Virus record (IMG/VR): IMGVR_UViG_3300030098_005115
Span: 1-56,959 of that record
From: a virus
Taxonomy: Duplodnaviria; Caudoviricetes
DNA: 56,959 nucleotides
Strand: one strand, 5' to 3'
In this document: positions 1 to 56,959 of the stretch, piece by piece
Layout: each line of letters starts with the position of its first letter
Position numbering within the stretch: position 1 is the first letter of the stretch
Notes under the pieces: generated by a model
Told to the model about the DNA's origin: nothing
Seen by the model: the letters and a program-made list of their open reading frames with translations, nothing else
Database searches by the model: none
Made by a program: the position numbers and the translations under genes

Positions 1-278
1 TACTTCCATTGGTTTTCTCCTTTATTGTTTACACAAAATGTTTCTTCTGCTAAAATTCCTATTTTAAAATTGTCTAAATTTTCTGTTTCTTCAATATTGC
101 ATATATCTGGGGATAATTGATTTCTTTTTAAATGATCTTTTGCAATTTGCTCTGCTTTATCTTTTGATCTGGCATTAACAATCATTGTACTAAAATCAAC
201 ATAATATTGTTTAATGTCATCGTATAATTCGCTATCTGTTGGTCTAGCGTCTAGTTCCATATCATATCTACAAGGCAT
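1..278 (-). CDS. hypothetical early protein (phage A), runs to window edge
   Basis: Own translation from ATG 278: MPCRYDMELDARPTDSELYDD...; open to position 3; not in ORF track. Confidence 0.6.
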   Translation of the reverse strand, partial: MPCRYDMELDARPTDSELYDDIKQYYVDFSTMIVNARSKDKAEQIAKDHLKRNQLSPDICNIEETENLDNFKIGILAEETFCVNNKGENQWK

Positions 279-442
279 TATTGTTGTCCATTTTTTATAA
301 ATTTTAAAACACTACCATAATCATCATTTATATTTGGTTTACATTTATCTGTATTAGTATAGATTTTTTCTAACAGCCACATAACTTCTTCTATTGGTTT
401 ATCGCTGTAAAGAACAATCCATCTTGCTATTTCTTTTATCAT
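278..442 (-). CDS. small hypothetical protein (54 aa)
   Basis: MIKEIARWIVLYSDKPIEEV...; stop overlaps next start (TAATG coupling). Confidence 0.55.
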   Translation of the reverse strand: MIKEIARWIVLYSDKPIEEVMWLLEKIYTNTDKCKPNINDDYGSVLKFIKNGQQ

Positions 443-501
443 ATATTAACCTTTTATCCTTTTTTTAATGTTAAAATATTTTATTTATTGCTATAATAAA
501 G

Positions 502-569
502 AGTAAGGCAATCTATGTGGGTTTTTGGCGTGCGGAGTCCAAAAAACATAAATTAAAGATTGCCTTACT
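502..569. repeat. long hairpin (13-bp outer stem plus inner stem)
   Basis: AGTAAGGCAATCT 502-514 / AGATTGCCTTACT 557-569; inner TTTTTGG/CCAAAAA. Confidence 0.7.
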
Positions 570-903
570 TTAGTGTCAACTTAGTGGGGTAGGAAAAGGG
601 GGTAATTAATAATATTTTACCCCCTTTTAAAAACTTCCTACAATCATAAAGCACCAATATTAATTCTGACTCATTCCAAATACCATTTTTAAGGTTGTGT
701 ATCTTTTCTTTGTGGCAGTATTCACAATCAATCCAAGCCATTACAGATTTTTTAACTATACAAATTTCAGTTATTACACTTTTATATTTAGGATAATGCT
801 TTATTAGAAGTCTGTGCATTTCATAAGTAAATGTTGAGACTTCACAATCTTTTGACCATTCGCTGTGTTTTTCCCAATCAAAGGGCTGCAAGCAGTTTAA
901 CAT
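565..903 (-). CDS. hypothetical protein (112 aa, CxxC motif)
   Basis: ORF track; AGGAG RBS upstream on - strand. Confidence 0.6.
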   Translation of the reverse strand: MLNCLQPFDWEKHSEWSKDCEVSTFTYEMHRLLIKHYPKYKSVITEICIVKKSVMAWIDCEYCHKEKIHNLKNGIWNESELILVLYDCRKFLKGGKILLITPFSYPTKLTLK

Positions 904-1015
904 ATTTATATCTCCTGTATTTATTTATTATGTGTTTATTCGTTGAAATTTTATAGCCAGAAGGCTCTTTCTAAGTAAAGATGAAGTACACCTCAACTAT
1001 AATTAAAAAGAGCCT

Positions 1016-1219
1016 TTAATTTCCGTATTTAAGTAACATATGTGCAGTTTTAAGTAGAATTCCTAATTCACTATCATTTTTATCAGGTATTTTTGATTTT
1101 ATTAATTTTTGAATTGCAACTAATGCTAGACGCCCTATACTATCGTTTGGTGCTTTTCGAATTTGTCCAACAACTTTTAATTCATCATAGTATGGTTCTG
1201 TTTTTAGATATAAGTCCAT
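1016..1219 (-). CDS. hypothetical protein (67 aa)
   Basis: ORF track; AAGGAG RBS upstream. Confidence 0.65.
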   Translation of the reverse strand: MDLYLKTEPYYDELKVVGQIRKAPNDSIGRLALVAIQKLIKSKIPDKNDSELGILLKTAHMLLKYGN

Positions 1220-1580
1220 TGGTAACTCCTTTTTAGTGATTAGGGGAACTAATTAACATTATAATAATTAATTCCCCGATCAATTTAGACATTAAAATCG
1301 TTAATCAAGCGATATCCTAACCATAGGTATAAAATAATCATAAAGATTATACGTTCCAGTGGTAAGGACATTATGTGTTCAAGCATTTTTCTCTAACTCT
1401 GTGTATTGCCTGAAATAGATTAACATACTTTGATCTTTTTACTTCTACCACTGTACCGTTGGTTAAGATGAAATGCCAAAAGTTTGTATTTTTTAATATA
1501 TTTCGAATCATGGATTTTTCCTTATTTCTATTTTTTTCTATGCACCTTTTTTTAAAGTGCGGTTTTATTTTGCATGGATT

Positions 1581-1610
1581 AAAAAAGGGGATAGTCGTTA
1601 AACTACCCCC
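1581..1610 (-). terminator. probable intrinsic terminator after 1630-1986
   Basis: GGGG(A)TAGT/ACTACCCC stem followed by a T-run on the - strand. Confidence 0.6.
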
Positions 1611-1629
1611 AGGAAGAGACGATTAGCCT

Positions 1630-1986
1630 CTATCGATTGAGTTTGGCAAGAGCGCTTGCAAACCCCGCTAATGTGGTACGCCTAGATGGTTCCTTGGTGA
1701 AACTAACTCTAAAGGATGTAACCACAGCACCGGTACGTCTATTCACTCTTTCAACCGAACCAGATGTTACGTTACCTTTCCAATCAATCTGCTCTTTCAA
1801 GGAAGTCATTTGTTCCACGATTGCAGGCGTACTGGATTCATCTTCAAACCAAGCTGTGACAGAAGCCGATTTATCCAATATATCCAGTTGTTCCTCTGGA
1901 GTATGATCTTCAAAAGGTTTCTGGAGCTTTAGTGGTTGAAAAGCATTCCGTAAAAACTCTGAGAATGTTAGTTGTATGATATTCAT
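1630..1986 (-). CDS. hypothetical protein, first leftward gene of phage A
   Basis: ORF track 118 aa; AAAGGA RBS; terminator downstream. Confidence 0.7.
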   Translation of the reverse strand: MNIIQLTFSEFLRNAFQPLKLQKPFEDHTPEEQLDILDKSASVTAWFEDESSTPAIVEQMTSLKEQIDWKGNVTSGSVERVNRRTGAVVTSFRVSFTKEPSRRTTLAGFASALAKLNR

Positions 1987-2047
1987 TGTTTTATCCTTTG
2001 TTATTTGTTATTGATTAACTATCCGTTGCTCAACAAGGGCTGAGCCT

Positions 2048-2160
2048 ACTGAGATATCCACACCGGTTTTTTCAACGAAATCTGGGTGGATAGCCAGTAA
2101 GGCGAAGGGGGTCGGGGTACTGTATATCTCCCCCGCACATTACACGTCTATTTTTTAAAA
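2048..2160. promoter_or_regulatory. cis-element at the divergence point (candidate packaging/terminus site), copy A
   Basis: TTTTTTCAAC-GAAAT, G-run, CGCACAT-N10-TTTTTTAAAA; same motif series at 40236-40316. Confidence 0.5.
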
Positions 2161-2204
2161 ATGCCCTGTAGAGAGCCAGAGGGGTAAAAAGTTATCTTAT
2201 AACC

Positions 2205-2405
2205 ATGTATTTTAAGGATTTACCTCCCATTGAACGATTTAACCCGAAAACGGGAAAATTTGAACAAGTTTCCAGTATTGTCCATGATGAGGCTATGCGG
2301 ATTTGTGCTATCTTTAAAGCAGAAGAGGAGATTTACGATAGAATCGAAGAAACAGAAAATTGGAAAAAAAACATCCGTGGGGTGATGCACATTGAATACA
2401 ATTAA
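2205..2405 (+). CDS. hypothetical protein (66 aa)
   Basis: ORF track; first rightward ORF of module A. Confidence 0.55.
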   Translation: MYFKDLPPIERFNPKTGKFEQVSSIVHDEAMRICAIFKAEEEIYDRIEETENWKKNIRGVMHIEYN

Positions 2406-2419
2406 AAATGCACGGATTA

Positions 2420-2540
2420 TTATACTGTATATCTATACTGTATACTATATATACAGTAAAATATAATAAACAGTATATGAATACAAGTTATTTTATTAAG
2501 TATACAGTATATAGGTAAACAGTATAGGTAGTCTGTATAT
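2420..2540. repeat. TATAC/CAGTATA low-complexity tract upstream of terS-A
   Basis: Repeated TATACTG/CAGTATA in both orientations. Confidence 0.7.
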
Positions 2541-3354
2541 GGATTTTATTACTCGAAAATTTAAAAAAAATAATTTCAAAAAAGTCACTTACCCGATTTA
2601 CACTCAAGAAGAAGCTAACACCAAAGAAATCGAATACAAAGCTTGGAGAGAATGTCAGGTAGGTGACTTTGGTCTTTCCGATGATGGGTACGTTGCTGAA
2701 TGTATTTACCGGAAAGAGTACAAAGACCAAGAACAATTAACCTTTCCGTTTGGAAGACAATGGGTAAAAGGAAAAACATTATTAAAATACCTTCCGCATA
2801 AAGAAAGCGGTGAATACACTCAAGTAGGTACAAAGACATGGGTAGAAAGAGAAGCGGGAACTACTCGTACAAAAAATGCCGTAAAAGCGTATGCAGATAT
2901 GATGTTAGGTGGTCATCGAATTGATTGGGGTCTTATTGGAAAAATCTATCGAAGCGATCAGGAACGACCAGATTTAACTGCCAAACGGTTATTTAAACAG
3001 GAAAGGATACAAAAAATGCTAGATGATGAAATACAAAAAGCATTAGATACGAGAGGTATTTCACAAGGGGATGTATTGGATATGATTCTAGGAGGGATTG
3101 AAATAGCAAAAGAAAACAAAGATGCTTCTAATATGCTTCGAGGAGCAGAGCAATTTGTTAGAATCCTAGATATGTTGCCTAAAAAATCAACACAAACCGA
3201 TACAGTGCAATTGGATATGACAAGTACAATATTGGATAAGATTGCCAAGGAAGAAAAAAAGAGTCTGAAAATGTCTCAGAAAAAGGAGTTAATACTTGGA
3301 AACGGAAACAATAAAGAAAGCAATCATCAAAAAAGTAGTAGTCATTCAGTCTGA
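2539..3354 (+). CDS. putative terminase small subunit (module A)
   Basis: Just upstream of terL; C-terminal helical terS-like segment; WR..SDDG motif shared with 40869-41645. Confidence 0.55.
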   Translation: MDFITRKFKKNNFKKVTYPIYTQEEANTKEIEYKAWRECQVGDFGLSDDGYVAECIYRKEYKDQEQLTFPFGRQWVKGKTLLKYLPHKESGEYTQVGTKTWVEREAGTTRTKNAVKAYADMMLGGHRIDWGLIGKIYRSDQERPDLTAKRLFKQERIQKMLDDEIQKALDTRGISQGDVLDMILGGIEIAKENKDASNMLRGAEQFVRILDMLPKKSTQTDTVQLDMTSTILDKIAKEEKKSLKMSQKKELILGNGNNKESNHQKSSSHSV

Positions 3355-3472
3355 TACGGATAATAAAGAAACGCTAAATACGTTTCTGAAAGTATTAAAA
3401 GACGTAGCGGAAGACATGGGTTTAACTGTAACCGATGGAGATATGGAATATTTACTGGGATCGGATTATTGA
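3296..3472 (+). CDS. small hypothetical protein (58 aa)
   Basis: AGGAG plus TTG 3296, METETIKKAIIKK...; TGA overlaps terL start. Confidence 0.55.
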   Translation: METETIKKAIIKKVVVIQSDTDNKETLNTFLKVLKDVAEDMGLTVTDGDMEYLLGSDY

Positions 3473-4962
3473 AAACAGAACAAATACGGATTATTCAAAA
3501 ACTCAGGCACGATATGATGATGTTTGGAAAAGTCTGTATGCCCAATATGTTTTCTGCCGAATCTCCCGATTTTCACTATGATATTGCCAAATACCTTTCC
3601 AATCCCAATGTAAAACAATTAAATATTGTTGCTCCCAGAGGTCATGCAAAGTCTTCGATTGTAGGAGGAATCTTCCCGTTACATCACTTGATGTTTGGTG
3701 AAGGTCAAAAGTTAATTGTTCTTGTATCCAGAACTCAGGATCATGCGGTAAAGCTACTGGGTCTGTTAAAAGATACCATGGATTTTTCAGAAACATTTCG
3801 ATCTTTGTTTGGGTATTGGGGAAACCATAGTGCTAAAAGCTGGTCTAAGTCTGAAATTGAATTAAAAGATGGGTCTATGGTTATCTGCAAAGGTACGGGT
3901 CAGCAGTTACGGGGTATAAAAGTAGGAAATCAGCGACCTACATTGATTATTGTAGATGATCCAGAAGACGAAAATAACACCAAAACTGCGGAAGCCATGG
4001 AAAATAACCTTCGTTGGCTTTTGCAAAGTGCGGTTCCTTCTTTAGATCCCATGAAAGGGAGAATTGTAATCATTGGTACTCCTCAACACCAACGGTGTTT
4101 GGTAGAAACACTAAAAGAAATGCACGGATGGAAAAATCTAACCTTTAAACCAGACTTTGTAAATAATGTTTCTTTATGGGAAGACTGGTGGAGTATTGAA
4201 AAATTATTACAAAAAAAGAAAGAACTGGAGTCTATTAATCGATTATCGGTGTTTTACCGTGAATATGCCTGTGAAATTGTAGGCGATGAAGACCAGCTCT
4301 TTAAAATGGAAAACATTAAACACTATGAAGGGAAGTTTTTTCGGAAAAAAGGAAAAAGTTTTTTACATATCACCAGTTTAAATGGGGAAAAATGCGATAA
4401 AATTGTTCCTATTAATGTATTTACGGGTGTTGATCCAGCTTCAAGCGTAAAACGAGGTGCTGATTATTCTGTTATTTTTAATTTAGCAGTAGATGACAAC
4501 GAAAACAGGTATGCTTTGCCCTATTATCGTAAACACGCTACTCCACTAGAGTTAGCTGAGGCTATTGTCAGTAATTTTAGAAGATTTCGATCCGAAAAAA
4601 CACGAATTGAGTCTGTTGGTTATCAGGAAATGCTTCGAGAATACGTATTAAAACGATCCAGAGACGAAAATCTATTCATTCCTGGATTAAATATTAAAGA
4701 AAACCCTAGAAATTCCAAAAGCAACCGTCTGGAGTCTTTACAACCTATATTTGCAAACAATCAGATGCACATTTTAGAAAAACAACAAGATCTGGTGAAT
4801 GAATTGCTTTTATTTCCAAGAGGAAAGCACGATGACTTATTAGATGGGTTATATTATAGCAACAAAGGATCCTACGCCCCACATCATAGCTCTGACGATG
4901 CAGATGCCCCTTTATTGACAAAAGTAAGAAGACTTGTTACTGCAGACTGGCAAATTGCATAA
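3469..4962 (+). CDS. terL: terminase large subunit (module A)
   Basis: Walker A APRGHAKS, Walker B LIIVDD, coupling motif IGTP, nuclease motifs GVDPA and HDDLLD. Confidence 0.95.
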   Translation: MKTEQIRIIQKLRHDMMMFGKVCMPNMFSAESPDFHYDIAKYLSNPNVKQLNIVAPRGHAKSSIVGGIFPLHHLMFGEGQKLIVLVSRTQDHAVKLLGLLKDTMDFSETFRSLFGYWGNHSAKSWSKSEIELKDGSMVICKGTGQQLRGIKVGNQRPTLIIVDDPEDENNTKTAEAMENNLRWLLQSAVPSLDPMKGRIVIIGTPQHQRCLVETLKEMHGWKNLTFKPDFVNNVSLWEDWWSIEKLLQKKKELESINRLSVFYREYACEIVGDEDQLFKMENIKHYEGKFFRKKGKSFLHITSLNGEKCDKIVPINVFTGVDPASSVKRGADYSVIFNLAVDDNENRYALPYYRKHATPLELAEAIVSNFRRFRSEKTRIESVGYQEMLREYVLKRSRDENLFIPGLNIKENPRNSKSNRLESLQPIFANNQMHILEKQQDLVNELLLFPRGKHDDLLDGLYYSNKGSYAPHHSSDDADAPLLTKVRRLVTADWQIA

Positions 4963-5026
4963 AACTCCCTGTTGAGAAGAGCGAATGTAATTTTATAATA
5001 TCACTACCGTAATTCAGACGGTACCT

Positions 5027-7195
5027 ATGGCACACAACAAGCATCCTGAAGTCGCTAAATCAGAACGCTTATTAGACAACTATCATGAAAACCGATCCAC
5101 GTGGGCAATGCAAGCCATGGAGGATGACGAGTTTCGCAATAATCAGCAATGGAAACGAGAGCATAAAGACGTACTTGCTGCTCGATCTCAAGTGCCTATT
5201 GTTGATAATATCATTTATCCCGCAGTTGAACAGGCAAAAGCCTTACTGACTGCAAACAAACCAAAATTTCAATCTACTGGCAGAGATGATTCTGACGGAA
5301 AAGTCGGTAGACTGTTTTCAGATATTATGGCATATATATGGGATGTATCTAGTGGGAATGTAGAGCTAAAACAAGTAGTAGACGACTACTACGTAAAAGG
5401 TATGGGGGTCATGCAAACCTATGTTGATGGTATGGCTGATTTTGGTAAAGGTGAAGTGAAGATAAAAAGCATCGACCCCCTAGACCTTTATTTAGATCCA
5501 AATGCCAAAGATCCTTTTGCTCGAGATTCAGCGTGTATGATTATTTCTAAACGAATTACCGATGAGCAAATAAAAACTATTTATCCTTTTTTAACCGATC
5601 AGTTAGAGAATATGATGACTTCTTCATCAAACAATCGGTATCCTTCTACAAATCGAGACGGTTCAGAAGATCAACAGATTGGCCCAACAGAAGATGAAGA
5701 TGGATATTATCGTAATTATGAAATTATTGATCGATATGAAAAAATAAAACTTCCTTACTACCATTTGCTGGATTCCCTTACGGGAGAGGAAAACATTATG
5801 AACGAAGATGGATTTAATGAGTTTCTGTCAGAACCAGCGATATTTATGGATACAGCAAATGGAACACAAGCTGTTACTGAAGATAAAGCAGTAATGGAAC
5901 TTCTTCAAATATATGAAACGACTGGTGGAGTATATCATATGATGCCAGATCCCGTAACTGGGCAACCTAAAATAATGCCCGGAGAAGAACACGAAGGAGC
6001 TATTCCAAATAGCACAACTACGTTACGACCTGTGACCAATCAAGAAATGATTGAAATGGGAGTTGTTATTTTAAATGAAGTAATGGTAGACCGAATTCAG
6101 CGTATTTTGTCTGTTGGTGGTATTTTGGTAGATAATTCAATTATGGACATAGATAACTATCCTATTGTTCCATTAATGAACAGACACAATAGAAATCCCT
6201 ATCCCATGAGCGATGTTCGATTTGTAAAGCCAATTCAGGAATATATCAACAAACTGACTTCTTTAATTATTGCTCACGCTTCAAGTTCTACAAATACAAA
6301 GTTATTAATTCCCAGAGGATCGATGGATCGAAAGCAATTAGAAGAAGAATGGAGTAGAGCTGGAACAGGGGTTATTGAATACGATCCAGAACTGGGGCAA
6401 CCTATTGTAGCGGGCCCAATACCGTTGCCTAATGAGTTATACAAAAACAAAGAAGATGCCAAAATGAGTATTTATCACATTCTTGGTATTCATCCTTTGT
6501 CTCAGGGGGATCCTGGGTCTGCTCCACAAACCTACAAGGGAACAGTTGCTATTGATGAATATGCTCAACGAAGAATTAAATCAAAATTAGATGATATTGA
6601 TGGGATGTTAAATCAAATTGGCAAAATAGTAATTCAATTAATTCAACAGACCTATACGGATCAAAAATTAATTCAATTAATGAAACCAGACGGAAGAACA
6701 AGTGAAGCGTTACTAAACAAACCCGTATATGATGATTTTACGGGAGAATTAGCAGGAAGAATAAATGACGTTACTATCGGGAAATACGATCTCATTGTTG
6801 TTAGCGGTTCTACACTTCCATCAAACCGTTGGGCAAGATTTGATTACTATATGCAATTATATCAAGCTGGTATTATTGATCAAGTGGAAGTACTTCAGCA
6901 AACAGAAGTAGCTGATACTGAAGGAGTATTGGAAAGAACTTCTCTCCTTCAGCAACAACAACAAATGATACAGCAATTACAAGAAGAATTAAAACGAACT
7001 AGAGGTGATTTACAAACCTCAGAACGTGAAAGCGTACACGATAAAAAACGTGTAGAAATAGAAAAATTTAAACGTCAGTTAGGTCGAGCAAGTGATAAAA
7101 CTGCAAAAGCAGTTGAATTATATGAAGCTCGTCTAAATGATCAACTAAAAATGGAACGGAATGACGAAGCAGAAACTCCGGTTGCTGTCAGCTAG
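5027..7195 (+). CDS. portal protein, P22-like (module A)
   Basis: 722 aa after terL; C-terminal coiled coil; clear homolog of 46932-48962 (GDLQT..RES..D.KRVE.EKFK). Confidence 0.88.
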   Translation: MAHNKHPEVAKSERLLDNYHENRSTWAMQAMEDDEFRNNQQWKREHKDVLAARSQVPIVDNIIYPAVEQAKALLTANKPKFQSTGRDDSDGKVGRLFSDIMAYIWDVSSGNVELKQVVDDYYVKGMGVMQTYVDGMADFGKGEVKIKSIDPLDLYLDPNAKDPFARDSACMIISKRITDEQIKTIYPFLTDQLENMMTSSSNNRYPSTNRDGSEDQQIGPTEDEDGYYRNYEIIDRYEKIKLPYYHLLDSLTGEENIMNEDGFNEFLSEPAIFMDTANGTQAVTEDKAVMELLQIYETTGGVYHMMPDPVTGQPKIMPGEEHEGAIPNSTTTLRPVTNQEMIEMGVVILNEVMVDRIQRILSVGGILVDNSIMDIDNYPIVPLMNRHNRNPYPMSDVRFVKPIQEYINKLTSLIIAHASSSTNTKLLIPRGSMDRKQLEEEWSRAGTGVIEYDPELGQPIVAGPIPLPNELYKNKEDAKMSIYHILGIHPLSQGDPGSAPQTYKGTVAIDEYAQRRIKSKLDDIDGMLNQIGKIVIQLIQQTYTDQKLIQLMKPDGRTSEALLNKPVYDDFTGELAGRINDVTIGKYDLIVVSGSTLPSNRWARFDYYMQLYQAGIIDQVEVLQQTEVADTEGVLERTSLLQQQQQMIQQLQEELKRTRGDLQTSERESVHDKKRVEIEKFKRQLGRASDKTAKAVELYEARLNDQLKMERNDEAETPVAVS

Positions 7196-7217
7196 ACAAA
7201 TCGGATAGGAGAATAAG

Positions 7218-8135
7218 ATGGAACAACAAGTACAGGATGTCGTTGCTGAGGAAACTACAAACGACACAATAGTTGAAGAGAACGCAACTGACGTTCTAGA
7301 ACCGTTTAGTCCAGATTTCAATCCTGAAACGGGACAATTTACGGGAAACGAAAAGGTTGCATCTGAGCAACCTGTAGCTGATCAAGAGGTTCAGCCTCAA
7401 GAAAACCGCTACGAATATTGGCAAAGTAAATACGATCAGAAGGCGAGTGAGTACAACCAAATGGAACAACGGATTAAAGAACTGGAAAATGTGGAGCCAA
7501 TTGCAAAACATATCCAGGAAAATCCTTGGGTTTTAGATAACGTTGCATCATCACTCTCTGGTAACACCCCTAAGGTTGCCGGTCAATCCGAATCTCAGGG
7601 CTTACCAAAGAAACCCGAAAGACCTAATAAGCCAAGTAATTATGATCCATCAGAAGCGTACATGGATCCTGAATCTGCGAGTTTTAAATATCGTGATTCT
7701 TTAGACAACTACCGTGAAGAATTGGTTAGCTACCAAGAAAACATGGAAAATTATCGTCAAAAAGAAGCCGATAGGCAGTATCAACTGCAACAACAAAGAC
7801 AGAATGAGGAAATGGCTAAACAACAACAATTAGCGATGGCAAATAATTTAGTAAATAGTTACGGCTACACTCCGGAAAAAGCTAGTGATTTTATTAAATA
7901 TTATTCATCGCCAGATAGCGTTTCGCTAGAAAACCTTGTTGCTTTAGACAGACTAAGAAATGCTCCAAGTACAGCAGAAGTGGATACGAGGCAAAAAGCT
8001 GAGATGATGAAGAATCGTCAGAATAGAGTAAATATTCCCCCTCCTCCAAGTGTAGGCGGTGGTGAGAATCAACCACAATACTCTGATGAAGATTTATTTA
8101 ACCTTGGTTTAATGCAAAAAAAACGAAATGCTTAA
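7218..8135 (+). CDS. capsid scaffolding protein (module A)
   Basis: Acidic, Q-rich coiled coil between portal and capsid; QS(K/M)YD motif shared with 48983-49789. Confidence 0.75.
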   Translation: MEQQVQDVVAEETTNDTIVEENATDVLEPFSPDFNPETGQFTGNEKVASEQPVADQEVQPQENRYEYWQSKYDQKASEYNQMEQRIKELENVEPIAKHIQENPWVLDNVASSLSGNTPKVAGQSESQGLPKKPERPNKPSNYDPSEAYMDPESASFKYRDSLDNYREELVSYQENMENYRQKEADRQYQLQQQRQNEEMAKQQQLAMANNLVNSYGYTPEKASDFIKYYSSPDSVSLENLVALDRLRNAPSTAEVDTRQKAEMMKNRQNRVNIPPPPSVGGGENQPQYSDEDLFNLGLMQKKRNA

Positions 8136-8201
8136 TTAAATAATTTAGAGCAACTCAATACAATAGAATTTGAGTTCCTCTGAATTTAGGAGGGTAAATA
8201 A

Positions 8202-9518
8202 ATGGCGAGTAATGCCAAGAGCCTAGCGTCAAGTGGGGTTCTATATAACGACAGACGAGATTTTTACATCCGTCCAAATGTAGTTAAAGAGCTATGGACC
8301 GATGTTGCACCTTTTACAACTGTTATTGCCAATCAAAATACTATGACTGGAATGGCTGATCCACAGTTTAAAATGTTTGAACATCGTAACCCATGGGCTA
8401 AACAATACTTTCAAGTAGGAACAGCTGTTACAAGTAACCCAGACAATGATCCAGATACTTTTGTTGTTAAATCTGGTTCGGTTGTAGGAATGGAAGGTGA
8501 AGGTGGTGATTACGCTTACAATAGTTGGATTGGGCTTCAATGTGAAGTCTGGGACGCTTTAACTCCCGGATCGAATAAAAAAGGCGTAGTTTTAATTACT
8601 GCAGTAGCAGGAAGTGGTACTAGTGCCAATTTTTCTGTAAAAAACATGAATGACACAGGAAATATTGTTTCGGCTGATGGTGATTATTTAGTTGTAATTG
8701 GTAACGCCTTTGGTGAAGGTACGGTAGCCGGAACTGCATGGGCTGATGAACTTGCAGTAGTCTATAATCAATGTCAGATATTTAAAACACCATTACAAAT
8801 TACAGGCACAGTTTTACAAGCTGCCTTGCGTGGTGAATCATCTGAATTGTCTAGGCTTCGTGACCAGAAATCACAAGAACATAAGATTCAAAAGGAAAGA
8901 GCTTTCTTATTTGGACGTTCACCGATCAATATAAGTGCCGGGTTTGATGACAATTCATTATCTGATGCAAATAGCAATGCGGTTCGCTCAACAATGGGTA
9001 TTATCCCTGCAATTGAGAAACACGGTACCACATCTGGTGATGACCAGAATCGTTTCGCTATAACAGAAGCTAGTTATTCATATAGCAATTTTGTGGACGA
9101 TATGGAAAAAGTATTCCAGTACGTTCCTGAAGCGGGTATAAAGCGTGCTTTTTGCGGAATGGGTGCTATGAGTTACTGGTCTAAAATGGCGGGTAGTTCA
9201 GGATTAGCTGGAAACTCTGGTTGGACAGTTAACTTGGATGATATGAAACGTGATACACTGGGATTTAACTATAGGACTTTAGAAACACCTCATGGTGCAT
9301 TACAGTTAATTCCAACACCAGTACTACGTCAAGCGTATAATAAAACTATGCTTGTTGTATCTGACGATAACTTGTTCCATGCTCAGTATAGAGCGCCAAA
9401 GTTTCAAGCAAACATCTTAACGGATGATGCTTACGATGGTGTAAAGGATCAATACTTTTCAGATGAAGGTATCGGTGTCACGCTAATTGAAAGTCATAAA
9501 CTATTCCAAATATCATAA
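8202..9518 (+). CDS. major capsid protein (module A)
   Basis: 438 aa; QIFKT and HK..ERA.LFG motifs as in SU10-like capsid proteins; homolog of 49821-51197. Confidence 0.88.
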   Translation: MASNAKSLASSGVLYNDRRDFYIRPNVVKELWTDVAPFTTVIANQNTMTGMADPQFKMFEHRNPWAKQYFQVGTAVTSNPDNDPDTFVVKSGSVVGMEGEGGDYAYNSWIGLQCEVWDALTPGSNKKGVVLITAVAGSGTSANFSVKNMNDTGNIVSADGDYLVVIGNAFGEGTVAGTAWADELAVVYNQCQIFKTPLQITGTVLQAALRGESSELSRLRDQKSQEHKIQKERAFLFGRSPINISAGFDDNSLSDANSNAVRSTMGIIPAIEKHGTTSGDDQNRFAITEASYSYSNFVDDMEKVFQYVPEAGIKRAFCGMGAMSYWSKMAGSSGLAGNSGWTVNLDDMKRDTLGFNYRTLETPHGALQLIPTPVLRQAYNKTMLVVSDDNLFHAQYRAPKFQANILTDDAYDGVKDQYFSDEGIGVTLIESHKLFQIS

Positions 9519-9530
9519 GGGAGGTTTATT

Positions 9531-9959
9531 ATGGCTAGACCTTATTTAGGTGGTTCAAACGCTGCGATTAAAGAAGTAACTGCGGCTACTACATTGACTC
9601 CTGCCGATCACGGGAAAACAATTCTCATGAACGCAGGTGCAGACAATGTAGTTATCACATTACCAGCATTAGCTAAAGGACTAGAGTATACTTTTGTCCA
9701 AACTCAAGCTTCTGCTGGTTCAACTTGTAGAATAACTCCCGTTGGTGGAAAAATTATTGGGTATGTTAGTCAACAAGAAGGTGGTAATGCAGATGCTACT
9801 ACAGCAGATGGATTGGTTTCTGTTTTGGATGGCGCAGATAACAAATATGTTCAATTAACAAAAGCAACTGGGCATCAAGGCGATTTTATAAAAATTGTTT
9901 GTGATGGATCAGATTGGTTTGTTATTGGGGGTATAGGTACTTACGCTCACGAATCATAA
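9531..9959 (+). CDS. putative capsid decoration protein
   Basis: Follows capsid gene; beta-rich; ITLP and KIVCDG..W motifs shared with 51209-51676. Confidence 0.6.
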   Translation: MARPYLGGSNAAIKEVTAATTLTPADHGKTILMNAGADNVVITLPALAKGLEYTFVQTQASAGSTCRITPVGGKIIGYVSQQEGGNADATTADGLVSVLDGADNKYVQLTKATGHQGDFIKIVCDGSDWFVIGGIGTYAHES

Positions 9960-9977
9960 ACATAAACAAAACGTGTT

Positions 9978-9998
9978 GGGGGAGTGTAATGCTCCCCT
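9978..9998 (+). terminator. stem-loop after capsid genes
   Basis: GGGGAG-TGTAATG-CTCCCC; no strong T-tail. Confidence 0.45.
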
Positions 9999-10013
9999 GA
10001 CATTAAAAATACT

Positions 10014-10277
10014 ATGACACAACAACAATTAATTGAAACAGTTCAGCAACATCATCCTGAAATGAGCGATACTCAAGTACGGTTGTATTTAAACAACGCT
10101 CTAAAAGAGTTTTGTAGAAAAACAAGAATATTAAAGAGCGTTTATTCTTTTTCTACAGGAAACGATGTTCGGTATTATAAGTTAGAATCAAATATGGCTG
10201 AAGTAACTCGACTGGATTATGATGGATATCAAATACCAAGATTAATTCATGCGCCTGAAAAAACGGATCTTGTATAA
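10014..10277 (+). CDS. putative head-tail adaptor (N-terminal-like part)
   Basis: Homolog of 54083-54430 (PE..N.AL.E...IPRL). Confidence 0.55.
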   Translation: MTQQQLIETVQQHHPEMSDTQVRLYLNNALKEFCRKTRILKSVYSFSTGNDVRYYKLESNMAEVTRLDYDGYQIPRLIHAPEKTDLV

Positions 10278-10687
10278 TGTCAGATGATGTAAGAACAAAC
10301 GCTTTAAAACACGCATGGTGGGTAGAAAGAGATGCTATTGGCATTGTTAAGCGTTCAGAGGATACAAGCTCAAAATATGTCAGTATATCGGGAACTGGAA
10401 AAACAGCATATGCTCACGTTGTAAAGTATGATGAAGATTTTATTGCAACTGCTGGTACTGGTGGAACTGATGGTATTCGTTTGGGAGAATCTCCGAACAT
10501 ACCTGAAGAATTTCATGAAGCTTTGGCAAATTTTGTAATTGCAAGAGGGTATGAGTTAAAAAAAGACGGAATACCACAAGCGCAGTATTTTCGATCTTTG
10601 TTTAATGAATCTATTCGTGAAGGAAAAAAATACGCCAATCAAAACAGAGATGGTACTCCTTATAGCGTAGCTGGGTATGATTACTAA
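10277..10687 (+). CDS. putative head-tail adaptor/neck protein
   Basis: W.VE.D and P.I...H.AL motifs shared with 54427-54861. Confidence 0.55.
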   Translation: MSDDVRTNALKHAWWVERDAIGIVKRSEDTSSKYVSISGTGKTAYAHVVKYDEDFIATAGTGGTDGIRLGESPNIPEEFHEALANFVIARGYELKKDGIPQAQYFRSLFNESIREGKKYANQNRDGTPYSVAGYDY

Positions 10688-10938
10688 TGCCTAGTTATAC
10701 TGAAAATTCATTAGGGAAATACGATTGGTCAAGTGCTAATAAATCCTGGGAAACTTACAACATACTTAGTTGGAACAGTTATGTTGCCCTTACAACACAA
10801 AATCTTAAAGCTATGAGTAGCGTATCTGAACCTTCAATGGATTCTGTTACGTTTACAACTTTTACATTAAAAAATATGGGGTCTCTCTCAGAAACAACAA
10901 ATGATATTCCAACATTTACAGAAACGGTAATAACCTAA
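10687..10938 (+). CDS. hypothetical virion protein (83 aa, S/T-rich)
   Basis: ORF track; coupled on both sides. Confidence 0.6.
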   Translation: MPSYTENSLGKYDWSSANKSWETYNILSWNSYVALTTQNLKAMSSVSEPSMDSVTFTTFTLKNMGSLSETTNDIPTFTETVIT

Positions 10939-11546
10939 TGTCAAGCTTTAAAGTTCAAGTAGAAGATTTAATTGGATCCGTTGGAGACGATCAGCTTATT
11001 ACGGATTCATTATTGTCTGCAGGAGCAGAAATTATTGAGATTACACCTTTAAACAGATTGTTAAAGTTTTCAAATGAAAACTCTATTTCTTCTGTTAATG
11101 GTTTTGACGTTTCAAATCAAAAAGTTTTAGAAGTACATAAAGACAATTACAAAGCAAGATTTGTCAGTGCTTCTGATATTGCTAAAGTAAAAGACAGTTC
11201 ATCTATTCATTATGCAGTGGCAAAAGATCCAGTTTTTTACTTTAGTGGAGAAAAAATATACGTTTTAGAAGCTGGTAGTTTAGTATCGGGAAAATTAATG
11301 TCCGTACCTACTCAACCTACTACAGATGGGACAACTTTAATTTCAGCTACTTCAACTGCTACTGCATTTTTTCCACTAGAAGCAGAAAAATTAATGATTA
11401 TGGGTGCTTCTGTTCGGTGTTTAAAAAGAATTTTATCTGATCAAATTAACACAGAAGAAGATGTGGAATTGGCAAGAATGACTCTTGCTCAATTACAAAG
11501 TTTGGAAGCGACATACGATAAAGAAGTCCAAAAATATTTAGCATAA
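10938..11546 (+). CDS. putative neck/adaptor protein
   Basis: Homolog of 52961-54082 (F..QVE.L, DP.(F/Y)Y, EDVELA, YDK). Confidence 0.6.
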   Translation: MSSFKVQVEDLIGSVGDDQLITDSLLSAGAEIIEITPLNRLLKFSNENSISSVNGFDVSNQKVLEVHKDNYKARFVSASDIAKVKDSSSIHYAVAKDPVFYFSGEKIYVLEAGSLVSGKLMSVPTQPTTDGTTLISATSTATAFFPLEAEKLMIMGASVRCLKRILSDQINTEEDVELARMTLAQLQSLEATYDKEVQKYLA

Positions 11547-11605
11547 CCAAGATATCCATGAGAAGAGTCAAGCTCGGTAAGATATCGTAGTATAGGAGAA
11601 ACAAG

Positions 11606-11887
11606 ATGGCTAACCTTCAAAAATACTCTGTTAAAGAGTCGTTAAATCAAATGGTTTATGATACCGGTTTGGTTGTTACTGCAGTACACGCAGGAAGCGA
11701 TCAGGCGTTAGGGGCTACCTATAGCGCAATTTATGTGGGAGTAGGTGGAGATGTTGTCGTTACTCTATCTGGAAGTGGAAGCGACTTTACATTTAAAAAC
11801 TTAGCAAGTGGTCAATTATTACCAGTTCAAGTAACTCATGTAAAAGCAACCAATACAACTGCAACAAATATGATAGCGTTAAAATAA
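11606..11887 (+). CDS. small beta-rich virion protein, MANLQK family
   Basis: N-terminus MANLQKYSVKESLN; AGGAG RBS. Confidence 0.65.
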   Translation: MANLQKYSVKESLNQMVYDTGLVVTAVHAGSDQALGATYSAIYVGVGGDVVVTLSGSGSDFTFKNLASGQLLPVQVTHVKATNTTATNMIALK

Positions 11888-12018
11888 TGTTAGGAGCATT
11901 ACGAGTTACAGTAACGACGTTTGTTCAGGCTATTATCGATATTGGATGGGCTGGAGCAGAAGCGTCTCAATTAAAATGGGAAGATCAAACTTTAAAATGG
12001 GAAGAATTAACGGGGTAA
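11887..12018 (+). CDS. small hypothetical protein (43 aa, LKWE repeat)
   Basis: MLGALRVTV...LKWEDQTLKWEELTG; TAATG coupling. Confidence 0.55.
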   Translation: MLGALRVTVTTFVQAIIDIGWAGAEASQLKWEDQTLKWEELTG

Positions 12019-12022
12019 AAAT

Positions 12023-14203
12023 ATGGCGGCATTAACTGGACAAAGTATAGCAAGTAGCTATAAAGATTTATTACAAATATCAAATTCAAATAGTGGTATA
12101 GATGGTACTGCAAGAGTTGTATCAGATGGAGAAGATACAGCATCAAAATTATATTTAGATACAAGTAGGGTAGGAGTAGGTGAACTTGCACCAACAGACG
12201 GGCTTTTTCATATTCACGAAGGAAGTGCAGGAAGTGTTACTGCTCATGCTAACGGAGATGAACTGGTTCTTGAATCTGATAATAGTGAAGTGGGTATGAC
12301 TATTCTTGGTTCAGCTACCAGCAATCAAAACATTTTATTTGGCTCCCCAACTGACCATAAGAGAGGAGGTATAACTTATGCTCATGATGGCGATACATTA
12401 ACTTTTACCACTTCTGCCTCTGCTCGCATGAAACTTGATGCGAATTCTAGAATCAGCCTTAGTAATAACGATAGTGGTACGAATAATACTCTCTTTGGGA
12501 AATCAGCAGGGGCGAGTATAGTTTCTGGGGCAAATGATAATGTTTTAATCGGACCAGAGGCAGGAGATGCTATCACTATTGGGGATGACAATATTGCTGT
12601 GGGAAATGGAGCATTAGGAGCTGAAACTGTAGGTCAAAGTTCAATAGCTATTGGAACTGCTGCCGCAGGAAACCAAGCAAAATCTGGTGGATCTCAAGGG
12701 CATATGCGAAATACTGCAATCGGTACTACTGCTTTATACTACAATGTAACTGGTACAAATAATACATTTTTAGGTGCGGATGCAGGTGTTGGTGTAAGTG
12801 GAAATTCGCATACTAATAATACTGGTCTTGGTTATTTTGCCCTAGGTGGTATTACAACAGGAGATTATAATGTAGCTATAGGTAGTGGAGCTGGTACTGG
12901 AATTACTGCACATGATAATAACATTGCTATCGGACAAGATTCTTTAAGAGTATGTGGTAATGAATTAAATATTGCTATTGGTGTTTATGCTTTAGAGGAT
13001 GGTTCAAACGGATATTCTAATATTGCGATTGGAGGTTATTCTCTTAAAGCACATACAACAAACAATACAGTAGCAATTGGCGAATCTGCACTTCAAAAGA
13101 ATACAACAGGTGTAAAAAATACCGCTATTGGTTATCAAACTTTAGTTGAAAATACAGTTGCAGATAATAATACTGCTGTTGGTTATCAGGCATTAAAACT
13201 TTCCAATAAAACAGGAAGTGAACCAGTTGTTTCTGAAAATACTGCCGTCGGGGCATTGGCTTCCTCTCAAATTACAACTGGCGTACAAAATACTTCTTTA
13301 GGTAGTTATGCCTTAGCTCAAACAGTCGATTCCGATAGTAATACTGCAATCGGTTATTATGCTTGTGGAGCTGGAGATGTAGGATCTGGTGGAGTGACAG
13401 CAGTTGGTGCTTATGCTTTGGCTGAAAATGTAGCTGGTCAGAAGAATGTTGCTGTCGGATTTCAAGCAGGAAATGTACTTACAGCAGGAAGCCAGAATAC
13501 TATTATAGGATATGATTCAGACACAGATGATAACTCAGCTACTAATCAAACTGTAATAGGAAGTGAAGTAACAGGTGTAGCTGATAACTCAGTTACTCTT
13601 GGAAATGCAAGTGTAACCGCTGTTTATGCGGCTTCAGATAGTGGGGCAATAGTGCATTGTGCTGGCTTGGGTGATGGTACTGATACATTAATTGCTATTG
13701 ACACATCTAATAATGTAAAAATAAATGGTGCTGGTGTTCAAGATACGGGAAATCCCGGTTGGACATTTATAGCTGGTAATTCAAATCAAGGAAGCATATT
13801 AGAACACGCTTGTGGTGATGCTGGTGAGATGATTGCGACATTTAGAACAACGAGTGGAGTTGCTGGAAGCATTACTACATCTGGCACATCAACTGCATTT
13901 ACTACTTCTTCCGACTACAGACTAAAAGAAAATGAAGTTGCGATTTCAGATGGGTTGACAAGAATAAACCAACTAAAACCTTATAGGTTTAATTGGAAGC
14001 ACGACAAAGACACAACTGTAGATGGATTTTTTGCTCATGAGGTTTCAGAAATTGTACCAGAAGCGATAGTAGGATCAAAGGATGCCGTTAATGATAACGG
14101 TGAAATAGACCCACAAGGTATAGATCAATCGAAACTTGTTCCTTTGCTTGTTAAAGCAGTACAAGAACTATCTGCAAAAGTAACAGAATTGGAAAATAAA
14201 TAG
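12023..14203 (+). CDS. tail fibre with YadA-like N(T/I)A(I/V)G repeats and C-terminal intramolecular chaperone (peptidase S74)
   Basis: Many NTAIG-type repeats; SDYRLKEN...GFFAHEV...LVKAVQEL. Confidence 0.9.
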   Translation: MAALTGQSIASSYKDLLQISNSNSGIDGTARVVSDGEDTASKLYLDTSRVGVGELAPTDGLFHIHEGSAGSVTAHANGDELVLESDNSEVGMTILGSATSNQNILFGSPTDHKRGGITYAHDGDTLTFTTSASARMKLDANSRISLSNNDSGTNNTLFGKSAGASIVSGANDNVLIGPEAGDAITIGDDNIAVGNGALGAETVGQSSIAIGTAAAGNQAKSGGSQGHMRNTAIGTTALYYNVTGTNNTFLGADAGVGVSGNSHTNNTGLGYFALGGITTGDYNVAIGSGAGTGITAHDNNIAIGQDSLRVCGNELNIAIGVYALEDGSNGYSNIAIGGYSLKAHTTNNTVAIGESALQKNTTGVKNTAIGYQTLVENTVADNNTAVGYQALKLSNKTGSEPVVSENTAVGALASSQITTGVQNTSLGSYALAQTVDSDSNTAIGYYACGAGDVGSGGVTAVGAYALAENVAGQKNVAVGFQAGNVLTAGSQNTIIGYDSDTDDNSATNQTVIGSEVTGVADNSVTLGNASVTAVYAASDSGAIVHCAGLGDGTDTLIAIDTSNNVKINGAGVQDTGNPGWTFIAGNSNQGSILEHACGDAGEMIATFRTTSGVAGSITTSGTSTAFTTSSDYRLKENEVAISDGLTRINQLKPYRFNWKHDKDTTVDGFFAHEVSEIVPEAIVGSKDAVNDNGEIDPQGIDQSKLVPLLVKAVQELSAKVTELENK
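13692..13780 (+). repeat. 89-bp exact direct repeat, copy 1
   Basis: Identical to 56871-56959; preceded by ~400 bp of similar sequence. Confidence 0.95.
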
Positions 14204-14313
14204 GAGTTAAAAACGAATTACGAAAACTACAAAGCTCTAAAATCAGATGGATATGAACAGCTAATTACAGACGTAAAAACACTATAAAACAAAACAAAAT
14301 AAGGAGAATAATT

Positions 14314-14529
14314 ATGGCTAAAGAAAACATTGAACCACAGCCTAAATTAAATCTTAATGGAAAAGAATATGAAATAGATTCTTTAACTGATGTCCAAAAA
14401 GAAATATTAGGTGACATAGATAATTACCAAAAACAAATAAACAAGTTAGAAAGATGGAAGGCTGGGCAAATAGCAATATTAAAAACTTCCATAGAAGAAA
14501 CAGAAAAGCAAAAGAATGATAATCCGTAA
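14314..14529 (+). CDS. small coiled-coil protein, possibly fibre-associated
   Basis: ORF track; AAGGAG RBS. Confidence 0.65.
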   Translation: MAKENIEPQPKLNLNGKEYEIDSLTDVQKEILGDIDNYQKQINKLERWKAGQIAILKTSIEETEKQKNDNP

Positions 14530-14965
14530 ATCAAGTCAAGGTTACAGAATAAGAATACACAGGAACACAACTCCGGGTGTAAAGAGAACAAAGACATACC
14601 CTGATGGCACTCAAGAAGTTTTAACTTACCCTTCTTCATACGCTTATTTTGTAGAGGTTGATGGAGAGGTCGTAAAAAGATCTGACAGTTTTAAAACTAT
14701 CGAAGAGTATTATGTTTCTGAGTGTGCCAAAAAGTATGACAACGGTCATGGCAGGCTAAGCATTGGAGAGCATCATATAATTAATGCTGTTGCTACTTCT
14801 CAATCTGACTACCCTACGGACTCTAATACAAAAGCTGAAATAAAAGATTTTTATGATAAGCGTAGCATTTCCTACAGCTCATCAGAGACAAAAGCAGAAT
14901 TGCTTTCTCGCATAATACCTGTCGTAAAAGGCGATAAAGAAATTTCTAAGCATATAAGCAGGTGA
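14516..14965 (+). CDS. hypothetical protein with C-terminal SAP/HeH-like motif
   Basis: TKAEIKDFYDKRSISYSSSETKAELL. Confidence 0.6.
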   Translation: MIIRKSSQGYRIRIHRNTTPGVKRTKTYPDGTQEVLTYPSSYAYFVEVDGEVVKRSDSFKTIEEYYVSECAKKYDNGHGRLSIGEHHIINAVATSQSDYPTDSNTKAEIKDFYDKRSISYSSSETKAELLSRIIPVVKGDKEISKHISR

Positions 14966-14969
14966 CACT

Positions 14970-15287
14970 ATGGATCAAATAAACAAGTACACATCAAGAG
15001 AAGCATTAAATTTAAAGCTAGGACAGAATGGGTTTGATGTTGTTGCAGAGCACGATACAAATACTCAAACTCCAGATTCTGGTAACTGGGTAGCCCTAAC
15101 AGCAGTCTCTTTATCTGCATCTAGTCCTGCGGCTACATACTGCAAAATTAAAGTAACTTCAGGAGTAGGCGACTCACACACAGATGCCTATCTGTACTTA
15201 ATACCCGGAGACATTCTCTATGGAAACTTTACAGGCATTGTCAATCATACAGACTCTACTGCCGCATTGATTGCTTATCGTGGATAG
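14970..15287 (+). CDS. small beta-rich virion protein, MANLQK-like family
   Basis: N-terminus MDQINKYTSREALN. Confidence 0.6.
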   Translation: MDQINKYTSREALNLKLGQNGFDVVAEHDTNTQTPDSGNWVALTAVSLSASSPAATYCKIKVTSGVGDSHTDAYLYLIPGDILYGNFTGIVNHTDSTAALIAYRG

Positions 15288-15426
15288 TTTAAAAGTTTCC
15301 GGTACAAGCTTTGTATCTATGGGAGCTATCTTTATGGATGTGGTTCCTTGGGTTCTTGCTGTTACTATTGGTATTATGCAAATTGTATATCTTTCGTATA
15401 AAATAAAAAAAATAAAGGAATCTTAA
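15280..15426 (+). CDS. small membrane protein, holin-like (48 aa)
   Basis: GTG start; hydrophobic VVPWVLAVTIGIMQIVYL; basic C-tail KIKKIKES. Confidence 0.5.
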   Translation: MDSLKVSGTSFVSMGAIFMDVVPWVLAVTIGIMQIVYLSYKIKKIKES

Positions 15427-15427
15427 T

Positions 15428-15691
15428 ATGAATATTAAAGAGATGTTAATTGAAAAGGCTATTGCAAAAGCAAAAGAGATGGCAAGTGAACAGGCAGATG
15501 GCGTAGAAGATATGTTAATTACATATATTCAGTCTGAAGAGGTAGAAATTAAGTTAGCTGAGAAAATGGATAAAGCTGTTAATATCCCCTTTGTAAGCGA
15601 TCAAAAAGAAGAGCCTATGTTTAGGGAATTAGCTGATATTATTACAGATATTATGGCAGGTGCAATTAAGATGATAAAGTCTAAAGTGTAA
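15428..15691 (+). CDS. hypothetical protein (87 aa)
   Basis: ORF track; AAGGA RBS. Confidence 0.65.
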   Translation: MNIKEMLIEKAIAKAKEMASEQADGVEDMLITYIQSEEVEIKLAEKMDKAVNIPFVSDQKEEPMFRELADIITDIMAGAIKMIKSKV

Positions 15692-15700
15692 TTATAAATA

Positions 15701-18193
15701 ATGCCTAGGCAGACATATATTATAAATAATTTTTCAGGTGGCGTTAATAATCTAAAGGACTCAAGAGATATAGCTGATAATGAATCTGCTAAAATCAATG
15801 GTTTAATGACTGACAAGCAAGGCGTTCTTAGAACCTCTGGAGCATTTGTTAATCATGCTGATGGTTCAGGAACACTTGCTAGTGATGCTGGAAATAACGG
15901 AGACAATCAAGCTGGTAACGGATTGTTTTATTTTGAATCTGATTTTGGAAGAAAATCGGTTGCTAGTACTACTTCTGAGTCCGGCTCTATTTTTGGCAAA
16001 TTTTATCCTGCTGGCGGTAGCAACCCTCCTCAATTATCTCAAAGTAGTAGCACTATATTTAATACTTATTCTATTGGTGATAAAATATCTATCAACGGAT
16101 CTGCAAGTAATGATGGAGTTTATACAATTATAGGAAAGCACGATCTTAGTAGTTTTAGTGGCCACCAGAGGTATAGATTTAGTTTTTTAGAAGACCTTAC
16201 TTCAGAGGATGCCTCTTCTGCCTTAACAATAGATCATTATGAGCAATATGGGGCTAAGTTTTATATGGTTCCTACTGAAAGTGCCGATGCCAATGATGCT
16301 TCTCATTTGACAATTACAATACACGACTCTGAGAATGACGACTGGAACACTCTTACTGACCTGCAACCTATTAAGAGCGATGTGTCGGAAACATTTTCAG
16401 ATCAAATGATAAGCGATGTTTTTAAACCTGTTTATTACGCTATTGACAATGCGGTTAGAGTTTCTGATTCTAACTTCAAGAATCAAGCTAGGGTAAAATG
16501 GCATGGGTACATAGAGAGAGTTCATCCAGATCAGGCTTATTTAGGTTGGTACACAAAAGATAATGAGCTAAAAGCACCTACTGCTGGCGATGATGTAAGG
16601 CTTGGAAACACTTATCCTGATACGGCTGGTGTTGGCTTGCACTGGTATATCCTTACCCCAGCCAACACTTCAAGCTCTTGGCAACCGGACACATACGAAA
16701 CGGGAATGACCTTTATTTACGATGGGAATCAAGAATCTCAAATAACAGAAATGCAAGCTAGTTATGTTGAGTTTGCTGTAGCGGCAGGAGATGCAGTTAC
16801 TGTAAAGGCTTTAATGTTCACGCCTTACAGCCCTAGGATAAGCGGAAGTAGGCTTTACTTTAGAGTTTCTGGCAGTGACGATGAGTGGACTTTTTTAGCA
16901 GAGGCTGATTTTTCAAAAGGAATAAGAGCTAGTTTAGATGCTGATTACACTTCAGGCTGGACAACAAGCGGCTCTGCGAATCAATATAGCACAGGAACAG
17001 TAACTTCCCTACAGCCAAGCTTAGATACTTATGAGACCTTAAACGGCTGGCCTTCGAGCACTTTATCTATTGATTTTGGCAGGATAGGAGAGATGTGGAT
17101 GTGTGCGGCTATCTGTAACCGAAGAGTTTTTTTAGCTAACGTAAAAACAAGAAATGAAGATTCTGCCAATGACGACAGTAAGCACTACGGAGATAGAATT
17201 TTATATAGCGAAATAGGAAAGTACGACACTTTTCCTTCTTTTAATTTTATTGATGTTGTTCGTGGTGATAGTGAAGAATATGTGTCTCTTATTGCGTATG
17301 GTGATAGGCTATTAGCTTTTAAACAAAGAACTTTGTTTATTGTAAATGTGTCATCTCCTTCTCCTTCAGGCTGGTTTTTAGAGAACACTTTTAAACACAA
17401 TGGAGTTAGGCACAAAGAAGCGGCTTTTAGATCTGACGAAGGTGTTGTTTGGGTAAACTCTGCTGGATGCTGGTTTTATAATGGATCCAACATCGTTAAT
17501 CTTTGCGATGGCAAGCTGGACACTGTAAATGCAACAAATGCGAATACTGACAATGGGCTTTCTTGGAAAGACTTTTACAACGAAAATAGCATTGTTGGTT
17601 ATGCCCCTAAGTACAAACAGGTTATTATATTGCAAGACTCTGATGGGTCTACAGATCCGATGAATACTTTAATATACGACTTTGGATCTAGGTCTTGGGT
17701 TCAAAGCTCAGATCAAACAACTTTCTTTGACAATGTTACTTATAGTAATTTTATTATAGATGGTAACGGAGATTTAGTAATTCAAACCTCTACAGCCACT
17801 GGCACTGCGAACAATATTAGGTATTATTTACCCACCTCAAGCACTTCAAGTTCTGGAATAGAACTCATAACAAAGTTTTTAGATTTTGGCAATCCTTATC
17901 GTTTGAAAAAAATATATAAAATAAATATAACTTATAAATCAAGTGCGGCACAAGCAGACCCGTTGGAAGCAAGATATATTAATAGCAGTGGAGTTATGCA
18001 GTCGTTTACAGATGTTGATGGTTCTGTAGATTTTGCGGATACGTCTTCAGAGTGGAGGGTTGCTTCATTTGCATTTAGCACACCCATTACATGCCAAGCT
18101 GTTCAGCTTAAAATAAACCCCCCTAATGCCGGGTCTATTGACATAAATGAAATTGCAATAGATTATAGGTTTATACACAAGAAAGTCTCCTGA
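15701..18193 (+). CDS. tail nozzle / tail tubular protein B-like
   Basis: 830 aa, beta-rich; N-terminal NNFSGGVN..D.RDI; precedes ejection proteins. Confidence 0.7.
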   Translation: MPRQTYIINNFSGGVNNLKDSRDIADNESAKINGLMTDKQGVLRTSGAFVNHADGSGTLASDAGNNGDNQAGNGLFYFESDFGRKSVASTTSESGSIFGKFYPAGGSNPPQLSQSSSTIFNTYSIGDKISINGSASNDGVYTIIGKHDLSSFSGHQRYRFSFLEDLTSEDASSALTIDHYEQYGAKFYMVPTESADANDASHLTITIHDSENDDWNTLTDLQPIKSDVSETFSDQMISDVFKPVYYAIDNAVRVSDSNFKNQARVKWHGYIERVHPDQAYLGWYTKDNELKAPTAGDDVRLGNTYPDTAGVGLHWYILTPANTSSSWQPDTYETGMTFIYDGNQESQITEMQASYVEFAVAAGDAVTVKALMFTPYSPRISGSRLYFRVSGSDDEWTFLAEADFSKGIRASLDADYTSGWTTSGSANQYSTGTVTSLQPSLDTYETLNGWPSSTLSIDFGRIGEMWMCAAICNRRVFLANVKTRNEDSANDDSKHYGDRILYSEIGKYDTFPSFNFIDVVRGDSEEYVSLIAYGDRLLAFKQRTLFIVNVSSPSPSGWFLENTFKHNGVRHKEAAFRSDEGVVWVNSAGCWFYNGSNIVNLCDGKLDTVNATNANTDNGLSWKDFYNENSIVGYAPKYKQVIILQDSDGSTDPMNTLIYDFGSRSWVQSSDQTTFFDNVTYSNFIIDGNGDLVIQTSTATGTANNIRYYLPTSSTSSSGIELITKFLDFGNPYRLKKIYKINITYKSSAAQADPLEARYINSSGVMQSFTDVDGSVDFADTSSEWRVASFAFSTPITCQAVQLKINPPNAGSIDINEIAIDYRFIHKKVS

Positions 18194-18906
18194 TGGATAG
18201 AGACAGTAGGAGAATACAAAACTCTAAAGAAGGCGGTATTAGGACTTTAAATAGGGGAGTTTCTTCAAAGACTGTCTTAGAGGGCGATCATGTTTTTTCA
18301 AAGCCAAAAGGGAAGACTTTAGCCTTATATAAAAAACATCAAGGAGTTCTTTATAAAAACAATTTCTCTAAAGATGGAAATCAAATTGTAGATCGAGATA
18401 TAAATGTAGGTAGAGCAGTCAATCCTCACCTATATAAAGTTCAGGGTCATAATTGGCCTGCATTCAGAGCGACCATTACCAACGGTCAGACAATAGCTAG
18501 TCATTCAAGTAATTTTACAGACTTAACGTTTAGTGGAGAGCTGTATGACAATGACAATAACTTTGCTAGTAATGTGTTTGTCACACCGATAAAAGGGATC
18601 TACCACTTTGAATTAAAAGTTTTATACGATGACGATGATAGTGATGAGATAGATGCAGGGGAAAGAATGGATTTGAGAATATCTAACAGTACTGATGGTT
18701 CAGTCTTTGAGCAAGCTGTTAATCATACGAATGTAGATTATGCTTCAAATAAATTTATTTTATTTACCTGTAGTACGGATTATTTAATAGAAAGCGGAAA
18801 AACAATTAAGGCTCAGGTGCTTAATGCTTCTGGTGCAAGTCAAGACATTTATAGTGCTCAAAACTACTATTCTTATTTTACAGGCTTTTTAGTTGCACCT
18901 GTTTAG
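18193..18906 (+). CDS. virion protein with C-terminal C1q-like domain
   Basis: PAFRA...YDNDNNF.SNVFVTPIKGIYHF...SYFTGFLV. Confidence 0.65.
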   Translation: MDRDSRRIQNSKEGGIRTLNRGVSSKTVLEGDHVFSKPKGKTLALYKKHQGVLYKNNFSKDGNQIVDRDINVGRAVNPHLYKVQGHNWPAFRATITNGQTIASHSSNFTDLTFSGELYDNDNNFASNVFVTPIKGIYHFELKVLYDDDDSDEIDAGERMDLRISNSTDGSVFEQAVNHTNVDYASNKFILFTCSTDYLIESGKTIKAQVLNASGASQDIYSAQNYYSYFTGFLVAPV

Positions 18907-18969
18907 TAGATTCAATATAAATGATACCCTCTTTTACTATAATTGTATTAAATTTTAAAGGATTATAAT

Positions 18970-20025
18970 ATGCACTACTCTTCCAATAAATCAAAAGGGT
19001 ACACACCTATTAGCTCTGGCCCCAATCGAAGTGGCTTTTATATGGGCCCCCAAGGCAACCTTTTAAGTATGATGCAAACTGGCGGATCTCCAACTGCTTT
19101 TAACAGGAGCTTTGGTTTAAGTGCTGGTGGTGCTAGATTAGCACAGGCGAGGCAAAGACAGTCTGACCTAAGAAAGCTTGAAGCGGCTCAACAAAGAGAG
19201 GCAAAAAGACAGCAAAAAGGGGGTATTTTCGGAAGTGTAGGTAGTCTTGCCGGCGGCCTTCTTGGTGCGGCAATCACTCCTTTTGCTGGCCCTGTTGGTT
19301 TAGCTATTGGCTCTGGGCTTGGTACGGCTTTAGGCAAGGGGCTTGGAGAGAGGTTTGGTGCTGGGAAAGCACAATCCGTTGATCGTTCTGGTACGGTATT
19401 TAATCAAGAGGCCTTTAAAGATGTTGGTCGAGCTAGTAAAGATTTTACGAAAGGGATTTTGCAAAGAGCTGGTATGGCAGGTGTAAGAGCAGGTTTAACT
19501 GCTGGACTTTCGCCTTCTGGGGGGATATATGGCAAGTTCAAGGGTAAGCTTGCTGACCCAATTAAGAACTTTATCGGTAGGACTAAGGCTGGAATGACTG
19601 GTTTAAGTGGCTTTGAAGGAACTGGGTATGGCACTAATTTACTGTTGGATATGGCAGGCAAGGCTAGTGATGTTAAAGGTGCGGCTCTTCAGTCGGGTCG
19701 TGGTTATGGTAGCGGAGTTTCTGGAGGGTTTAGATTTCGCCCACCGGAAGACTTATTAGATTTTAGTTCTAAGACTGAATCAGCGATGGATCAGATTAGA
19801 AAGTTAGGCGATCAGACAATGCTTTTTGATACATACGCTTCTATGCCAAAAGCACCTACATACACAAATCCTAATTTTGGAGCAAGTGTTGATCCTACTA
19901 TGTACACAAGCTTTGAAGAGTTCGACCTCTTTAACCCTCTTAATCAAAGTCCTCCTGCACAGGCACCTAGTCAAACTCCAACAGGTCTTTCCGGGCTTCT
20001 AAATCCCACTGGAGGGCTTTTCTAG
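18970..20025 (+). CDS. putative DNA ejection/pilot protein
   Basis: Gly-rich hydrophobic segment GGLLGAAITPFAGPVGLAIG after a coiled coil. Confidence 0.55.
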   Translation: MHYSSNKSKGYTPISSGPNRSGFYMGPQGNLLSMMQTGGSPTAFNRSFGLSAGGARLAQARQRQSDLRKLEAAQQREAKRQQKGGIFGSVGSLAGGLLGAAITPFAGPVGLAIGSGLGTALGKGLGERFGAGKAQSVDRSGTVFNQEAFKDVGRASKDFTKGILQRAGMAGVRAGLTAGLSPSGGIYGKFKGKLADPIKNFIGRTKAGMTGLSGFEGTGYGTNLLLDMAGKASDVKGAALQSGRGYGSGVSGGFRFRPPEDLLDFSSKTESAMDQIRKLGDQTMLFDTYASMPKAPTYTNPNFGASVDPTMYTSFEEFDLFNPLNQSPPAQAPSQTPTGLSGLLNPTGGLF

Positions 20026-20027
20026 GT

Positions 20028-20723
20028 ATGCCGGGGTTTAAAACAAATACCTTATTTGATTTAATGTACGGCGACAAAAAGAGCAATTTGCTTGATGATA
20101 TTGTTGGGTATGAGGATGGCGGTTTCGTAGGGTTCCAATATGGAGGCGGTCTAACAGCAGAGCAGGTACTTGAAGAACAAGGCCTTGATCCTACTCCAGA
20201 GCAATTAAAATTATTTGCCGATATGGATCCTACTCAAATACAGAATCTTGCTAGAGGCTTACAAGAGAATTTACTTACAGGAACTCAACAGTTTGCACAA
20301 CAACAAGCCCAGTCTGGATTTGCTGGTTCTGGAGCTGGTCAACAGGCGATGAGTCAAATGAGGCAAAGTGCACAGGAAGGATTGTCTAGGGGTATCGAAC
20401 AAGCTCAAAGAGACTTTACATCACAAACATTAGGCACTGCGGCTGATTTAGTTGCTGGTGGTGCAGAGTTCGGAGCCAGCCCTATTGGCACAAGTGTCTT
20501 GTCTTCGGATTATAGAGCAGGGCAAGATGCGGCGGCAGGAGTTGGTGCTGGCACTGAAACAACTGGGGATTTATCCGTATCAACTATCCCTCCGGGTTGG
20601 CCTAGCGTTAACTCTTACAATGCTTGGGTTAGTGCCGGATCAGATCCTAATAACGCTACTAGCTATGGCTTTTCAGGGCCGTCTTTCCTATTAGGTGCCT
20701 CCGGAGGAGGTTACGGTGGCTAG
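20028..20723 (+). CDS. putative internal virion protein
   Basis: Q/G/A-rich; YEDGG/YGGG motifs. Confidence 0.55.
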   Translation: MPGFKTNTLFDLMYGDKKSNLLDDIVGYEDGGFVGFQYGGGLTAEQVLEEQGLDPTPEQLKLFADMDPTQIQNLARGLQENLLTGTQQFAQQQAQSGFAGSGAGQQAMSQMRQSAQEGLSRGIEQAQRDFTSQTLGTAADLVAGGAEFGASPIGTSVLSSDYRAGQDAAAGVGAGTETTGDLSVSTIPPGWPSVNSYNAWVSAGSDPNNATSYGFSGPSFLLGASGGGYGG

Positions 20724-21609
20724 ACGTAGTATCTATTCAGCAAGACAGTCTTCCCCTTCCACATACGACACTAGCTTTGCAGACTTTTTAGATAGTATAC
20801 CACAGCTTGTTGGACAGTATCAGCAAAATAAATTAGCTCTTGAACAGCAAGATTTTAACAATGAGATGAGGGTAGCAAACCTAATTCCTCCAAGTTCGAG
20901 GGCTGAGGTTTTTTCGACTTCAAAAAACCCACAAATAAGAAGTGTAGGAAAAGCTTTAAAAGAAGAAGAGGATTCTTACCAGTCTGTTTTAAATTCTTTT
21001 GACCCTGACCTTTCAGGGGATGAAAAAATAAATAAGTATAAAGAACTTTTAATATCTCCTTTTGTAGCGAACAATCCATCTCGAATAAAGCAGGTGGAGG
21101 AAAAAATAGAAGCATTAAACAAAAACAAAACGAGTGCTTCTGTTGAGTCGTGGGTCAAAAAAAATCCCGGGTCTTTTGGTGAGTTAATGAAAGGACTCGC
21201 CAAGTCTAACCCTTCTAAAGCTATGGAAGAAATAATAAAAAAAGAGCAAGGTTCAAAAAAAATGTATCGAGATGCTTTAGGTTTTATGAGGTATTTAGAA
21301 GACAACCAAAGAGTAAATCCTAATATTGCAAAAGCAGTTTCTCCAAGAGCCCAAGTTGATGCCTTAACAAAACAGTTGGATGTAGCCAGTCGAAATGTAA
21401 TGTTTTTTCAAGGAGACAGAAACTCGACTGAGTATAGCGACTTGGTAAATATTCAAAATCAAATATCAAAAAGAATAGATAAGCTACTGAACCCCACAAC
21501 AGCAACTCCTTTTACTACCAGCTTTAAAAACAGAATTGGAAACATAGACCTCAATTCGAGCGAAGCAGATAGTACTCAAGTGGTGAATAAGATTCCAGTT
21601 GAGTATTAA
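20695..21609 (+). CDS. putative internal virion protein (start may be GTG 20716)
   Basis: ORF track; GGAGG at ~20703-20710 fits the GTG at 20716. Confidence 0.6.
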   Translation: MPPEEVTVARRSIYSARQSSPSTYDTSFADFLDSIPQLVGQYQQNKLALEQQDFNNEMRVANLIPPSSRAEVFSTSKNPQIRSVGKALKEEEDSYQSVLNSFDPDLSGDEKINKYKELLISPFVANNPSRIKQVEEKIEALNKNKTSASVESWVKKNPGSFGELMKGLAKSNPSKAMEEIIKKEQGSKKMYRDALGFMRYLEDNQRVNPNIAKAVSPRAQVDALTKQLDVASRNVMFFQGDRNSTEYSDLVNIQNQISKRIDKLLNPTTATPFTTSFKNRIGNIDLNSSEADSTQVVNKIPVEY

Positions 21610-24600
21610 TGCCATTAGAATCTCTGAACAAACTTTATGATTCAGTTTCTAAAACTTATGAAATTGGCGATTTTAACACCTTTAAAACAAAGATGGGAAA
21701 CCCAGATTCTAGGCGTAAGTTTTACGACAAGGTATCTGAGACCCATGAGCTTGGGGATTTTAACACTTTTGAAGTAAAGGTTTCTTCTTCGGCCCCAGCT
21801 ATAGACCCTGAAGAAGTGCTAATTGATCCAGATGAAGGGTTTGAGGCACAAAGAGAAAAATCTTTTAAAAATTTAATTTACGAATCTGTAAAGCAACAGG
21901 AAAATAGTGTTGCTAAAAACAATCCTTACGGCGTAAATCTTCCTCGCAAAAAAACCAATATAGAAAAAATAAAAAATCTTGGCGGTAGCGTTATGATGGG
22001 CAGTCGTAGCCTTCTTGAATTTCAGGACATGGAAACCGGTATGCGTACTGGTGAAGATATTATTGACCGTACATTAGGGCAAGCAAATAATGACCCTGCG
22101 GTTTTTTATTCTAAATACTCTGGACTACCAATAGAAAGTCCTGAAGTGCAGTCTTTTGTTAAGATTGTAAATCAAAAAAGAAAATCTTTAATACCTAAGC
22201 AAAACAAAAACTTACAAAGACTTATTGAAGGATTAGAAGCTGGTAGGGACAACCCACAATACATAATAAAAACAGCTTCAGAGCCAGATGCAATAAATAA
22301 AATTTCCAACTTTCAAAGACCGACTTCTAAGTTTATTGGCTTAACGCCTGTTTCTGCTATAGAGGGGTTTGAAGAAAGGCCAGCCCCTGAAAAAAGAAGA
22401 ATATTTAAACCTACGGATAAAGATGTTGCAAGGTTTTTCAATAAAAGGATGATGCAAGAAGAGATAGTTAAAGAGAAAAGAAAAGGCTTGAGTGAGCGTG
22501 ATGCTTATAGAAAGGTTAAGTCTAGCGTAGGAGCAACCCCACCCAGTGTTGTTGATTTAGCTATGGAAAAGTCTGTTTCTGGTGCTGTTTTTAGAATTAT
22601 GAACTTAGATCAAACTGTCCCCTTAGATGATTACCCTGATGTAAAAATAGACAAAGCAAGTGATATGGTTTCTGTAGATTTTTTAGAGCAAGTAATTTCA
22701 GGTGCTATCTCTATGGTTATGCCTGCTGATGCTTTGCTTTTTGGTTTGGGTGGTAAAGGTGGTGCAATAGTGGGTAAAAAGGCAATCAAAACCCTTCCTC
22801 AGTTAAAAAGGGTGGCTAGGTATGCAGATAGTGCCGCAAGGATAATGTCTAAAGGCTTAAAGGTTCCCTTGCCTCAAGTTAGAACCTTTGCGAAAGAAGC
22901 GGTTGTTAGAATGACAGGGGGAGCTGGTGGGTTTGGAGCTTTTGATGCCGGCAGGAATATAGTGGATCAGATTGAACTTACAGGTGAGGTTGATGTTGTT
23001 GAGGCATTAGAGTCTGCTTTAAAGGGAATTGCTGTTGGTGGAAGCGTTGGGTTTTTGGGTCTTGCTGGTGCTAAAGCTGGAAATTTAATTGGTGACAAAA
23101 CAGCTAAAGCTGGAGAATTTGGTTTTGAAGTGCTCGGGCTGGGAACTGTCGCACCTCTTATTGAGGGTGAGGAGATAACAAAGCGAGGATATGTTGAAGC
23201 GGCTGGGACTATTATAGGTTTGAAATTTTTAAAGCAATTCTCTACTGAAAATCAAAGAAGGATAACGGAAAGTCTTGGTGAGGAGATACAAAGACAAACG
23301 GAAATATCCGGAAGACCAATGCCTGAAGTTGCTAATGGAATTAGAAATAGGCTAAAGACTGCCGTAGAGCTTGCGATAGAGGGCAAGTCGCCAGAAAAAT
23401 CCAGAAGTCCTATGTTAGAGAAAGGTATAGAGCTTACAGAAGGTTTTAAAAGCGATCTAATAAAAACTTCAAAAGATCCATCTAAAAGCACCTTGACAGA
23501 AACAGGAATAGATTTTAAAAAAATTGACGTTTCTGCTAAGACAACTAAACAGCTTGTTAAAGAGGGTGCTTTATCTCTAGGTCAGGATGGATTGAGAGGT
23601 ACAAAAGAACTTGGAAAGGTAGAATTTACTCCAAGAAATCAAACGAGACCAGAAAGATTAGAGATAGAGTCAGATATTAGAAGGCTCTCATCTGATATGA
23701 AAACCCTCGAAAAAAACGGTGTTCAACAGAAAGTATTAGATGATATGCAGATTAGTATAGATGCTAAAGTTGAAAAGTTAAATGAAATAGTCGTTGAAAG
23801 AAAAGATATTGATAATTTATTCACGCCTCCAAAGCCATTAACCCCAGCCGAAAGAAAAATTGTTTCTACTGAACAAGTTGCAAAAGATGTTGTAGAAGGC
23901 AGGATCCAATTTAAAGAGCGATTAGAAAATTTAGAGATTGAGTTAGTTAGAAGAGATAAGGCAGAAATTAAAAGACTGGAAAATTATTTAAAAGAGGCTG
24001 ACCTGTACAACAATCCATTTGAGCCAAATCCTCTTCGAGAAGTTCCCCTTCATCCGGCAGATGCAGGCAGGCGTAAACAAGCTGAAATAATAGCTTCTTT
24101 AAAAAGAAGAGAGCAAGATAGGGCTTTAGAATCTTTAGATTTGCAAAAGACCTCAACTATAAAAACCCCTTCAGAGAAAAAAATAAAAACATTTAAGCTT
24201 CAAAAGCAATTTAGCGATTTAGATCTCACAATAAAAAATAACGAAAGTGCACTCTCTAATCCAAATTTAACACCATTAACAATAGAAAGGCTTAAGAAGT
24301 CTATTCAGAGAGCTAAAGAATTGCAAAGAGACACGCAGAAAATTGCAAGTGAGGAAGGAATAGAGCTTCAATCTTTTATTGGAATAGTAAGCCCTAGAAA
24401 GATAAAAGAATTTTTTGGATCTTTAAAAAACAAACCAAAGAGCTTGCGAGATATTGAGGTAGACAGGCTTTACAACCAAGCTCAAGCAAGGTTAGACAAA
24501 AAAATTAAAGATCAAAATATAAAAGTAGACAATTCAGAAACCCTATCTACAGATCCGGTGAAAAGAGGAGGTGCTGAAAGGGTCTACAACTTCTTTTTTT

Positions 24601-27008
24601 CGGACATGATAGAAAGAACTGCTAGTGTAGGAACTAAAACATCTGTAGAGATGGCAAGAAATGGTAGAAAAGCAATAGATGCAACAAAAGAAGCTTCTGG
24701 AAGGCTTGCGGAGTATGTGGATGCTGTTTTACAGCTTTCGGGTAAGTATTTAGGAGCTGAAGGTAAGGCCGTTAAAGACCTTTCTACGTTTGTAAATGTA
24801 GATGTGGGAGGGGGTAATAAAGTTTTGATGTCAAAGCTTCATGCTAGAATAGAGGGTCTCCCGGTAAAAGTATCAAAAGAGTCTCAAAAAATAGTTGAAA
24901 AAATGAAAGACCTTATAGAGGAGAGAGGTCGTTTGTATGAAGAAATAGGGTTGATGCAAGAAGCTAAAGATGGCAAGATTCGCCCTTTTAAAGTTATCGG
25001 TAGAGATGTGGCCCCTAGAATAATGACTTCAGAATTTTACAGTATTATAGAAAAAGGGCCTTCGTCAAACGAATTTAAAGTTTTGGTTTCTGAATTTTCT
25101 AAGGCTTCTGGAGCGAAAGAATCTCAAGTACAAGATTATTTTAGCGAGTTTCGTGAAAATTTTACAGGTTCTGGAAATATTTTATCTGGAGGAGTTCCTT
25201 CTGCCAGACCAACCAGAACAACCCAAGCTGAACATAGTAGAAAGTGGAAACACATACCTCATGCAATAAAAGTTGACGGACAAATATTACCTATAGTAGA
25301 GCATAGACCTTTTGATTACGCTCGAAGATTAGCAGAGACCGGATCTAGCAGAGTTGGAGTAGCCAAGGTTTTTGGTCAGGAATTAGCAGGCACAAGCATA
25401 ATAAACAAAGCAAAAGAGCAGATAAGGAAAGAAGGCGGTTCCGTTACTGAGTTTCACGAAATGATAAAAGCGTTAAGTGGCGTTCCCGTTGAGCCTTCTT
25501 ATATAATAGGAACCTCTAAAGCGACTAGGGCGATTGAAGCCGGTTATGACCTTATAAGGACAACATCTCTTTCTGCTTCTGCAATACCAAACCTTGGTGA
25601 GTTTTTGGGAAGCACTAGAAGATTTGCAGGAACTCCTGAATTAATTAAAGCCCTTTATCAATTAAAGCTAGGCTTGCCATCTGCAAAAGCAAAGCAATTA
25701 GAAAATTATTTAGATGGCATAGGTGCAATAACAAAAGATGTTGCAAATTTTTCTATTGACCCTCAAAGGCCAATAACATCTAGGATGAGAGCTTTAAATG
25801 AATTACAAAGAAGTGCTTTTTTATACAGACAAATAAACCAACTTCAAGAAGCTACTGCGGCTGTAGTGGCTTTAAACAAAGTTGAGATGTACAAAAGGGG
25901 AAAAGGTAAAAATATAGATAAGATATTTTTAAGAGAAATGGGATTTTCCAGAGAGGATGCTCGGCTAATGGTTAGCGGTAAAGCTCCTCAAAGGCTTTAT
26001 GATGCTTTAATTAGAAGAGCTCCTGCTCATTTAACTGGTGGAGCACAGAGACTCGGAGAACAATCTAGGATAGAGTCAAATAGGATATTTAAAGCTGTAA
26101 AAGGTTTTGAAACCTATGCACAAATGAAAATAAGATCTTTTAATAGGGCTAGAAAAACTTATGTAGAGGTTTTTAAAGAAGGTGCCAGAGAAAAAAACTA
26201 TGGTAAAATAGTAGATGCCAACAGGGCTATGCTTAGTGAGATCGCAGGCACTGCGGTAGCCGGTCTTGTTGCTCAGTTTTCATTAGCTTATATGTATGGG
26301 GGAAGTGACAATGTTGAAATTAAGTATAACGAAGCTTTGGAGAATCCATTAGAAACTTTAAAAGATGCTTGGTTTTATACTGCGGTAGCTGGTATGTACG
26401 GTCAAATACTTCAAGCTACAGAAGGATCTGTTTTAGATGCGATCTATCCCTACACAGTTATTACAGAACTTTATAACGCTACAGCAGGGACTGGTAGATA
26501 TACCTATGTTGAAGGGGTGGATAGGGCAATAAAATTTGGAGAAAGGTTTGCTCCGGTAAATAAAGCCTTTAAGAATGGGTTGGTTGCTGTTGGTTTTGGA
26601 AGCCCTGAAGCAAGAAAAACAGATAATGCTATTCGTGCATACTATCGGTGGAAAATTAAAAATAAATATGGAGGGACTTATAAGTCTGTTCCTGATGAAC
26701 AAATAAAGAATTTTAGAAAAAATATGATAAAAGCTTATAATGCGATGATGGATAATAAGGAGCCGTCAGAAGTTTTTAAGTTTGCAGTAGATGCAGTGTC
26801 AGAATCTGGAAAAGACCCTGCAAGTATAGCAAGGTCTTTAAACGGAAAAAGGCTTTTAACAAAGTCTAAGATTGCTCCCGGGGCCAGCGAATCAGAATAT
26901 GTTGCAAGAAAAAATCAACTCAGGAAAAAAATTGGCGAAAAAGCATATAGCAGGCTTTTAACCCACGATCAATTACTAGAGGTTTATGCAGACTTAGTAA
27001 GTTTCTAA
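21609..27008 (+). CDS. large internal virion/ejection protein (1799 aa)
   Basis: Last gene of late operon; helical; N-terminal (E(I/L)GDFNTF)x2; lysozyme-like E..NNPYG..F...E.G segment. Confidence 0.7.
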   Translation: MPLESLNKLYDSVSKTYEIGDFNTFKTKMGNPDSRRKFYDKVSETHELGDFNTFEVKVSSSAPAIDPEEVLIDPDEGFEAQREKSFKNLIYESVKQQENSVAKNNPYGVNLPRKKTNIEKIKNLGGSVMMGSRSLLEFQDMETGMRTGEDIIDRTLGQANNDPAVFYSKYSGLPIESPEVQSFVKIVNQKRKSLIPKQNKNLQRLIEGLEAGRDNPQYIIKTASEPDAINKISNFQRPTSKFIGLTPVSAIEGFEERPAPEKRRIFKPTDKDVARFFNKRMMQEEIVKEKRKGLSERDAYRKVKSSVGATPPSVVDLAMEKSVSGAVFRIMNLDQTVPLDDYPDVKIDKASDMVSVDFLEQVISGAISMVMPADALLFGLGGKGGAIVGKKAIKTLPQLKRVARYADSAARIMSKGLKVPLPQVRTFAKEAVVRMTGGAGGFGAFDAGRNIVDQIELTGEVDVVEALESALKGIAVGGSVGFLGLAGAKAGNLIGDKTAKAGEFGFEVLGLGTVAPLIEGEEITKRGYVEAAGTIIGLKFLKQFSTENQRRITESLGEEIQRQTEISGRPMPEVANGIRNRLKTAVELAIEGKSPEKSRSPMLEKGIELTEGFKSDLIKTSKDPSKSTLTETGIDFKKIDVSAKTTKQLVKEGALSLGQDGLRGTKELGKVEFTPRNQTRPERLEIESDIRRLSSDMKTLEKNGVQQKVLDDMQISIDAKVEKLNEIVVERKDIDNLFTPPKPLTPAERKIVSTEQVAKDVVEGRIQFKERLENLEIELVRRDKAEIKRLENYLKEADLYNNPFEPNPLREVPLHPADAGRRKQAEIIASLKRREQDRALESLDLQKTSTIKTPSEKKIKTFKLQKQFSDLDLTIKNNESALSNPNLTPLTIERLKKSIQRAKELQRDTQKIASEEGIELQSFIGIVSPRKIKEFFGSLKNKPKSLRDIEVDRLYNQAQARLDKKIKDQNIKVDNSETLSTDPVKRGGAERVYNFFFSDMIERTASVGTKTSVEMARNGRKAIDATKEASGRLAEYVDAVLQLSGKYLGAEGKAVKDLSTFVNVDVGGGNKVLMSKLHARIEGLPVKVSKESQKIVEKMKDLIEERGRLYEEIGLMQEAKDGKIRPFKVIGRDVAPRIMTSEFYSIIEKGPSSNEFKVLVSEFSKASGAKESQVQDYFSEFRENFTGSGNILSGGVPSARPTRTTQAEHSRKWKHIPHAIKVDGQILPIVEHRPFDYARRLAETGSSRVGVAKVFGQELAGTSIINKAKEQIRKEGGSVTEFHEMIKALSGVPVEPSYIIGTSKATRAIEAGYDLIRTTSLSASAIPNLGEFLGSTRRFAGTPELIKALYQLKLGLPSAKAKQLENYLDGIGAITKDVANFSIDPQRPITSRMRALNELQRSAFLYRQINQLQEATAAVVALNKVEMYKRGKGKNIDKIFLREMGFSREDARLMVSGKAPQRLYDALIRRAPAHLTGGAQRLGEQSRIESNRIFKAVKGFETYAQMKIRSFNRARKTYVEVFKEGAREKNYGKIVDANRAMLSEIAGTAVAGLVAQFSLAYMYGGSDNVEIKYNEALENPLETLKDAWFYTAVAGMYGQILQATEGSVLDAIYPYTVITELYNATAGTGRYTYVEGVDRAIKFGERFAPVNKAFKNGLVAVGFGSPEARKTDNAIRAYYRWKIKNKYGGTYKSVPDEQIKNFRKNMIKAYNAMMDNKEPSEVFKFAVDAVSESGKDPASIARSLNGKRLLTKSKIAPGASESEYVARKNQLRKKIGEKAYSRLLTHDQLLEVYADLVSF

Positions 27009-27188
27009 TATGTCATCCTCTGACATTTCCGGAAAGCCGTTTTCGTTCCAAAATTTAATTAATCTTTTATAATACTCTTTTTTTGATATTTCTTTATTGT
27101 ATTTAGCATTAATTAAATCTTTTAATTCTAACTGCTTATCTCTTGTCAGATAATGTTCTTCGCTTTGAAACTCATCTAATATATCCAT
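26994..27188 (-). CDS. hypothetical protein (64 aa)
   Basis: ORF track; converges with the late operon. Confidence 0.6.
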   Translation of the reverse strand: MDILDEFQSEEHYLTRDKQLELKDLINAKYNKEISKKEYYKRLIKFWNENGFPEMSEDDILETY

Positions 27189-27433
27189 TACTTAAATGCT
27201 CCTGAATTTTTCTTAGTTTGATATTCTTCGTTCTTACGTTTAGTGTATTTAGACTTTTCATACTTAGACATCTTTAACCAACACTCTGGTAATGAACTAA
27301 CTAAGGTATCGTAACTTCTAGCTACTCCACAAAATAGTTTTACCTCAGTATCATTCTTCTGTATGTGGGGATTGTATCTTGATTTTCCACAAAAGCAACA
27401 GCTAGTGTTTGTTTTTGGACAATGTTCAAACAT
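27188..27433 (-). CDS. Cys-rich hypothetical protein
   Basis: CP....CCFC...C...CW. Confidence 0.6.
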   Translation of the reverse strand: MFEHCPKTNTSCCFCGKSRYNPHIQKNDTEVKLFCGVARSYDTLVSSLPECWLKMSKYEKSKYTKRKNEEYQTKKNSGAFK

Positions 27434-27585
27434 TTGTGTATAAATTATAGGTTTGCTCTAAAAAACACCCTCTAATCTGGCGTTTATAGCGATAAAATAA
27501 ATTTATTGAAGTCATGTATGCCTAATATTTTTATAGCCATAAGCGAGCCGTTAGGCCCGCTATTAGCTATTGTTAGTAAAAGTAC

Positions 27586-27798
27586 CTAGAAAATACTGTT
27601 AGTCTTTTCTCTAGGCTCTTTAAAGGTACCAGCTAGGTATCTTTTGCCATTTTTGTCTTCGTTTATCCACATAGCACAATCAAACTTATGATCGTTTACC
27701 ATAGCGGTACCTGTATAATCAGGTTTTTTATCACCCTCTTTTTTGTAGTCGTTTTTCCAAAGCGAGAAGCTTTGGTTTTTTTGTTTGAACTCAGCCAT
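27586..27798 (-). CDS. small putative ssDNA-binding protein (DUF736-like)
   Basis: LWKND.K...KPDYTG...AMW...KRYL; AGGAGG RBS. Confidence 0.6.
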   Translation of the reverse strand: MAEFKQKNQSFSLWKNDYKKEGDKKPDYTGTAMVNDHKFDCAMWINEDKNGKRYLAGTFKEPREKTNSIF

Positions 27799-27827
27799 AC
27801 TGAATCCTCCTTTTGTTTGTTGTTAAG

Positions 27828-28034
27828 TTAATTTTTTTTAAAATTTTTGAGTGATAACACTGCATACCTTGAAAGCTTCCAGTTGTTACGCTTTTTAAGT
27901 TTTGCCTCTAGTTCTTTTAGTCTACTGTGAGCCGAGCCATTTACCTGAATAGACCCAGAATCCAAAAGAAATGTATAAAATTCAATCAAAGACTTTAAAC
28001 TTGTTGCATGTGTTTCGTTTTCACTTCTCATCAT
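27828..28034 (-). CDS. hypothetical protein
   Basis: ORF track. Confidence 0.55.
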   Translation of the reverse strand: MMRSENETHATSLKSLIEFYTFLLDSGSIQVNGSAHSRLKELEAKLKKRNNWKLSRYAVLSLKNFKKN

Positions 28035-28353
28035 TAAACTCCTTCAGTAAAGATAATAGCATAATATATTTTTCAAAATCAAGTACGATATATGGCTTGC
28101 CTCTGTCCTCACGAATCACAACACCGTCTTCATTCTTCTCAGGCTTTAACCATTTGGCAATTCGTGTTCTTCTTTTGCAACCATAATACCTTTCTTCTAT
28201 TTCGATGTCTCCCTTCTCGTGCTGTGCCCCACCTCGATCTCGATTAAAAGCTTCTAAGCCATATTCCTTAGCCGTTCTCACCGACTGTCTCTGCAACTCA
28301 GCACCTCTTTGCCTGTTACGCCTACCTCGCCTTACGTTTTTAGGATTCTTCAT
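28021..28353 (-). CDS. putative Holliday junction resolvase (PD-(D/E)xK, Hjc-like)
   Basis: RG.E....A...G, GDI, CKR pattern. Confidence 0.55.
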   Translation of the reverse strand: MKNPKNVRRGRRNRQRGAELQRQSVRTAKEYGLEAFNRDRGGAQHEKGDIEIEERYYGCKRRTRIAKWLKPEKNEDGVVIREDRGKPYIVLDFEKYIMLLSLLKEFNDEK

Positions 28354-28532
28354 ATAGCCATCTGCACCTTTGGAGGGTTATCTTTTTTAGGCAGGCAAAC
28401 AGGGCAGGTTTGAAAAAGTCTTTTAGACCCAGCCCATGTTTCATAATCACACTCAGGACATTCATACAGGTACTCTATAAACTCATACCCTTTAACAATC
28501 TTAGTGTTTTTAATTTGCTTTATTCTTGACAT
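28350..28532 (-). CDS. zinc-ribbon protein
   Basis: CPEC...CPVC. Confidence 0.65.
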   Translation of the reverse strand: MSRIKQIKNTKIVKGYEFIEYLYECPECDYETWAGSKRLFQTCPVCLPKKDNPPKVQMAI

Positions 28533-28759
28533 ACAGATCCTTTTACTATTTGTTCTTCTTTATCTCTATTTACCACTGCTTCGCTTTCTTTGTCTAGCAT
28601 TTGTTCTTTTATAGCCTTCATATCCCTAAGTAGCTTTTCGTAAGGGCCGAAATACATTCTATGCTTTTCATTTCCTAAAAATGTTTTTAGTGCATTTATA
28701 TGTATTTCAATCTCTTGCTTTGAATACCGGATAGTAGCTATACATCTTGGTTTTATCAT
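28520..28759 (-). CDS. hypothetical protein
   Basis: ORF track; coupled. Confidence 0.6.
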   Translation of the reverse strand: MIKPRCIATIRYSKQEIEIHINALKTFLGNEKHRMYFGPYEKLLRDMKAIKEQMLDKESEAVVNRDKEEQIVKGSVCQE

Positions 28760-29226
28760 ATTATTTCACTCGCATATTCGTTAGGGAGATAAGCATTTAC
28801 TCTAATCGCTTCACCTCCATTGATTGTTTTTTGTGTCTTAGTTTTTCTTACCTTAAAGTCAAAATTAAACTCACCAGTTTCATCTGTTATTTTCCAGTAA
28901 AAAATCATTTGATCGGGGATTAAATAAAGAAATCCCAAAAAAGGAACCCTTAGCATTTGTGATAGCTTTTTACCATCTAATAGTTTATCAAAAGTAACAA
29001 GCCAAGATTTATGTTGTTGAAACTGTACATAATTCATATCCCTACACTTAGATTCAAAAATTCCCATAAGCTGACCATCTTTCAAAACCAATCCATCTAC
29101 TTTAGCATCCATTGACTTATCAGTTTCAACTAAATCTACAGAAAAACTGTTCTTAATACGATCCAACATAATTCTTTCATACTTCAAAGACCTTTGTCCT
29201 CTTTCAGTATTAATATCTAAGCCCAC
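28756..29226 (-). CDS. PD-(D/E)xK-like nuclease
   Basis: VDG...IFESKCR. Confidence 0.6.
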   Translation of the reverse strand: MGLDINTERGQRSLKYERIMLDRIKNSFSVDLVETDKSMDAKVDGLVLKDGQLMGIFESKCRDMNYVQFQQHKSWLVTFDKLLDGKKLSQMLRVPFLGFLYLIPDQMIFYWKITDETGEFNFDFKVRKTKTQKTINGGEAIRVNAYLPNEYASEII

Positions 29227-29702
29227 TAGAAAGGAACCTCTGGACTCTTTAATAGTTGCACTGCTCTTGCTACCGGGTACTTCACTACGCTATCACTATC
29301 ATTGGTAAACTCTTTTATAAAAACATCAATCAATACCTTAGCTCCGCTTATATTATTTTGATAAAGAAAGGGTAGTTGCCCACCCTCATCTTTATCGTTG
29401 CGGAGTCCTATCAGAGATAGGAATTTTGCATAACCCCAGTTCTTTTTGTGGTCATATAGACATCCATCAATCTTTTTATACCTAAAGATACCATTGTCCC
29501 TTACCACCTCTTCTTCATAGGCAGGATGTTCTAACTTATCAATCATGTACTCGGGTTTAAAAACATCAGCAATATAATTACCAAACCTCATATTCTCATT
29601 AGTCTCTAAAGATACAATGCTTGCCGTGTACCTACCCTCTGGTACTCCTTTCTTTTCTAAGTCAAATCCACCGGGGTAATAAGCATCTCCTATATCAACC
29701 AT
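29226..29702 (-). CDS. putative ssDNA-binding protein
   Basis: VPEGRYTASI motif; C-terminal EVPF tail. Confidence 0.5.
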   Translation of the reverse strand: MVDIGDAYYPGGFDLEKKGVPEGRYTASIVSLETNENMRFGNYIADVFKPEYMIDKLEHPAYEEEVVRDNGIFRYKKIDGCLYDHKKNWGYAKFLSLIGLRNDKDEGGQLPFLYQNNISGAKVLIDVFIKEFTNDSDSVVKYPVARAVQLLKSPEVPF

Positions 29703-30111
29703 TTCCCTGAGCTTGTTTCATTTCCTGAATACGACTAAGGCTTGTATCAAGATTGTTTACTGTAATCTTACCAGCTTTTAATGCTTTCTTAACCCTGTTT
29801 TGGTTCTGTTTGTTTAGGCCTTTAATAGCATCTAATATCTTACCAGACACATGCCCTTCCGAAGTCCCATTTAAAACTTCACCATTGGTAGCTTTTACAA
29901 TGTGCTCTACTAAGTCAGGTTGCTCTACCTTATGGTTATTCACAATGTCTTTAAGACCCTCAAGGCCATGTATAACAAAGTAAACCCATTTGTCTACTAA
30001 GTCCATAGTTTCTTTATCTAAAGACATTCCTTTCTTAAAAGCCTCTATGGCAAAGCCATGCCTTACCTTACCTTCTGTTATCTTATCCCAGTTTGGTTGT
30101 TGTTCACTCAT
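29695..30111 (-). CDS. hypothetical protein in recombination cluster
   Basis: ORF track; AGGAGG RBS. Confidence 0.65.
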   Translation of the reverse strand: MSEQQPNWDKITEGKVRHGFAIEAFKKGMSLDKETMDLVDKWVYFVIHGLEGLKDIVNNHKVEQPDLVEHIVKATNGEVLNGTSEGHVSGKILDAIKGLNKQNQNRVKKALKAGKITVNNLDTSLSRIQEMKQAQGNG

Positions 30112-30403
30112 TATTATCCTCCTTTACTTTGTGTAAATATGCAGTTATATCCTTCCTATCTAAGGCAACCTTACTTTCCTTTGCGAGTCTATATATAATA
30201 TGATATGGGACATGTTCGCCCATATTATTTTCTATTAAGGTCTTTACTAAGTCCCTACACTGATAGCCTGACAAGTTATCAAAAATAGCATATATTCCAG
30301 AGTCTAGTCCAAGCTTGTATTCATCGCTAGTTTTAAAGTCGTCTGCCTTACATGCTAATTCGTAGGAATCATACACCTTTATTGTTTTACTTTGTTCACT
30401 CAC
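30104..30403 (-). CDS. hypothetical protein
   Basis: ORF track. Confidence 0.6.
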   Translation of the reverse strand: MSEQSKTIKVYDSYELACKADDFKTSDEYKLGLDSGIYAIFDNLSGYQCRDLVKTLIENNMGEHVPYHIIYRLAKESKVALDRKDITAYLHKVKEDNNE

Positions 30404-31128
30404 AACTCATCTCCTTTTCCTTTTAATCCACCTCCACAAACTTCGTAAAAGTTGCAATATTTGATATTGCACTCCCATTGATATACAGGAGCTACTCCAA
30501 GTTCTATAGGTGGGTTTCCTTTCTTAAACCTTTTCTTTACATCTCTCCAATATTCTTTTGCTCTATCAATATAAGAGACCGGTATATGCTTTACTCGCAT
30601 ATCAGAATTATCTTTTTTATAATAAAGTAAAGCTAGTTTTTCTAGTTTCTCACCAAACTTCATCTCGTACCACCAACCATAAGTTCCTAGTTGTAGTAAG
30701 TAATTTATTGCTGGGTTTGGGTCAGGGGCCCTGCCAAATAGTTGTTTCCATTTCCAAGAATTACAGGTCTTGATGTCGTACAGAGTCTTATCCTCTGCAA
30801 TAATAACATCAAGAAAACCCCTGACGTTCACCTCTGGGATGCGGATTTCCCTCTCTATAAATATTGATGCTCCGCTAGTTTCCGCATAGTCTCGTATTGC
30901 ATTTTGAATATCCTCATGCACTAGATCTCCCATTCTAAATAACCTAAGAGTACTTTCATTAACTGGCTTTGGCTTGACTCCTGCGATGTGCTGAAAGTAA
31001 TGCTTTCGCATGCACATCCCAGAAGCAGATCCATGAAACCAAGATTGGTACCCTTCGTACCTCTTTTTTCGGTGCATCTCATTCTTTACTTTAAGCCAGT
31101 CATTATATATCTGGATTAAGTCTAGCAC
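30400..31128 (-). CDS. Cas4-like PD-(D/E)xK exonuclease
   Basis: C.RK..F, G..VH, G.LD, DIKT, Q...Y and C-terminal C....C.....C (Fe-S ligand pattern). Confidence 0.8.
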   Translation of the reverse strand: MLDLIQIYNDWLKVKNEMHRKKRYEGYQSWFHGSASGMCMRKHYFQHIAGVKPKPVNESTLRLFRMGDLVHEDIQNAIRDYAETSGASIFIEREIRIPEVNVRGFLDVIIAEDKTLYDIKTCNSWKWKQLFGRAPDPNPAINYLLQLGTYGWWYEMKFGEKLEKLALLYYKKDNSDMRVKHIPVSYIDRAKEYWRDVKKRFKKGNPPIELGVAPVYQWECNIKYCNFYEVCGGGLKGKGDEL

Positions 31129-31149
31129 AAGACCTCCAGTAAAGAATAT

Positions 31150-31227
31150 CGGGGCAGGATTTGCTTGGGTGTAGTTGTAGGAGTCCAGATTGCAAATGAA
31201 TAGTAAACCAATCTGGTTCCTGCCCCG
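31150..31227 (-). promoter_or_regulatory. structured GC-rich leader upstream of the Cas4-like gene
   Basis: CGGGGCAGGA/TCCTGCCCCG outer stem; CCAGATT/AATCTGG inner stem. Confidence 0.55.
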
Positions 31228-31245
31228 GAGGTATAGTAATTAATA

Positions 31246-31488
31246 TTAATCATCTAACTCATTAATGTAAATGTTCCAACCATCTTTAGAAAAGAGGTTT
31301 ATCTCATACTCTTGTCCATCAGATGAAGTTATTTTCATAACCCTGTAGTAGTTAGAGTTCATACCATCAAACTCTTTTACTTCTTCAAGTTTGACAGATT
31401 TTATATCGTGAATACTTATCTCAGTTTGTTTCCCTAGTGTTGTTTGCATTTTTATCCTTTCGATTAAATTCACGCTCAGCCCAAGCAT
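31246..31488 (-). CDS. hypothetical protein (start may be ATG ~31449)
   Basis: ORF track; AAGGA before MQTTLG. Confidence 0.55.
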   Translation of the reverse strand: MLGLSVNLIERIKMQTTLGKQTEISIHDIKSVKLEEVKEFDGMNSNYYRVMKITSSDGQEYEINLFSKDGWNIYINELDD

Positions 31489-31663
31489 CTAGCTCGTTTA
31501 AGCGGTGTTGTTTTATTCTGGATACATGGTCAAGAGCCCTCTTTAAACCACATATCTCTGCATAATAAAGTTCATTGTCTGGATCTTTGCTAGTCCAAAC
31601 AGACTCTATATCTGTTATGTCTTTATTGATTCTATACTTTAATTCATCTAGTGTCGTAAACAT
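31421..31663 (-). CDS. hypothetical protein
   Basis: ORF track; GGAG RBS. Confidence 0.6.
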   Translation of the reverse strand: MFTTLDELKYRINKDITDIESVWTSKDPDNELYYAEICGLKRALDHVSRIKQHRLNELDAWAEREFNRKDKNANNTRETN

Positions 31664-32056
31664 TTATTTCTCCAATGATCTTTGTGTTCTTGTTCTTTGT
31701 ACGCTTCGCTTTGAATTTTGTTCCATCTTTTTTACAGGTTCTTTTAAAATAATTTCAGTCTTTGCTTTTGCTTTTTTAACAGGCTTACCCTCTTGCTTCC
31801 TTTTAAATTCTTCTGGTGTTAGCGATAAAACTTTCTTCTCAACTGGTTTAGGTGCTAGTGGGTTCTCATCAATGATGCCTTGATTTACTTGTGATATATA
31901 TTCACATAGCACATGATAAATTTCTCTGGATATGTGAACTCTGGCACTTTCAGAAAAAAGATTAGAGTCCCTGTACCTTTTTAAAACTTTGTCTATTAGT
32001 CCTTCCATTTGAGGGTCTGGTATTAGTATTAGTTTTTGTTTCTTTTTATTTGGCAT
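31664..32056 (-). CDS. basic hypothetical protein
   Basis: ORF track. Confidence 0.6.
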   Translation of the reverse strand: MPNKKKQKLILIPDPQMEGLIDKVLKRYRDSNLFSESARVHISREIYHVLCEYISQVNQGIIDENPLAPKPVEKKVLSLTPEEFKRKQEGKPVKKAKAKTEIILKEPVKKMEQNSKRSVQRTRTQRSLEK

Positions 32057-32058
32057 GC

Positions 32059-32550
32059 TTATCCTTTCTCTATTTTCCTGATCTCATCTTTAATTTCAGA
32101 ATAGTAATTAAACTGCTTATAAGTTCTTATTTTGTGGCAATTCCTACACCTTACTTCGCATTTATCTATTTCTTTCTTGATTGTTTTCCATGTGTACCCT
32201 TGAGACACTAGACCCATTACCCCTCTCCTACCTTCTATCTTTTTCTTAACTCCCCTAACATGATCAAACTCCAGAACCCTACTATCGTTTTCGCCACAAT
32301 CAACACAACCTTTTACGAAATAATCTTTTACTATTCTTAAATAATTTTTTTTCTTTAATTCCTTTTTTCTTAGATTTATATGCTTTGCTCTTTTTACTTT
32401 TCTTTTCGGGTACCAGACTTCATTGTGGTACTTCCGAGTACATATCTTACACTTACCTTGTCTGCCATATTTTTTAGTTTTATTTATGCTGAATTTATTT
32501 AGAGACTTGAACTTTAAACACGCTCCGCATCGTTTTGTTCTTTTTGTGAT
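32059..32550 (-). CDS. HNH endonuclease, absent from ORF track; probable ATC start
   Basis: Own translation: CGAC...CKIC...CVDCG...LEFDHV...KCEVRCRNCHKIRT; 163 aa. Confidence 0.8.
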   Translation of the reverse strand: MTKRTKRCGACLKFKSLNKFSINKTKKYGRQGKCKICTRKYHNEVWYPKRKVKRAKHINLRKKELKKKNYLRIVKDYFVKGCVDCGENDSRVLEFDHVRGVKKKIEGRRGVMGLVSQGYTWKTIKKEIDKCEVRCRNCHKIRTYKQFNYYSEIKDEIRKIEKG

Positions 32551-32646
32551 AGTTCACTACCCCAGTATTCATTTTGTTTATGAAATTCATTTATCAATAA
32601 CGAAAATGTACAGTCCAACAATGCAATTAAGCCACTCTTAAATAAA

Positions 32647-32811
32647 TTATTTTTCATCATCATCTTTTAGAAGGCTATTAATCTTAGCCTCAATGCTATT
32701 TAACCTATAAGCTATGCTTATAAAAAACAATAAGATAAAAAGCACAAAGGCTTCCCAACCTAAAATAAAAGATAGGTTGTCGTTAAACAGTGAATCAAAA
32801 TAGTGTTTCAT
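32647..32811 (-). CDS. small membrane protein (54 aa)
   Basis: MKHYFDSLF...AFVLFILLFFISIAYR; AGGAGG RBS. Confidence 0.6.
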   Translation of the reverse strand: MKHYFDSLFNDNLSFILGWEAFVLFILLFFISIAYRLNSIEAKINSLLKDDDEK

Positions 32812-33038
32812 TAAGTCCTCCTTGCAGTTACTTGTCTTTCCATTTCTTTTTCTCTGGTACTCGCAACATGATCTATCCGACTTTGTAAATCTTCATCTAC
32901 AAAATTACGACAAGCCAACAATATTTCAATTAAAGTTTGGCAAGTTCGAGTCCTAATTAAAGTAGGATCTATGTGCATAAAATTATATACTGGGTCTGTG
33001 TTATCGTTTACTCTCATTTTATTCCCTTTCCTAAACAA
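32811..33038 (-). CDS. hypothetical protein
   Basis: ORF track. Confidence 0.55.
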   Translation of the reverse strand: MFRKGNKMRVNDNTDPVYNFMHIDPTLIRTRTCQTLIEILLACRNFVDEDLQSRIDHVASTREKEMERQVTARRT

Positions 33039-33301
33039 CTATTTGTAATTTGAAAAATCAAATCAAGTAGTTCTGCTTTGTTAATTTGAGGATAGTCTTC
33101 TAGGTTGTTTGTAAGTTCATTGATTCTCAAAAGCCCCTCCTCATACCTTTTCTGTAGCTCGGTTGCTTTTACCAAAAGCGTTTCTATCTCTAGTAGCATT
33201 TCATTATGACTAACCACACTAAGCCTGACCCGTTTCAAAAAAGCTTTCGCCCTCATTAGCTTCTTTTTGCATCTGAGAAATCTCATCCTTAAAGTCTTCA
33301 A
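33014..33301 (-). CDS. hypothetical coiled-coil protein (start uncertain)
   Basis: ORF track; 5' part overlaps the next gene. Confidence 0.5.
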   Translation of the reverse strand: MKTLRMRFLRCKKKLMRAKAFLKRVRLSVVSHNEMLLEIETLLVKATELQKRYEEGLLRINELTNNLEDYPQINKAELLDLIFQITNSCLGKGIK

Positions 33302-33533
33302 TTAATCTTTTTAATGGTTCTGGTTCACAATTGTAAAAACAGGCGATGTGAGTAGCGTGAAGCTTAGACATAACACTGCTAATCATGTGGTTCAAGTCCT
33401 GTCCTGATATATTATTAAACTTACACATATTAACAAAGTTTGTAAGTGCATTTAGCATAGAAGAATTTAGTATTTCGCAATATAGATTAAACTCATCATC
33501 GCTTAAGTAATCTTTTGTTTTCTCTTTACTCAT
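33219..33533 (-). CDS. hypothetical protein
   Basis: ORF track; GGGGTGAG RBS. Confidence 0.6.
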   Translation of the reverse strand: MSKEKTKDYLSDDEFNLYCEILNSSMLNALTNFVNMCKFNNISGQDLNHMISSVMSKLHATHIACFYNCEPEPLKRLIEDFKDEISQMQKEANEGESFFETGQA

Positions 33534-33545
33534 TACTCACCCCCT

Positions 33546-33818
33546 TTAGTTAGTGTATTCTAAGTTATGTCTCCACAATGAAACCTCTTCTGTGTTGACT
33601 CTATTTTTACAATCAGACTGAACGCCATCTTTTATTTCGATATATATTTTTTCATTATCGTAATCCAAAAAATTAGCATGGACAAAACCACCACTAATTC
33701 TATCCAAACCCCAAGCCCTTTTCTGCTCAATCTCAATTTGGTTTAGCCTTTCACTTAGTTGTGCAATTTCTTTTACGCTTAGTTTATTTTTATTAGGCAT
33801 CTTTACTTCTTTACTCAT
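33546..33818 (-). CDS. hypothetical protein (start at MSKEVK)
   Basis: GGAGGAG RBS before ATG 33818. Confidence 0.6.
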   Translation of the reverse strand: MSKEVKMPNKNKLSVKEIAQLSERLNQIEIEQKRAWGLDRISGGFVHANFLDYDNEKIYIEIKDGVQSDCKNRVNTEEVSLWRHNLEYTN

Positions 33819-33976
33819 TACTCCTCCTCCTCTGATTTGTCTAGTTTTATTCTCCAATACTTTTGATCCTCTGATATATAATGTTCAGCGTGTTCTTCTA
33901 ATTCCTTCTTTGCATCCTCATAAGATTCAGCTTCTATAATCCCACTAGATTCTATCGTCCAATAATATTCTTTCAT
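33818..33976 (-). CDS. small acidic protein (52 aa)
   Basis: MKEYYWTIESSGIIEAESYEDAKK...; coupled on both sides. Confidence 0.6.
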   Translation of the reverse strand: MKEYYWTIESSGIIEAESYEDAKKELEEHAEHYISEDQKYWRIKLDKSEEEE

Positions 33977-34314
33977 TACTTACCTCCTAAATATGGTTTT
34001 AGTTCATCTTTATATCGTTTAGGCAATCTTCCAAAATTTGTACCTTTTATTATCTTCCCACATTTATGAACATCAGCATAATCAAGTACATAGCAATCAT
34101 TACCATCATCTTTCCATTTTTGAATTGTAATTCTGTGAGTATCATTATTGATAGCATCAACAATTCCCTTTTTAGCTTTAGTGCTTTTACCAAATAATTC
34201 GAAAAGAGAATCTCCAAAATCAAAATCTTCTGTATCCCACGCTTCTAATCCATCTTCACCAATATGCAAATTAGAGATTGATTCCCAATGCCATTCGTAA
34301 AAGTATTTACTCAT
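33976..34314 (-). CDS. hypothetical early protein
   Basis: ORF track; AAGGAG RBS. Confidence 0.7.
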   Translation of the reverse strand: MSKYFYEWHWESISNLHIGEDGLEAWDTEDFDFGDSLFELFGKSTKAKKGIVDAINNDTHRITIQKWKDDGNDCYVLDYADVHKCGKIIKGTNFGRLPKRYKDELKPYLGGK

Positions 34315-34361
34315 TATTTAACTCCTTGTTTTGTGGCATTTTTTTCTGATGCCGTTTCTTA

Positions 34362-34389
34362 TTATACGCTTAAAAATTTAAAAAGTTCC
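34362..34389 (-). promoter_or_regulatory. ECF-like promoter GGAAC-N17-GTATAA
   Basis: One of 4-5 copies upstream of early genes. Confidence 0.7.
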
Positions 34390-34833
34390 AAATGTATTTT
34401 TTACTCTTCTAGCAAAATCTTTCTTTGCTAGTCTTTCGTCATCATACTTTCCTCTGGCAACATCTTCTTCTTGTATTTGGTCAAAAAATGCAGAAAGTGT
34501 TTTCTCATTAACATTGTTAGTATCGAAAAGTTTTTCTATGTGCCTAACGTATCTGTGAAATGTGCCTTTTAAATTTTGAAAATTTCTGGTCGAATAAACT
34601 TGGTATTCATCATCCCACCATATCTCGATGTAATAAATAGGTCTGACATATTTATTATGGTCGTGATTATCTGGTTCATAATCAACGTGTTTAAAATCAA
34701 TGCTAATATGATTTACATCTGGAAGATTCAAATAAAATGCAGTGTATTCACAATCAAATACATTAATATAATCATCCCACTTTTCCCTAGATAAGTCTGG
34801 CTTCCACTTGTATTTACCATGTTTAACTTTCAT
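34378..34833 (-). CDS. hypothetical early protein
   Basis: ORF track; AGGAG RBS. Confidence 0.7.
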   Translation of the reverse strand: MKVKHGKYKWKPDLSREKWDDYINVFDCEYTAFYLNLPDVNHISIDFKHVDYEPDNHDHNKYVRPIYYIEIWWDDEYQVYSTRNFQNLKGTFHRYVRHIEKLFDTNNVNEKTLSAFFDQIQEEDVARGKYDDERLAKKDFARRVKNTFGTF

Positions 34834-34878
34834 TATTTCTCCTTTTTTTGTGGCACTTTTTTTGTGTGCCGTTTACTC

Positions 34879-34907
34879 TTATACGCACTAAGTTTCCAAA
34901 AAGTTCC
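34879..34907 (-). promoter_or_regulatory. ECF-like promoter GGAAC-N18-GTATAA
   Basis: Repeated motif; followed by a GGCAC/GTGCC hairpin. Confidence 0.65.
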
Positions 34908-34918
34908 CAACTTTTTTT

Positions 34919-35224
34919 TCACTCCTTATTTATATATGTATCTTTTTCTAAAATTCGATAACGATACTTTGAACTTTGAAAACTAACTTTTGAAATTTCA
35001 ATAAATTCCACAAGCTTCTTGTCTTCCCATAATAATATAGTCCTTACATAATCCAGTACATCTTTATTAATCCGTTCATTTTTGTAACTCAACATTCTTA
35101 CAGAACTTCCATCAAACTCATCGGTAGTCAGTTCAATGTCGCTAGGGTCTCCCCCACAAATGCCAAATAAGAGCATTATCTTAGCCTCTACGGGCGTTTT
35201 GTGATTGTAGCTATACTTATACAT
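34919..35224 (-). CDS. hypothetical protein
   Basis: ORF track. Confidence 0.6.
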   Translation of the reverse strand: MYKYSYNHKTPVEAKIMLLFGICGGDPSDIELTTDEFDGSSVRMLSYKNERINKDVLDYVRTILLWEDKKLVEFIEISKVSFQSSKYRYRILEKDTYINKE

Positions 35225-35486
35225 AGCCAGACCAATCAGTCTTCATATGGATTGGATAGTTATCCCCCCTTAAATTCAAGATATTATAATCATTCCACTC
35301 TACTGCATCGTGCAAATCAAACCCTTCGTGTAACATTAGCAAATCTATTATCTTGTCGGTATCGTAAACGAGTACTGGCGTATCGTTTATTGCTATACCA
35401 ATAATTGCCTTGTCTAAATAATCTGGTTCAAGTATTACTGCATCTGGATTTATTCCTGATAGCACTTCTCTAAAATCATTACCCAT
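35217..35486 (-). CDS. hypothetical phage protein
   Basis: ORF track; coupled on both sides. Confidence 0.65.
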   Translation of the reverse strand: MGNDFREVLSGINPDAVILEPDYLDKAIIGIAINDTPVLVYDTDKIIDLLMLHEGFDLHDAVEWNDYNILNLRGDNYPIHMKTDWSGYV

Positions 35487-36045
35487 TTTTCATAGCCTCT
35501 TTTAATATTTTTATACTGCTTCTCTTGTCGTAAGTCTCTTTGATAATATTTCTTTGAAAAGCACCAAAACGATTAAATTCCATAATTATTATTGGAACAT
35601 ATTCAATCCAATCAAAGTTGTCCGCCCACCATGAAATATAATCCTCTAGTCGGACATCAGTAACTCTTGAGTAGTTTTCTATTTCTATTAAAAAAATACC
35701 TGATGTTTGATCAAAATAATAACCATCTGGAGTTCTTCTGCATCTTTCATAGTCCGCACTCTCTTCAAATAGATTCTCTTGGTAGATTTGTGCTTGTTTG
35801 TGAAAATCATAAAACCTAACAAGTGGAAATTTTTTATGGATTGCTTTTACTTGGTTGATTTGCTTTATAAGTGTTTCATTCTTAACACCCCTGCCTCTCT
35901 TCTTTGAAACATTTATCATCCTTACCTCTTCAAACTTTTGGACATCCTCGAAAGAGTTGATTGTTTTCCAATCTCTTGGATTTTTAGTCTTTCTTTTTCT
36001 TACTAACGTTTTTAGTTGTTTTTCATAGGTCTGTTTAATTGTCAT
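35479..36045 (-). CDS. hypothetical protein, possible PD-(D/E)xK fold
   Basis: TPDG...LIEIE. Confidence 0.55.
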   Translation of the reverse strand: MTIKQTYEKQLKTLVRKRKTKNPRDWKTINSFEDVQKFEEVRMINVSKKRGRGVKNETLIKQINQVKAIHKKFPLVRFYDFHKQAQIYQENLFEESADYERCRRTPDGYYFDQTSGIFLIEIENYSRVTDVRLEDYISWWADNFDWIEYVPIIIMEFNRFGAFQRNIIKETYDKRSSIKILKEAMKNG

Positions 36046-36428
36046 TGACTCGCCTTATTTTCAAAATATTCTTGAATCTCATCTTGCATTACAGACCTCT
36101 GTGCTTTTCTCAAAAGCTGATCTGATTCTGTAAGTTGTTTTTTTAATTTCTTAATTTTCATTTCCCTTCTCTCAACCCTTCTCTCGTGCCTTAGCTTATC
36201 TTCTAATTCGCTAAGATACATAAACTTAAAATCATTTGTATTATCTATCTTTAATTGAAGTAGGTTAGCGGAGATATAAACTGCTAGATCTAAAGCCTCT
36301 TCTAGTGCTTCTCTTGTCCAATCTCTACCATCGTGAATATTTATTTCGCCACCATACTCAGACTTACCCTTGTCTAGTCTATATTTAATTAACTTAATAA
36401 TCTCTTTGTTGTATCCTTTTACCCTCAT
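36042..36428 (-). CDS. MazG-like all-alpha NTP pyrophosphohydrolase
   Basis: G..EYG...W..EALEEALDLAVY. Confidence 0.55.
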   Translation of the reverse strand: MRVKGYNKEIIKLIKYRLDKGKSEYGGEINIHDGRDWTREALEEALDLAVYISANLLQLKIDNTNDFKFMYLSELEDKLRHERRVERREMKIKKLKKQLTESDQLLRKAQRSVMQDEIQEYFENKASQ

Positions 36429-36706
36429 CTTTATCCTTTTATTTAGCTATGAAAAAGACAAACCCATTCTGGTAGAACCATACAAGAGTTGTCCAGATCC
36501 ATAAACTTATTGATATTCTGTAAATTACTTTAATTATAGGAATTACTTGTTGCATTGTAAAATCGTTACCTCCGTTTGTAATTGAACTATCTCGGTCTCT
36601 GCCAAATTTAACTCCTTGCGGTAATTTTCTATGATTTTATTTTTTTGATAGTTATTTACAAAAGCGGATACGACTACAATCGCTAGTATTATATTATATA
36701 TGGGCA

Positions 36707-36928
36707 TTAGTCTTGCCCCATGTCTGGGTCTGGTTCGTAGTCAGTAAACCATTCTAAAACATCTCCACAATCATCGCAGACTCTGCAACCTTGAATATTT
36801 AATTCTGGCTCGTGTCCTATTTCCTCAATGCTATTGTGCGGACACTCCTTAACTTTTGTTGGTTGGTTAAAGAGTGCTTGTGCTTCTTGATAATCAAAGT
36901 CTAATAATAGTTCTTTTATTCTACCCAT
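36707..36928 (-). CDS. hypothetical Zn-binding protein
   Basis: CPH...CRVCDDCG. Confidence 0.6.
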   Translation of the reverse strand: MGRIKELLLDFDYQEAQALFNQPTKVKECPHNSIEEIGHEPELNIQGCRVCDDCGDVLEWFTDYEPDPDMGQD

Positions 36929-36957
36929 TTTATTTTCCTTTATTCAAGTCTCGTTAG

Positions 36958-37245
36958 TTAATCTATAATCTCATACGAATAAAAGCCGTTTGAACTTTTT
37001 ACAATTTTTAAATCATAAAAAAAATCATTTTCAGCTATGTTATTAATTTCATCCCATAAATCATGCTCCTCTAATTTGACTGGGTAACACCAATAAATAT
37101 TATCATTACAAATGATTACTGTTTTTGCGTTTTGTACGTCAATGCTGTTTGGATCTCTTGTTCTTTTCATGTTTTGAATACCATCATAATAATTATTCCA
37201 ATAATCATTCGATTTTGTTTTTATATCATATTTATTTTTTTTCAT
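36958..37245 (-). CDS. hypothetical protein
   Basis: ORF track; AAGGA RBS. Confidence 0.6.
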   Translation of the reverse strand: MKKNKYDIKTKSNDYWNNYYDGIQNMKRTRDPNSIDVQNAKTVIICNDNIYWCYPVKLEEHDLWDEINNIAENDFFYDLKIVKSSNGFYSYEIID

Positions 37246-37284
37246 TTTGTTATCTATCCTTTCGTTAGTTACTTATATAACTAC

Positions 37285-37500
37285 TTACTTACTATTTTGT
37301 TCCAACTTATTTTTATTTACGTTTAAAACATCTTCATATTCTTTTTCTATTTGAGTTTTCTCTTCATCGGGAAACCCGTACCAATCGTCTGCTTTTTCAA
37401 GTAAATAAATAATTTCTTGCATCGGATCATAAGATTTATTTATTATCCAATCTGCAATTTTTTGATATTTTTTACGCATTTTATACTTAATCTCCTTCAT
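37285..37500 (-). CDS. hypothetical protein
   Basis: ORF track. Confidence 0.55.
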   Translation of the reverse strand: MKEIKYKMRKKYQKIADWIINKSYDPMQEIIYLLEKADDWYGFPDEEKTQIEKEYEDVLNVNKNKLEQNSK

Positions 37501-37786
37501 GCTTTTTTATTGCTTCCTCTCGCTCCTCCCATAGAAACTCAGCTACTTCATAGAAATTAACCTCTTTTATAGAACTGTTTACCATGTCAGAAATAAACCC
37601 ATGCGGAAAGCTACAATCATCCGCCATTTCCAGAGCCCATTCTTCTAGCTTTTTACTTAACTCATGCACATCCTCAGAATCAGAGGCGAGTTCTAGGGAG
37701 TGCCTATAATCCTCTTCTTCGTTTGTTATCCACAAATTAAAGTTCCAAGTCTCATAATTTGTCCAACCGTTATATTCTTTATTCAT
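37487..37786 (-). CDS. hypothetical phage early protein (YNGWTNYETW motif)
   Basis: ORF track; AGGAG RBS. Confidence 0.7.
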   Translation of the reverse strand: MNKEYNGWTNYETWNFNLWITNEEEDYRHSLELASDSEDVHELSKKLEEWALEMADDCSFPHGFISDMVNSSIKEVNFYEVAEFLWEEREEAIKKHEGD

Positions 37787-37994
37787 TGTTAGAATCTCCT
37801 TTTATTTCCCAAGTCAACCAATTTTCAAACATTCTTTGTATTTGTAATGATGACTTGCTCATTAAAAAAACAGAATTAAAACTAGATTTATTTACTGATG
37901 GATTATGTACCATTGTTTTCTTCATCTCAGAATTTAAAGACCTCCACCAATGGAGTGCCTTTATTCTGGTATTGTTTACCTCTATTTGTTTCAT
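37779..37994 (-). CDS. hypothetical protein
   Basis: ORF track; AGGAG RBS. Confidence 0.65.
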   Translation of the reverse strand: MKQIEVNNTRIKALHWWRSLNSEMKKTMVHNPSVNKSSFNSVFLMSKSSLQIQRMFENWLTWEIKGDSNNE

Positions 37995-38033
37995 TTTATT
38001 TACTCCTATTATTTATTGTTGTTTGTTTACTTG

Positions 38034-38061
38034 TTATACTACACTTTTAAAATAAAGTTCC
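38034..38061 (-). promoter_or_regulatory. ECF-like promoter GGAAC-N17-GTATAA
   Basis: Repeated motif upstream of the start at 37994. Confidence 0.7.
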
Positions 38062-38116
38062 CATTTATTCTTTTTTCTCATTTTATTTAAAATTTTCTTA
38101 TCTTTAACTATATTCA

Positions 38117-38305
38117 TTAATAGCACTCGCCCTTTTCGATGTTTGGTATTTGTTTTAATACCTCTTTTATTGTGTCCTCATGGATAGTTCCGCAACCATC
38201 CCAATTATAACCATCTTTTAAAACAAGCCAATACCCATCTAAATCCTTATAATACGACTCTATTCTTTTATCTTTTTTAATTATTTTATTTAATATTTTA
38301 CTCAT
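38117..38305 (-). CDS. hypothetical protein
   Basis: ORF track. Confidence 0.6.
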   Translation of the reverse strand: MSKILNKIIKKDKRIESYYKDLDGYWLVLKDGYNWDGCGTIHEDTIKEVLKQIPNIEKGECY

Positions 38306-38384
38306 TTTTTAATATCCTTTTTTTGTTGTTAAATAAATTTTGAAAAGTCATGTTTAGGACTTTTTAAGTCCTTAAAAACTTTTA

Positions 38385-38468
38385 TTAATCAAATAATTTA
38401 TTCCCTATGATGGCAAATATAATAAACCCAACCACCATAAAAATAATCTCAAATATTGTTATCCACAT
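38385..38468 (-). CDS. 27-aa membrane peptide
   Basis: MWITIFEIIFMVVGFIIFAIIGNKLFD; GAGG RBS. Confidence 0.45.
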   Translation of the reverse strand: MWITIFEIIFMVVGFIIFAIIGNKLFD

Positions 38469-38469
38469 T

Positions 38470-38667
38470 TTATTTACCTCTTAGTTTAAGTATTTCAATT
38501 CTCCATTCTTTAAATTCTTTATAGGTCATTGTTCTTATATTTGGTGATCCGTATCTATAGAACGATTCAACTGTAACAGTATTACCTTTTCTAATCATTG
38601 TAGTCATAGCGGTATCATTCCAATTAACCTCTTTTTTTGATTCATTATTTTTGAGCGTAAGTATCAT
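38470..38667 (-). CDS. hypothetical protein
   Basis: ORF track; AAGGAG RBS. Confidence 0.65.
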   Translation of the reverse strand: MILTLKNNESKKEVNWNDTAMTTMIRKGNTVTVESFYRYGSPNIRTMTYKEFKEWRIEILKLRGK

Positions 38668-38696
38668 TTTATTACTCCTTGTTTGTTGTTTAGTTG

Positions 38697-38724
38697 TTAT
38701 ACTTTATTAAGTTTATTTAGTTCC
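38697..38724 (-). promoter_or_regulatory. ECF-like promoter GGAAC-N17-GTATAA
   Basis: Repeated motif upstream of the start at 38667. Confidence 0.7.
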
Positions 38725-38735
38725 AATTTTATTTG

Positions 38736-38779
38736 TAGGCGGTTAAGGAATCGAACCTTATCAAGTACCATACCGCCTA
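38736..38779 (-). ncRNA. miniature tRNA-like element (acceptor-like stem plus T-arm, no anticodon arm)
   Basis: TAGGCGGT-ATGGTACTTGA-TAAGG-TTCGATT-CCTTA-ACCGCCTA. Confidence 0.55.
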
Positions 38780-38804
38780 TATAATAATAATATATATATA
38801 TATA

Positions 38805-39716
38805 TTATTTATTTAAGATATGCTCACAGGCTTTCGAACTTCTTGAACCTGCCCACATAATCCAGTCTGTATTTTTAGATAGTTTAGATTTCCAACTACT
38901 TATATAACTTGCTGAATTTTTTATGACTTCATCTCGTTCAATACCAGCGATACCACATAAAAAGGTACTTCCAAGCTCCGCCACCAGTTCCTCTTTAGAA
39001 TACTCATGAGAGCCGAAAAAACCGCCCTTAGTCACTCCATCTCGATTGCACCTCTTCGCATGTCCAGTCGAATGTATTAGTTCGTGAAATAAGGTAGAAT
39101 AGTACTCTTCATCTGATATAAATTTCTCCGGTTTTACCATATGCACTTCGTCCGAGGAGGGACGGTAAAAACATCTATCATTTTGATCATGGTAAATTTT
39201 AGGAGAATCTTGATAGTTATTAATAATATCATCACATGACTTGATATTTTCAAATTCGTTCAAATCATCTTCTTTGGTGATTATTCTGTTGTATTTTTCT
39301 GGAAGTCCCTCGACTTGATCGGCATTAAATACGTTTGAATAAAACACTGATGGAAAAGGCGTATATTTTCCAGTGCCATCACAAATTGAACAATCCAGAT
39401 CACCACCAGAACATTTATAGCATGGTTTTGGATCATGGAATTTCCAATAGACTACTGGCATAGATTTTGAGCCTTTTAAGACTTTACCGCCTAAATTCTG
39501 TGCTTGTTTGAAAGTCATCCACCAAGGAGAATTATAGCCACATGAGGCTAGTAAACCAAGGTTAGTCCCTCGATAAACTTTTTTGGTCGAAGCAGATCTT
39601 GGCATATTTAATACTCCGCCCTTCCAAGGCTTTTGCCAAGGGATAACTCCCTCATCTAAAAAGCTAATTACTTTTTTGGTTACTTTATCACAAATGTTTT
39701 GATATTGTTTATTCAT
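38805..39716 (-). CDS. ardC: ArdC-family antirestriction/ssDNA-binding protein
   Basis: PWQKPW, Y.G.N, W.TFKQ...GG.V.KG, VFN.DQ; zincin HELIH; YSKEELVAEL. Confidence 0.88.
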   Translation of the reverse strand: MNKQYQNICDKVTKKVISFLDEGVIPWQKPWKGGVLNMPRSASTKKVYRGTNLGLLASCGYNSPWWMTFKQAQNLGGKVLKGSKSMPVVYWKFHDPKPCYKCSGGDLDCSICDGTGKYTPFPSVFYSNVFNADQVEGLPEKYNRIITKEDDLNEFENIKSCDDIINNYQDSPKIYHDQNDRCFYRPSSDEVHMVKPEKFISDEEYYSTLFHELIHSTGHAKRCNRDGVTKGGFFGSHEYSKEELVAELGSTFLCGIAGIERDEVIKNSASYISSWKSKLSKNTDWIMWAGSRSSKACEHILNK

Positions 39717-39746
39717 TTTATTTACTCCTATTTTGATTATTGTTTG

Positions 39747-39926
39747 CTATTCTGAAATTTCACATTCGTTGAACTGATCTAATGATCTATACCCAGTCCG
39801 AGAATATAAAATACTATTTAAAGTATCTGTAGATGTTCCATTTATTGACGTTACTAGACTTATTTCCTCGCTTGTTGCAATTCCTAAGTCTATTAAAAGA
39901 TCGTATAGTTCGTTGAATTCATTCAT
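39747..39926 (-). CDS. small hypothetical protein, first leftward gene of phage B (59 aa)
   Basis: MNEFNELYDLLIDLGIATSEEI...RTGYRSLDQ; AGGAG RBS. Confidence 0.65.
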   Translation of the reverse strand: MNEFNELYDLLIDLGIATSEEISLVTSINGTSTDTLNSILYSRTGYRSLDQFNECEISE

Positions 39927-40235
39927 TTTTTTACTCCTAATTGGTTGTTGTTTGGTTATTTCCTACGTCCAATTTTACCAAGCTTTTTTAATTTTGTCAA
40001 ATTTCGAGGGTAATCCTAGAGGCTATTACTATATATATTATTATTAATTACTACTTATAAGAGGGTAATAATACATATATATATAAAAACAAATCGGCTA
40101 TTTTAGATTGATTCATAGGTATTATATAGCTGTAAGTACTGATATTGTTAGGTTTATATAGTATTTTATAGTAATGTAGTATTTCCCGCCAAAATTATAA
40201 TATAAAGAGGATTGAAACCAAAAATTTCAACTTGA

Positions 40236-40316
40236 TTTTTTCAACCCGAAATGCGATTGGGGGGTGTAGTATGTGTAATAAAAGACAAACGCACATACTG
40301 ATATAATTTTTTAAAA
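40236..40316. promoter_or_regulatory. cis-element at the divergence point, copy B
   Basis: TTTTTTCAAC-CC-GAAAT, G6, CGCACAT-N10-TTTTTTAAAA. Confidence 0.5.
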
Positions 40317-40385
40317 TTTTTTGGAAGTTTTCCTAAGAATTTGGTTCGTTGAACCGCCGGTACTATAAGATATTGAACTGCCGAT

Positions 40386-40533
40386 ACTACATATACTATA
40401 TATACTATAGTACTATATATATAATATATATATAATATATACTATATATACTATAATTACTATATATACTATAAATACTATAAGTACTATATATACTATA
40501 AGTACTATATATACTATAGTACTATAGTACTAC
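40386..40533. repeat. TACTATA/TATA low-complexity tract
   Basis: Tandem degenerate TACTATA(TA/GT/AG) units; almost no G/C outside the motif. Confidence 0.8.
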
Positions 40534-40617
40534 ATTAAAAATTCCTTTCAAAGCAAACAACAAATATAAATTATATTAATAATACCATTATGTCAAGTTT
40601 TTTTATTAAATTTTTAC

Positions 40618-40866
40618 ATGGCAAGACCGAAAACATTATATCAAAGAGCCGTAACTGGAGACATTGAGATTGGTGATGTGGTGTCTAATATAGATAAATG
40701 TAAAGATATTGCTGAAGAAATAAAAATAATAGACATTATCAACCCAACCTCAAGACAAATCGGTATGCTGGCAGAGCTTCTATACCGGGTTAAGAATATG
40801 CCCGACCTAGAAAAACTAGATAATCCAAGTGCTTTCATGGATTCTTCTACTGCTTACTGGGGCTAG
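40618..40866 (+). CDS. hypothetical protein (82 aa)
   Basis: ORF track; first rightward ORF of module B. Confidence 0.65.
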   Translation: MARPKTLYQRAVTGDIEIGDVVSNIDKCKDIAEEIKIIDIINPTSRQIGMLAELLYRVKNMPDLEKLDNPSAFMDSSTAYWG

Positions 40867-40868
40867 TT

Positions 40869-41645
40869 CTGGCTTTAACAAAAAAAATAAAAGGCAATAC
40901 GCATTATGCCTACTCAAACGAGCAGGAGTTCCGCATTGACCATCCGGATACTCCAATAATAAAAGACTGGCGTAAAGCAGAGGAAGGCCAATGGTGCTTT
41001 TCTGATGATGGTCAAATTGTTCAAATACTAAAGCGTGGTAACTACACGAGCAAATACGAATCAAAAGACTATGTAAGAACAATTATTGGTATGGTAACTA
41101 CGCTAAAGACAAGCAACCTTAGTGGAGGTTTGAAAAAAACCATTTATCGCTTTAGTAGTCATAAAAATCATTATGAAAAACTAAAAAACGGACTTATGAC
41201 AGAGCAAAAACGCAATTTTGCTAAGTACATAGCTCATGGTGCCAGCCTAGAGGATGCTTATAAAAAGTCACATCCAGATACAAAAAGCAAAGATTATGCA
41301 ATAAAAAGTGCAAAAGTTTTATTAAGAACAAAAGAGGTGAGGAATCTAGTGGATAAAGAAGTAGAACTATTACTGTCAGAAGTTGGAATTACTAAAAAAT
41401 ACCTATTAGAGAGTGCTAAAGACATTGTAGACAAAGAAGAAGCAAAAGATAACGACAAGTTAAGAGCTTTAGAAACTTTAATGAAAATATCCGGTCTTTT
41501 AAATACCGATAAAAAAGTGGATTCAGTAGCTTTAATACAGGAATTTACAGGATTTAGCAAAGATAAGCTAAATGCCTTTAGTGCTGGAATACTTCCAGAA
41601 GCAAAAAAGCAAATATCAGATGGTAATAAAGAAGATAACAGTTAA
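40869..41645 (+). CDS. putative terminase small subunit (module B), extended to a CTG start
   Basis: In-frame extension above ATG 41091 encodes DWRKAEEGQWCFSDDG, homologous to terS-A; HTH-like Q..FA.....G.....AY segment. Confidence 0.65.
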   Translation: MALTKKIKGNTHYAYSNEQEFRIDHPDTPIIKDWRKAEEGQWCFSDDGQIVQILKRGNYTSKYESKDYVRTIIGMVTTLKTSNLSGGLKKTIYRFSSHKNHYEKLKNGLMTEQKRNFAKYIAHGASLEDAYKKSHPDTKSKDYAIKSAKVLLRTKEVRNLVDKEVELLLSEVGITKKYLLESAKDIVDKEEAKDNDKLRALETLMKISGLLNTDKKVDSVALIQEFTGFSKDKLNAFSAGILPEAKKQISDGNKEDNS

Positions 41646-41746
41646 TGACAGTGACTGGGTTACTACGATTACCTCTATTTGGCCCTATAATACCCCTAAA
41701 ACGGTAAAAGTAGGTAAAAGCCTATATAGAGTAAGGCTAAAGTACA

Positions 41747-41836
41747 ATGGATAACTCTGAGTGGAAATTTTGGGCTGGATTTATTTTACTTATGGTATTA
41801 GCAGTGTATGTAATGATTTGGATAACAGGAATCTGA
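41747..41836 (+). CDS. 29-aa membrane peptide
   Basis: MDNSEWKFWAGFILLMVLAVYVMIWITGI. Confidence 0.45.
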   Translation: MDNSEWKFWAGFILLMVLAVYVMIWITGI

Positions 41837-41944
41837 GATGAGTGAGGAGCAAGAATCAAGGTTTAGGCAAAAAGTAATGCTGGTTGTTGCTCGAAAAGAT
41901 TGGAATCCTTATGCGTGGCAACGAGTATTGAATAGATTTATGAG

Positions 41945-42271
41945 ATGTCTGAACAAATAAATGGAAAACCGCCTACTGCAAGAAGTTATAGAGGGTCAGT
42001 CATTGACGATAACATGGTGTTGTCTTTCAACATTAAATGGCTCGGACAGATATGTATCCTTGTTGGCGGCCTTGTTTTTGGTTATTGGAATGTACTCAAT
42101 CGTCTTGAAAAACTGGAGTACAGAATGGCAGAGTCTGATCAACAGATTGAAGAGCTTGTGGAAAAGCATATCCAAGAAGAGCAAGTACGTTACGACAAAA
42201 TGGAAGAAGAGTTAAAGTGGTACCAGAAAAACATAAACCCATTAAGTTGGCGAAAGAAAAAGCGTAAATAA
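41945..42271 (+). CDS. membrane-anchored coiled-coil protein (lysis-related?)
   Basis: One TM segment then coiled coil; basic tail. Confidence 0.6.
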   Translation: MSEQINGKPPTARSYRGSVIDDNMVLSFNIKWLGQICILVGGLVFGYWNVLNRLEKLEYRMAESDQQIEELVEKHIQEEQVRYDKMEEELKWYQKNINPLSWRKKKRK

Positions 42272-42588
42272 TGGACTTTTTAGAAATATATGGCGAAGCA
42301 GGGATGATAGGTGTAGTAGGTGCTATGTTTGTATATCTTGTAATATCCCTTTCCAATAAATCTGCTAAGCAACAAGAGACCTTAGAGAATCTTAAAGTGG
42401 AAAACAAAGGGCAGTCAGAAACTCTTGAAAACATGGAAGGGATGATTATTAAACTTATTGCAAGGTGGAATCAATCTGATGATAAATTAGATCGTAAATT
42501 TGATGCTATGACAAAAGAAATAAATGACTTGGACAATCAGTGCTCTCGCATTGAAGGTTCTTTATCTAGGATAAATGGCAGGCACTAA
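42271..42588 (+). CDS. holin-like protein (N-terminal TM plus coiled coil)
   Basis: GMIGVVGAMFVYLVISL then heptads. Confidence 0.55.
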   Translation: MDFLEIYGEAGMIGVVGAMFVYLVISLSNKSAKQQETLENLKVENKGQSETLENMEGMIIKLIARWNQSDDKLDRKFDAMTKEINDLDNQCSRIEGSLSRINGRH

Positions 42589-42856
42589 ACCAATAGGAGA
42601 TGAATCAATTCTCAACATTAGCTTACCAATGTTGATACAGGCTGTTGGCCTTATTGGTGCTATGGTATGGGGCTACGGTCAATTAAATGCTCGAATTAGC
42701 TTTTTAGAGTATCAGGTTGCGATGCACGAAAACCACATTGAGCGAATCGAAGAAAACGCAGAAGAAAACCAAGATGCTGAAATCCCAGCAGATATAAAAC
42801 AAAATACTAGACTTGAATACCTAGAAAAAGAAATAAACAGATTAAGGAACAAATAA
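42575..42856 (+). CDS. membrane-anchored coiled-coil protein
   Basis: Resembles 41945-42271 (L.Q...L.G..V.GY..L..R). Confidence 0.6.
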   Translation: MAGTKPIGDESILNISLPMLIQAVGLIGAMVWGYGQLNARISFLEYQVAMHENHIERIEENAEENQDAEIPADIKQNTRLEYLEKEINRLRNK

Positions 42857-42860
42857 AATC

Positions 42861-43190
42861 ATGGATAGTAAAGATTTTGATAGTTGGTGGCAAGCTGTTG
42901 TAAGGGAGCATGGATATGACCCAGACCCAGATAGTCCGTTACACTTTTATGATTACAGAAAAGCTTTTGAAGAAAATCATCCAATTCCAAAAAGGTTTGG
43001 TCATTGGGACTCTAAGTATAAACATGACCTTCATCCAAATCGGTTTGTATCCGGCTTTGACCCCTCCGTTAATAAGCCTGATGTTAAGTGGTGGGATACA
43101 AAAAACAATCAACCAGCTTCTGCTTCTGAAGTACTTATTAACGATGTAATGAGACAAGAATACATAGATAGCCCAGATAATGCCGAATAA
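42861..43190 (+). CDS. hypothetical protein (109 aa)
   Basis: ORF track; YDYR..HW..K.HP motif. Confidence 0.65.
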   Translation: MDSKDFDSWWQAVVREHGYDPDPDSPLHFYDYRKAFEENHPIPKRFGHWDSKYKHDLHPNRFVSGFDPSVNKPDVKWWDTKNNQPASASEVLINDVMRQEYIDSPDNAE

Positions 43191-44775
43191 TTTTAACATT
43201 ATATCAGGCCCGACAGAAATGTCGGAAAAAGATCAAGTACTTGCAAACTCATACAAAAACCTTATTTATTTTGGTAGAGCATTTTTACCAAATGATTTTT
43301 TAAACAAATCAACCTCACCTAGCTTTCACTTTGACGTTGCTGAAAAACTTATATCTACAAAACCGGGAAGCAGAACTTGCATTATCATGCCTAGGGGTTT
43401 TGGAAAATCTATCTTGTCTAAAGCCGCAATTCTGCATAAACTTTGTTTTGCAAGTGAAGACGAGCAACATTTTATGGCGTGGGTTTCTGAGGAGCAAAGC
43501 CAGTCTATTGATCACTTAAAATATTTAAGAAGCCATTTTGAGGTAAATAAAAAATTAAAGTATTACTTTGGAAATTTAGATGGAAGTAGCGTAGGAAAGA
43601 GATGGACGGAAAAAGATATTGTAACTCCAAAAGGAGATCGAATAATCGCAAAAGGAACATCACAAAGACTAAGAGGTCGTGCAGAAGTAGATGTCAGATA
43701 TACTGGAATTATACTTGATGACTTTGAGTCAGAGCTTAATACAAAAACACCAGAAAGAAGATCGGAAATAAAGAAATGGATTGTGTCTACCGTATATCCA
43801 GCACTAGAAGAAACGCCCGGCAAGGAAGGTTCTATATGGTTATCTGGAACAATCGTTCATTATGACAGCTTCTTACAAATGGTGGTTGATGGTTATAAAA
43901 AAGCCAAAAAAGACAAAAGGACATATCCTTGGGATGTGGTGTTCCATAGGGCCATTGAAGATGGTGAGTCTATCTGGCCCGAACAATTCTCTATTAAAAA
44001 GCTAGAGCATAAGAAAAGAGAGTTTATTGAAGCTGGTCTTGTTAATAAGTTTGCTCAGGAGTACATGAATGATGCTAGAGATATATCTAATGCTTCTTTC
44101 AAGATTGATAGAATACAGTATTACAATGGTACCGTTAAAAACAAAGGCGGATTTAACTATCTGATTGATGGTGAAACTGCCACCCCCCTTAACATTTACA
44201 TTGGCGTTGACCTTGCGGCAACAGCTACGGCCACATCTGACTATCAGGTTATTATGGTTATGGGTATTGACTCAAATAAAAACCGTTATGTTCTGGAGTA
44301 TTTTCGTGAGCGTATCCCTACTTTTGATATTCCTCCTAAGATCATTGAACTATCTAATAAGTATGCTCCAGTACGGAGGGTTACGATTGAAACGGTTGCG
44401 GCTCAAGAGATGGTAAGGGATATGGTAACAAGGCTATCGGCTAAAGAAAAACGATTAATGCCCGGAATGTTTAAAGGTGTTAAGCCCCCCAATAGAATTA
44501 AAAAAGAAGACAGGTTGGAAACTTCTCTTGGCCCTATTGTAAATTCTAAAAAGTTATTTATTCAAAGAGAAATGACAGAGCTGGTAGATGAGTTCTTTGA
44601 ACATCCTAAGCCAAAAAATGACGATTTAATGGATGCTTTGTATTATGCTGACTACTTTGCTAAACCTCCAAAAAGTTCAAAAACAAAAATAGACAGTTTA
44701 AATCGTGAGGCAGAAAGACCAAGTAAAAGAATATTAGCAAAATCATACAACTGGTTAACGGGAGCTAGAGCATGA
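43180..44775 (+). CDS. terL: terminase large subunit (module B)
   Basis: Walker A MPRGFGKS, Walker B IILDD, GTIVH, GVDLA, NDDLMDA. Confidence 0.95.
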   Translation: MPNNFNIISGPTEMSEKDQVLANSYKNLIYFGRAFLPNDFLNKSTSPSFHFDVAEKLISTKPGSRTCIIMPRGFGKSILSKAAILHKLCFASEDEQHFMAWVSEEQSQSIDHLKYLRSHFEVNKKLKYYFGNLDGSSVGKRWTEKDIVTPKGDRIIAKGTSQRLRGRAEVDVRYTGIILDDFESELNTKTPERRSEIKKWIVSTVYPALEETPGKEGSIWLSGTIVHYDSFLQMVVDGYKKAKKDKRTYPWDVVFHRAIEDGESIWPEQFSIKKLEHKKREFIEAGLVNKFAQEYMNDARDISNASFKIDRIQYYNGTVKNKGGFNYLIDGETATPLNIYIGVDLAATATATSDYQVIMVMGIDSNKNRYVLEYFRERIPTFDIPPKIIELSNKYAPVRRVTIETVAAQEMVRDMVTRLSAKEKRLMPGMFKGVKPPNRIKKEDRLETSLGPIVNSKKLFIQREMTELVDEFFEHPKPKNDDLMDALYYADYFAKPPKSSKTKIDSLNREAERPSKRILAKSYNWLTGARA

Positions 44776-44830
44776 ACAATATTGCACTTAATAATCTTTT
44801 AGTGGTAATATAGCTTACATATTTATAACT

Positions 44831-45238
44831 ATGGCACGATACTCCAAGAAATCAAAAGAAAGGCTTGCAACTTGTGATGAGAGGTTGCAGGATGTGTTTA
44901 ATGAGGTGATTAAGCATGTTGATTGCTCTATTTTAGAGGGGAGTCGTAGCAAGGAAAGGCAAAATAAACTTTATGATGAGGGTCGTACTAAAGTTAAGTA
45001 TCCTAATGGTCGCCATAATTCTTACCCTTCTAGGGCCGTTGACGTTACCCCTTACCCTGTGGATTGGAAAGACAGGGAAAGACAGACGTTCTTTGCCGGC
45101 TTTGTGCTTGGCATCGCTCGTAGTATGGGTATTAATTTGAGGTGGGGTGGAAATTGGGATATGTACAAAGAAAACGGAAGGTGGGAAGTTAAAGATAATC
45201 GGTTTGATGACTTCCCCCACTTTGAAATTTACGAATAA
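44831..45238 (+). CDS. endolysin, peptidase M15 family (L-Ala-D-Glu peptidase-like)
   Basis: R...RQ..L, H......AVD, RWGG.W, D.PHFE. Confidence 0.85.
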   Translation: MARYSKKSKERLATCDERLQDVFNEVIKHVDCSILEGSRSKERQNKLYDEGRTKVKYPNGRHNSYPSRAVDVTPYPVDWKDRERQTFFAGFVLGIARSMGINLRWGGNWDMYKENGRWEVKDNRFDDFPHFEIYE

Positions 45239-46932
45239 TGCCAGAAACCACAGACACAATTAAAGCAAAGCTTACTCCCGGCGAGTTTGTTATCAGGAAA
45301 GAAGCGGTTGATATGGTTGGGTTACCTTTATTAAACAAGATAAACGATCTTCCAAAAGAAGGTGGTCATTCAGAAATAGACAAATTAATAAACATGGCTT
45401 CTATGGAGAATATGAAACCTATGTACGGTGGTGGGGAAGTGAAGATGGGTTATGGTCATGGTGGTATGGTAAAAGACAATATGATGGGCATGATGGGCGG
45501 AGGAATGGCGAATAAGCCTATGATGGGTTACGCTCATGGAGGTATGGCAAAAAATTTAAAACCTGTTCCTGAAGACAACCCCGGACTTGGAAAACTACCA
45601 GATCAAGTAAGGAACAGAATGGGTTATATGCAAGAAGGCGGTTTGGCAATTAGAAGATCTGAATATAAAGAGCCTGATGTGAGTTATGTAAATATTGCCA
45701 ACCTAGATTATCCAAGCTATGGTGTTGAGCCTGATTTATTCCAGAGATTGAGCAAAAAATACGATGAAGATTATAATAATATTTCTAATTTGATGCTTGG
45801 AACAGGCAGGGATGAACCGGCTAGAGACATTTTTTATTCAATAGGCTTAGGAAACGAGAGCTCAGATGAGTATGCAAAAAAGATTGGTGCAACGGAATCT
45901 GATAAAGCTTTAGCTAGGGAGTATGTTAAAGCTTTTGATAGCTTAAAAGAATCTTACGACACAAAGAATCGAAATCTTGGTAAGGATTATTATTCTTATA
46001 AAAAAGGTGTTCGCCCAGCAGGTATGCTCAATTATTCAGAAAGTCTTTATGATGAAAAACAATTAAAACAAGTTAAAAAACTTTTAAGTAAAATGTCAGA
46101 AAGCAAGCTGTATAAAGATGTGGAAGGTGATTATATAGATGTAATCCATCGCAATATGCCGTCAAAGTATAATATCGAGCCTTACATTAAAGACTTTCAA
46201 GAAGGTGGCATGGTAGAAGACTCTTTAATGGGGATGATGTATGGTGGCATGGCTAAAAAGAAAAAAGGCTATGGCTATCAAGATGGTGGCGAGGTTGATA
46301 GAGGTTTTCTTACTGAGGATGATGGAGTGTATAACTTCAAAAGAGTTTTATCTGTTCCAGCAAGTCAAGTTGGTGGCAAAGAAGGCTTTCGTTATTATTC
46401 TGGAGAGGCTTCTGCTGATGACCTTCAATCGGCTCGGGACATAGCTGGTCTTTTAGCGAATGAAAAAATGGTCACTGCCCCTCAAGACTCTATTCCTTTC
46501 GACATGATAGATAGATTTTTAAAGCCTGAAAAAAAAGGATTGAGGGCATTTCTTCCCTTTCAAGAAGGCGGTATGGTTGGCCCTCCAGCACCTCAGCAAA
46601 ATGAAATAATGCAACCCGGACAAACTCCACCCGGTACACTTATGGGCCCCTCTGAGGCAGATATAGAACAGCTTAGGATGATGCAAGCTCAGGGATTACA
46701 AGATTCTATACAGCAAAGCATCGTAGACAAAGCTAGGGATTCATTACAGCTAATGCAGTTATTAGACTCTTTAGGTGGAGAGACAGAGAGTATTGAAAAT
46801 ATAGGCCCTAATAAGCCATTCTTAGATGATGGAAAGATTTACTTAGATCAAGAAGAGTTACCATCAGCAGAAGAGCCTTCAAGGGGGGATATGATAAGAA
46901 TGCTAATGAACGCCGGTATGCGTGTTATCTAA
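45238..46932 (+). CDS. GG-motif repeat protein (probable internal virion protein)
   Basis: DTIKAKLTPGEFVIRKEAV plus about nine xxxGGx(V/A) motifs. Confidence 0.65.
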   Translation: MPETTDTIKAKLTPGEFVIRKEAVDMVGLPLLNKINDLPKEGGHSEIDKLINMASMENMKPMYGGGEVKMGYGHGGMVKDNMMGMMGGGMANKPMMGYAHGGMAKNLKPVPEDNPGLGKLPDQVRNRMGYMQEGGLAIRRSEYKEPDVSYVNIANLDYPSYGVEPDLFQRLSKKYDEDYNNISNLMLGTGRDEPARDIFYSIGLGNESSDEYAKKIGATESDKALAREYVKAFDSLKESYDTKNRNLGKDYYSYKKGVRPAGMLNYSESLYDEKQLKQVKKLLSKMSESKLYKDVEGDYIDVIHRNMPSKYNIEPYIKDFQEGGMVEDSLMGMMYGGMAKKKKGYGYQDGGEVDRGFLTEDDGVYNFKRVLSVPASQVGGKEGFRYYSGEASADDLQSARDIAGLLANEKMVTAPQDSIPFDMIDRFLKPEKKGLRAFLPFQEGGMVGPPAPQQNEIMQPGQTPPGTLMGPSEADIEQLRMMQAQGLQDSIQQSIVDKARDSLQLMQLLDSLGGETESIENIGPNKPFLDDGKIYLDQEELPSAEEPSRGDMIRMLMNAGMRVI

Positions 46933-48962
46933 TGGATAAAGACCCTAGAGCATTATACAATGAAGATCTCCATCGTCAATGGCGAGATGCCCGTTCTGAT
47001 TGGGATACTGAGGCTCGTAAAGACATTGATTTTTATCTTGGTAATCATTTTACTACTGACGAGTCCGATGAACTAGCCAGCCGTAACCAAGCAGATATTC
47101 CTATGGATCGAATATCTTCAGCAATAGAAAAGTTTAAAGCTGTTTTAACAGCAAGACCACCAGCATTTACAATCACTCCTAGGGAAGACTCTGACGTTCA
47201 GATGGCTACAGCATGGAGGACAATAATGGGTTACATCTGGCAAACATCAGATGGTGATTCACAAATAAAACAAGCCATTCAAGACTACGCTACAACAGGG
47301 ATGGGTTATTTATATGCTTATATAGATAGCGAATCAGATTTTGGTAGAGGCGATGTCCGGTTTACATATATTGACCCATTTAGAGTCTACGCATCACCCT
47401 CATCTCGAGACCGATGGTTCAGTGATTCAGATGGTATTATCCTTTCAACCATCCTCACAGGTGAGCAGGTTGTCGGCCTCTACCCTGAATTAGGTGATCA
47501 AAAAGACCCAGAAACTGGAGAAACTATACCGGGTTTAATTAGGCAGATTTCAGGGTTTGTGTATGATGAAGAAGATTACCCTTCCAGTCAAAATAGAAAT
47601 TCAATGACTGTATTTACCCCAGCCGAGGTAAAGGATAAAGATTATTTTGAGGTAAAGAAATATCAGATACTCGAAAGGTTTTATAAGGTAAAGGTTCCTT
47701 ATTTTAGAGTTATAGATATGCAAAGCCAAGAGGAAACAATTTTATCAGAAGAAGAGTTTTTTAAGTTTTCTCAAGAAAACAAAGAGGCACTTGAGATTGA
47801 TGCTTTTAGAGCAGTGAGGGTTTTACAAACCAGAGTGAAGGTTTGTGCTTCTATTGGCGAGATAGTTCTTTATGAACAGATTTTAAATACAGATCAGTAC
47901 CCAATCGTACCACTGCCCAATATCTGGACAGGCACTCCGTACCCAAAGAGTGACGTTTCAAGAGCTAGACCTATGCAAAGACTGCTAAATAAGCTTTGGT
48001 CTCTTGCTCTTTCTCACGCTCAGGCTTCTGCTGGGTTAAAGCTTTTAGTTCCTATTGGAAGCGTTGATGATATAAGCCAGTTGGAGCAGGACTGGGCAAA
48101 CCCCAATGCTGTTATTGAAATAGATTCCTCCCAAGGGGAGCCTCACTATCCTGCTCCGCAGGCTTTAGCTGGTGAGTTTTATAGGTTAATACAGCAGTCA
48201 GAATTTTATATTGATTTTATTTTTGGACTGCCAGAGATGATGCATGGCTTTGCAGAAAAAGCACCCGAGACAGTAAAAGGAACAGAAAGAATGATTGCAT
48301 TAGGATCTGAAAGGCCAAAGTCTAAATTAAGAGATATTGAGTTTAGTATAAATCGCTTAGGTAAAGTGCTTTACAACCTAGCAAAAGGTCACTATACTCA
48401 CAAAAAGATTTTTAGAATTGTTCAACCAAACAATGATATGACAGAGGTGATGGTTAATTTTTATACTGACACAACCAATGCCGTATTAGATATTAAAAAA
48501 TATCGTCACTTCTTAGACCAGCACGACATCAGGATTGAGCCGGGTTCGACTATGCCTTCTAATAAATGGGCAGAGCTTGGTGTTTATCTTGAGGCATTTC
48601 AAATGGGTATTGTAGACAGGTATGAAGTCCTCAAGAAGAATCCAGAAATATTTGATAAGGAAGGTGTAATGAGAAGGACAGATGAGAGACAGCAGATGAT
48701 GCAACAAATACAAGGTATGGAAGAACAATTAAAGAATTTGCAGGGAGACTTGCAAACAGCCCAAAGAGAGTCTATCAGCGATAGAAAGAGAGTCGAAGTT
48801 GAGAAATTCAAAAGTAGATTATCTGAGGTATCTTCAGAATCTAAAGCTGACAGAAGGGTACAACGTAGTAAACTCGAAAACGAGGTGAAGCTCGAAGTGG
48901 GGAAATTGGCAAACAATCTCAAGGATATTGAGAGAAACGCTGGTTCAGCCCCAGAAGCGTAG
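46932..48962 (+). CDS. portal protein, P22-like (module B)
   Basis: 676 aa; homolog of 5027-7195. Confidence 0.88.
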   Translation: MDKDPRALYNEDLHRQWRDARSDWDTEARKDIDFYLGNHFTTDESDELASRNQADIPMDRISSAIEKFKAVLTARPPAFTITPREDSDVQMATAWRTIMGYIWQTSDGDSQIKQAIQDYATTGMGYLYAYIDSESDFGRGDVRFTYIDPFRVYASPSSRDRWFSDSDGIILSTILTGEQVVGLYPELGDQKDPETGETIPGLIRQISGFVYDEEDYPSSQNRNSMTVFTPAEVKDKDYFEVKKYQILERFYKVKVPYFRVIDMQSQEETILSEEEFFKFSQENKEALEIDAFRAVRVLQTRVKVCASIGEIVLYEQILNTDQYPIVPLPNIWTGTPYPKSDVSRARPMQRLLNKLWSLALSHAQASAGLKLLVPIGSVDDISQLEQDWANPNAVIEIDSSQGEPHYPAPQALAGEFYRLIQQSEFYIDFIFGLPEMMHGFAEKAPETVKGTERMIALGSERPKSKLRDIEFSINRLGKVLYNLAKGHYTHKKIFRIVQPNNDMTEVMVNFYTDTTNAVLDIKKYRHFLDQHDIRIEPGSTMPSNKWAELGVYLEAFQMGIVDRYEVLKKNPEIFDKEGVMRRTDERQQMMQQIQGMEEQLKNLQGDLQTAQRESISDRKRVEVEKFKSRLSEVSSESKADRRVQRSKLENEVKLEVGKLANNLKDIERNAGSAPEA

Positions 48963-48982
48963 AGACATCTTAAGGAGGTATT

Positions 48983-49789
48983 ATGAACACACTAGAACAA
49001 CAGGAAGTTGGAGCATTAGAAAATGCCGGAGGCAGTGAAACTGCATTCGTGGAGGATATTGTTAATCAAGAGACCCAAGCTCAAGCAGAGCCTATTCAGG
49101 AACAGCAAGAGCAGGGCTATGTAGACCCTCAACAAGAAGGGACTATTTCAGTAGACTATGAGGCAGAATCTAAAAAGTTTCAGTCTATGTATGATCGAGC
49201 TCAGGCCGAAAATGCAAAGCTAAAACAATTAGAACCTTTAGGTCAGTTACTGGAACAGAGACCTGACATTGTTCAGACGATACAAAACAGTATAGCCAAC
49301 CCACAGAACGCTCAAGAATCACAGCCAGCAATTTCAAGTGACGACTTTAATCCTTGGGAAGCCTTTACGGATGACAATTCTCAATCAAGTCAATATGTCT
49401 CTAAGAAGATAGATGACTTGGTAAATCAAAGAATACAATCTGAAATGGCTAAACAACAACAACAGGTACAGGCAGAGATGGCGATGAACAACACTGTTAG
49501 TGAACTTAGGTCTACCTATAAAATGTCAGATAATGAGATTCGTGACTTTTTAGCGTTCACTACACAACCGAAAGAAGCTGTCGGTCTGAACAATCTCGTA
49601 AAGCTATATAAAATGCAAAATGGGACACCTGTTGAAAACAATGATACAATGGAAGCGGTAAGTGCCGCTAAACAAGCTCCACGAACTGCTGGAGTCCTTC
49701 AAGGACAAGCTCCTGAAAGTCCAAAGACAGATCAAGAAAAAGTCTGGACGACCATCATGGGTAGCGGTAGTGGAACGGCACTTCCCTAA
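48983..49789 (+). CDS. capsid scaffolding protein (module B)
   Basis: Acidic, Q-rich; FQSMYD; AAGGAGG RBS. Confidence 0.75.
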   Translation: MNTLEQQEVGALENAGGSETAFVEDIVNQETQAQAEPIQEQQEQGYVDPQQEGTISVDYEAESKKFQSMYDRAQAENAKLKQLEPLGQLLEQRPDIVQTIQNSIANPQNAQESQPAISSDDFNPWEAFTDDNSQSSQYVSKKIDDLVNQRIQSEMAKQQQQVQAEMAMNNTVSELRSTYKMSDNEIRDFLAFTTQPKEAVGLNNLVKLYKMQNGTPVENNDTMEAVSAAKQAPRTAGVLQGQAPESPKTDQEKVWTTIMGSGSGTALP

Positions 49790-49820
49790 TTAACAAACCT
49801 AAAAACAATAGAGGAAAAAA

Positions 49821-51197
49821 ATGGCAATTTCATATAATTCTGGAACATTAAAGTCCAGTGATATAACTGCTTCAACTACCTCTGCTGGCGTAGGACAAGC
49901 CCCTGATCGTAGACGGCTATATAATTTTGGAGATAGAGTTGCTGAACTGGCACCTGAAGAATCTCCATTTTTCGTCTACCTTTCAAAGGTGGCTAAAGCA
50001 CCTACTGACGACCCTGTATTCCGTTATTTGGAAAATAGGAATAAAATCAACTGGACAGATCGCTCATTCTTACTTGCGGCGGCTGTAAACAGTGGTTCTG
50101 CTGTATCAGCAGGAACTTCATACTCGTTTACAGTAGACACAAGCGGTGGAGCTTCTGTTGATTGGTTACTCAAAGGTATGGTGTTTGTTGTGAATACGGT
50201 TGACGGTACGGCTGGGATTGGTCATACGATTGTTCGTGTGGATTCCGCCGTTACTGACTTAGGATCATCATCTTCCTTTACTGGTAAGATCATTGATGTC
50301 TCTAACTCTAATGTTAGTGGATACAATGTCCTTGCAGATAATGATAGTTGTCAAGTAATTGGTACTTCATTTGAAGAAGGTTCTGGTTCTCCTGACGTTT
50401 TCTCAACTGAGCTTGAAGATAGTTATGGGTACACCCAGATCTTTAAGACAGCCGCAGAGATGACTAACACAGCATACGCTACGAGGTATAGAGGATACGC
50501 AGACGAATGGTCTCGTATCTGGGCAGATAAATTACGAGAGCATAAAGTTGATATTGAAAGAGCTATGCTATTTGGGCAAAAAGCCCGGGTAGGTGGCATT
50601 CAATACACTGAAGGAATCGTTGGACATATTGTAAAAAATGTAAACCCATCATCTTCCGATGGTGCGTTTTCATATACTTCTGGCAGTGCATACTACAGAA
50701 CTGCGGCACAGTCTGAGTTTACATATGATAGACTTCTTTCTGACTTAGAAGTAATCTTCGACCCAGCAAGGGGAGGATCAAGTGATAAGCTTGTTCTTTG
50801 TAGCTTGCCTGTAATTACATTCTTTAACAAGTTAGGCGATGGAGCATTCGTTGATGCTTCAATGGGCCATAGCAACGCACCTTATCGGGTGAACTTTGAC
50901 TCTCGTGAGGGAGCTTTTGGTCATTCTATTATGGTAATTGACACTATTCATGGTCGCTTAAACCTAGTGAAAGAGCCACTGTTTCGTGGTATCGCATCTG
51001 GTTTTATGCTTATGGCTGATATGAGTCAAGTTGCTTACAGACCACTTGTTGGAAATGGAATTAATCGTGATACTCAAGTAATGACCAATGTTCAATCAGC
51101 AGATGAAGATCTTAGAAAAGACATGATCTTGACCGAAGCCGGTCTTGAGATTACCCTTTCTGAGTCTCATGCGTTGTACAACATTGAAGGCTTATAA
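49821..51197 (+). CDS. major capsid protein (module B)
   Basis: TQIFKT, HKVDIERAMLFG; homolog of 8202-9518. Confidence 0.88.
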   Translation: MAISYNSGTLKSSDITASTTSAGVGQAPDRRRLYNFGDRVAELAPEESPFFVYLSKVAKAPTDDPVFRYLENRNKINWTDRSFLLAAAVNSGSAVSAGTSYSFTVDTSGGASVDWLLKGMVFVVNTVDGTAGIGHTIVRVDSAVTDLGSSSSFTGKIIDVSNSNVSGYNVLADNDSCQVIGTSFEEGSGSPDVFSTELEDSYGYTQIFKTAAEMTNTAYATRYRGYADEWSRIWADKLREHKVDIERAMLFGQKARVGGIQYTEGIVGHIVKNVNPSSSDGAFSYTSGSAYYRTAAQSEFTYDRLLSDLEVIFDPARGGSSDKLVLCSLPVITFFNKLGDGAFVDASMGHSNAPYRVNFDSREGAFGHSIMVIDTIHGRLNLVKEPLFRGIASGFMLMADMSQVAYRPLVGNGINRDTQVMTNVQSADEDLRKDMILTEAGLEITLSESHALYNIEGL

Positions 51198-51208
51198 GGA
51201 GTGCGATT

Positions 51209-51676
51209 ATGAAAGCGGCAAGTTTAAATACGTCAAGCGGTCAATATGGTGGCGGCCCAAAAGATGTGGTATTCGTACCAGATGTAGCGGCTTACACTGT
51301 ATCTGCAAATAACAGTAGTAAGGTTCATGTAATGCCTGATCTGACAGCAGATTGTACAATTACATTACCTACTGAAGAAGCAGGTCTTTATTTTGAGTTT
51401 TGGTACGGGGGCACAGCCGCCGATGCCCAAGACTGGATCATAAAGACAACTGGAAATAGCAACTATATGATTGGTGGCCTAGTTGGTCACGATACTGATA
51501 ACGGTGGTGATGACACTGCTGTTATTGATTCTGACAACAATAGTAATTCACAACTTTCTATTTTTACTCCTATAGCAGGAACTTGTGTAAAGATAGTTTG
51601 CGATGGTGTTCTTTGGTATGTCAACGGTCATGTTATTTCAGCAACTGATACCTTCTTGGCTTTTGCAGATCAATAA
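51209..51676 (+). CDS. putative capsid decoration protein
   Basis: Homolog of 9531-9959. Confidence 0.6.
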   Translation: MKAASLNTSSGQYGGGPKDVVFVPDVAAYTVSANNSSKVHVMPDLTADCTITLPTEEAGLYFEFWYGGTAADAQDWIIKTTGNSNYMIGGLVGHDTDNGGDDTAVIDSDNNSNSQLSIFTPIAGTCVKIVCDGVLWYVNGHVISATDTFLAFADQ

Positions 51677-51758
51677 TCCGAATAAATAAGGATAACAGTT
51701 TTTAGTACTGTGGGGGTCTTCGTATAAAGGTTGGCCCCCGAAACTAAAAGGAAGATTT

Positions 51759-51968
51759 ATGAAAATTAAAAAATGTATTCACTGTGGAGCTCCAAATAAA
51801 GAGGGCTGGTTTTACTGCAAAAATTGTGGTAAAAAAGCTTCAGAGAGTAAGTATACTACTAACTTGTGGATGATTTCAGATATGGGTAAAAGAACAGATG
51901 TTGAAATATCTACCCAAAGTATGGATCAAAACATGAGTTCGATGAGAAAAAGAATTGGTTATGGCTAG
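51759..51968 (+). CDS. zinc-ribbon protein
   Basis: CIHCG...CKNCG. Confidence 0.65.
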   Translation: MKIKKCIHCGAPNKEGWFYCKNCGKKASESKYTTNLWMISDMGKRTDVEISTQSMDQNMSSMRKRIGYG

Positions 51969-52272
51969 AAAAAAAGATCCAAGATTAGCTCGTGCTGGAG
52001 TAACAGCTTTTAATAAACCAAAAAGAACTCCGGGGCATCCCAAGAAAAGCCATGTGGTTGTGGCTAAAGTTGGCGATAAGGTAAAGACAATACGGTTTGG
52101 ACAGCAGGGAGTAAAAACAAATCAAACAGTCGGGCAAAGAAAAGCGTTTAAATCTCGCCATGCTAAAAACATAGCAAAGGGGCCAATGTCAGCCGCCTAC
52201 TGGGCAAATCGAGTTAAGTGGAGCCCCAGTAAAACAAAATCAAAATCAATGAAATGGAAGAAAGGAAGTTAG
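51955..52272 (+). CDS. small highly basic protein
   Basis: NKPKRTP.HP.KSH.V...IRFGQQG...FKSRH...YWA. Confidence 0.7.
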   Translation: MVMARKKDPRLARAGVTAFNKPKRTPGHPKKSHVVVAKVGDKVKTIRFGQQGVKTNQTVGQRKAFKSRHAKNIAKGPMSAAYWANRVKWSPSKTKSKSMKWKKGS

Positions 52273-52439
52273 TAATGAATAAAACAGTAAAAGCTCCTAA
52301 AGGTTATCATTGGATGAAATCTGGTTCTAGTTACAAGCTGATGAAAAATCCAGCAGGTGGCTACAAACCACACAAGGGAGCTAGTGTAAATGCTAGTTTT
52401 AAAGTGCAAATGGCACATAAAAAAACTAAAAAGAAGTAA
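52254..52439 (+). CDS. small basic protein
   Basis: KAPKGYHWMK. Confidence 0.6.
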   Translation: MEERKLVMNKTVKAPKGYHWMKSGSSYKLMKNPAGGYKPHKGASVNASFKVQMAHKKTKKK

Positions 52440-52561
52440 TGTCTAAAAAAGTTAGTTGGATGTGGGGTGGTAAAAAACATTATGGCACCTTGATAAGAGA
52501 GACAAAAACTCATAAGTTTGCGAGAACAAAAAACGGAAAAGTAAAAAAGATTAAAAAGTAA
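52439..52561 (+). CDS. 40-aa basic protein
   Basis: MSKKVSWMWGGKKHYGTLIRETKTHKFART...; TAATG coupling on both sides. Confidence 0.6.
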   Translation: MSKKVSWMWGGKKHYGTLIRETKTHKFARTKNGKVKKIKK

Positions 52562-52959
52562 TGGCTGGGTCTGCTAAAAAAACAAAAGGAGCTATGTGGA
52601 AACGAATAGTCGCTTCAGTTAAAGCTGGTAATAAAGGGGGGAGACCGGGGCAGTGGAGTGCTAGAAAAGCACAATTAGCTACGGCAAGATATAAAAAGGC
52701 TGGCGGTGGCTATAAAGGAAAAAAGTCGGCCAGCAATAAATTAACTAAATGGTCAAAGCAGAAATGGGACTATGTTAGTAAGGGGGATGAGAAGAAACCT
52801 CGGAAAAAAAGAGGTCGTTATTTACCGGAGTCTGTTAGAAAGAGTTTAACTGCATCTGAGAAGTCAGCTACAAACAGAAGGAAAAGGGCGGCTTCTGCAA
52901 AAGGAAAGCAAAAAGCTAAATACTCTAAAAAAGTAGCAAGGAAAGTAAGAAGAGCGTAG
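52561..52959 (+). CDS. highly basic protein (GQWSARKAQL motif)
   Basis: K/R-rich; GG.PGQWSARKAQL, W..Q.W, RYLP. Confidence 0.7.
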   Translation: MAGSAKKTKGAMWKRIVASVKAGNKGGRPGQWSARKAQLATARYKKAGGGYKGKKSASNKLTKWSKQKWDYVSKGDEKKPRKKRGRYLPESVRKSLTASEKSATNRRKRAASAKGKQKAKYSKKVARKVRRA

Positions 52960-52960
52960 T

Positions 52961-54082
52961 ATGGCAACATTTGAAGCACAAGTAGAAGCATTAACAAGTT
53001 TGTCTTTGGATGGTAGTAGTGCACCCACTCAAAGTGAGTTAAGTCAGTTCCTTACAGACGGTGCTAAAGAAGTTCTTAATGCTTTGCCAAGAATGAAGCA
53101 ATCTTTATTTACGACTTCCAATGATTTAAATAGTAGTAGTACATATCTTACACTGGGAGGGTCAGAGGTGTTTAGTGTAACAAGAGATGATGGCACCATC
53201 AACCAACCTTGCCGAGCTGTCAGAGCAGAGCTTGGTGGTAAGATTAGAGATGCCGATGATATGATGGCGGCTACAGTAACAGACCCTGCTTACTACATTA
53301 CTAATGGAATTCTAAGCGTTGTTCCAGAGCCAACAAACTCTCAAAATGCCCATGTTCAAACATTAAACTATCCCACAGTTGCATTTGGAGACTCTGCTAT
53401 AACTAAGTTTCCAGACGATGCAGAATATTTAGTTGTTTTGTATGGGGCTATAAAGTCTTTGCAAAACTATCAATCAAACCAAACAGAAAGACTAATAAGC
53501 GGTTCAAGCATTAGCACTCCTTTAACTGCAATAGGCACAGAACTTGGCGAAACCCAAGCCATTTGTGACCTGATAAACACTCAGGTAGATGCGGCTGTAA
53601 CTCAACTAGGAGAATCTTCAACTCAAGTAGATGCTGATATTGATACTGCTTTAGCCGCTATAAACACAGCCGCAGACAGGATAAATACTGCTGTGGCATT
53701 AGCAAATACTCAGTTTGACAGTGCTGTTACTTCTAATACAGCAGAAGATGTAGAGCTTGCAAATTCTCATGTTAATGCCGGCAACGGTTTTTTGTCAGAA
53801 GCTAGGTCTTCAGCAGAAGAAGCAAGCTCTTTTGCTTCGGAGGTGCAGGCTAGGATAGCTCAAGTAGGCGGATACAGTCAAGTTGTTTCTGGTTATATAA
53901 ATTCAGCTCAGGGGTATGCAAATGAAATACAGTCTAAAATAAGTATCTCTCAAGCTTATTCCAACGAGGTGCAGACAAAGATTGCATTGGAAAGAGAGCA
54001 TTATTCAAGGCATGAAAAAATGCAAATGAAGCTACAAGCTGATTACGATAAAGGTTTACAATATTTGATGGGGGGTTCTTAA
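52961..54082 (+). CDS. putative neck/adaptor protein with Ala/Ser-rich coiled-coil insertion
   Basis: Homolog of 10938-11546. Confidence 0.65.
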   Translation: MATFEAQVEALTSLSLDGSSAPTQSELSQFLTDGAKEVLNALPRMKQSLFTTSNDLNSSSTYLTLGGSEVFSVTRDDGTINQPCRAVRAELGGKIRDADDMMAATVTDPAYYITNGILSVVPEPTNSQNAHVQTLNYPTVAFGDSAITKFPDDAEYLVVLYGAIKSLQNYQSNQTERLISGSSISTPLTAIGTELGETQAICDLINTQVDAAVTQLGESSTQVDADIDTALAAINTAADRINTAVALANTQFDSAVTSNTAEDVELANSHVNAGNGFLSEARSSAEEASSFASEVQARIAQVGGYSQVVSGYINSAQGYANEIQSKISISQAYSNEVQTKIALEREHYSRHEKMQMKLQADYDKGLQYLMGGS

Positions 54083-54430
54083 ATGGCTGTACACGCATTA
54101 ACAGTTAAGAAAATTATTAGCAGAGTCAGGCAAGTATTTCCAGAAGCTCCAGAAGCTTATATTATGAGTTTAATTAATGAAGCCTTAGTAGAGATGGGCA
54201 ATCACCACACAAAAGTAGTTAAGGCTAAAATAAACACTGTAGCTAATCAAATGTTTTATGATATTAGTGATAGTGCTAATGACTCAAGTAGTAATAAATT
54301 AGAAGCCAATAAAATATTTAGAGTTGATCTTATGGACAATGAAGGCGATTATATTAAAATACCAAGACTGGTTGATAAAGGTATCTTACTTATGGATGTT
54401 ACCAGCGAAGCAATAAACGAGCCTGATTGA
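54083..54430 (+). CDS. putative head-tail adaptor (N-terminal-like part)
   Basis: Homolog of 10014-10277. Confidence 0.55.
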   Translation: MAVHALTVKKIISRVRQVFPEAPEAYIMSLINEALVEMGNHHTKVVKAKINTVANQMFYDISDSANDSSSNKLEANKIFRVDLMDNEGDYIKIPRLVDKGILLMDVTSEAINEPD

Positions 54431-54861
54431 TGGCTAGTAATATACAATACCCTGAAGATGTAGCTGTTTGGTTTGTTGAAGGTGACTCACTCGCCTTAGT
54501 TACCAATGTTGACAGTGCCGGTACAGCCAGATCTTCTTCTAGGAAGAAATGGAAAGCGATAGAAGAATCTGTCTCTAATGGCTTGTTACTGCACTATTAC
54601 GGGGAACCAAACCCTGTAACTGCTATTACAGACACTCCAGATATTGACAATACTTTACACAGTGCTCTTGTAGACTATGTAAAAAGATGTTTATATATGG
54701 ATAGGGCAGGGGCTTCAAGAGACCCTAATGTTGCACAAACCTCAATGGCTTTGATGGGTCAACACGAAAAAAGATTTAATGACATTCTAAAAAGATTTGG
54801 AATGAGAAAAAGAGATAAGACTGGCGGTACTCGTGCAGTTTTACCTTTTAATTTTACATAA
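54427..54861 (+). CDS. putative head-tail adaptor/neck protein
   Basis: Homolog of 10277-10687. Confidence 0.55.
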   Translation: MMASNIQYPEDVAVWFVEGDSLALVTNVDSAGTARSSSRKKWKAIEESVSNGLLLHYYGEPNPVTAITDTPDIDNTLHSALVDYVKRCLYMDRAGASRDPNVAQTSMALMGQHEKRFNDILKRFGMRKRDKTGGTRAVLPFNFT

Positions 54862-54921
54862 CTGTTTGTATAGGGAGTGGTTCTTGCCCCGCAAGACAAA
54901 CAAAATTAGCAGGAGAACACT

Positions 54922-55257
54922 ATGGCTAACCTACAAAAATTTAGGGCCCATGAATCATTAAACGTTGAGACGGCTGGAGAATGGCAAGTACAAAGTGCTG
55001 TTACGGCTGATGCTGATGGAGTTGCTGTTGATGTAACTAGCTATCATCAAGTTCATCTAATGTCTGATAATGATTTTTATTTTACTTTTAATACCACTGG
55101 GACAGATTCCGACATAAATACATCTAACGACCTTTACTTAAAAGGTGGTGACACAATATACACATTAAAGGTACCTCGAGGTCTTGGCAATTCTGTACAT
55201 TTAATAATGGAACGAAAAGGTAGCTCTGATGCAACAGTTAGAGTTATCCTAGCTTAG
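54922..55257 (+). CDS. small beta-rich virion protein, MANLQK family
   Basis: MANLQKFRAHESLN; AGGAG RBS. Confidence 0.65.
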   Translation: MANLQKFRAHESLNVETAGEWQVQSAVTADADGVAVDVTSYHQVHLMSDNDFYFTFNTTGTDSDINTSNDLYLKGGDTIYTLKVPRGLGNSVHLIMERKGSSDATVRVILA

Positions 55258-55267
55258 GGGGTGCACG

Positions 55268-56959
55268 ATGGCTTTTATTACAACAACAGCAAATTCAATT
55301 TCTTCAGGGGGTACGATTTCTGGATCTATAACAATAGAGGGAGATTTGACTGTAAATGGAGATGGAGCAGGAGCTTATGACGAGATTGTAGATGGTAATT
55401 TAAGAATATCATCTACTAACAAATTAGAATTTGGAGATACGGGAACATATATACACCAATCTGCGGATGGAGTTTTAGATTTAGTAAGTGATACAGAGAT
55501 AGAAATAAACGCTACGACCATAGATGTTAATGGTGCTATGGAAGTCAGTGGCACTTTAACTGCTTCCGATGATTTGGTAGTTAGTGATGAATTAAGACCT
55601 TACGAAATAAGAGCTGATGGAACTAGTGGTGTTAGATTGGCAAATAGTCAAGGTGGTATTGTTGGTTATTTAGGATTAAGAAGTAGCGGTAATTATGGAT
55701 CAGGTTTAAAGTTAGAAGATGATATAGGCTCTATAATATTTGGTAGTGATTCAGATTATTCTGTTAAATACGATTCAACTTCTGATGCTCTTGAAATAAT
55801 TGAAGGTATAACAAGTGCGAGTGAAACCGTGTTATTTTCAATTAATTCCGATTCTGTAATTAGTCTATCTAATAACGATTTAGGAACTGGCAACACCCTT
55901 TTCGGAAAAGATACAGGCGATGCAATAGCATCTGGAGGAAATTATAATGTTGCTATAGGGCAAGATGCTCTTGGAGAAAACACTACTGCTGATGCAAGTA
56001 CTGCTATTGGGTACGAGTCTCAATTAGCACAAAATGGGGGATATAATACAACTGTAGGTTATCAGTCTATGAAACTCACAGGCGGAGGTACATGTTATTC
56101 TAATGTTGGTATCGGTAGCTTTGCTCTTTATAGACATTCAGGTCAATATGCAGTAGCTATTGGAGAGGCGGCAGGCTATACTAACTCTGCTCATTATACG
56201 ACTGCTATCGGAGCAGAATCATTAAGAAATAATACAGATGGTCAATTTAATACTGCGGTAGGTTATGGCTCTTTAAAGACTAATGTAGATGGTGATAAAA
56301 ATACAGCGATAGGTTATAAATCATTATTTACTTTTGAAGCAGATACAGATGGACATGGTTTAAATTCTGCACTTGGTTGGGAATCTGGAATGGATTTAAC
56401 TACAGGGACAGAGAACACCTTAGTAGGAGCAACCGCAGGTGGGAATTTAACAGACGGAGACCAAAATACTGCTTTAGGTGCTTACGCATTGGGGCAAACA
56501 ATAGCTGGATCTAATCATAATACTGCACTTGGATATTATGCTTGTGGAGCTGGGGACATAACAAATAGTGGAATAACAGCAGTTGGTGCATACGCTTTGG
56601 CTGAAAATGTAGGTGGTCAAAAAAATGTTGCTGTAGGATTTCAAGCAGGAAATGTGCTTACAGCAGGTAGTCAAAATACTATTGTCGGATATGATGCAGA
56701 TACAGATGATAACTCAGCCACCAATCAAACTGTCATAGGAAGTGAAGTAACAGGTGTAGCTGATAACTCTGTAACTCTTGGAAATGCAAGTGTTACTGCG
56801 GTTTATATGGCTTCAGATAGTGGGGCAATAGTTCATTGTGCTGGTATAGGCGATGGTACTGATACATTAGTTGCTATTGACACATCTAATAATGTAAAAA
56901 TAAATGGTGCTGGTGTTCAAGATACGGGAAATCCCGGTTGGACATTTATAGCTGGTAAT
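55268..56959 (+). CDS. tail fibre (module B), truncated by window end; 704 aa if joined to 13781-14203
   Basis: ATG 55268 MAFITTTANS...; NTAIG-type repeats; 564 codons to the edge, in frame with fibre A. Confidence 0.88.
   Translation, partial: MAFITTTANSISSGGTISGSITIEGDLTVNGDGAGAYDEIVDGNLRISSTNKLEFGDTGTYIHQSADGVLDLVSDTEIEINATTIDVNGAMEVSGTLTASDDLVVSDELRPYEIRADGTSGVRLANSQGGIVGYLGLRSSGNYGSGLKLEDDIGSIIFGSDSDYSVKYDSTSDALEIIEGITSASETVLFSINSDSVISLSNNDLGTGNTLFGKDTGDAIASGGNYNVAIGQDALGENTTADASTAIGYESQLAQNGGYNTTVGYQSMKLTGGGTCYSNVGIGSFALYRHSGQYAVAIGEAAGYTNSAHYTTAIGAESLRNNTDGQFNTAVGYGSLKTNVDGDKNTAIGYKSLFTFEADTDGHGLNSALGWESGMDLTTGTENTLVGATAGGNLTDGDQNTALGAYALGQTIAGSNHNTALGYYACGAGDITNSGITAVGAYALAENVGGQKNVAVGFQAGNVLTAGSQNTIVGYDADTDDNSATNQTVIGSEVTGVADNSVTLGNASVTAVYMASDSGAIVHCAGIGDGTDTLVAIDTSNNVKINGAGVQDTGNPGWTFIAGN
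56871..56959 (+). repeat. 89-bp exact direct repeat, copy 2 (window end)
   Basis: Identical to 13692-13780. Confidence 0.95.

What the first reader, a model, noticed from the sequence alone, without database searches (positions are those of the whole stretch)
2539..55257. Two complete, homologous but divergent head-packaging modules on one contig
Seen: terS-terL-portal-scaffold-capsid-decoration-neck-MANLQK-fibre occurs twice (2539-14203 and 40869-56959) with gene-by-gene shared motifs, but there is only one nozzle/ejection set (15701-27008). By eye, A uses CGN Arg codons more and B uses AGA/AGG more. Tailed phages normally carry one such module. Inference: most likely two related phages joined at the fibre gene. 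If physically real, it is a cointegrate or a dual-capsid genome sharing one tail apparatus, which would be very unusual.
Basis: partly seen in the sequence, partly recalled or inferred. Interest (0 to 1): 0.75.

Follow-up and report, generated by a model that had tools for sequence, protein, structure and literature searches.

The report
Two phage genomes mis-joined by assembly
The contig really carries two divergent head-packaging gene sets, but it is almost certainly an assembly artefact in which part of one marine phage was stitched onto a complete related phage at a tail-fibre segment that the two share.

Summary
Two homologous, divergent head modules lie at 2539-14203 and 40618-56959 (TerL 30%, portal 33-37%, capsid 27%, fibre 51% aa identity), with one 14.5-27 kb tail block.

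- The last 89 nt of the contig (56871-56959) are identical to 13692-13780 inside the first fibre gene. This is the longest exact repeat in the window, and the contig stops at its last base.
- Closing the sequence there gives a 43,179-bp circle (13781-56959). Its size and gene order match complete relatives of the second module (42,844 and 42,949 bp).
- Window 1-13.7 kb is collinear with a different lineage of 45.9-51.1 kb that lacks the 15.7-27 kb genes.
- All 10 near-complete relatives examined carry one portal gene.
- Synonymous codon usage changes at the fibre: 9 of 9 tail genes and 18 of 20 early genes group with module B.
- In one run, which may be the source sample, exact contigs have depth about 50 left of the join and 32 right of it.

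The real biology is ordinary: the two lineages exchange fibre cassettes. Interest is low.

The parts
1..2538 (-). End of the leftward arm of phage A (small ORFs 3-278, 565-903, 1630-1986).
   Evidence: ORF list. The 1630-1986 product has a 28-30% homologue lying divergently next to terS in both A-type complete relatives, G009 and G006.
2539..11887 (+). Head and neck module of phage A: terS-position gene 2539-3354, TerL 3469-4962, portal 5027-7195, scaffold-position gene 7218-8135, major capsid 8202-9518, decoration-position gene 9531-9959, neck-position genes 10014-11546, MANLQK protein 11606-11887.
   Evidence: PHROGs: phrog_38, phrog_156, phrog_1328, phrog_12296. Collinear at 36-87% aa identity with A-type genomes G009 and G006. 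A-like codon usage in 9 of 11 genes, leave-one-out. Exact Logan contigs in run X1 have depth 49.8-59.7 over 4001-12053.
12023..14203 (+). Composite tail-fibre ORF (726 aa). Up to 13691 it is phage A's fibre. From 13781 it is inferred to be the C-terminus of phage B's fibre, including the Peptidase_S74 chaperone domain (aa 630-681).
   Evidence: Pfam PF13884, E 5e-9. PHROG tail fibre and tail spike families. The N-terminal 48 aa match the A-type genome G009 at 54%. Both fibre ORFs are in the same codon phase at the join, by arithmetic on the coordinates.
13692..13780 (+). Copy 1 of the 89-nt exact repeat: the inferred mis-join point.
   Evidence: Identical to 56871-56959. Longest exact repeat in the window; the next longest is 35 nt.
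13781..27008 (+). Phage B fibre C-terminus and tail block: 14516-14965, 14970-15287, 15428-15691, 830-aa 15701-18193, 18193-18906, 18970-20025, 20028-20723, 20695-21609, 1799-aa 21609-27008.
   Evidence: Homologues lie in the same order after the fibre in B-type complete genomes G001 and G002 (31-60% aa identity). None of 15701-27008 is found in A-type G009 or G006. 9 of 9 genes have B-like codon usage. One 19,948-nt exact Logan contig starting at 14184 has depth 32 in X1. No functional family found.
27188..39716 (-). Phage B leftward (early/replication) arm, including a PD-(D/E)XK nuclease (30400-31128) and an ArdC-N plus zincin metallopeptidase protein (38805-39716).
   Evidence: Pfam. Eight (G001) or seven (G002) homologues at 36-83% aa identity, in the same order and relative orientation. 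18 of 20 genes have B-like codon usage.
40384..40526 (.). 9-bp tandem array (ATACTATAT, 15.9 copies) in the divergent intergenic region of phage B.
   Evidence: Tandem Repeats Finder, score 170. Function not tested.
40618..55257 (+). Head and neck module of phage B: terS 41091-41645, small genes 41945-43190, TerL 43180-44775, 44831-45238, 564-aa 45238-46932, portal 46932-48962, scaffold-position gene 48983-49789, major capsid 49821-51197, 51209-54861, MANLQK protein 54922-55257.
   Evidence: PHROGs: phrog_51, phrog_38, phrog_156, phrog_1328. Collinear at 41-93% aa identity with G001 and G002.
55268..56959 (+). Phage B tail-fibre gene, cut off by the contig end. Its inferred continuation is 13781-14203.
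   Evidence: 3'-open ORF. 51% aa identity to fibre A. An independent 16,149-bp metagenome scaffold is 100% identical over 54972-56799 and itself ends at 56799.
56871..56959 (+). Copy 2 of the 89-nt exact repeat, ending at the last base of the contig.

Best explanation
The contig is an in-silico chimera. Two related but distinct uncultured marine phages occur together in the same samples. Their tail-fibre genes share a recently exchanged distal segment (about 500 nt at 88% identity) that contains an 89-nt stretch of exact identity.

A short-read graph assembler walked along phage A (window 1-13691) and entered the shared 89-mer (13692-13780). It left on phage B's branch (13781 onward) and went once round phage B's circularly assembling genome: tail block, leftward early arm, head module, fibre. 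It stopped when it reached the same 89-mer again, at 56959.

The true objects are:
(i) a complete phage B of about 43.2 kb (13781-56959, closing onto itself);
(ii) a 13.7-kb fragment of a phage A whose complete genome is probably 46-51 kb.

Neither phage has two head modules.

Shown: the repeat and its position at the contig end; the synteny with two different families of complete genomes; the codon-usage switch; the depth difference in one run.
Inferred: the assembler's path, because no reads could be laid across the join.
For: 1. Repeat at the contig end. The only DNA self-similarity in the window is 13286-13780 vs 56462-56959 (87.8%). Its last 89 nt are identical, and the contig ends on the last identical base.

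2. Size. Closing at that point gives 56959 - 13780 = 43,179 bp. Five B-type near-complete relatives are 41,578-42,949 bp; two have terminal repeats and 100% CheckV completeness.

3. Gene order. In G001 and G002 the order is B-head, neck, fibre, homologues of 15701/18193/18970/20695/21609 (20028 in G001 only), homologues of 27188...31246 on the other strand, then B terS. That is the predicted circle.

4. The other lineage. A-type complete relatives G009 and G006 carry the A head, with the 1630-1986 homologue divergent beside terS as in window 1-2538. They have no detectable homologue of 15701-27008. The 1799-aa protein matched 3 of 5 B-type records and 0 of 5 A-type records.

5. One module per genome. 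10 of 10 near-complete relatives have a single portal ORF. Among 47 loci of at least 12 kb, none carries both module types. Homologues of 14516 or 14970 follow the fibre in 8 of 21 B-type loci and 1 of 26 A-type loci.

6. Codon usage. In a log-likelihood test trained only on the two head modules, 9 of 9 tail genes and 18 of 20 early genes are B-like. Arg CGN is 75/130 in A against 35/208 in the tail block, p 1.6e-14. B against the tail block is not significant for Glu, Lys and Gly.

7. Depth. In run X1, which may be the source sample, seven exact contigs over 4001-13129 have depth 59.7, 49.8, 50.8, 50, 50.6, 35.3 and 53.1. The single 19,948-nt contig from 14184 on has depth 32. A tail block less abundant than head module A cannot sit on every molecule that carries A.

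8. An independent metagenome scaffold of phage B also ends inside the conserved fibre segment, at 56799.

9. [quoted passage not shown]
Against: No read or read pair was seen linking 56.9 kb to 13.78 kb. All four runs laid were Logan contigs, which break at any shared 31-mer.

The depth of head module B was not measured, because the single read-laying run covered 4001-24000 only.

Depth is one figure per contig. It comes from one run that may be the source sample. One A-side contig (12024-12541) has depth 35.3, close to the B value.

In X11 and X9 the A-to-tail depth ratio is similar (about 10 vs 6-7.5, and about 4 vs 3-4). That is also what a fixed physical stoichiometry would give, though those contigs are short and carry mismatches.

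89 is not a standard assembler k. The explanation needs A's true continuation to differ from B's right after 13780, and no contig showing A's own continuation was found (0 matches).

Natural B-type contigs with an A-like fibre shaft exist (L176, L162), so the true crossover could lie further upstream in the fibre.
Confidence: 0.92

Rival explanations
1. The molecule is real. A phage or cointegrate of at least 57 kb carries two head-packaging modules and one tail block, formed by recombination between phages A and B at the shared fibre segment. The contig merely stops at the internal repeat.
For: The contig is continuous, and the fibre ORF across the join is intact and in frame. Eight runs from two studies hold 96-98% of the sampled words of 8800-18700, so both sides co-occur. 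Natural recombination in this fibre gene happens between the two lineages (L176). A-to-tail depth ratios are roughly similar in three runs.
Against: 0 of 10 near-complete relatives have two portal genes. The contig is 5.9-14.0 kb longer than the largest relative of either type examined, and would still be incomplete. By general knowledge of headful limits, it is inferred to exceed what capsids sized for 42-51 kb can package. Codon usage switches at the fibre. Depth is about 50 against 32 in X1. 13781-56959 is by itself a complete B-type gene circle. Co-occurrence in runs is equally expected for two phages of one habitat.
Confidence: 0.03
2. It is still an assembly chimera, but the crossover lies further upstream in the fibre gene, at about 12.0-12.5 kb. 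On this reading the A-like fibre shaft (about 12430-13690) belongs to a B-type strain, as in contigs L176 and L162, rather than to phage A.
For: L176 has a B-type MANLQK gene (89% aa) and a B-type fibre N-terminus, followed by a shaft 88% identical in DNA to 12428-13668 and then a 14516 homologue (81%). L162 joins a shaft 88% identical to 12437-13426 to a stretch 96% identical to 14246-15792. The X1 contig over 12024-12541 has depth 35.3, near the B value of 32.
Against: The X1 contig over 12694-13129 has depth 53.1, matching phage A. B's own fibre is contiguous with B's head up to 56959 in the window, and up to 56799 in an independent scaffold. This reading does not explain why the contig ends exactly at the end of the 89-mer.
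Confidence: 0.04
3. The join is a physical but artificial molecule: a chimera made during library preparation or amplification, by template switching at the shared fibre segment.
For: The shared segment (498 nt at 88%, with 89 nt exact) could prime template switching.
Against: No such molecule is needed. An exact repeat of 89 nt is enough to mislead a graph assembler. Nothing seen in any call points to chimeric reads.
Confidence: 0.01

Closest known systems
Inter-genome chimeric contigs in short-read viral metagenome assemblies (benchmarked in PMC5610896; passages read)
   Same: Two co-existing viruses with a highly similar region are joined there. The contig is longer than either genome type. 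Composition and depth change at the join. An exact repeat sits at the join and at the contig end.
   Different: One partner is present as a full circle and the other as a 13.7-kb tail. The artefact therefore looks like a genome with a duplicated head module, and the record carries a CheckV completeness of 100%.
Horizontal exchange of tail-fibre distal cassettes between phages (mosaic fibres with a Peptidase_S74 intramolecular chaperone C-terminus; general knowledge, recalled)
   Same: The fibre is the only place where the two lineages share DNA identity: 88% over 498 nt, while head proteins are 25-37% identical at the amino-acid level. The C-terminus carries PF13884. B-type contigs with an A-like shaft exist (L176, L162).
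   Different: Nothing unusual. The N-terminal anchor stays lineage-specific and the distal part is swapped, as commonly described.
Uncultured marine phage lineages with phrog_38-type large terminase
   Same: Both TerL proteins hit phrog_38, both portals phrog_156 and both capsids phrog_1328.
   Different: No cultured relative. The best TerL matches in 50,697 phage records are below 27% identity, and there is no megablast match. Host unknown.

Membership tests
Assembly chimera of two genomes joined at a shared repeat | An exact repeat shared by the two sources lies at the join, and a path end coincides with it. | tested here: met
   89-nt exact repeat, 13692-13780 = 56871-56959. The contig ends on its last base, and it is the longest exact repeat in the window.
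Assembly chimera of two genomes joined at a shared repeat | Each side of the join is collinear with a different family of complete genomes. | tested here: met
   13781-56959 has the gene circle of B-type G001 and G002. 1-13.7 kb has the order of A-type G009 and G006, which lack the 15701-27008 genes.
Assembly chimera of two genomes joined at a shared repeat | Composition is discontinuous at the join. | tested here: met
   Codon log-likelihood: A 9 of 11 genes A-like; tail block 0 of 9 A-like; early arm 2 of 20 A-like. Arg CGN 58% vs 17%, p 1.6e-14.
Assembly chimera of two genomes joined at a shared repeat | Coverage is unequal on the two sides. | tested here: inconclusive
   X1: about 50 (five of seven contigs at 49.8-53.1) against 32. 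These are per-contig k-mer depths in one run that may be the source. One A-side contig is at 35.3, and head module B was not measured.
Assembly chimera of two genomes joined at a shared repeat | No read pair or long read supports the join, and reads support the alternative closure (56959 to 13781). | not testable with these tools
Genuine phage genome with two head-packaging modules (cointegrate or dual capsid) | The same architecture recurs in independent related genomes. | tested here: not met
   0 of 10 near-complete relatives have a second portal gene. 0 of 47 loci of at least 12 kb have both module types.
Genuine phage genome with two head-packaging modules (cointegrate or dual capsid) | Genome length is compatible with the lineage's capsid. 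| tested here: not met
   56,959 bp and still open-ended, against 41.6-42.9 kb (B-type, n=5) and 45.9-51.1 kb (A-type, n=5). That this exceeds packaging capacity is an inference.
Tail fibre with C-terminal intramolecular chaperone (Pfam PF13884, Peptidase_S74) | Match to PF13884 above the gathering score at the C-terminus. | tested here: met
   36.7 bits against a cut-off of 22, aa 630-681 of the 12023-14203 ORF. Self-cleavage not tested.

The most novel reading that the evidence does not exclude
The join reflects a physically real heterodimeric molecule: a recombination intermediate or cointegrate formed in cells co-infected by the two phage lineages through their shared fibre cassette. It would carry both head modules and one tail block. 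Such a molecule would show inter-lineage recombination in progress in the ocean.
Probability: 0.03. Interest if true: 0.65.

Novelty: not a real feature. Interest (0 to 1): 0.1.

Why it matters
As biology it matters little. A dual-head phage would be remarkable, but the evidence says this one does not exist.

It matters for data hygiene. A public viral record of 56,959 bp, rated 100% complete, is most likely a complete phage of about 43.2 kb plus 13.7 kb of another phage. It would inflate genome-size, gene-content and clustering statistics, and it could seed false claims of module duplication.

The signature found here could be screened for across viral contig catalogues:
- the contig end is identical to an internal stretch;
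- hallmark genes are duplicated at low identity;
- codon usage switches at the join.

The real residue is modest. Two uncultured marine phage lineages exchange tail-fibre distal cassettes, which suggests, but does not show, overlapping hosts.

Tried and rejected
- Megablast of 1-25000 and 32000-56959 against 50,697 phage records gave no match.
- TerL tblastn found only matches below 27% identity, so no named relative or host could be given.
- The 830-aa protein 15701-18193 found one weak viral-contig relative (L001). PHROGs and Pfam gave no function for the tail block, so 'nozzle/ejection' stays a guess from size and position. I did not fold any protein.
- An exact-pattern scan for phage A's fibre just before the join gave 0 viral contigs, so A's own continuation after the 89-mer was not seen.
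- The matching scan for B found only L162, a third fibre variant rather than phage B itself.
- The single metagenome scan found one scaffold of 16,149 bp, of which only 1,828 nt were released (100% identical to 54972-56799). The record is not held for further reading, so I could not check that its other end lies near 40.65 kb.
- Read laying: all runs are Logan contigs. No listed contig bridges 13129-14184 in X1, but 2,184 pieces were not shown and such contigs break at shared 31-mers, so this says nothing either way. The partial holders X9, X10 and X11 gave short pieces on both sides with mismatches and did not separate A from B. Many loose ends at 13160-13200 and 14147-14153 show only that many fibres in these samples share motifs.
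- The fibre C-terminus query found three loci. L177 was uninformative.
- A literature search for phages with two portal or capsid genes returned 0 papers for the terms used. That is a narrow search and no proof of absence. One search was mis-formed.
- Codon usage of the fibre pieces themselves is not discriminating: |LLR| of at most 5.9.
Full report
WHAT THE WINDOW IS

The window is an entire stand-alone virus record of 56,959 bp. It is classed as linear, with a CheckV completeness of 100%. It has four blocks:
- 1-2538: small ORFs on the minus strand;
- 2539-27008: plus-strand genes;
- 27188-39716: minus-strand genes;
- 40618-56959: plus-strand genes, ending in an ORF (55268-56959) that runs off the contig.

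No tRNA was found.

blastp of the first plus-strand block against the last pairs the genes in order:

| Gene | Identity | E-value |
|---|---|---|
| TerL | 30% | 1e-67 |
| Portal | 33-37% | 2e-71 |
| Scaffold-position gene | 25% | 2e-7 |
| Major capsid | 27% | 3e-32 |
| Decoration-position gene | 30% | 2e-7 |
| Neck-position genes | 24-27% | |
| MANLQK protein | 35% | 1e-4 |
| Fibre | 51% | 5e-119 |

- The PHROG families agree: phrog_38, phrog_156 and phrog_1328 occur in both modules. Both small pre-fibre proteins start MANLQK.
- The two terS-position proteins are not detectably similar. Only B's hits a terS family.
- None of the nine proteins of 14516-27008 has a counterpart in the last block, so there is one tail block.
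- No family search gave any of the nine a function.

THE JOIN

A self-comparison of the window finds a single stretch of DNA similarity: 13286-13780 against 56462-56959, at 87.8%.

The alignment and an exact-match scan show that its last 89 nt are identical (13692-13780 = 56871-56959). This is the longest exact repeat in the window; the next is 35 nt. The contig ends on the last identical base.

Both fibre ORFs are in the same codon phase there. The ORF 12023-14203 therefore reads through the point without a break.

This geometry is what a graph assembler leaves when it enters a shared edge from one genome, leaves on the other genome's branch, goes round a circle and meets the shared edge again. 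That path is my inference; I saw no reads.

WHAT LIES ON EACH SIDE

- Near-complete B-type records are 41,578-42,949 bp. Two have terminal repeats and 100% completeness.
- Near-complete A-type records are 45,891-51,050 bp.

I fetched two complete records of each type and mapped every window protein on them.

B-type (G001, G002). These have one head module and this order:
1. B head;
2. neck;
3. fibre;
4. homologues of 15701, 18193, 18970, 20695 and 21609, with 20028 in G001 only (31-60% aa identity);
5. homologues of 27188...31246 on the opposite strand (36-83%);
6. B terS.

That is exactly the circle obtained by closing the window at the repeat: 56959 - 13780 = 43,179 bp.

A-type (G009, G006). 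These have one A-type head module. A homologue of the window's 1630-1986 ORF lies divergently beside terS, as in window 1-2538. There is no detectable homologue of 15701-27008.

Further counts:
- The 1799-aa protein matched 3 of 5 B-type records and 0 of 5 A-type records.
- All 10 near-complete records have one portal ORF. In the A-type records the two matches are two segments of one 725-741-aa frame.
- Among loci of at least 12 kb, homologues of 14516 or 14970 follow the fibre in 8 of 21 B-type loci and 1 of 26 A-type loci. Any tail-block hit occurs in 10 of 21 and 4 of 26. Many loci end before that region. None of the 47 carries both module types.

COMPOSITION

I trained a synonymous-codon model on the two head modules only, leaving the fibres out.
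- 9 of 9 tail-block genes and 18 of 20 early genes are B-like.
- Leave-one-out gives 9 of 11 A genes as A-like and 17 of 19 B genes as B-like.
- Arg CGN is 75/130 in A against 35/208 in the tail block, p 1.6e-14. GAG, AAG and GGC differ likewise.
- B against the tail block is not significant for Glu, Lys and Gly. It is significant for Arg (p 6e-4), but in the same direction, away from A.
- The three leftmost ORFs and the fibre pieces are too short to call.

READS

Twenty marine or seawater metagenome runs hold part of 8800-18700. Eight of them, from two studies, hold 96-98% of the words; five of the eight are flagged as possible sources. All are kept as Logan contigs.

Run X1 may be the source sample. 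Its exact contigs were:

| Window range | Depth |
|---|---|
| 4001-5341 | 59.7 |
| 5315-7265 | 49.8 |
| 7597-9182 | 50.8 |
| 9529-9991 | 50 |
| 9975-12053 | 50.6 |
| 12024-12541 | 35.3 |
| 12694-13129 | 53.1 |
| 14184 onward (one 19,948-nt contig) | 32 |

A tail block rarer than head module A cannot be on every molecule that carries A.

Caveats on this evidence:
- these are per-contig k-mer depths from one, possibly non-independent, run;
- one A-side contig is near the B value;
- X11 and X9 show a similar A-to-tail ratio on short, mismatched pieces;

Nothing can be said about bridging reads.

INDEPENDENT ASSEMBLIES

One metagenome scaffold of 16,149 bp begins at window 56799 and is 100% identical back to 54972. 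A second assembly of phage B therefore also breaks inside the conserved fibre segment. Only 1,828 nt of it were released, and the rest could not be read.

THE REAL BIOLOGY UNDERNEATH

The fibre is a mosaic hot spot.
- L162 has a shaft 88% identical to 12437-13426 and a C-terminus 91% identical to 13538-14229. It is then 96% identical to 14246-15792.
- L176 has a B-type MANLQK gene (89% aa) and a B-type fibre N-terminus. These are followed by a shaft 88% identical to 12428-13668 and a 14516 homologue at 81%.
- The lineage-specific N-terminal anchor is thus kept and the distal part is exchanged. The C-terminus carries the Peptidase_S74 chaperone domain.

This is ordinary tail-fibre mosaicism. 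It explains why two phages whose head proteins are only 25-37% identical share an 89-nt exact stretch.

It leaves a small chance that the crossover lies further upstream in the fibre. The depth of 53.1 over 12694-13129, and the position of the contig end, argue for 13692-13780.

COMPARISON WITH WHAT IS KNOWN

Simulated viromes yield chimeric contigs when co-existing viruses share highly similar regions: under 2.5% of assemblies, and under 5% of contigs of 10 kb or more (PMC5610896, passages read).

Neither lineage has a cultured relative. TerL identity is below 27% to anything in 50,697 phage records, and there is no megablast match.

A narrow literature search for phages with two portal or capsid genes found nothing. 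That is no proof of absence.

VERDICT

A real dual-module molecule is at about 0.03.

The feature is an artefact, so interest is low. The useful outcome is that this record should be split into a complete phage of about 43.2 kb (13781-56959) and a 13.7-kb fragment of another phage.

Noticed in passing
window 12428-14203; L176:1565-6318; L162:259-4065: Natural exchange of the tail-fibre distal cassette between the two lineages. L176 has B-type neck and fibre-anchor genes but a shaft 88% identical in DNA to the window's A fibre. L162 joins an A-like shaft to a stretch 96% identical to 14246-15792. This suggests shared or overlapping hosts.
   Followed up: partly
window 40384-40526: A 9-bp tandem array (ATACTATAT, 15.9 copies, 81% matches) lies in the AT-rich divergent intergenic region between the early and late arms of phage B. 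It could be an origin, an iteron set or a regulatory site. An independent 16,149-bp scaffold of module B would, if collinear, end near 40.65 kb.
   Followed up: no
window 38805-39716 (-): The first gene of the leftward arm encodes an ArdC-N domain plus a zincin-like metallopeptidase (PF08401 E 1e-28, PF18818 E 1e-29). This is an anti-restriction-type protein, better known from conjugative plasmids.
   Followed up: no
window 41945-42856 and 44831-45238; G001:19328-20313; G002:3727-4346; G009:12341-13299; G006:28466-30201: A set of small genes sits in different places. In the window's phage B, homologues of 41945, 42271 and 42575 lie between terS and TerL, and 44831 lies just after TerL. In all four complete relatives mapped, of both lineages, the 41945/42271(/42575) set lies after the fibre; 44831 moves there only in A-type G006. 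42271-42588 has a weak, sub-threshold DUF2570 hit. This may be a movable lysis cassette.
   Followed up: no
window 19001-21000: A local GC rise to 0.45, against 0.35-0.40 elsewhere, within the tail block (genes 18970-20025 and 20028-20723).
   Followed up: no
window 12672-13338 and 14006-14672: Summed contig depth is very high in seawater runs (X10: 3127 and 1169), with dozens of loose ends at 13160-13200 and 14147-14153. Short fibre repeat motifs are shared by many different phages in these samples.
   Followed up: no
G006 (51,050 bp, holds L101): This A-type record is about 4 kb longer than the other four A-type near-complete records (45.9-47.1 kb) and contains 10 N. I did not check whether it too is a mis-assembly.
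   Followed up: no
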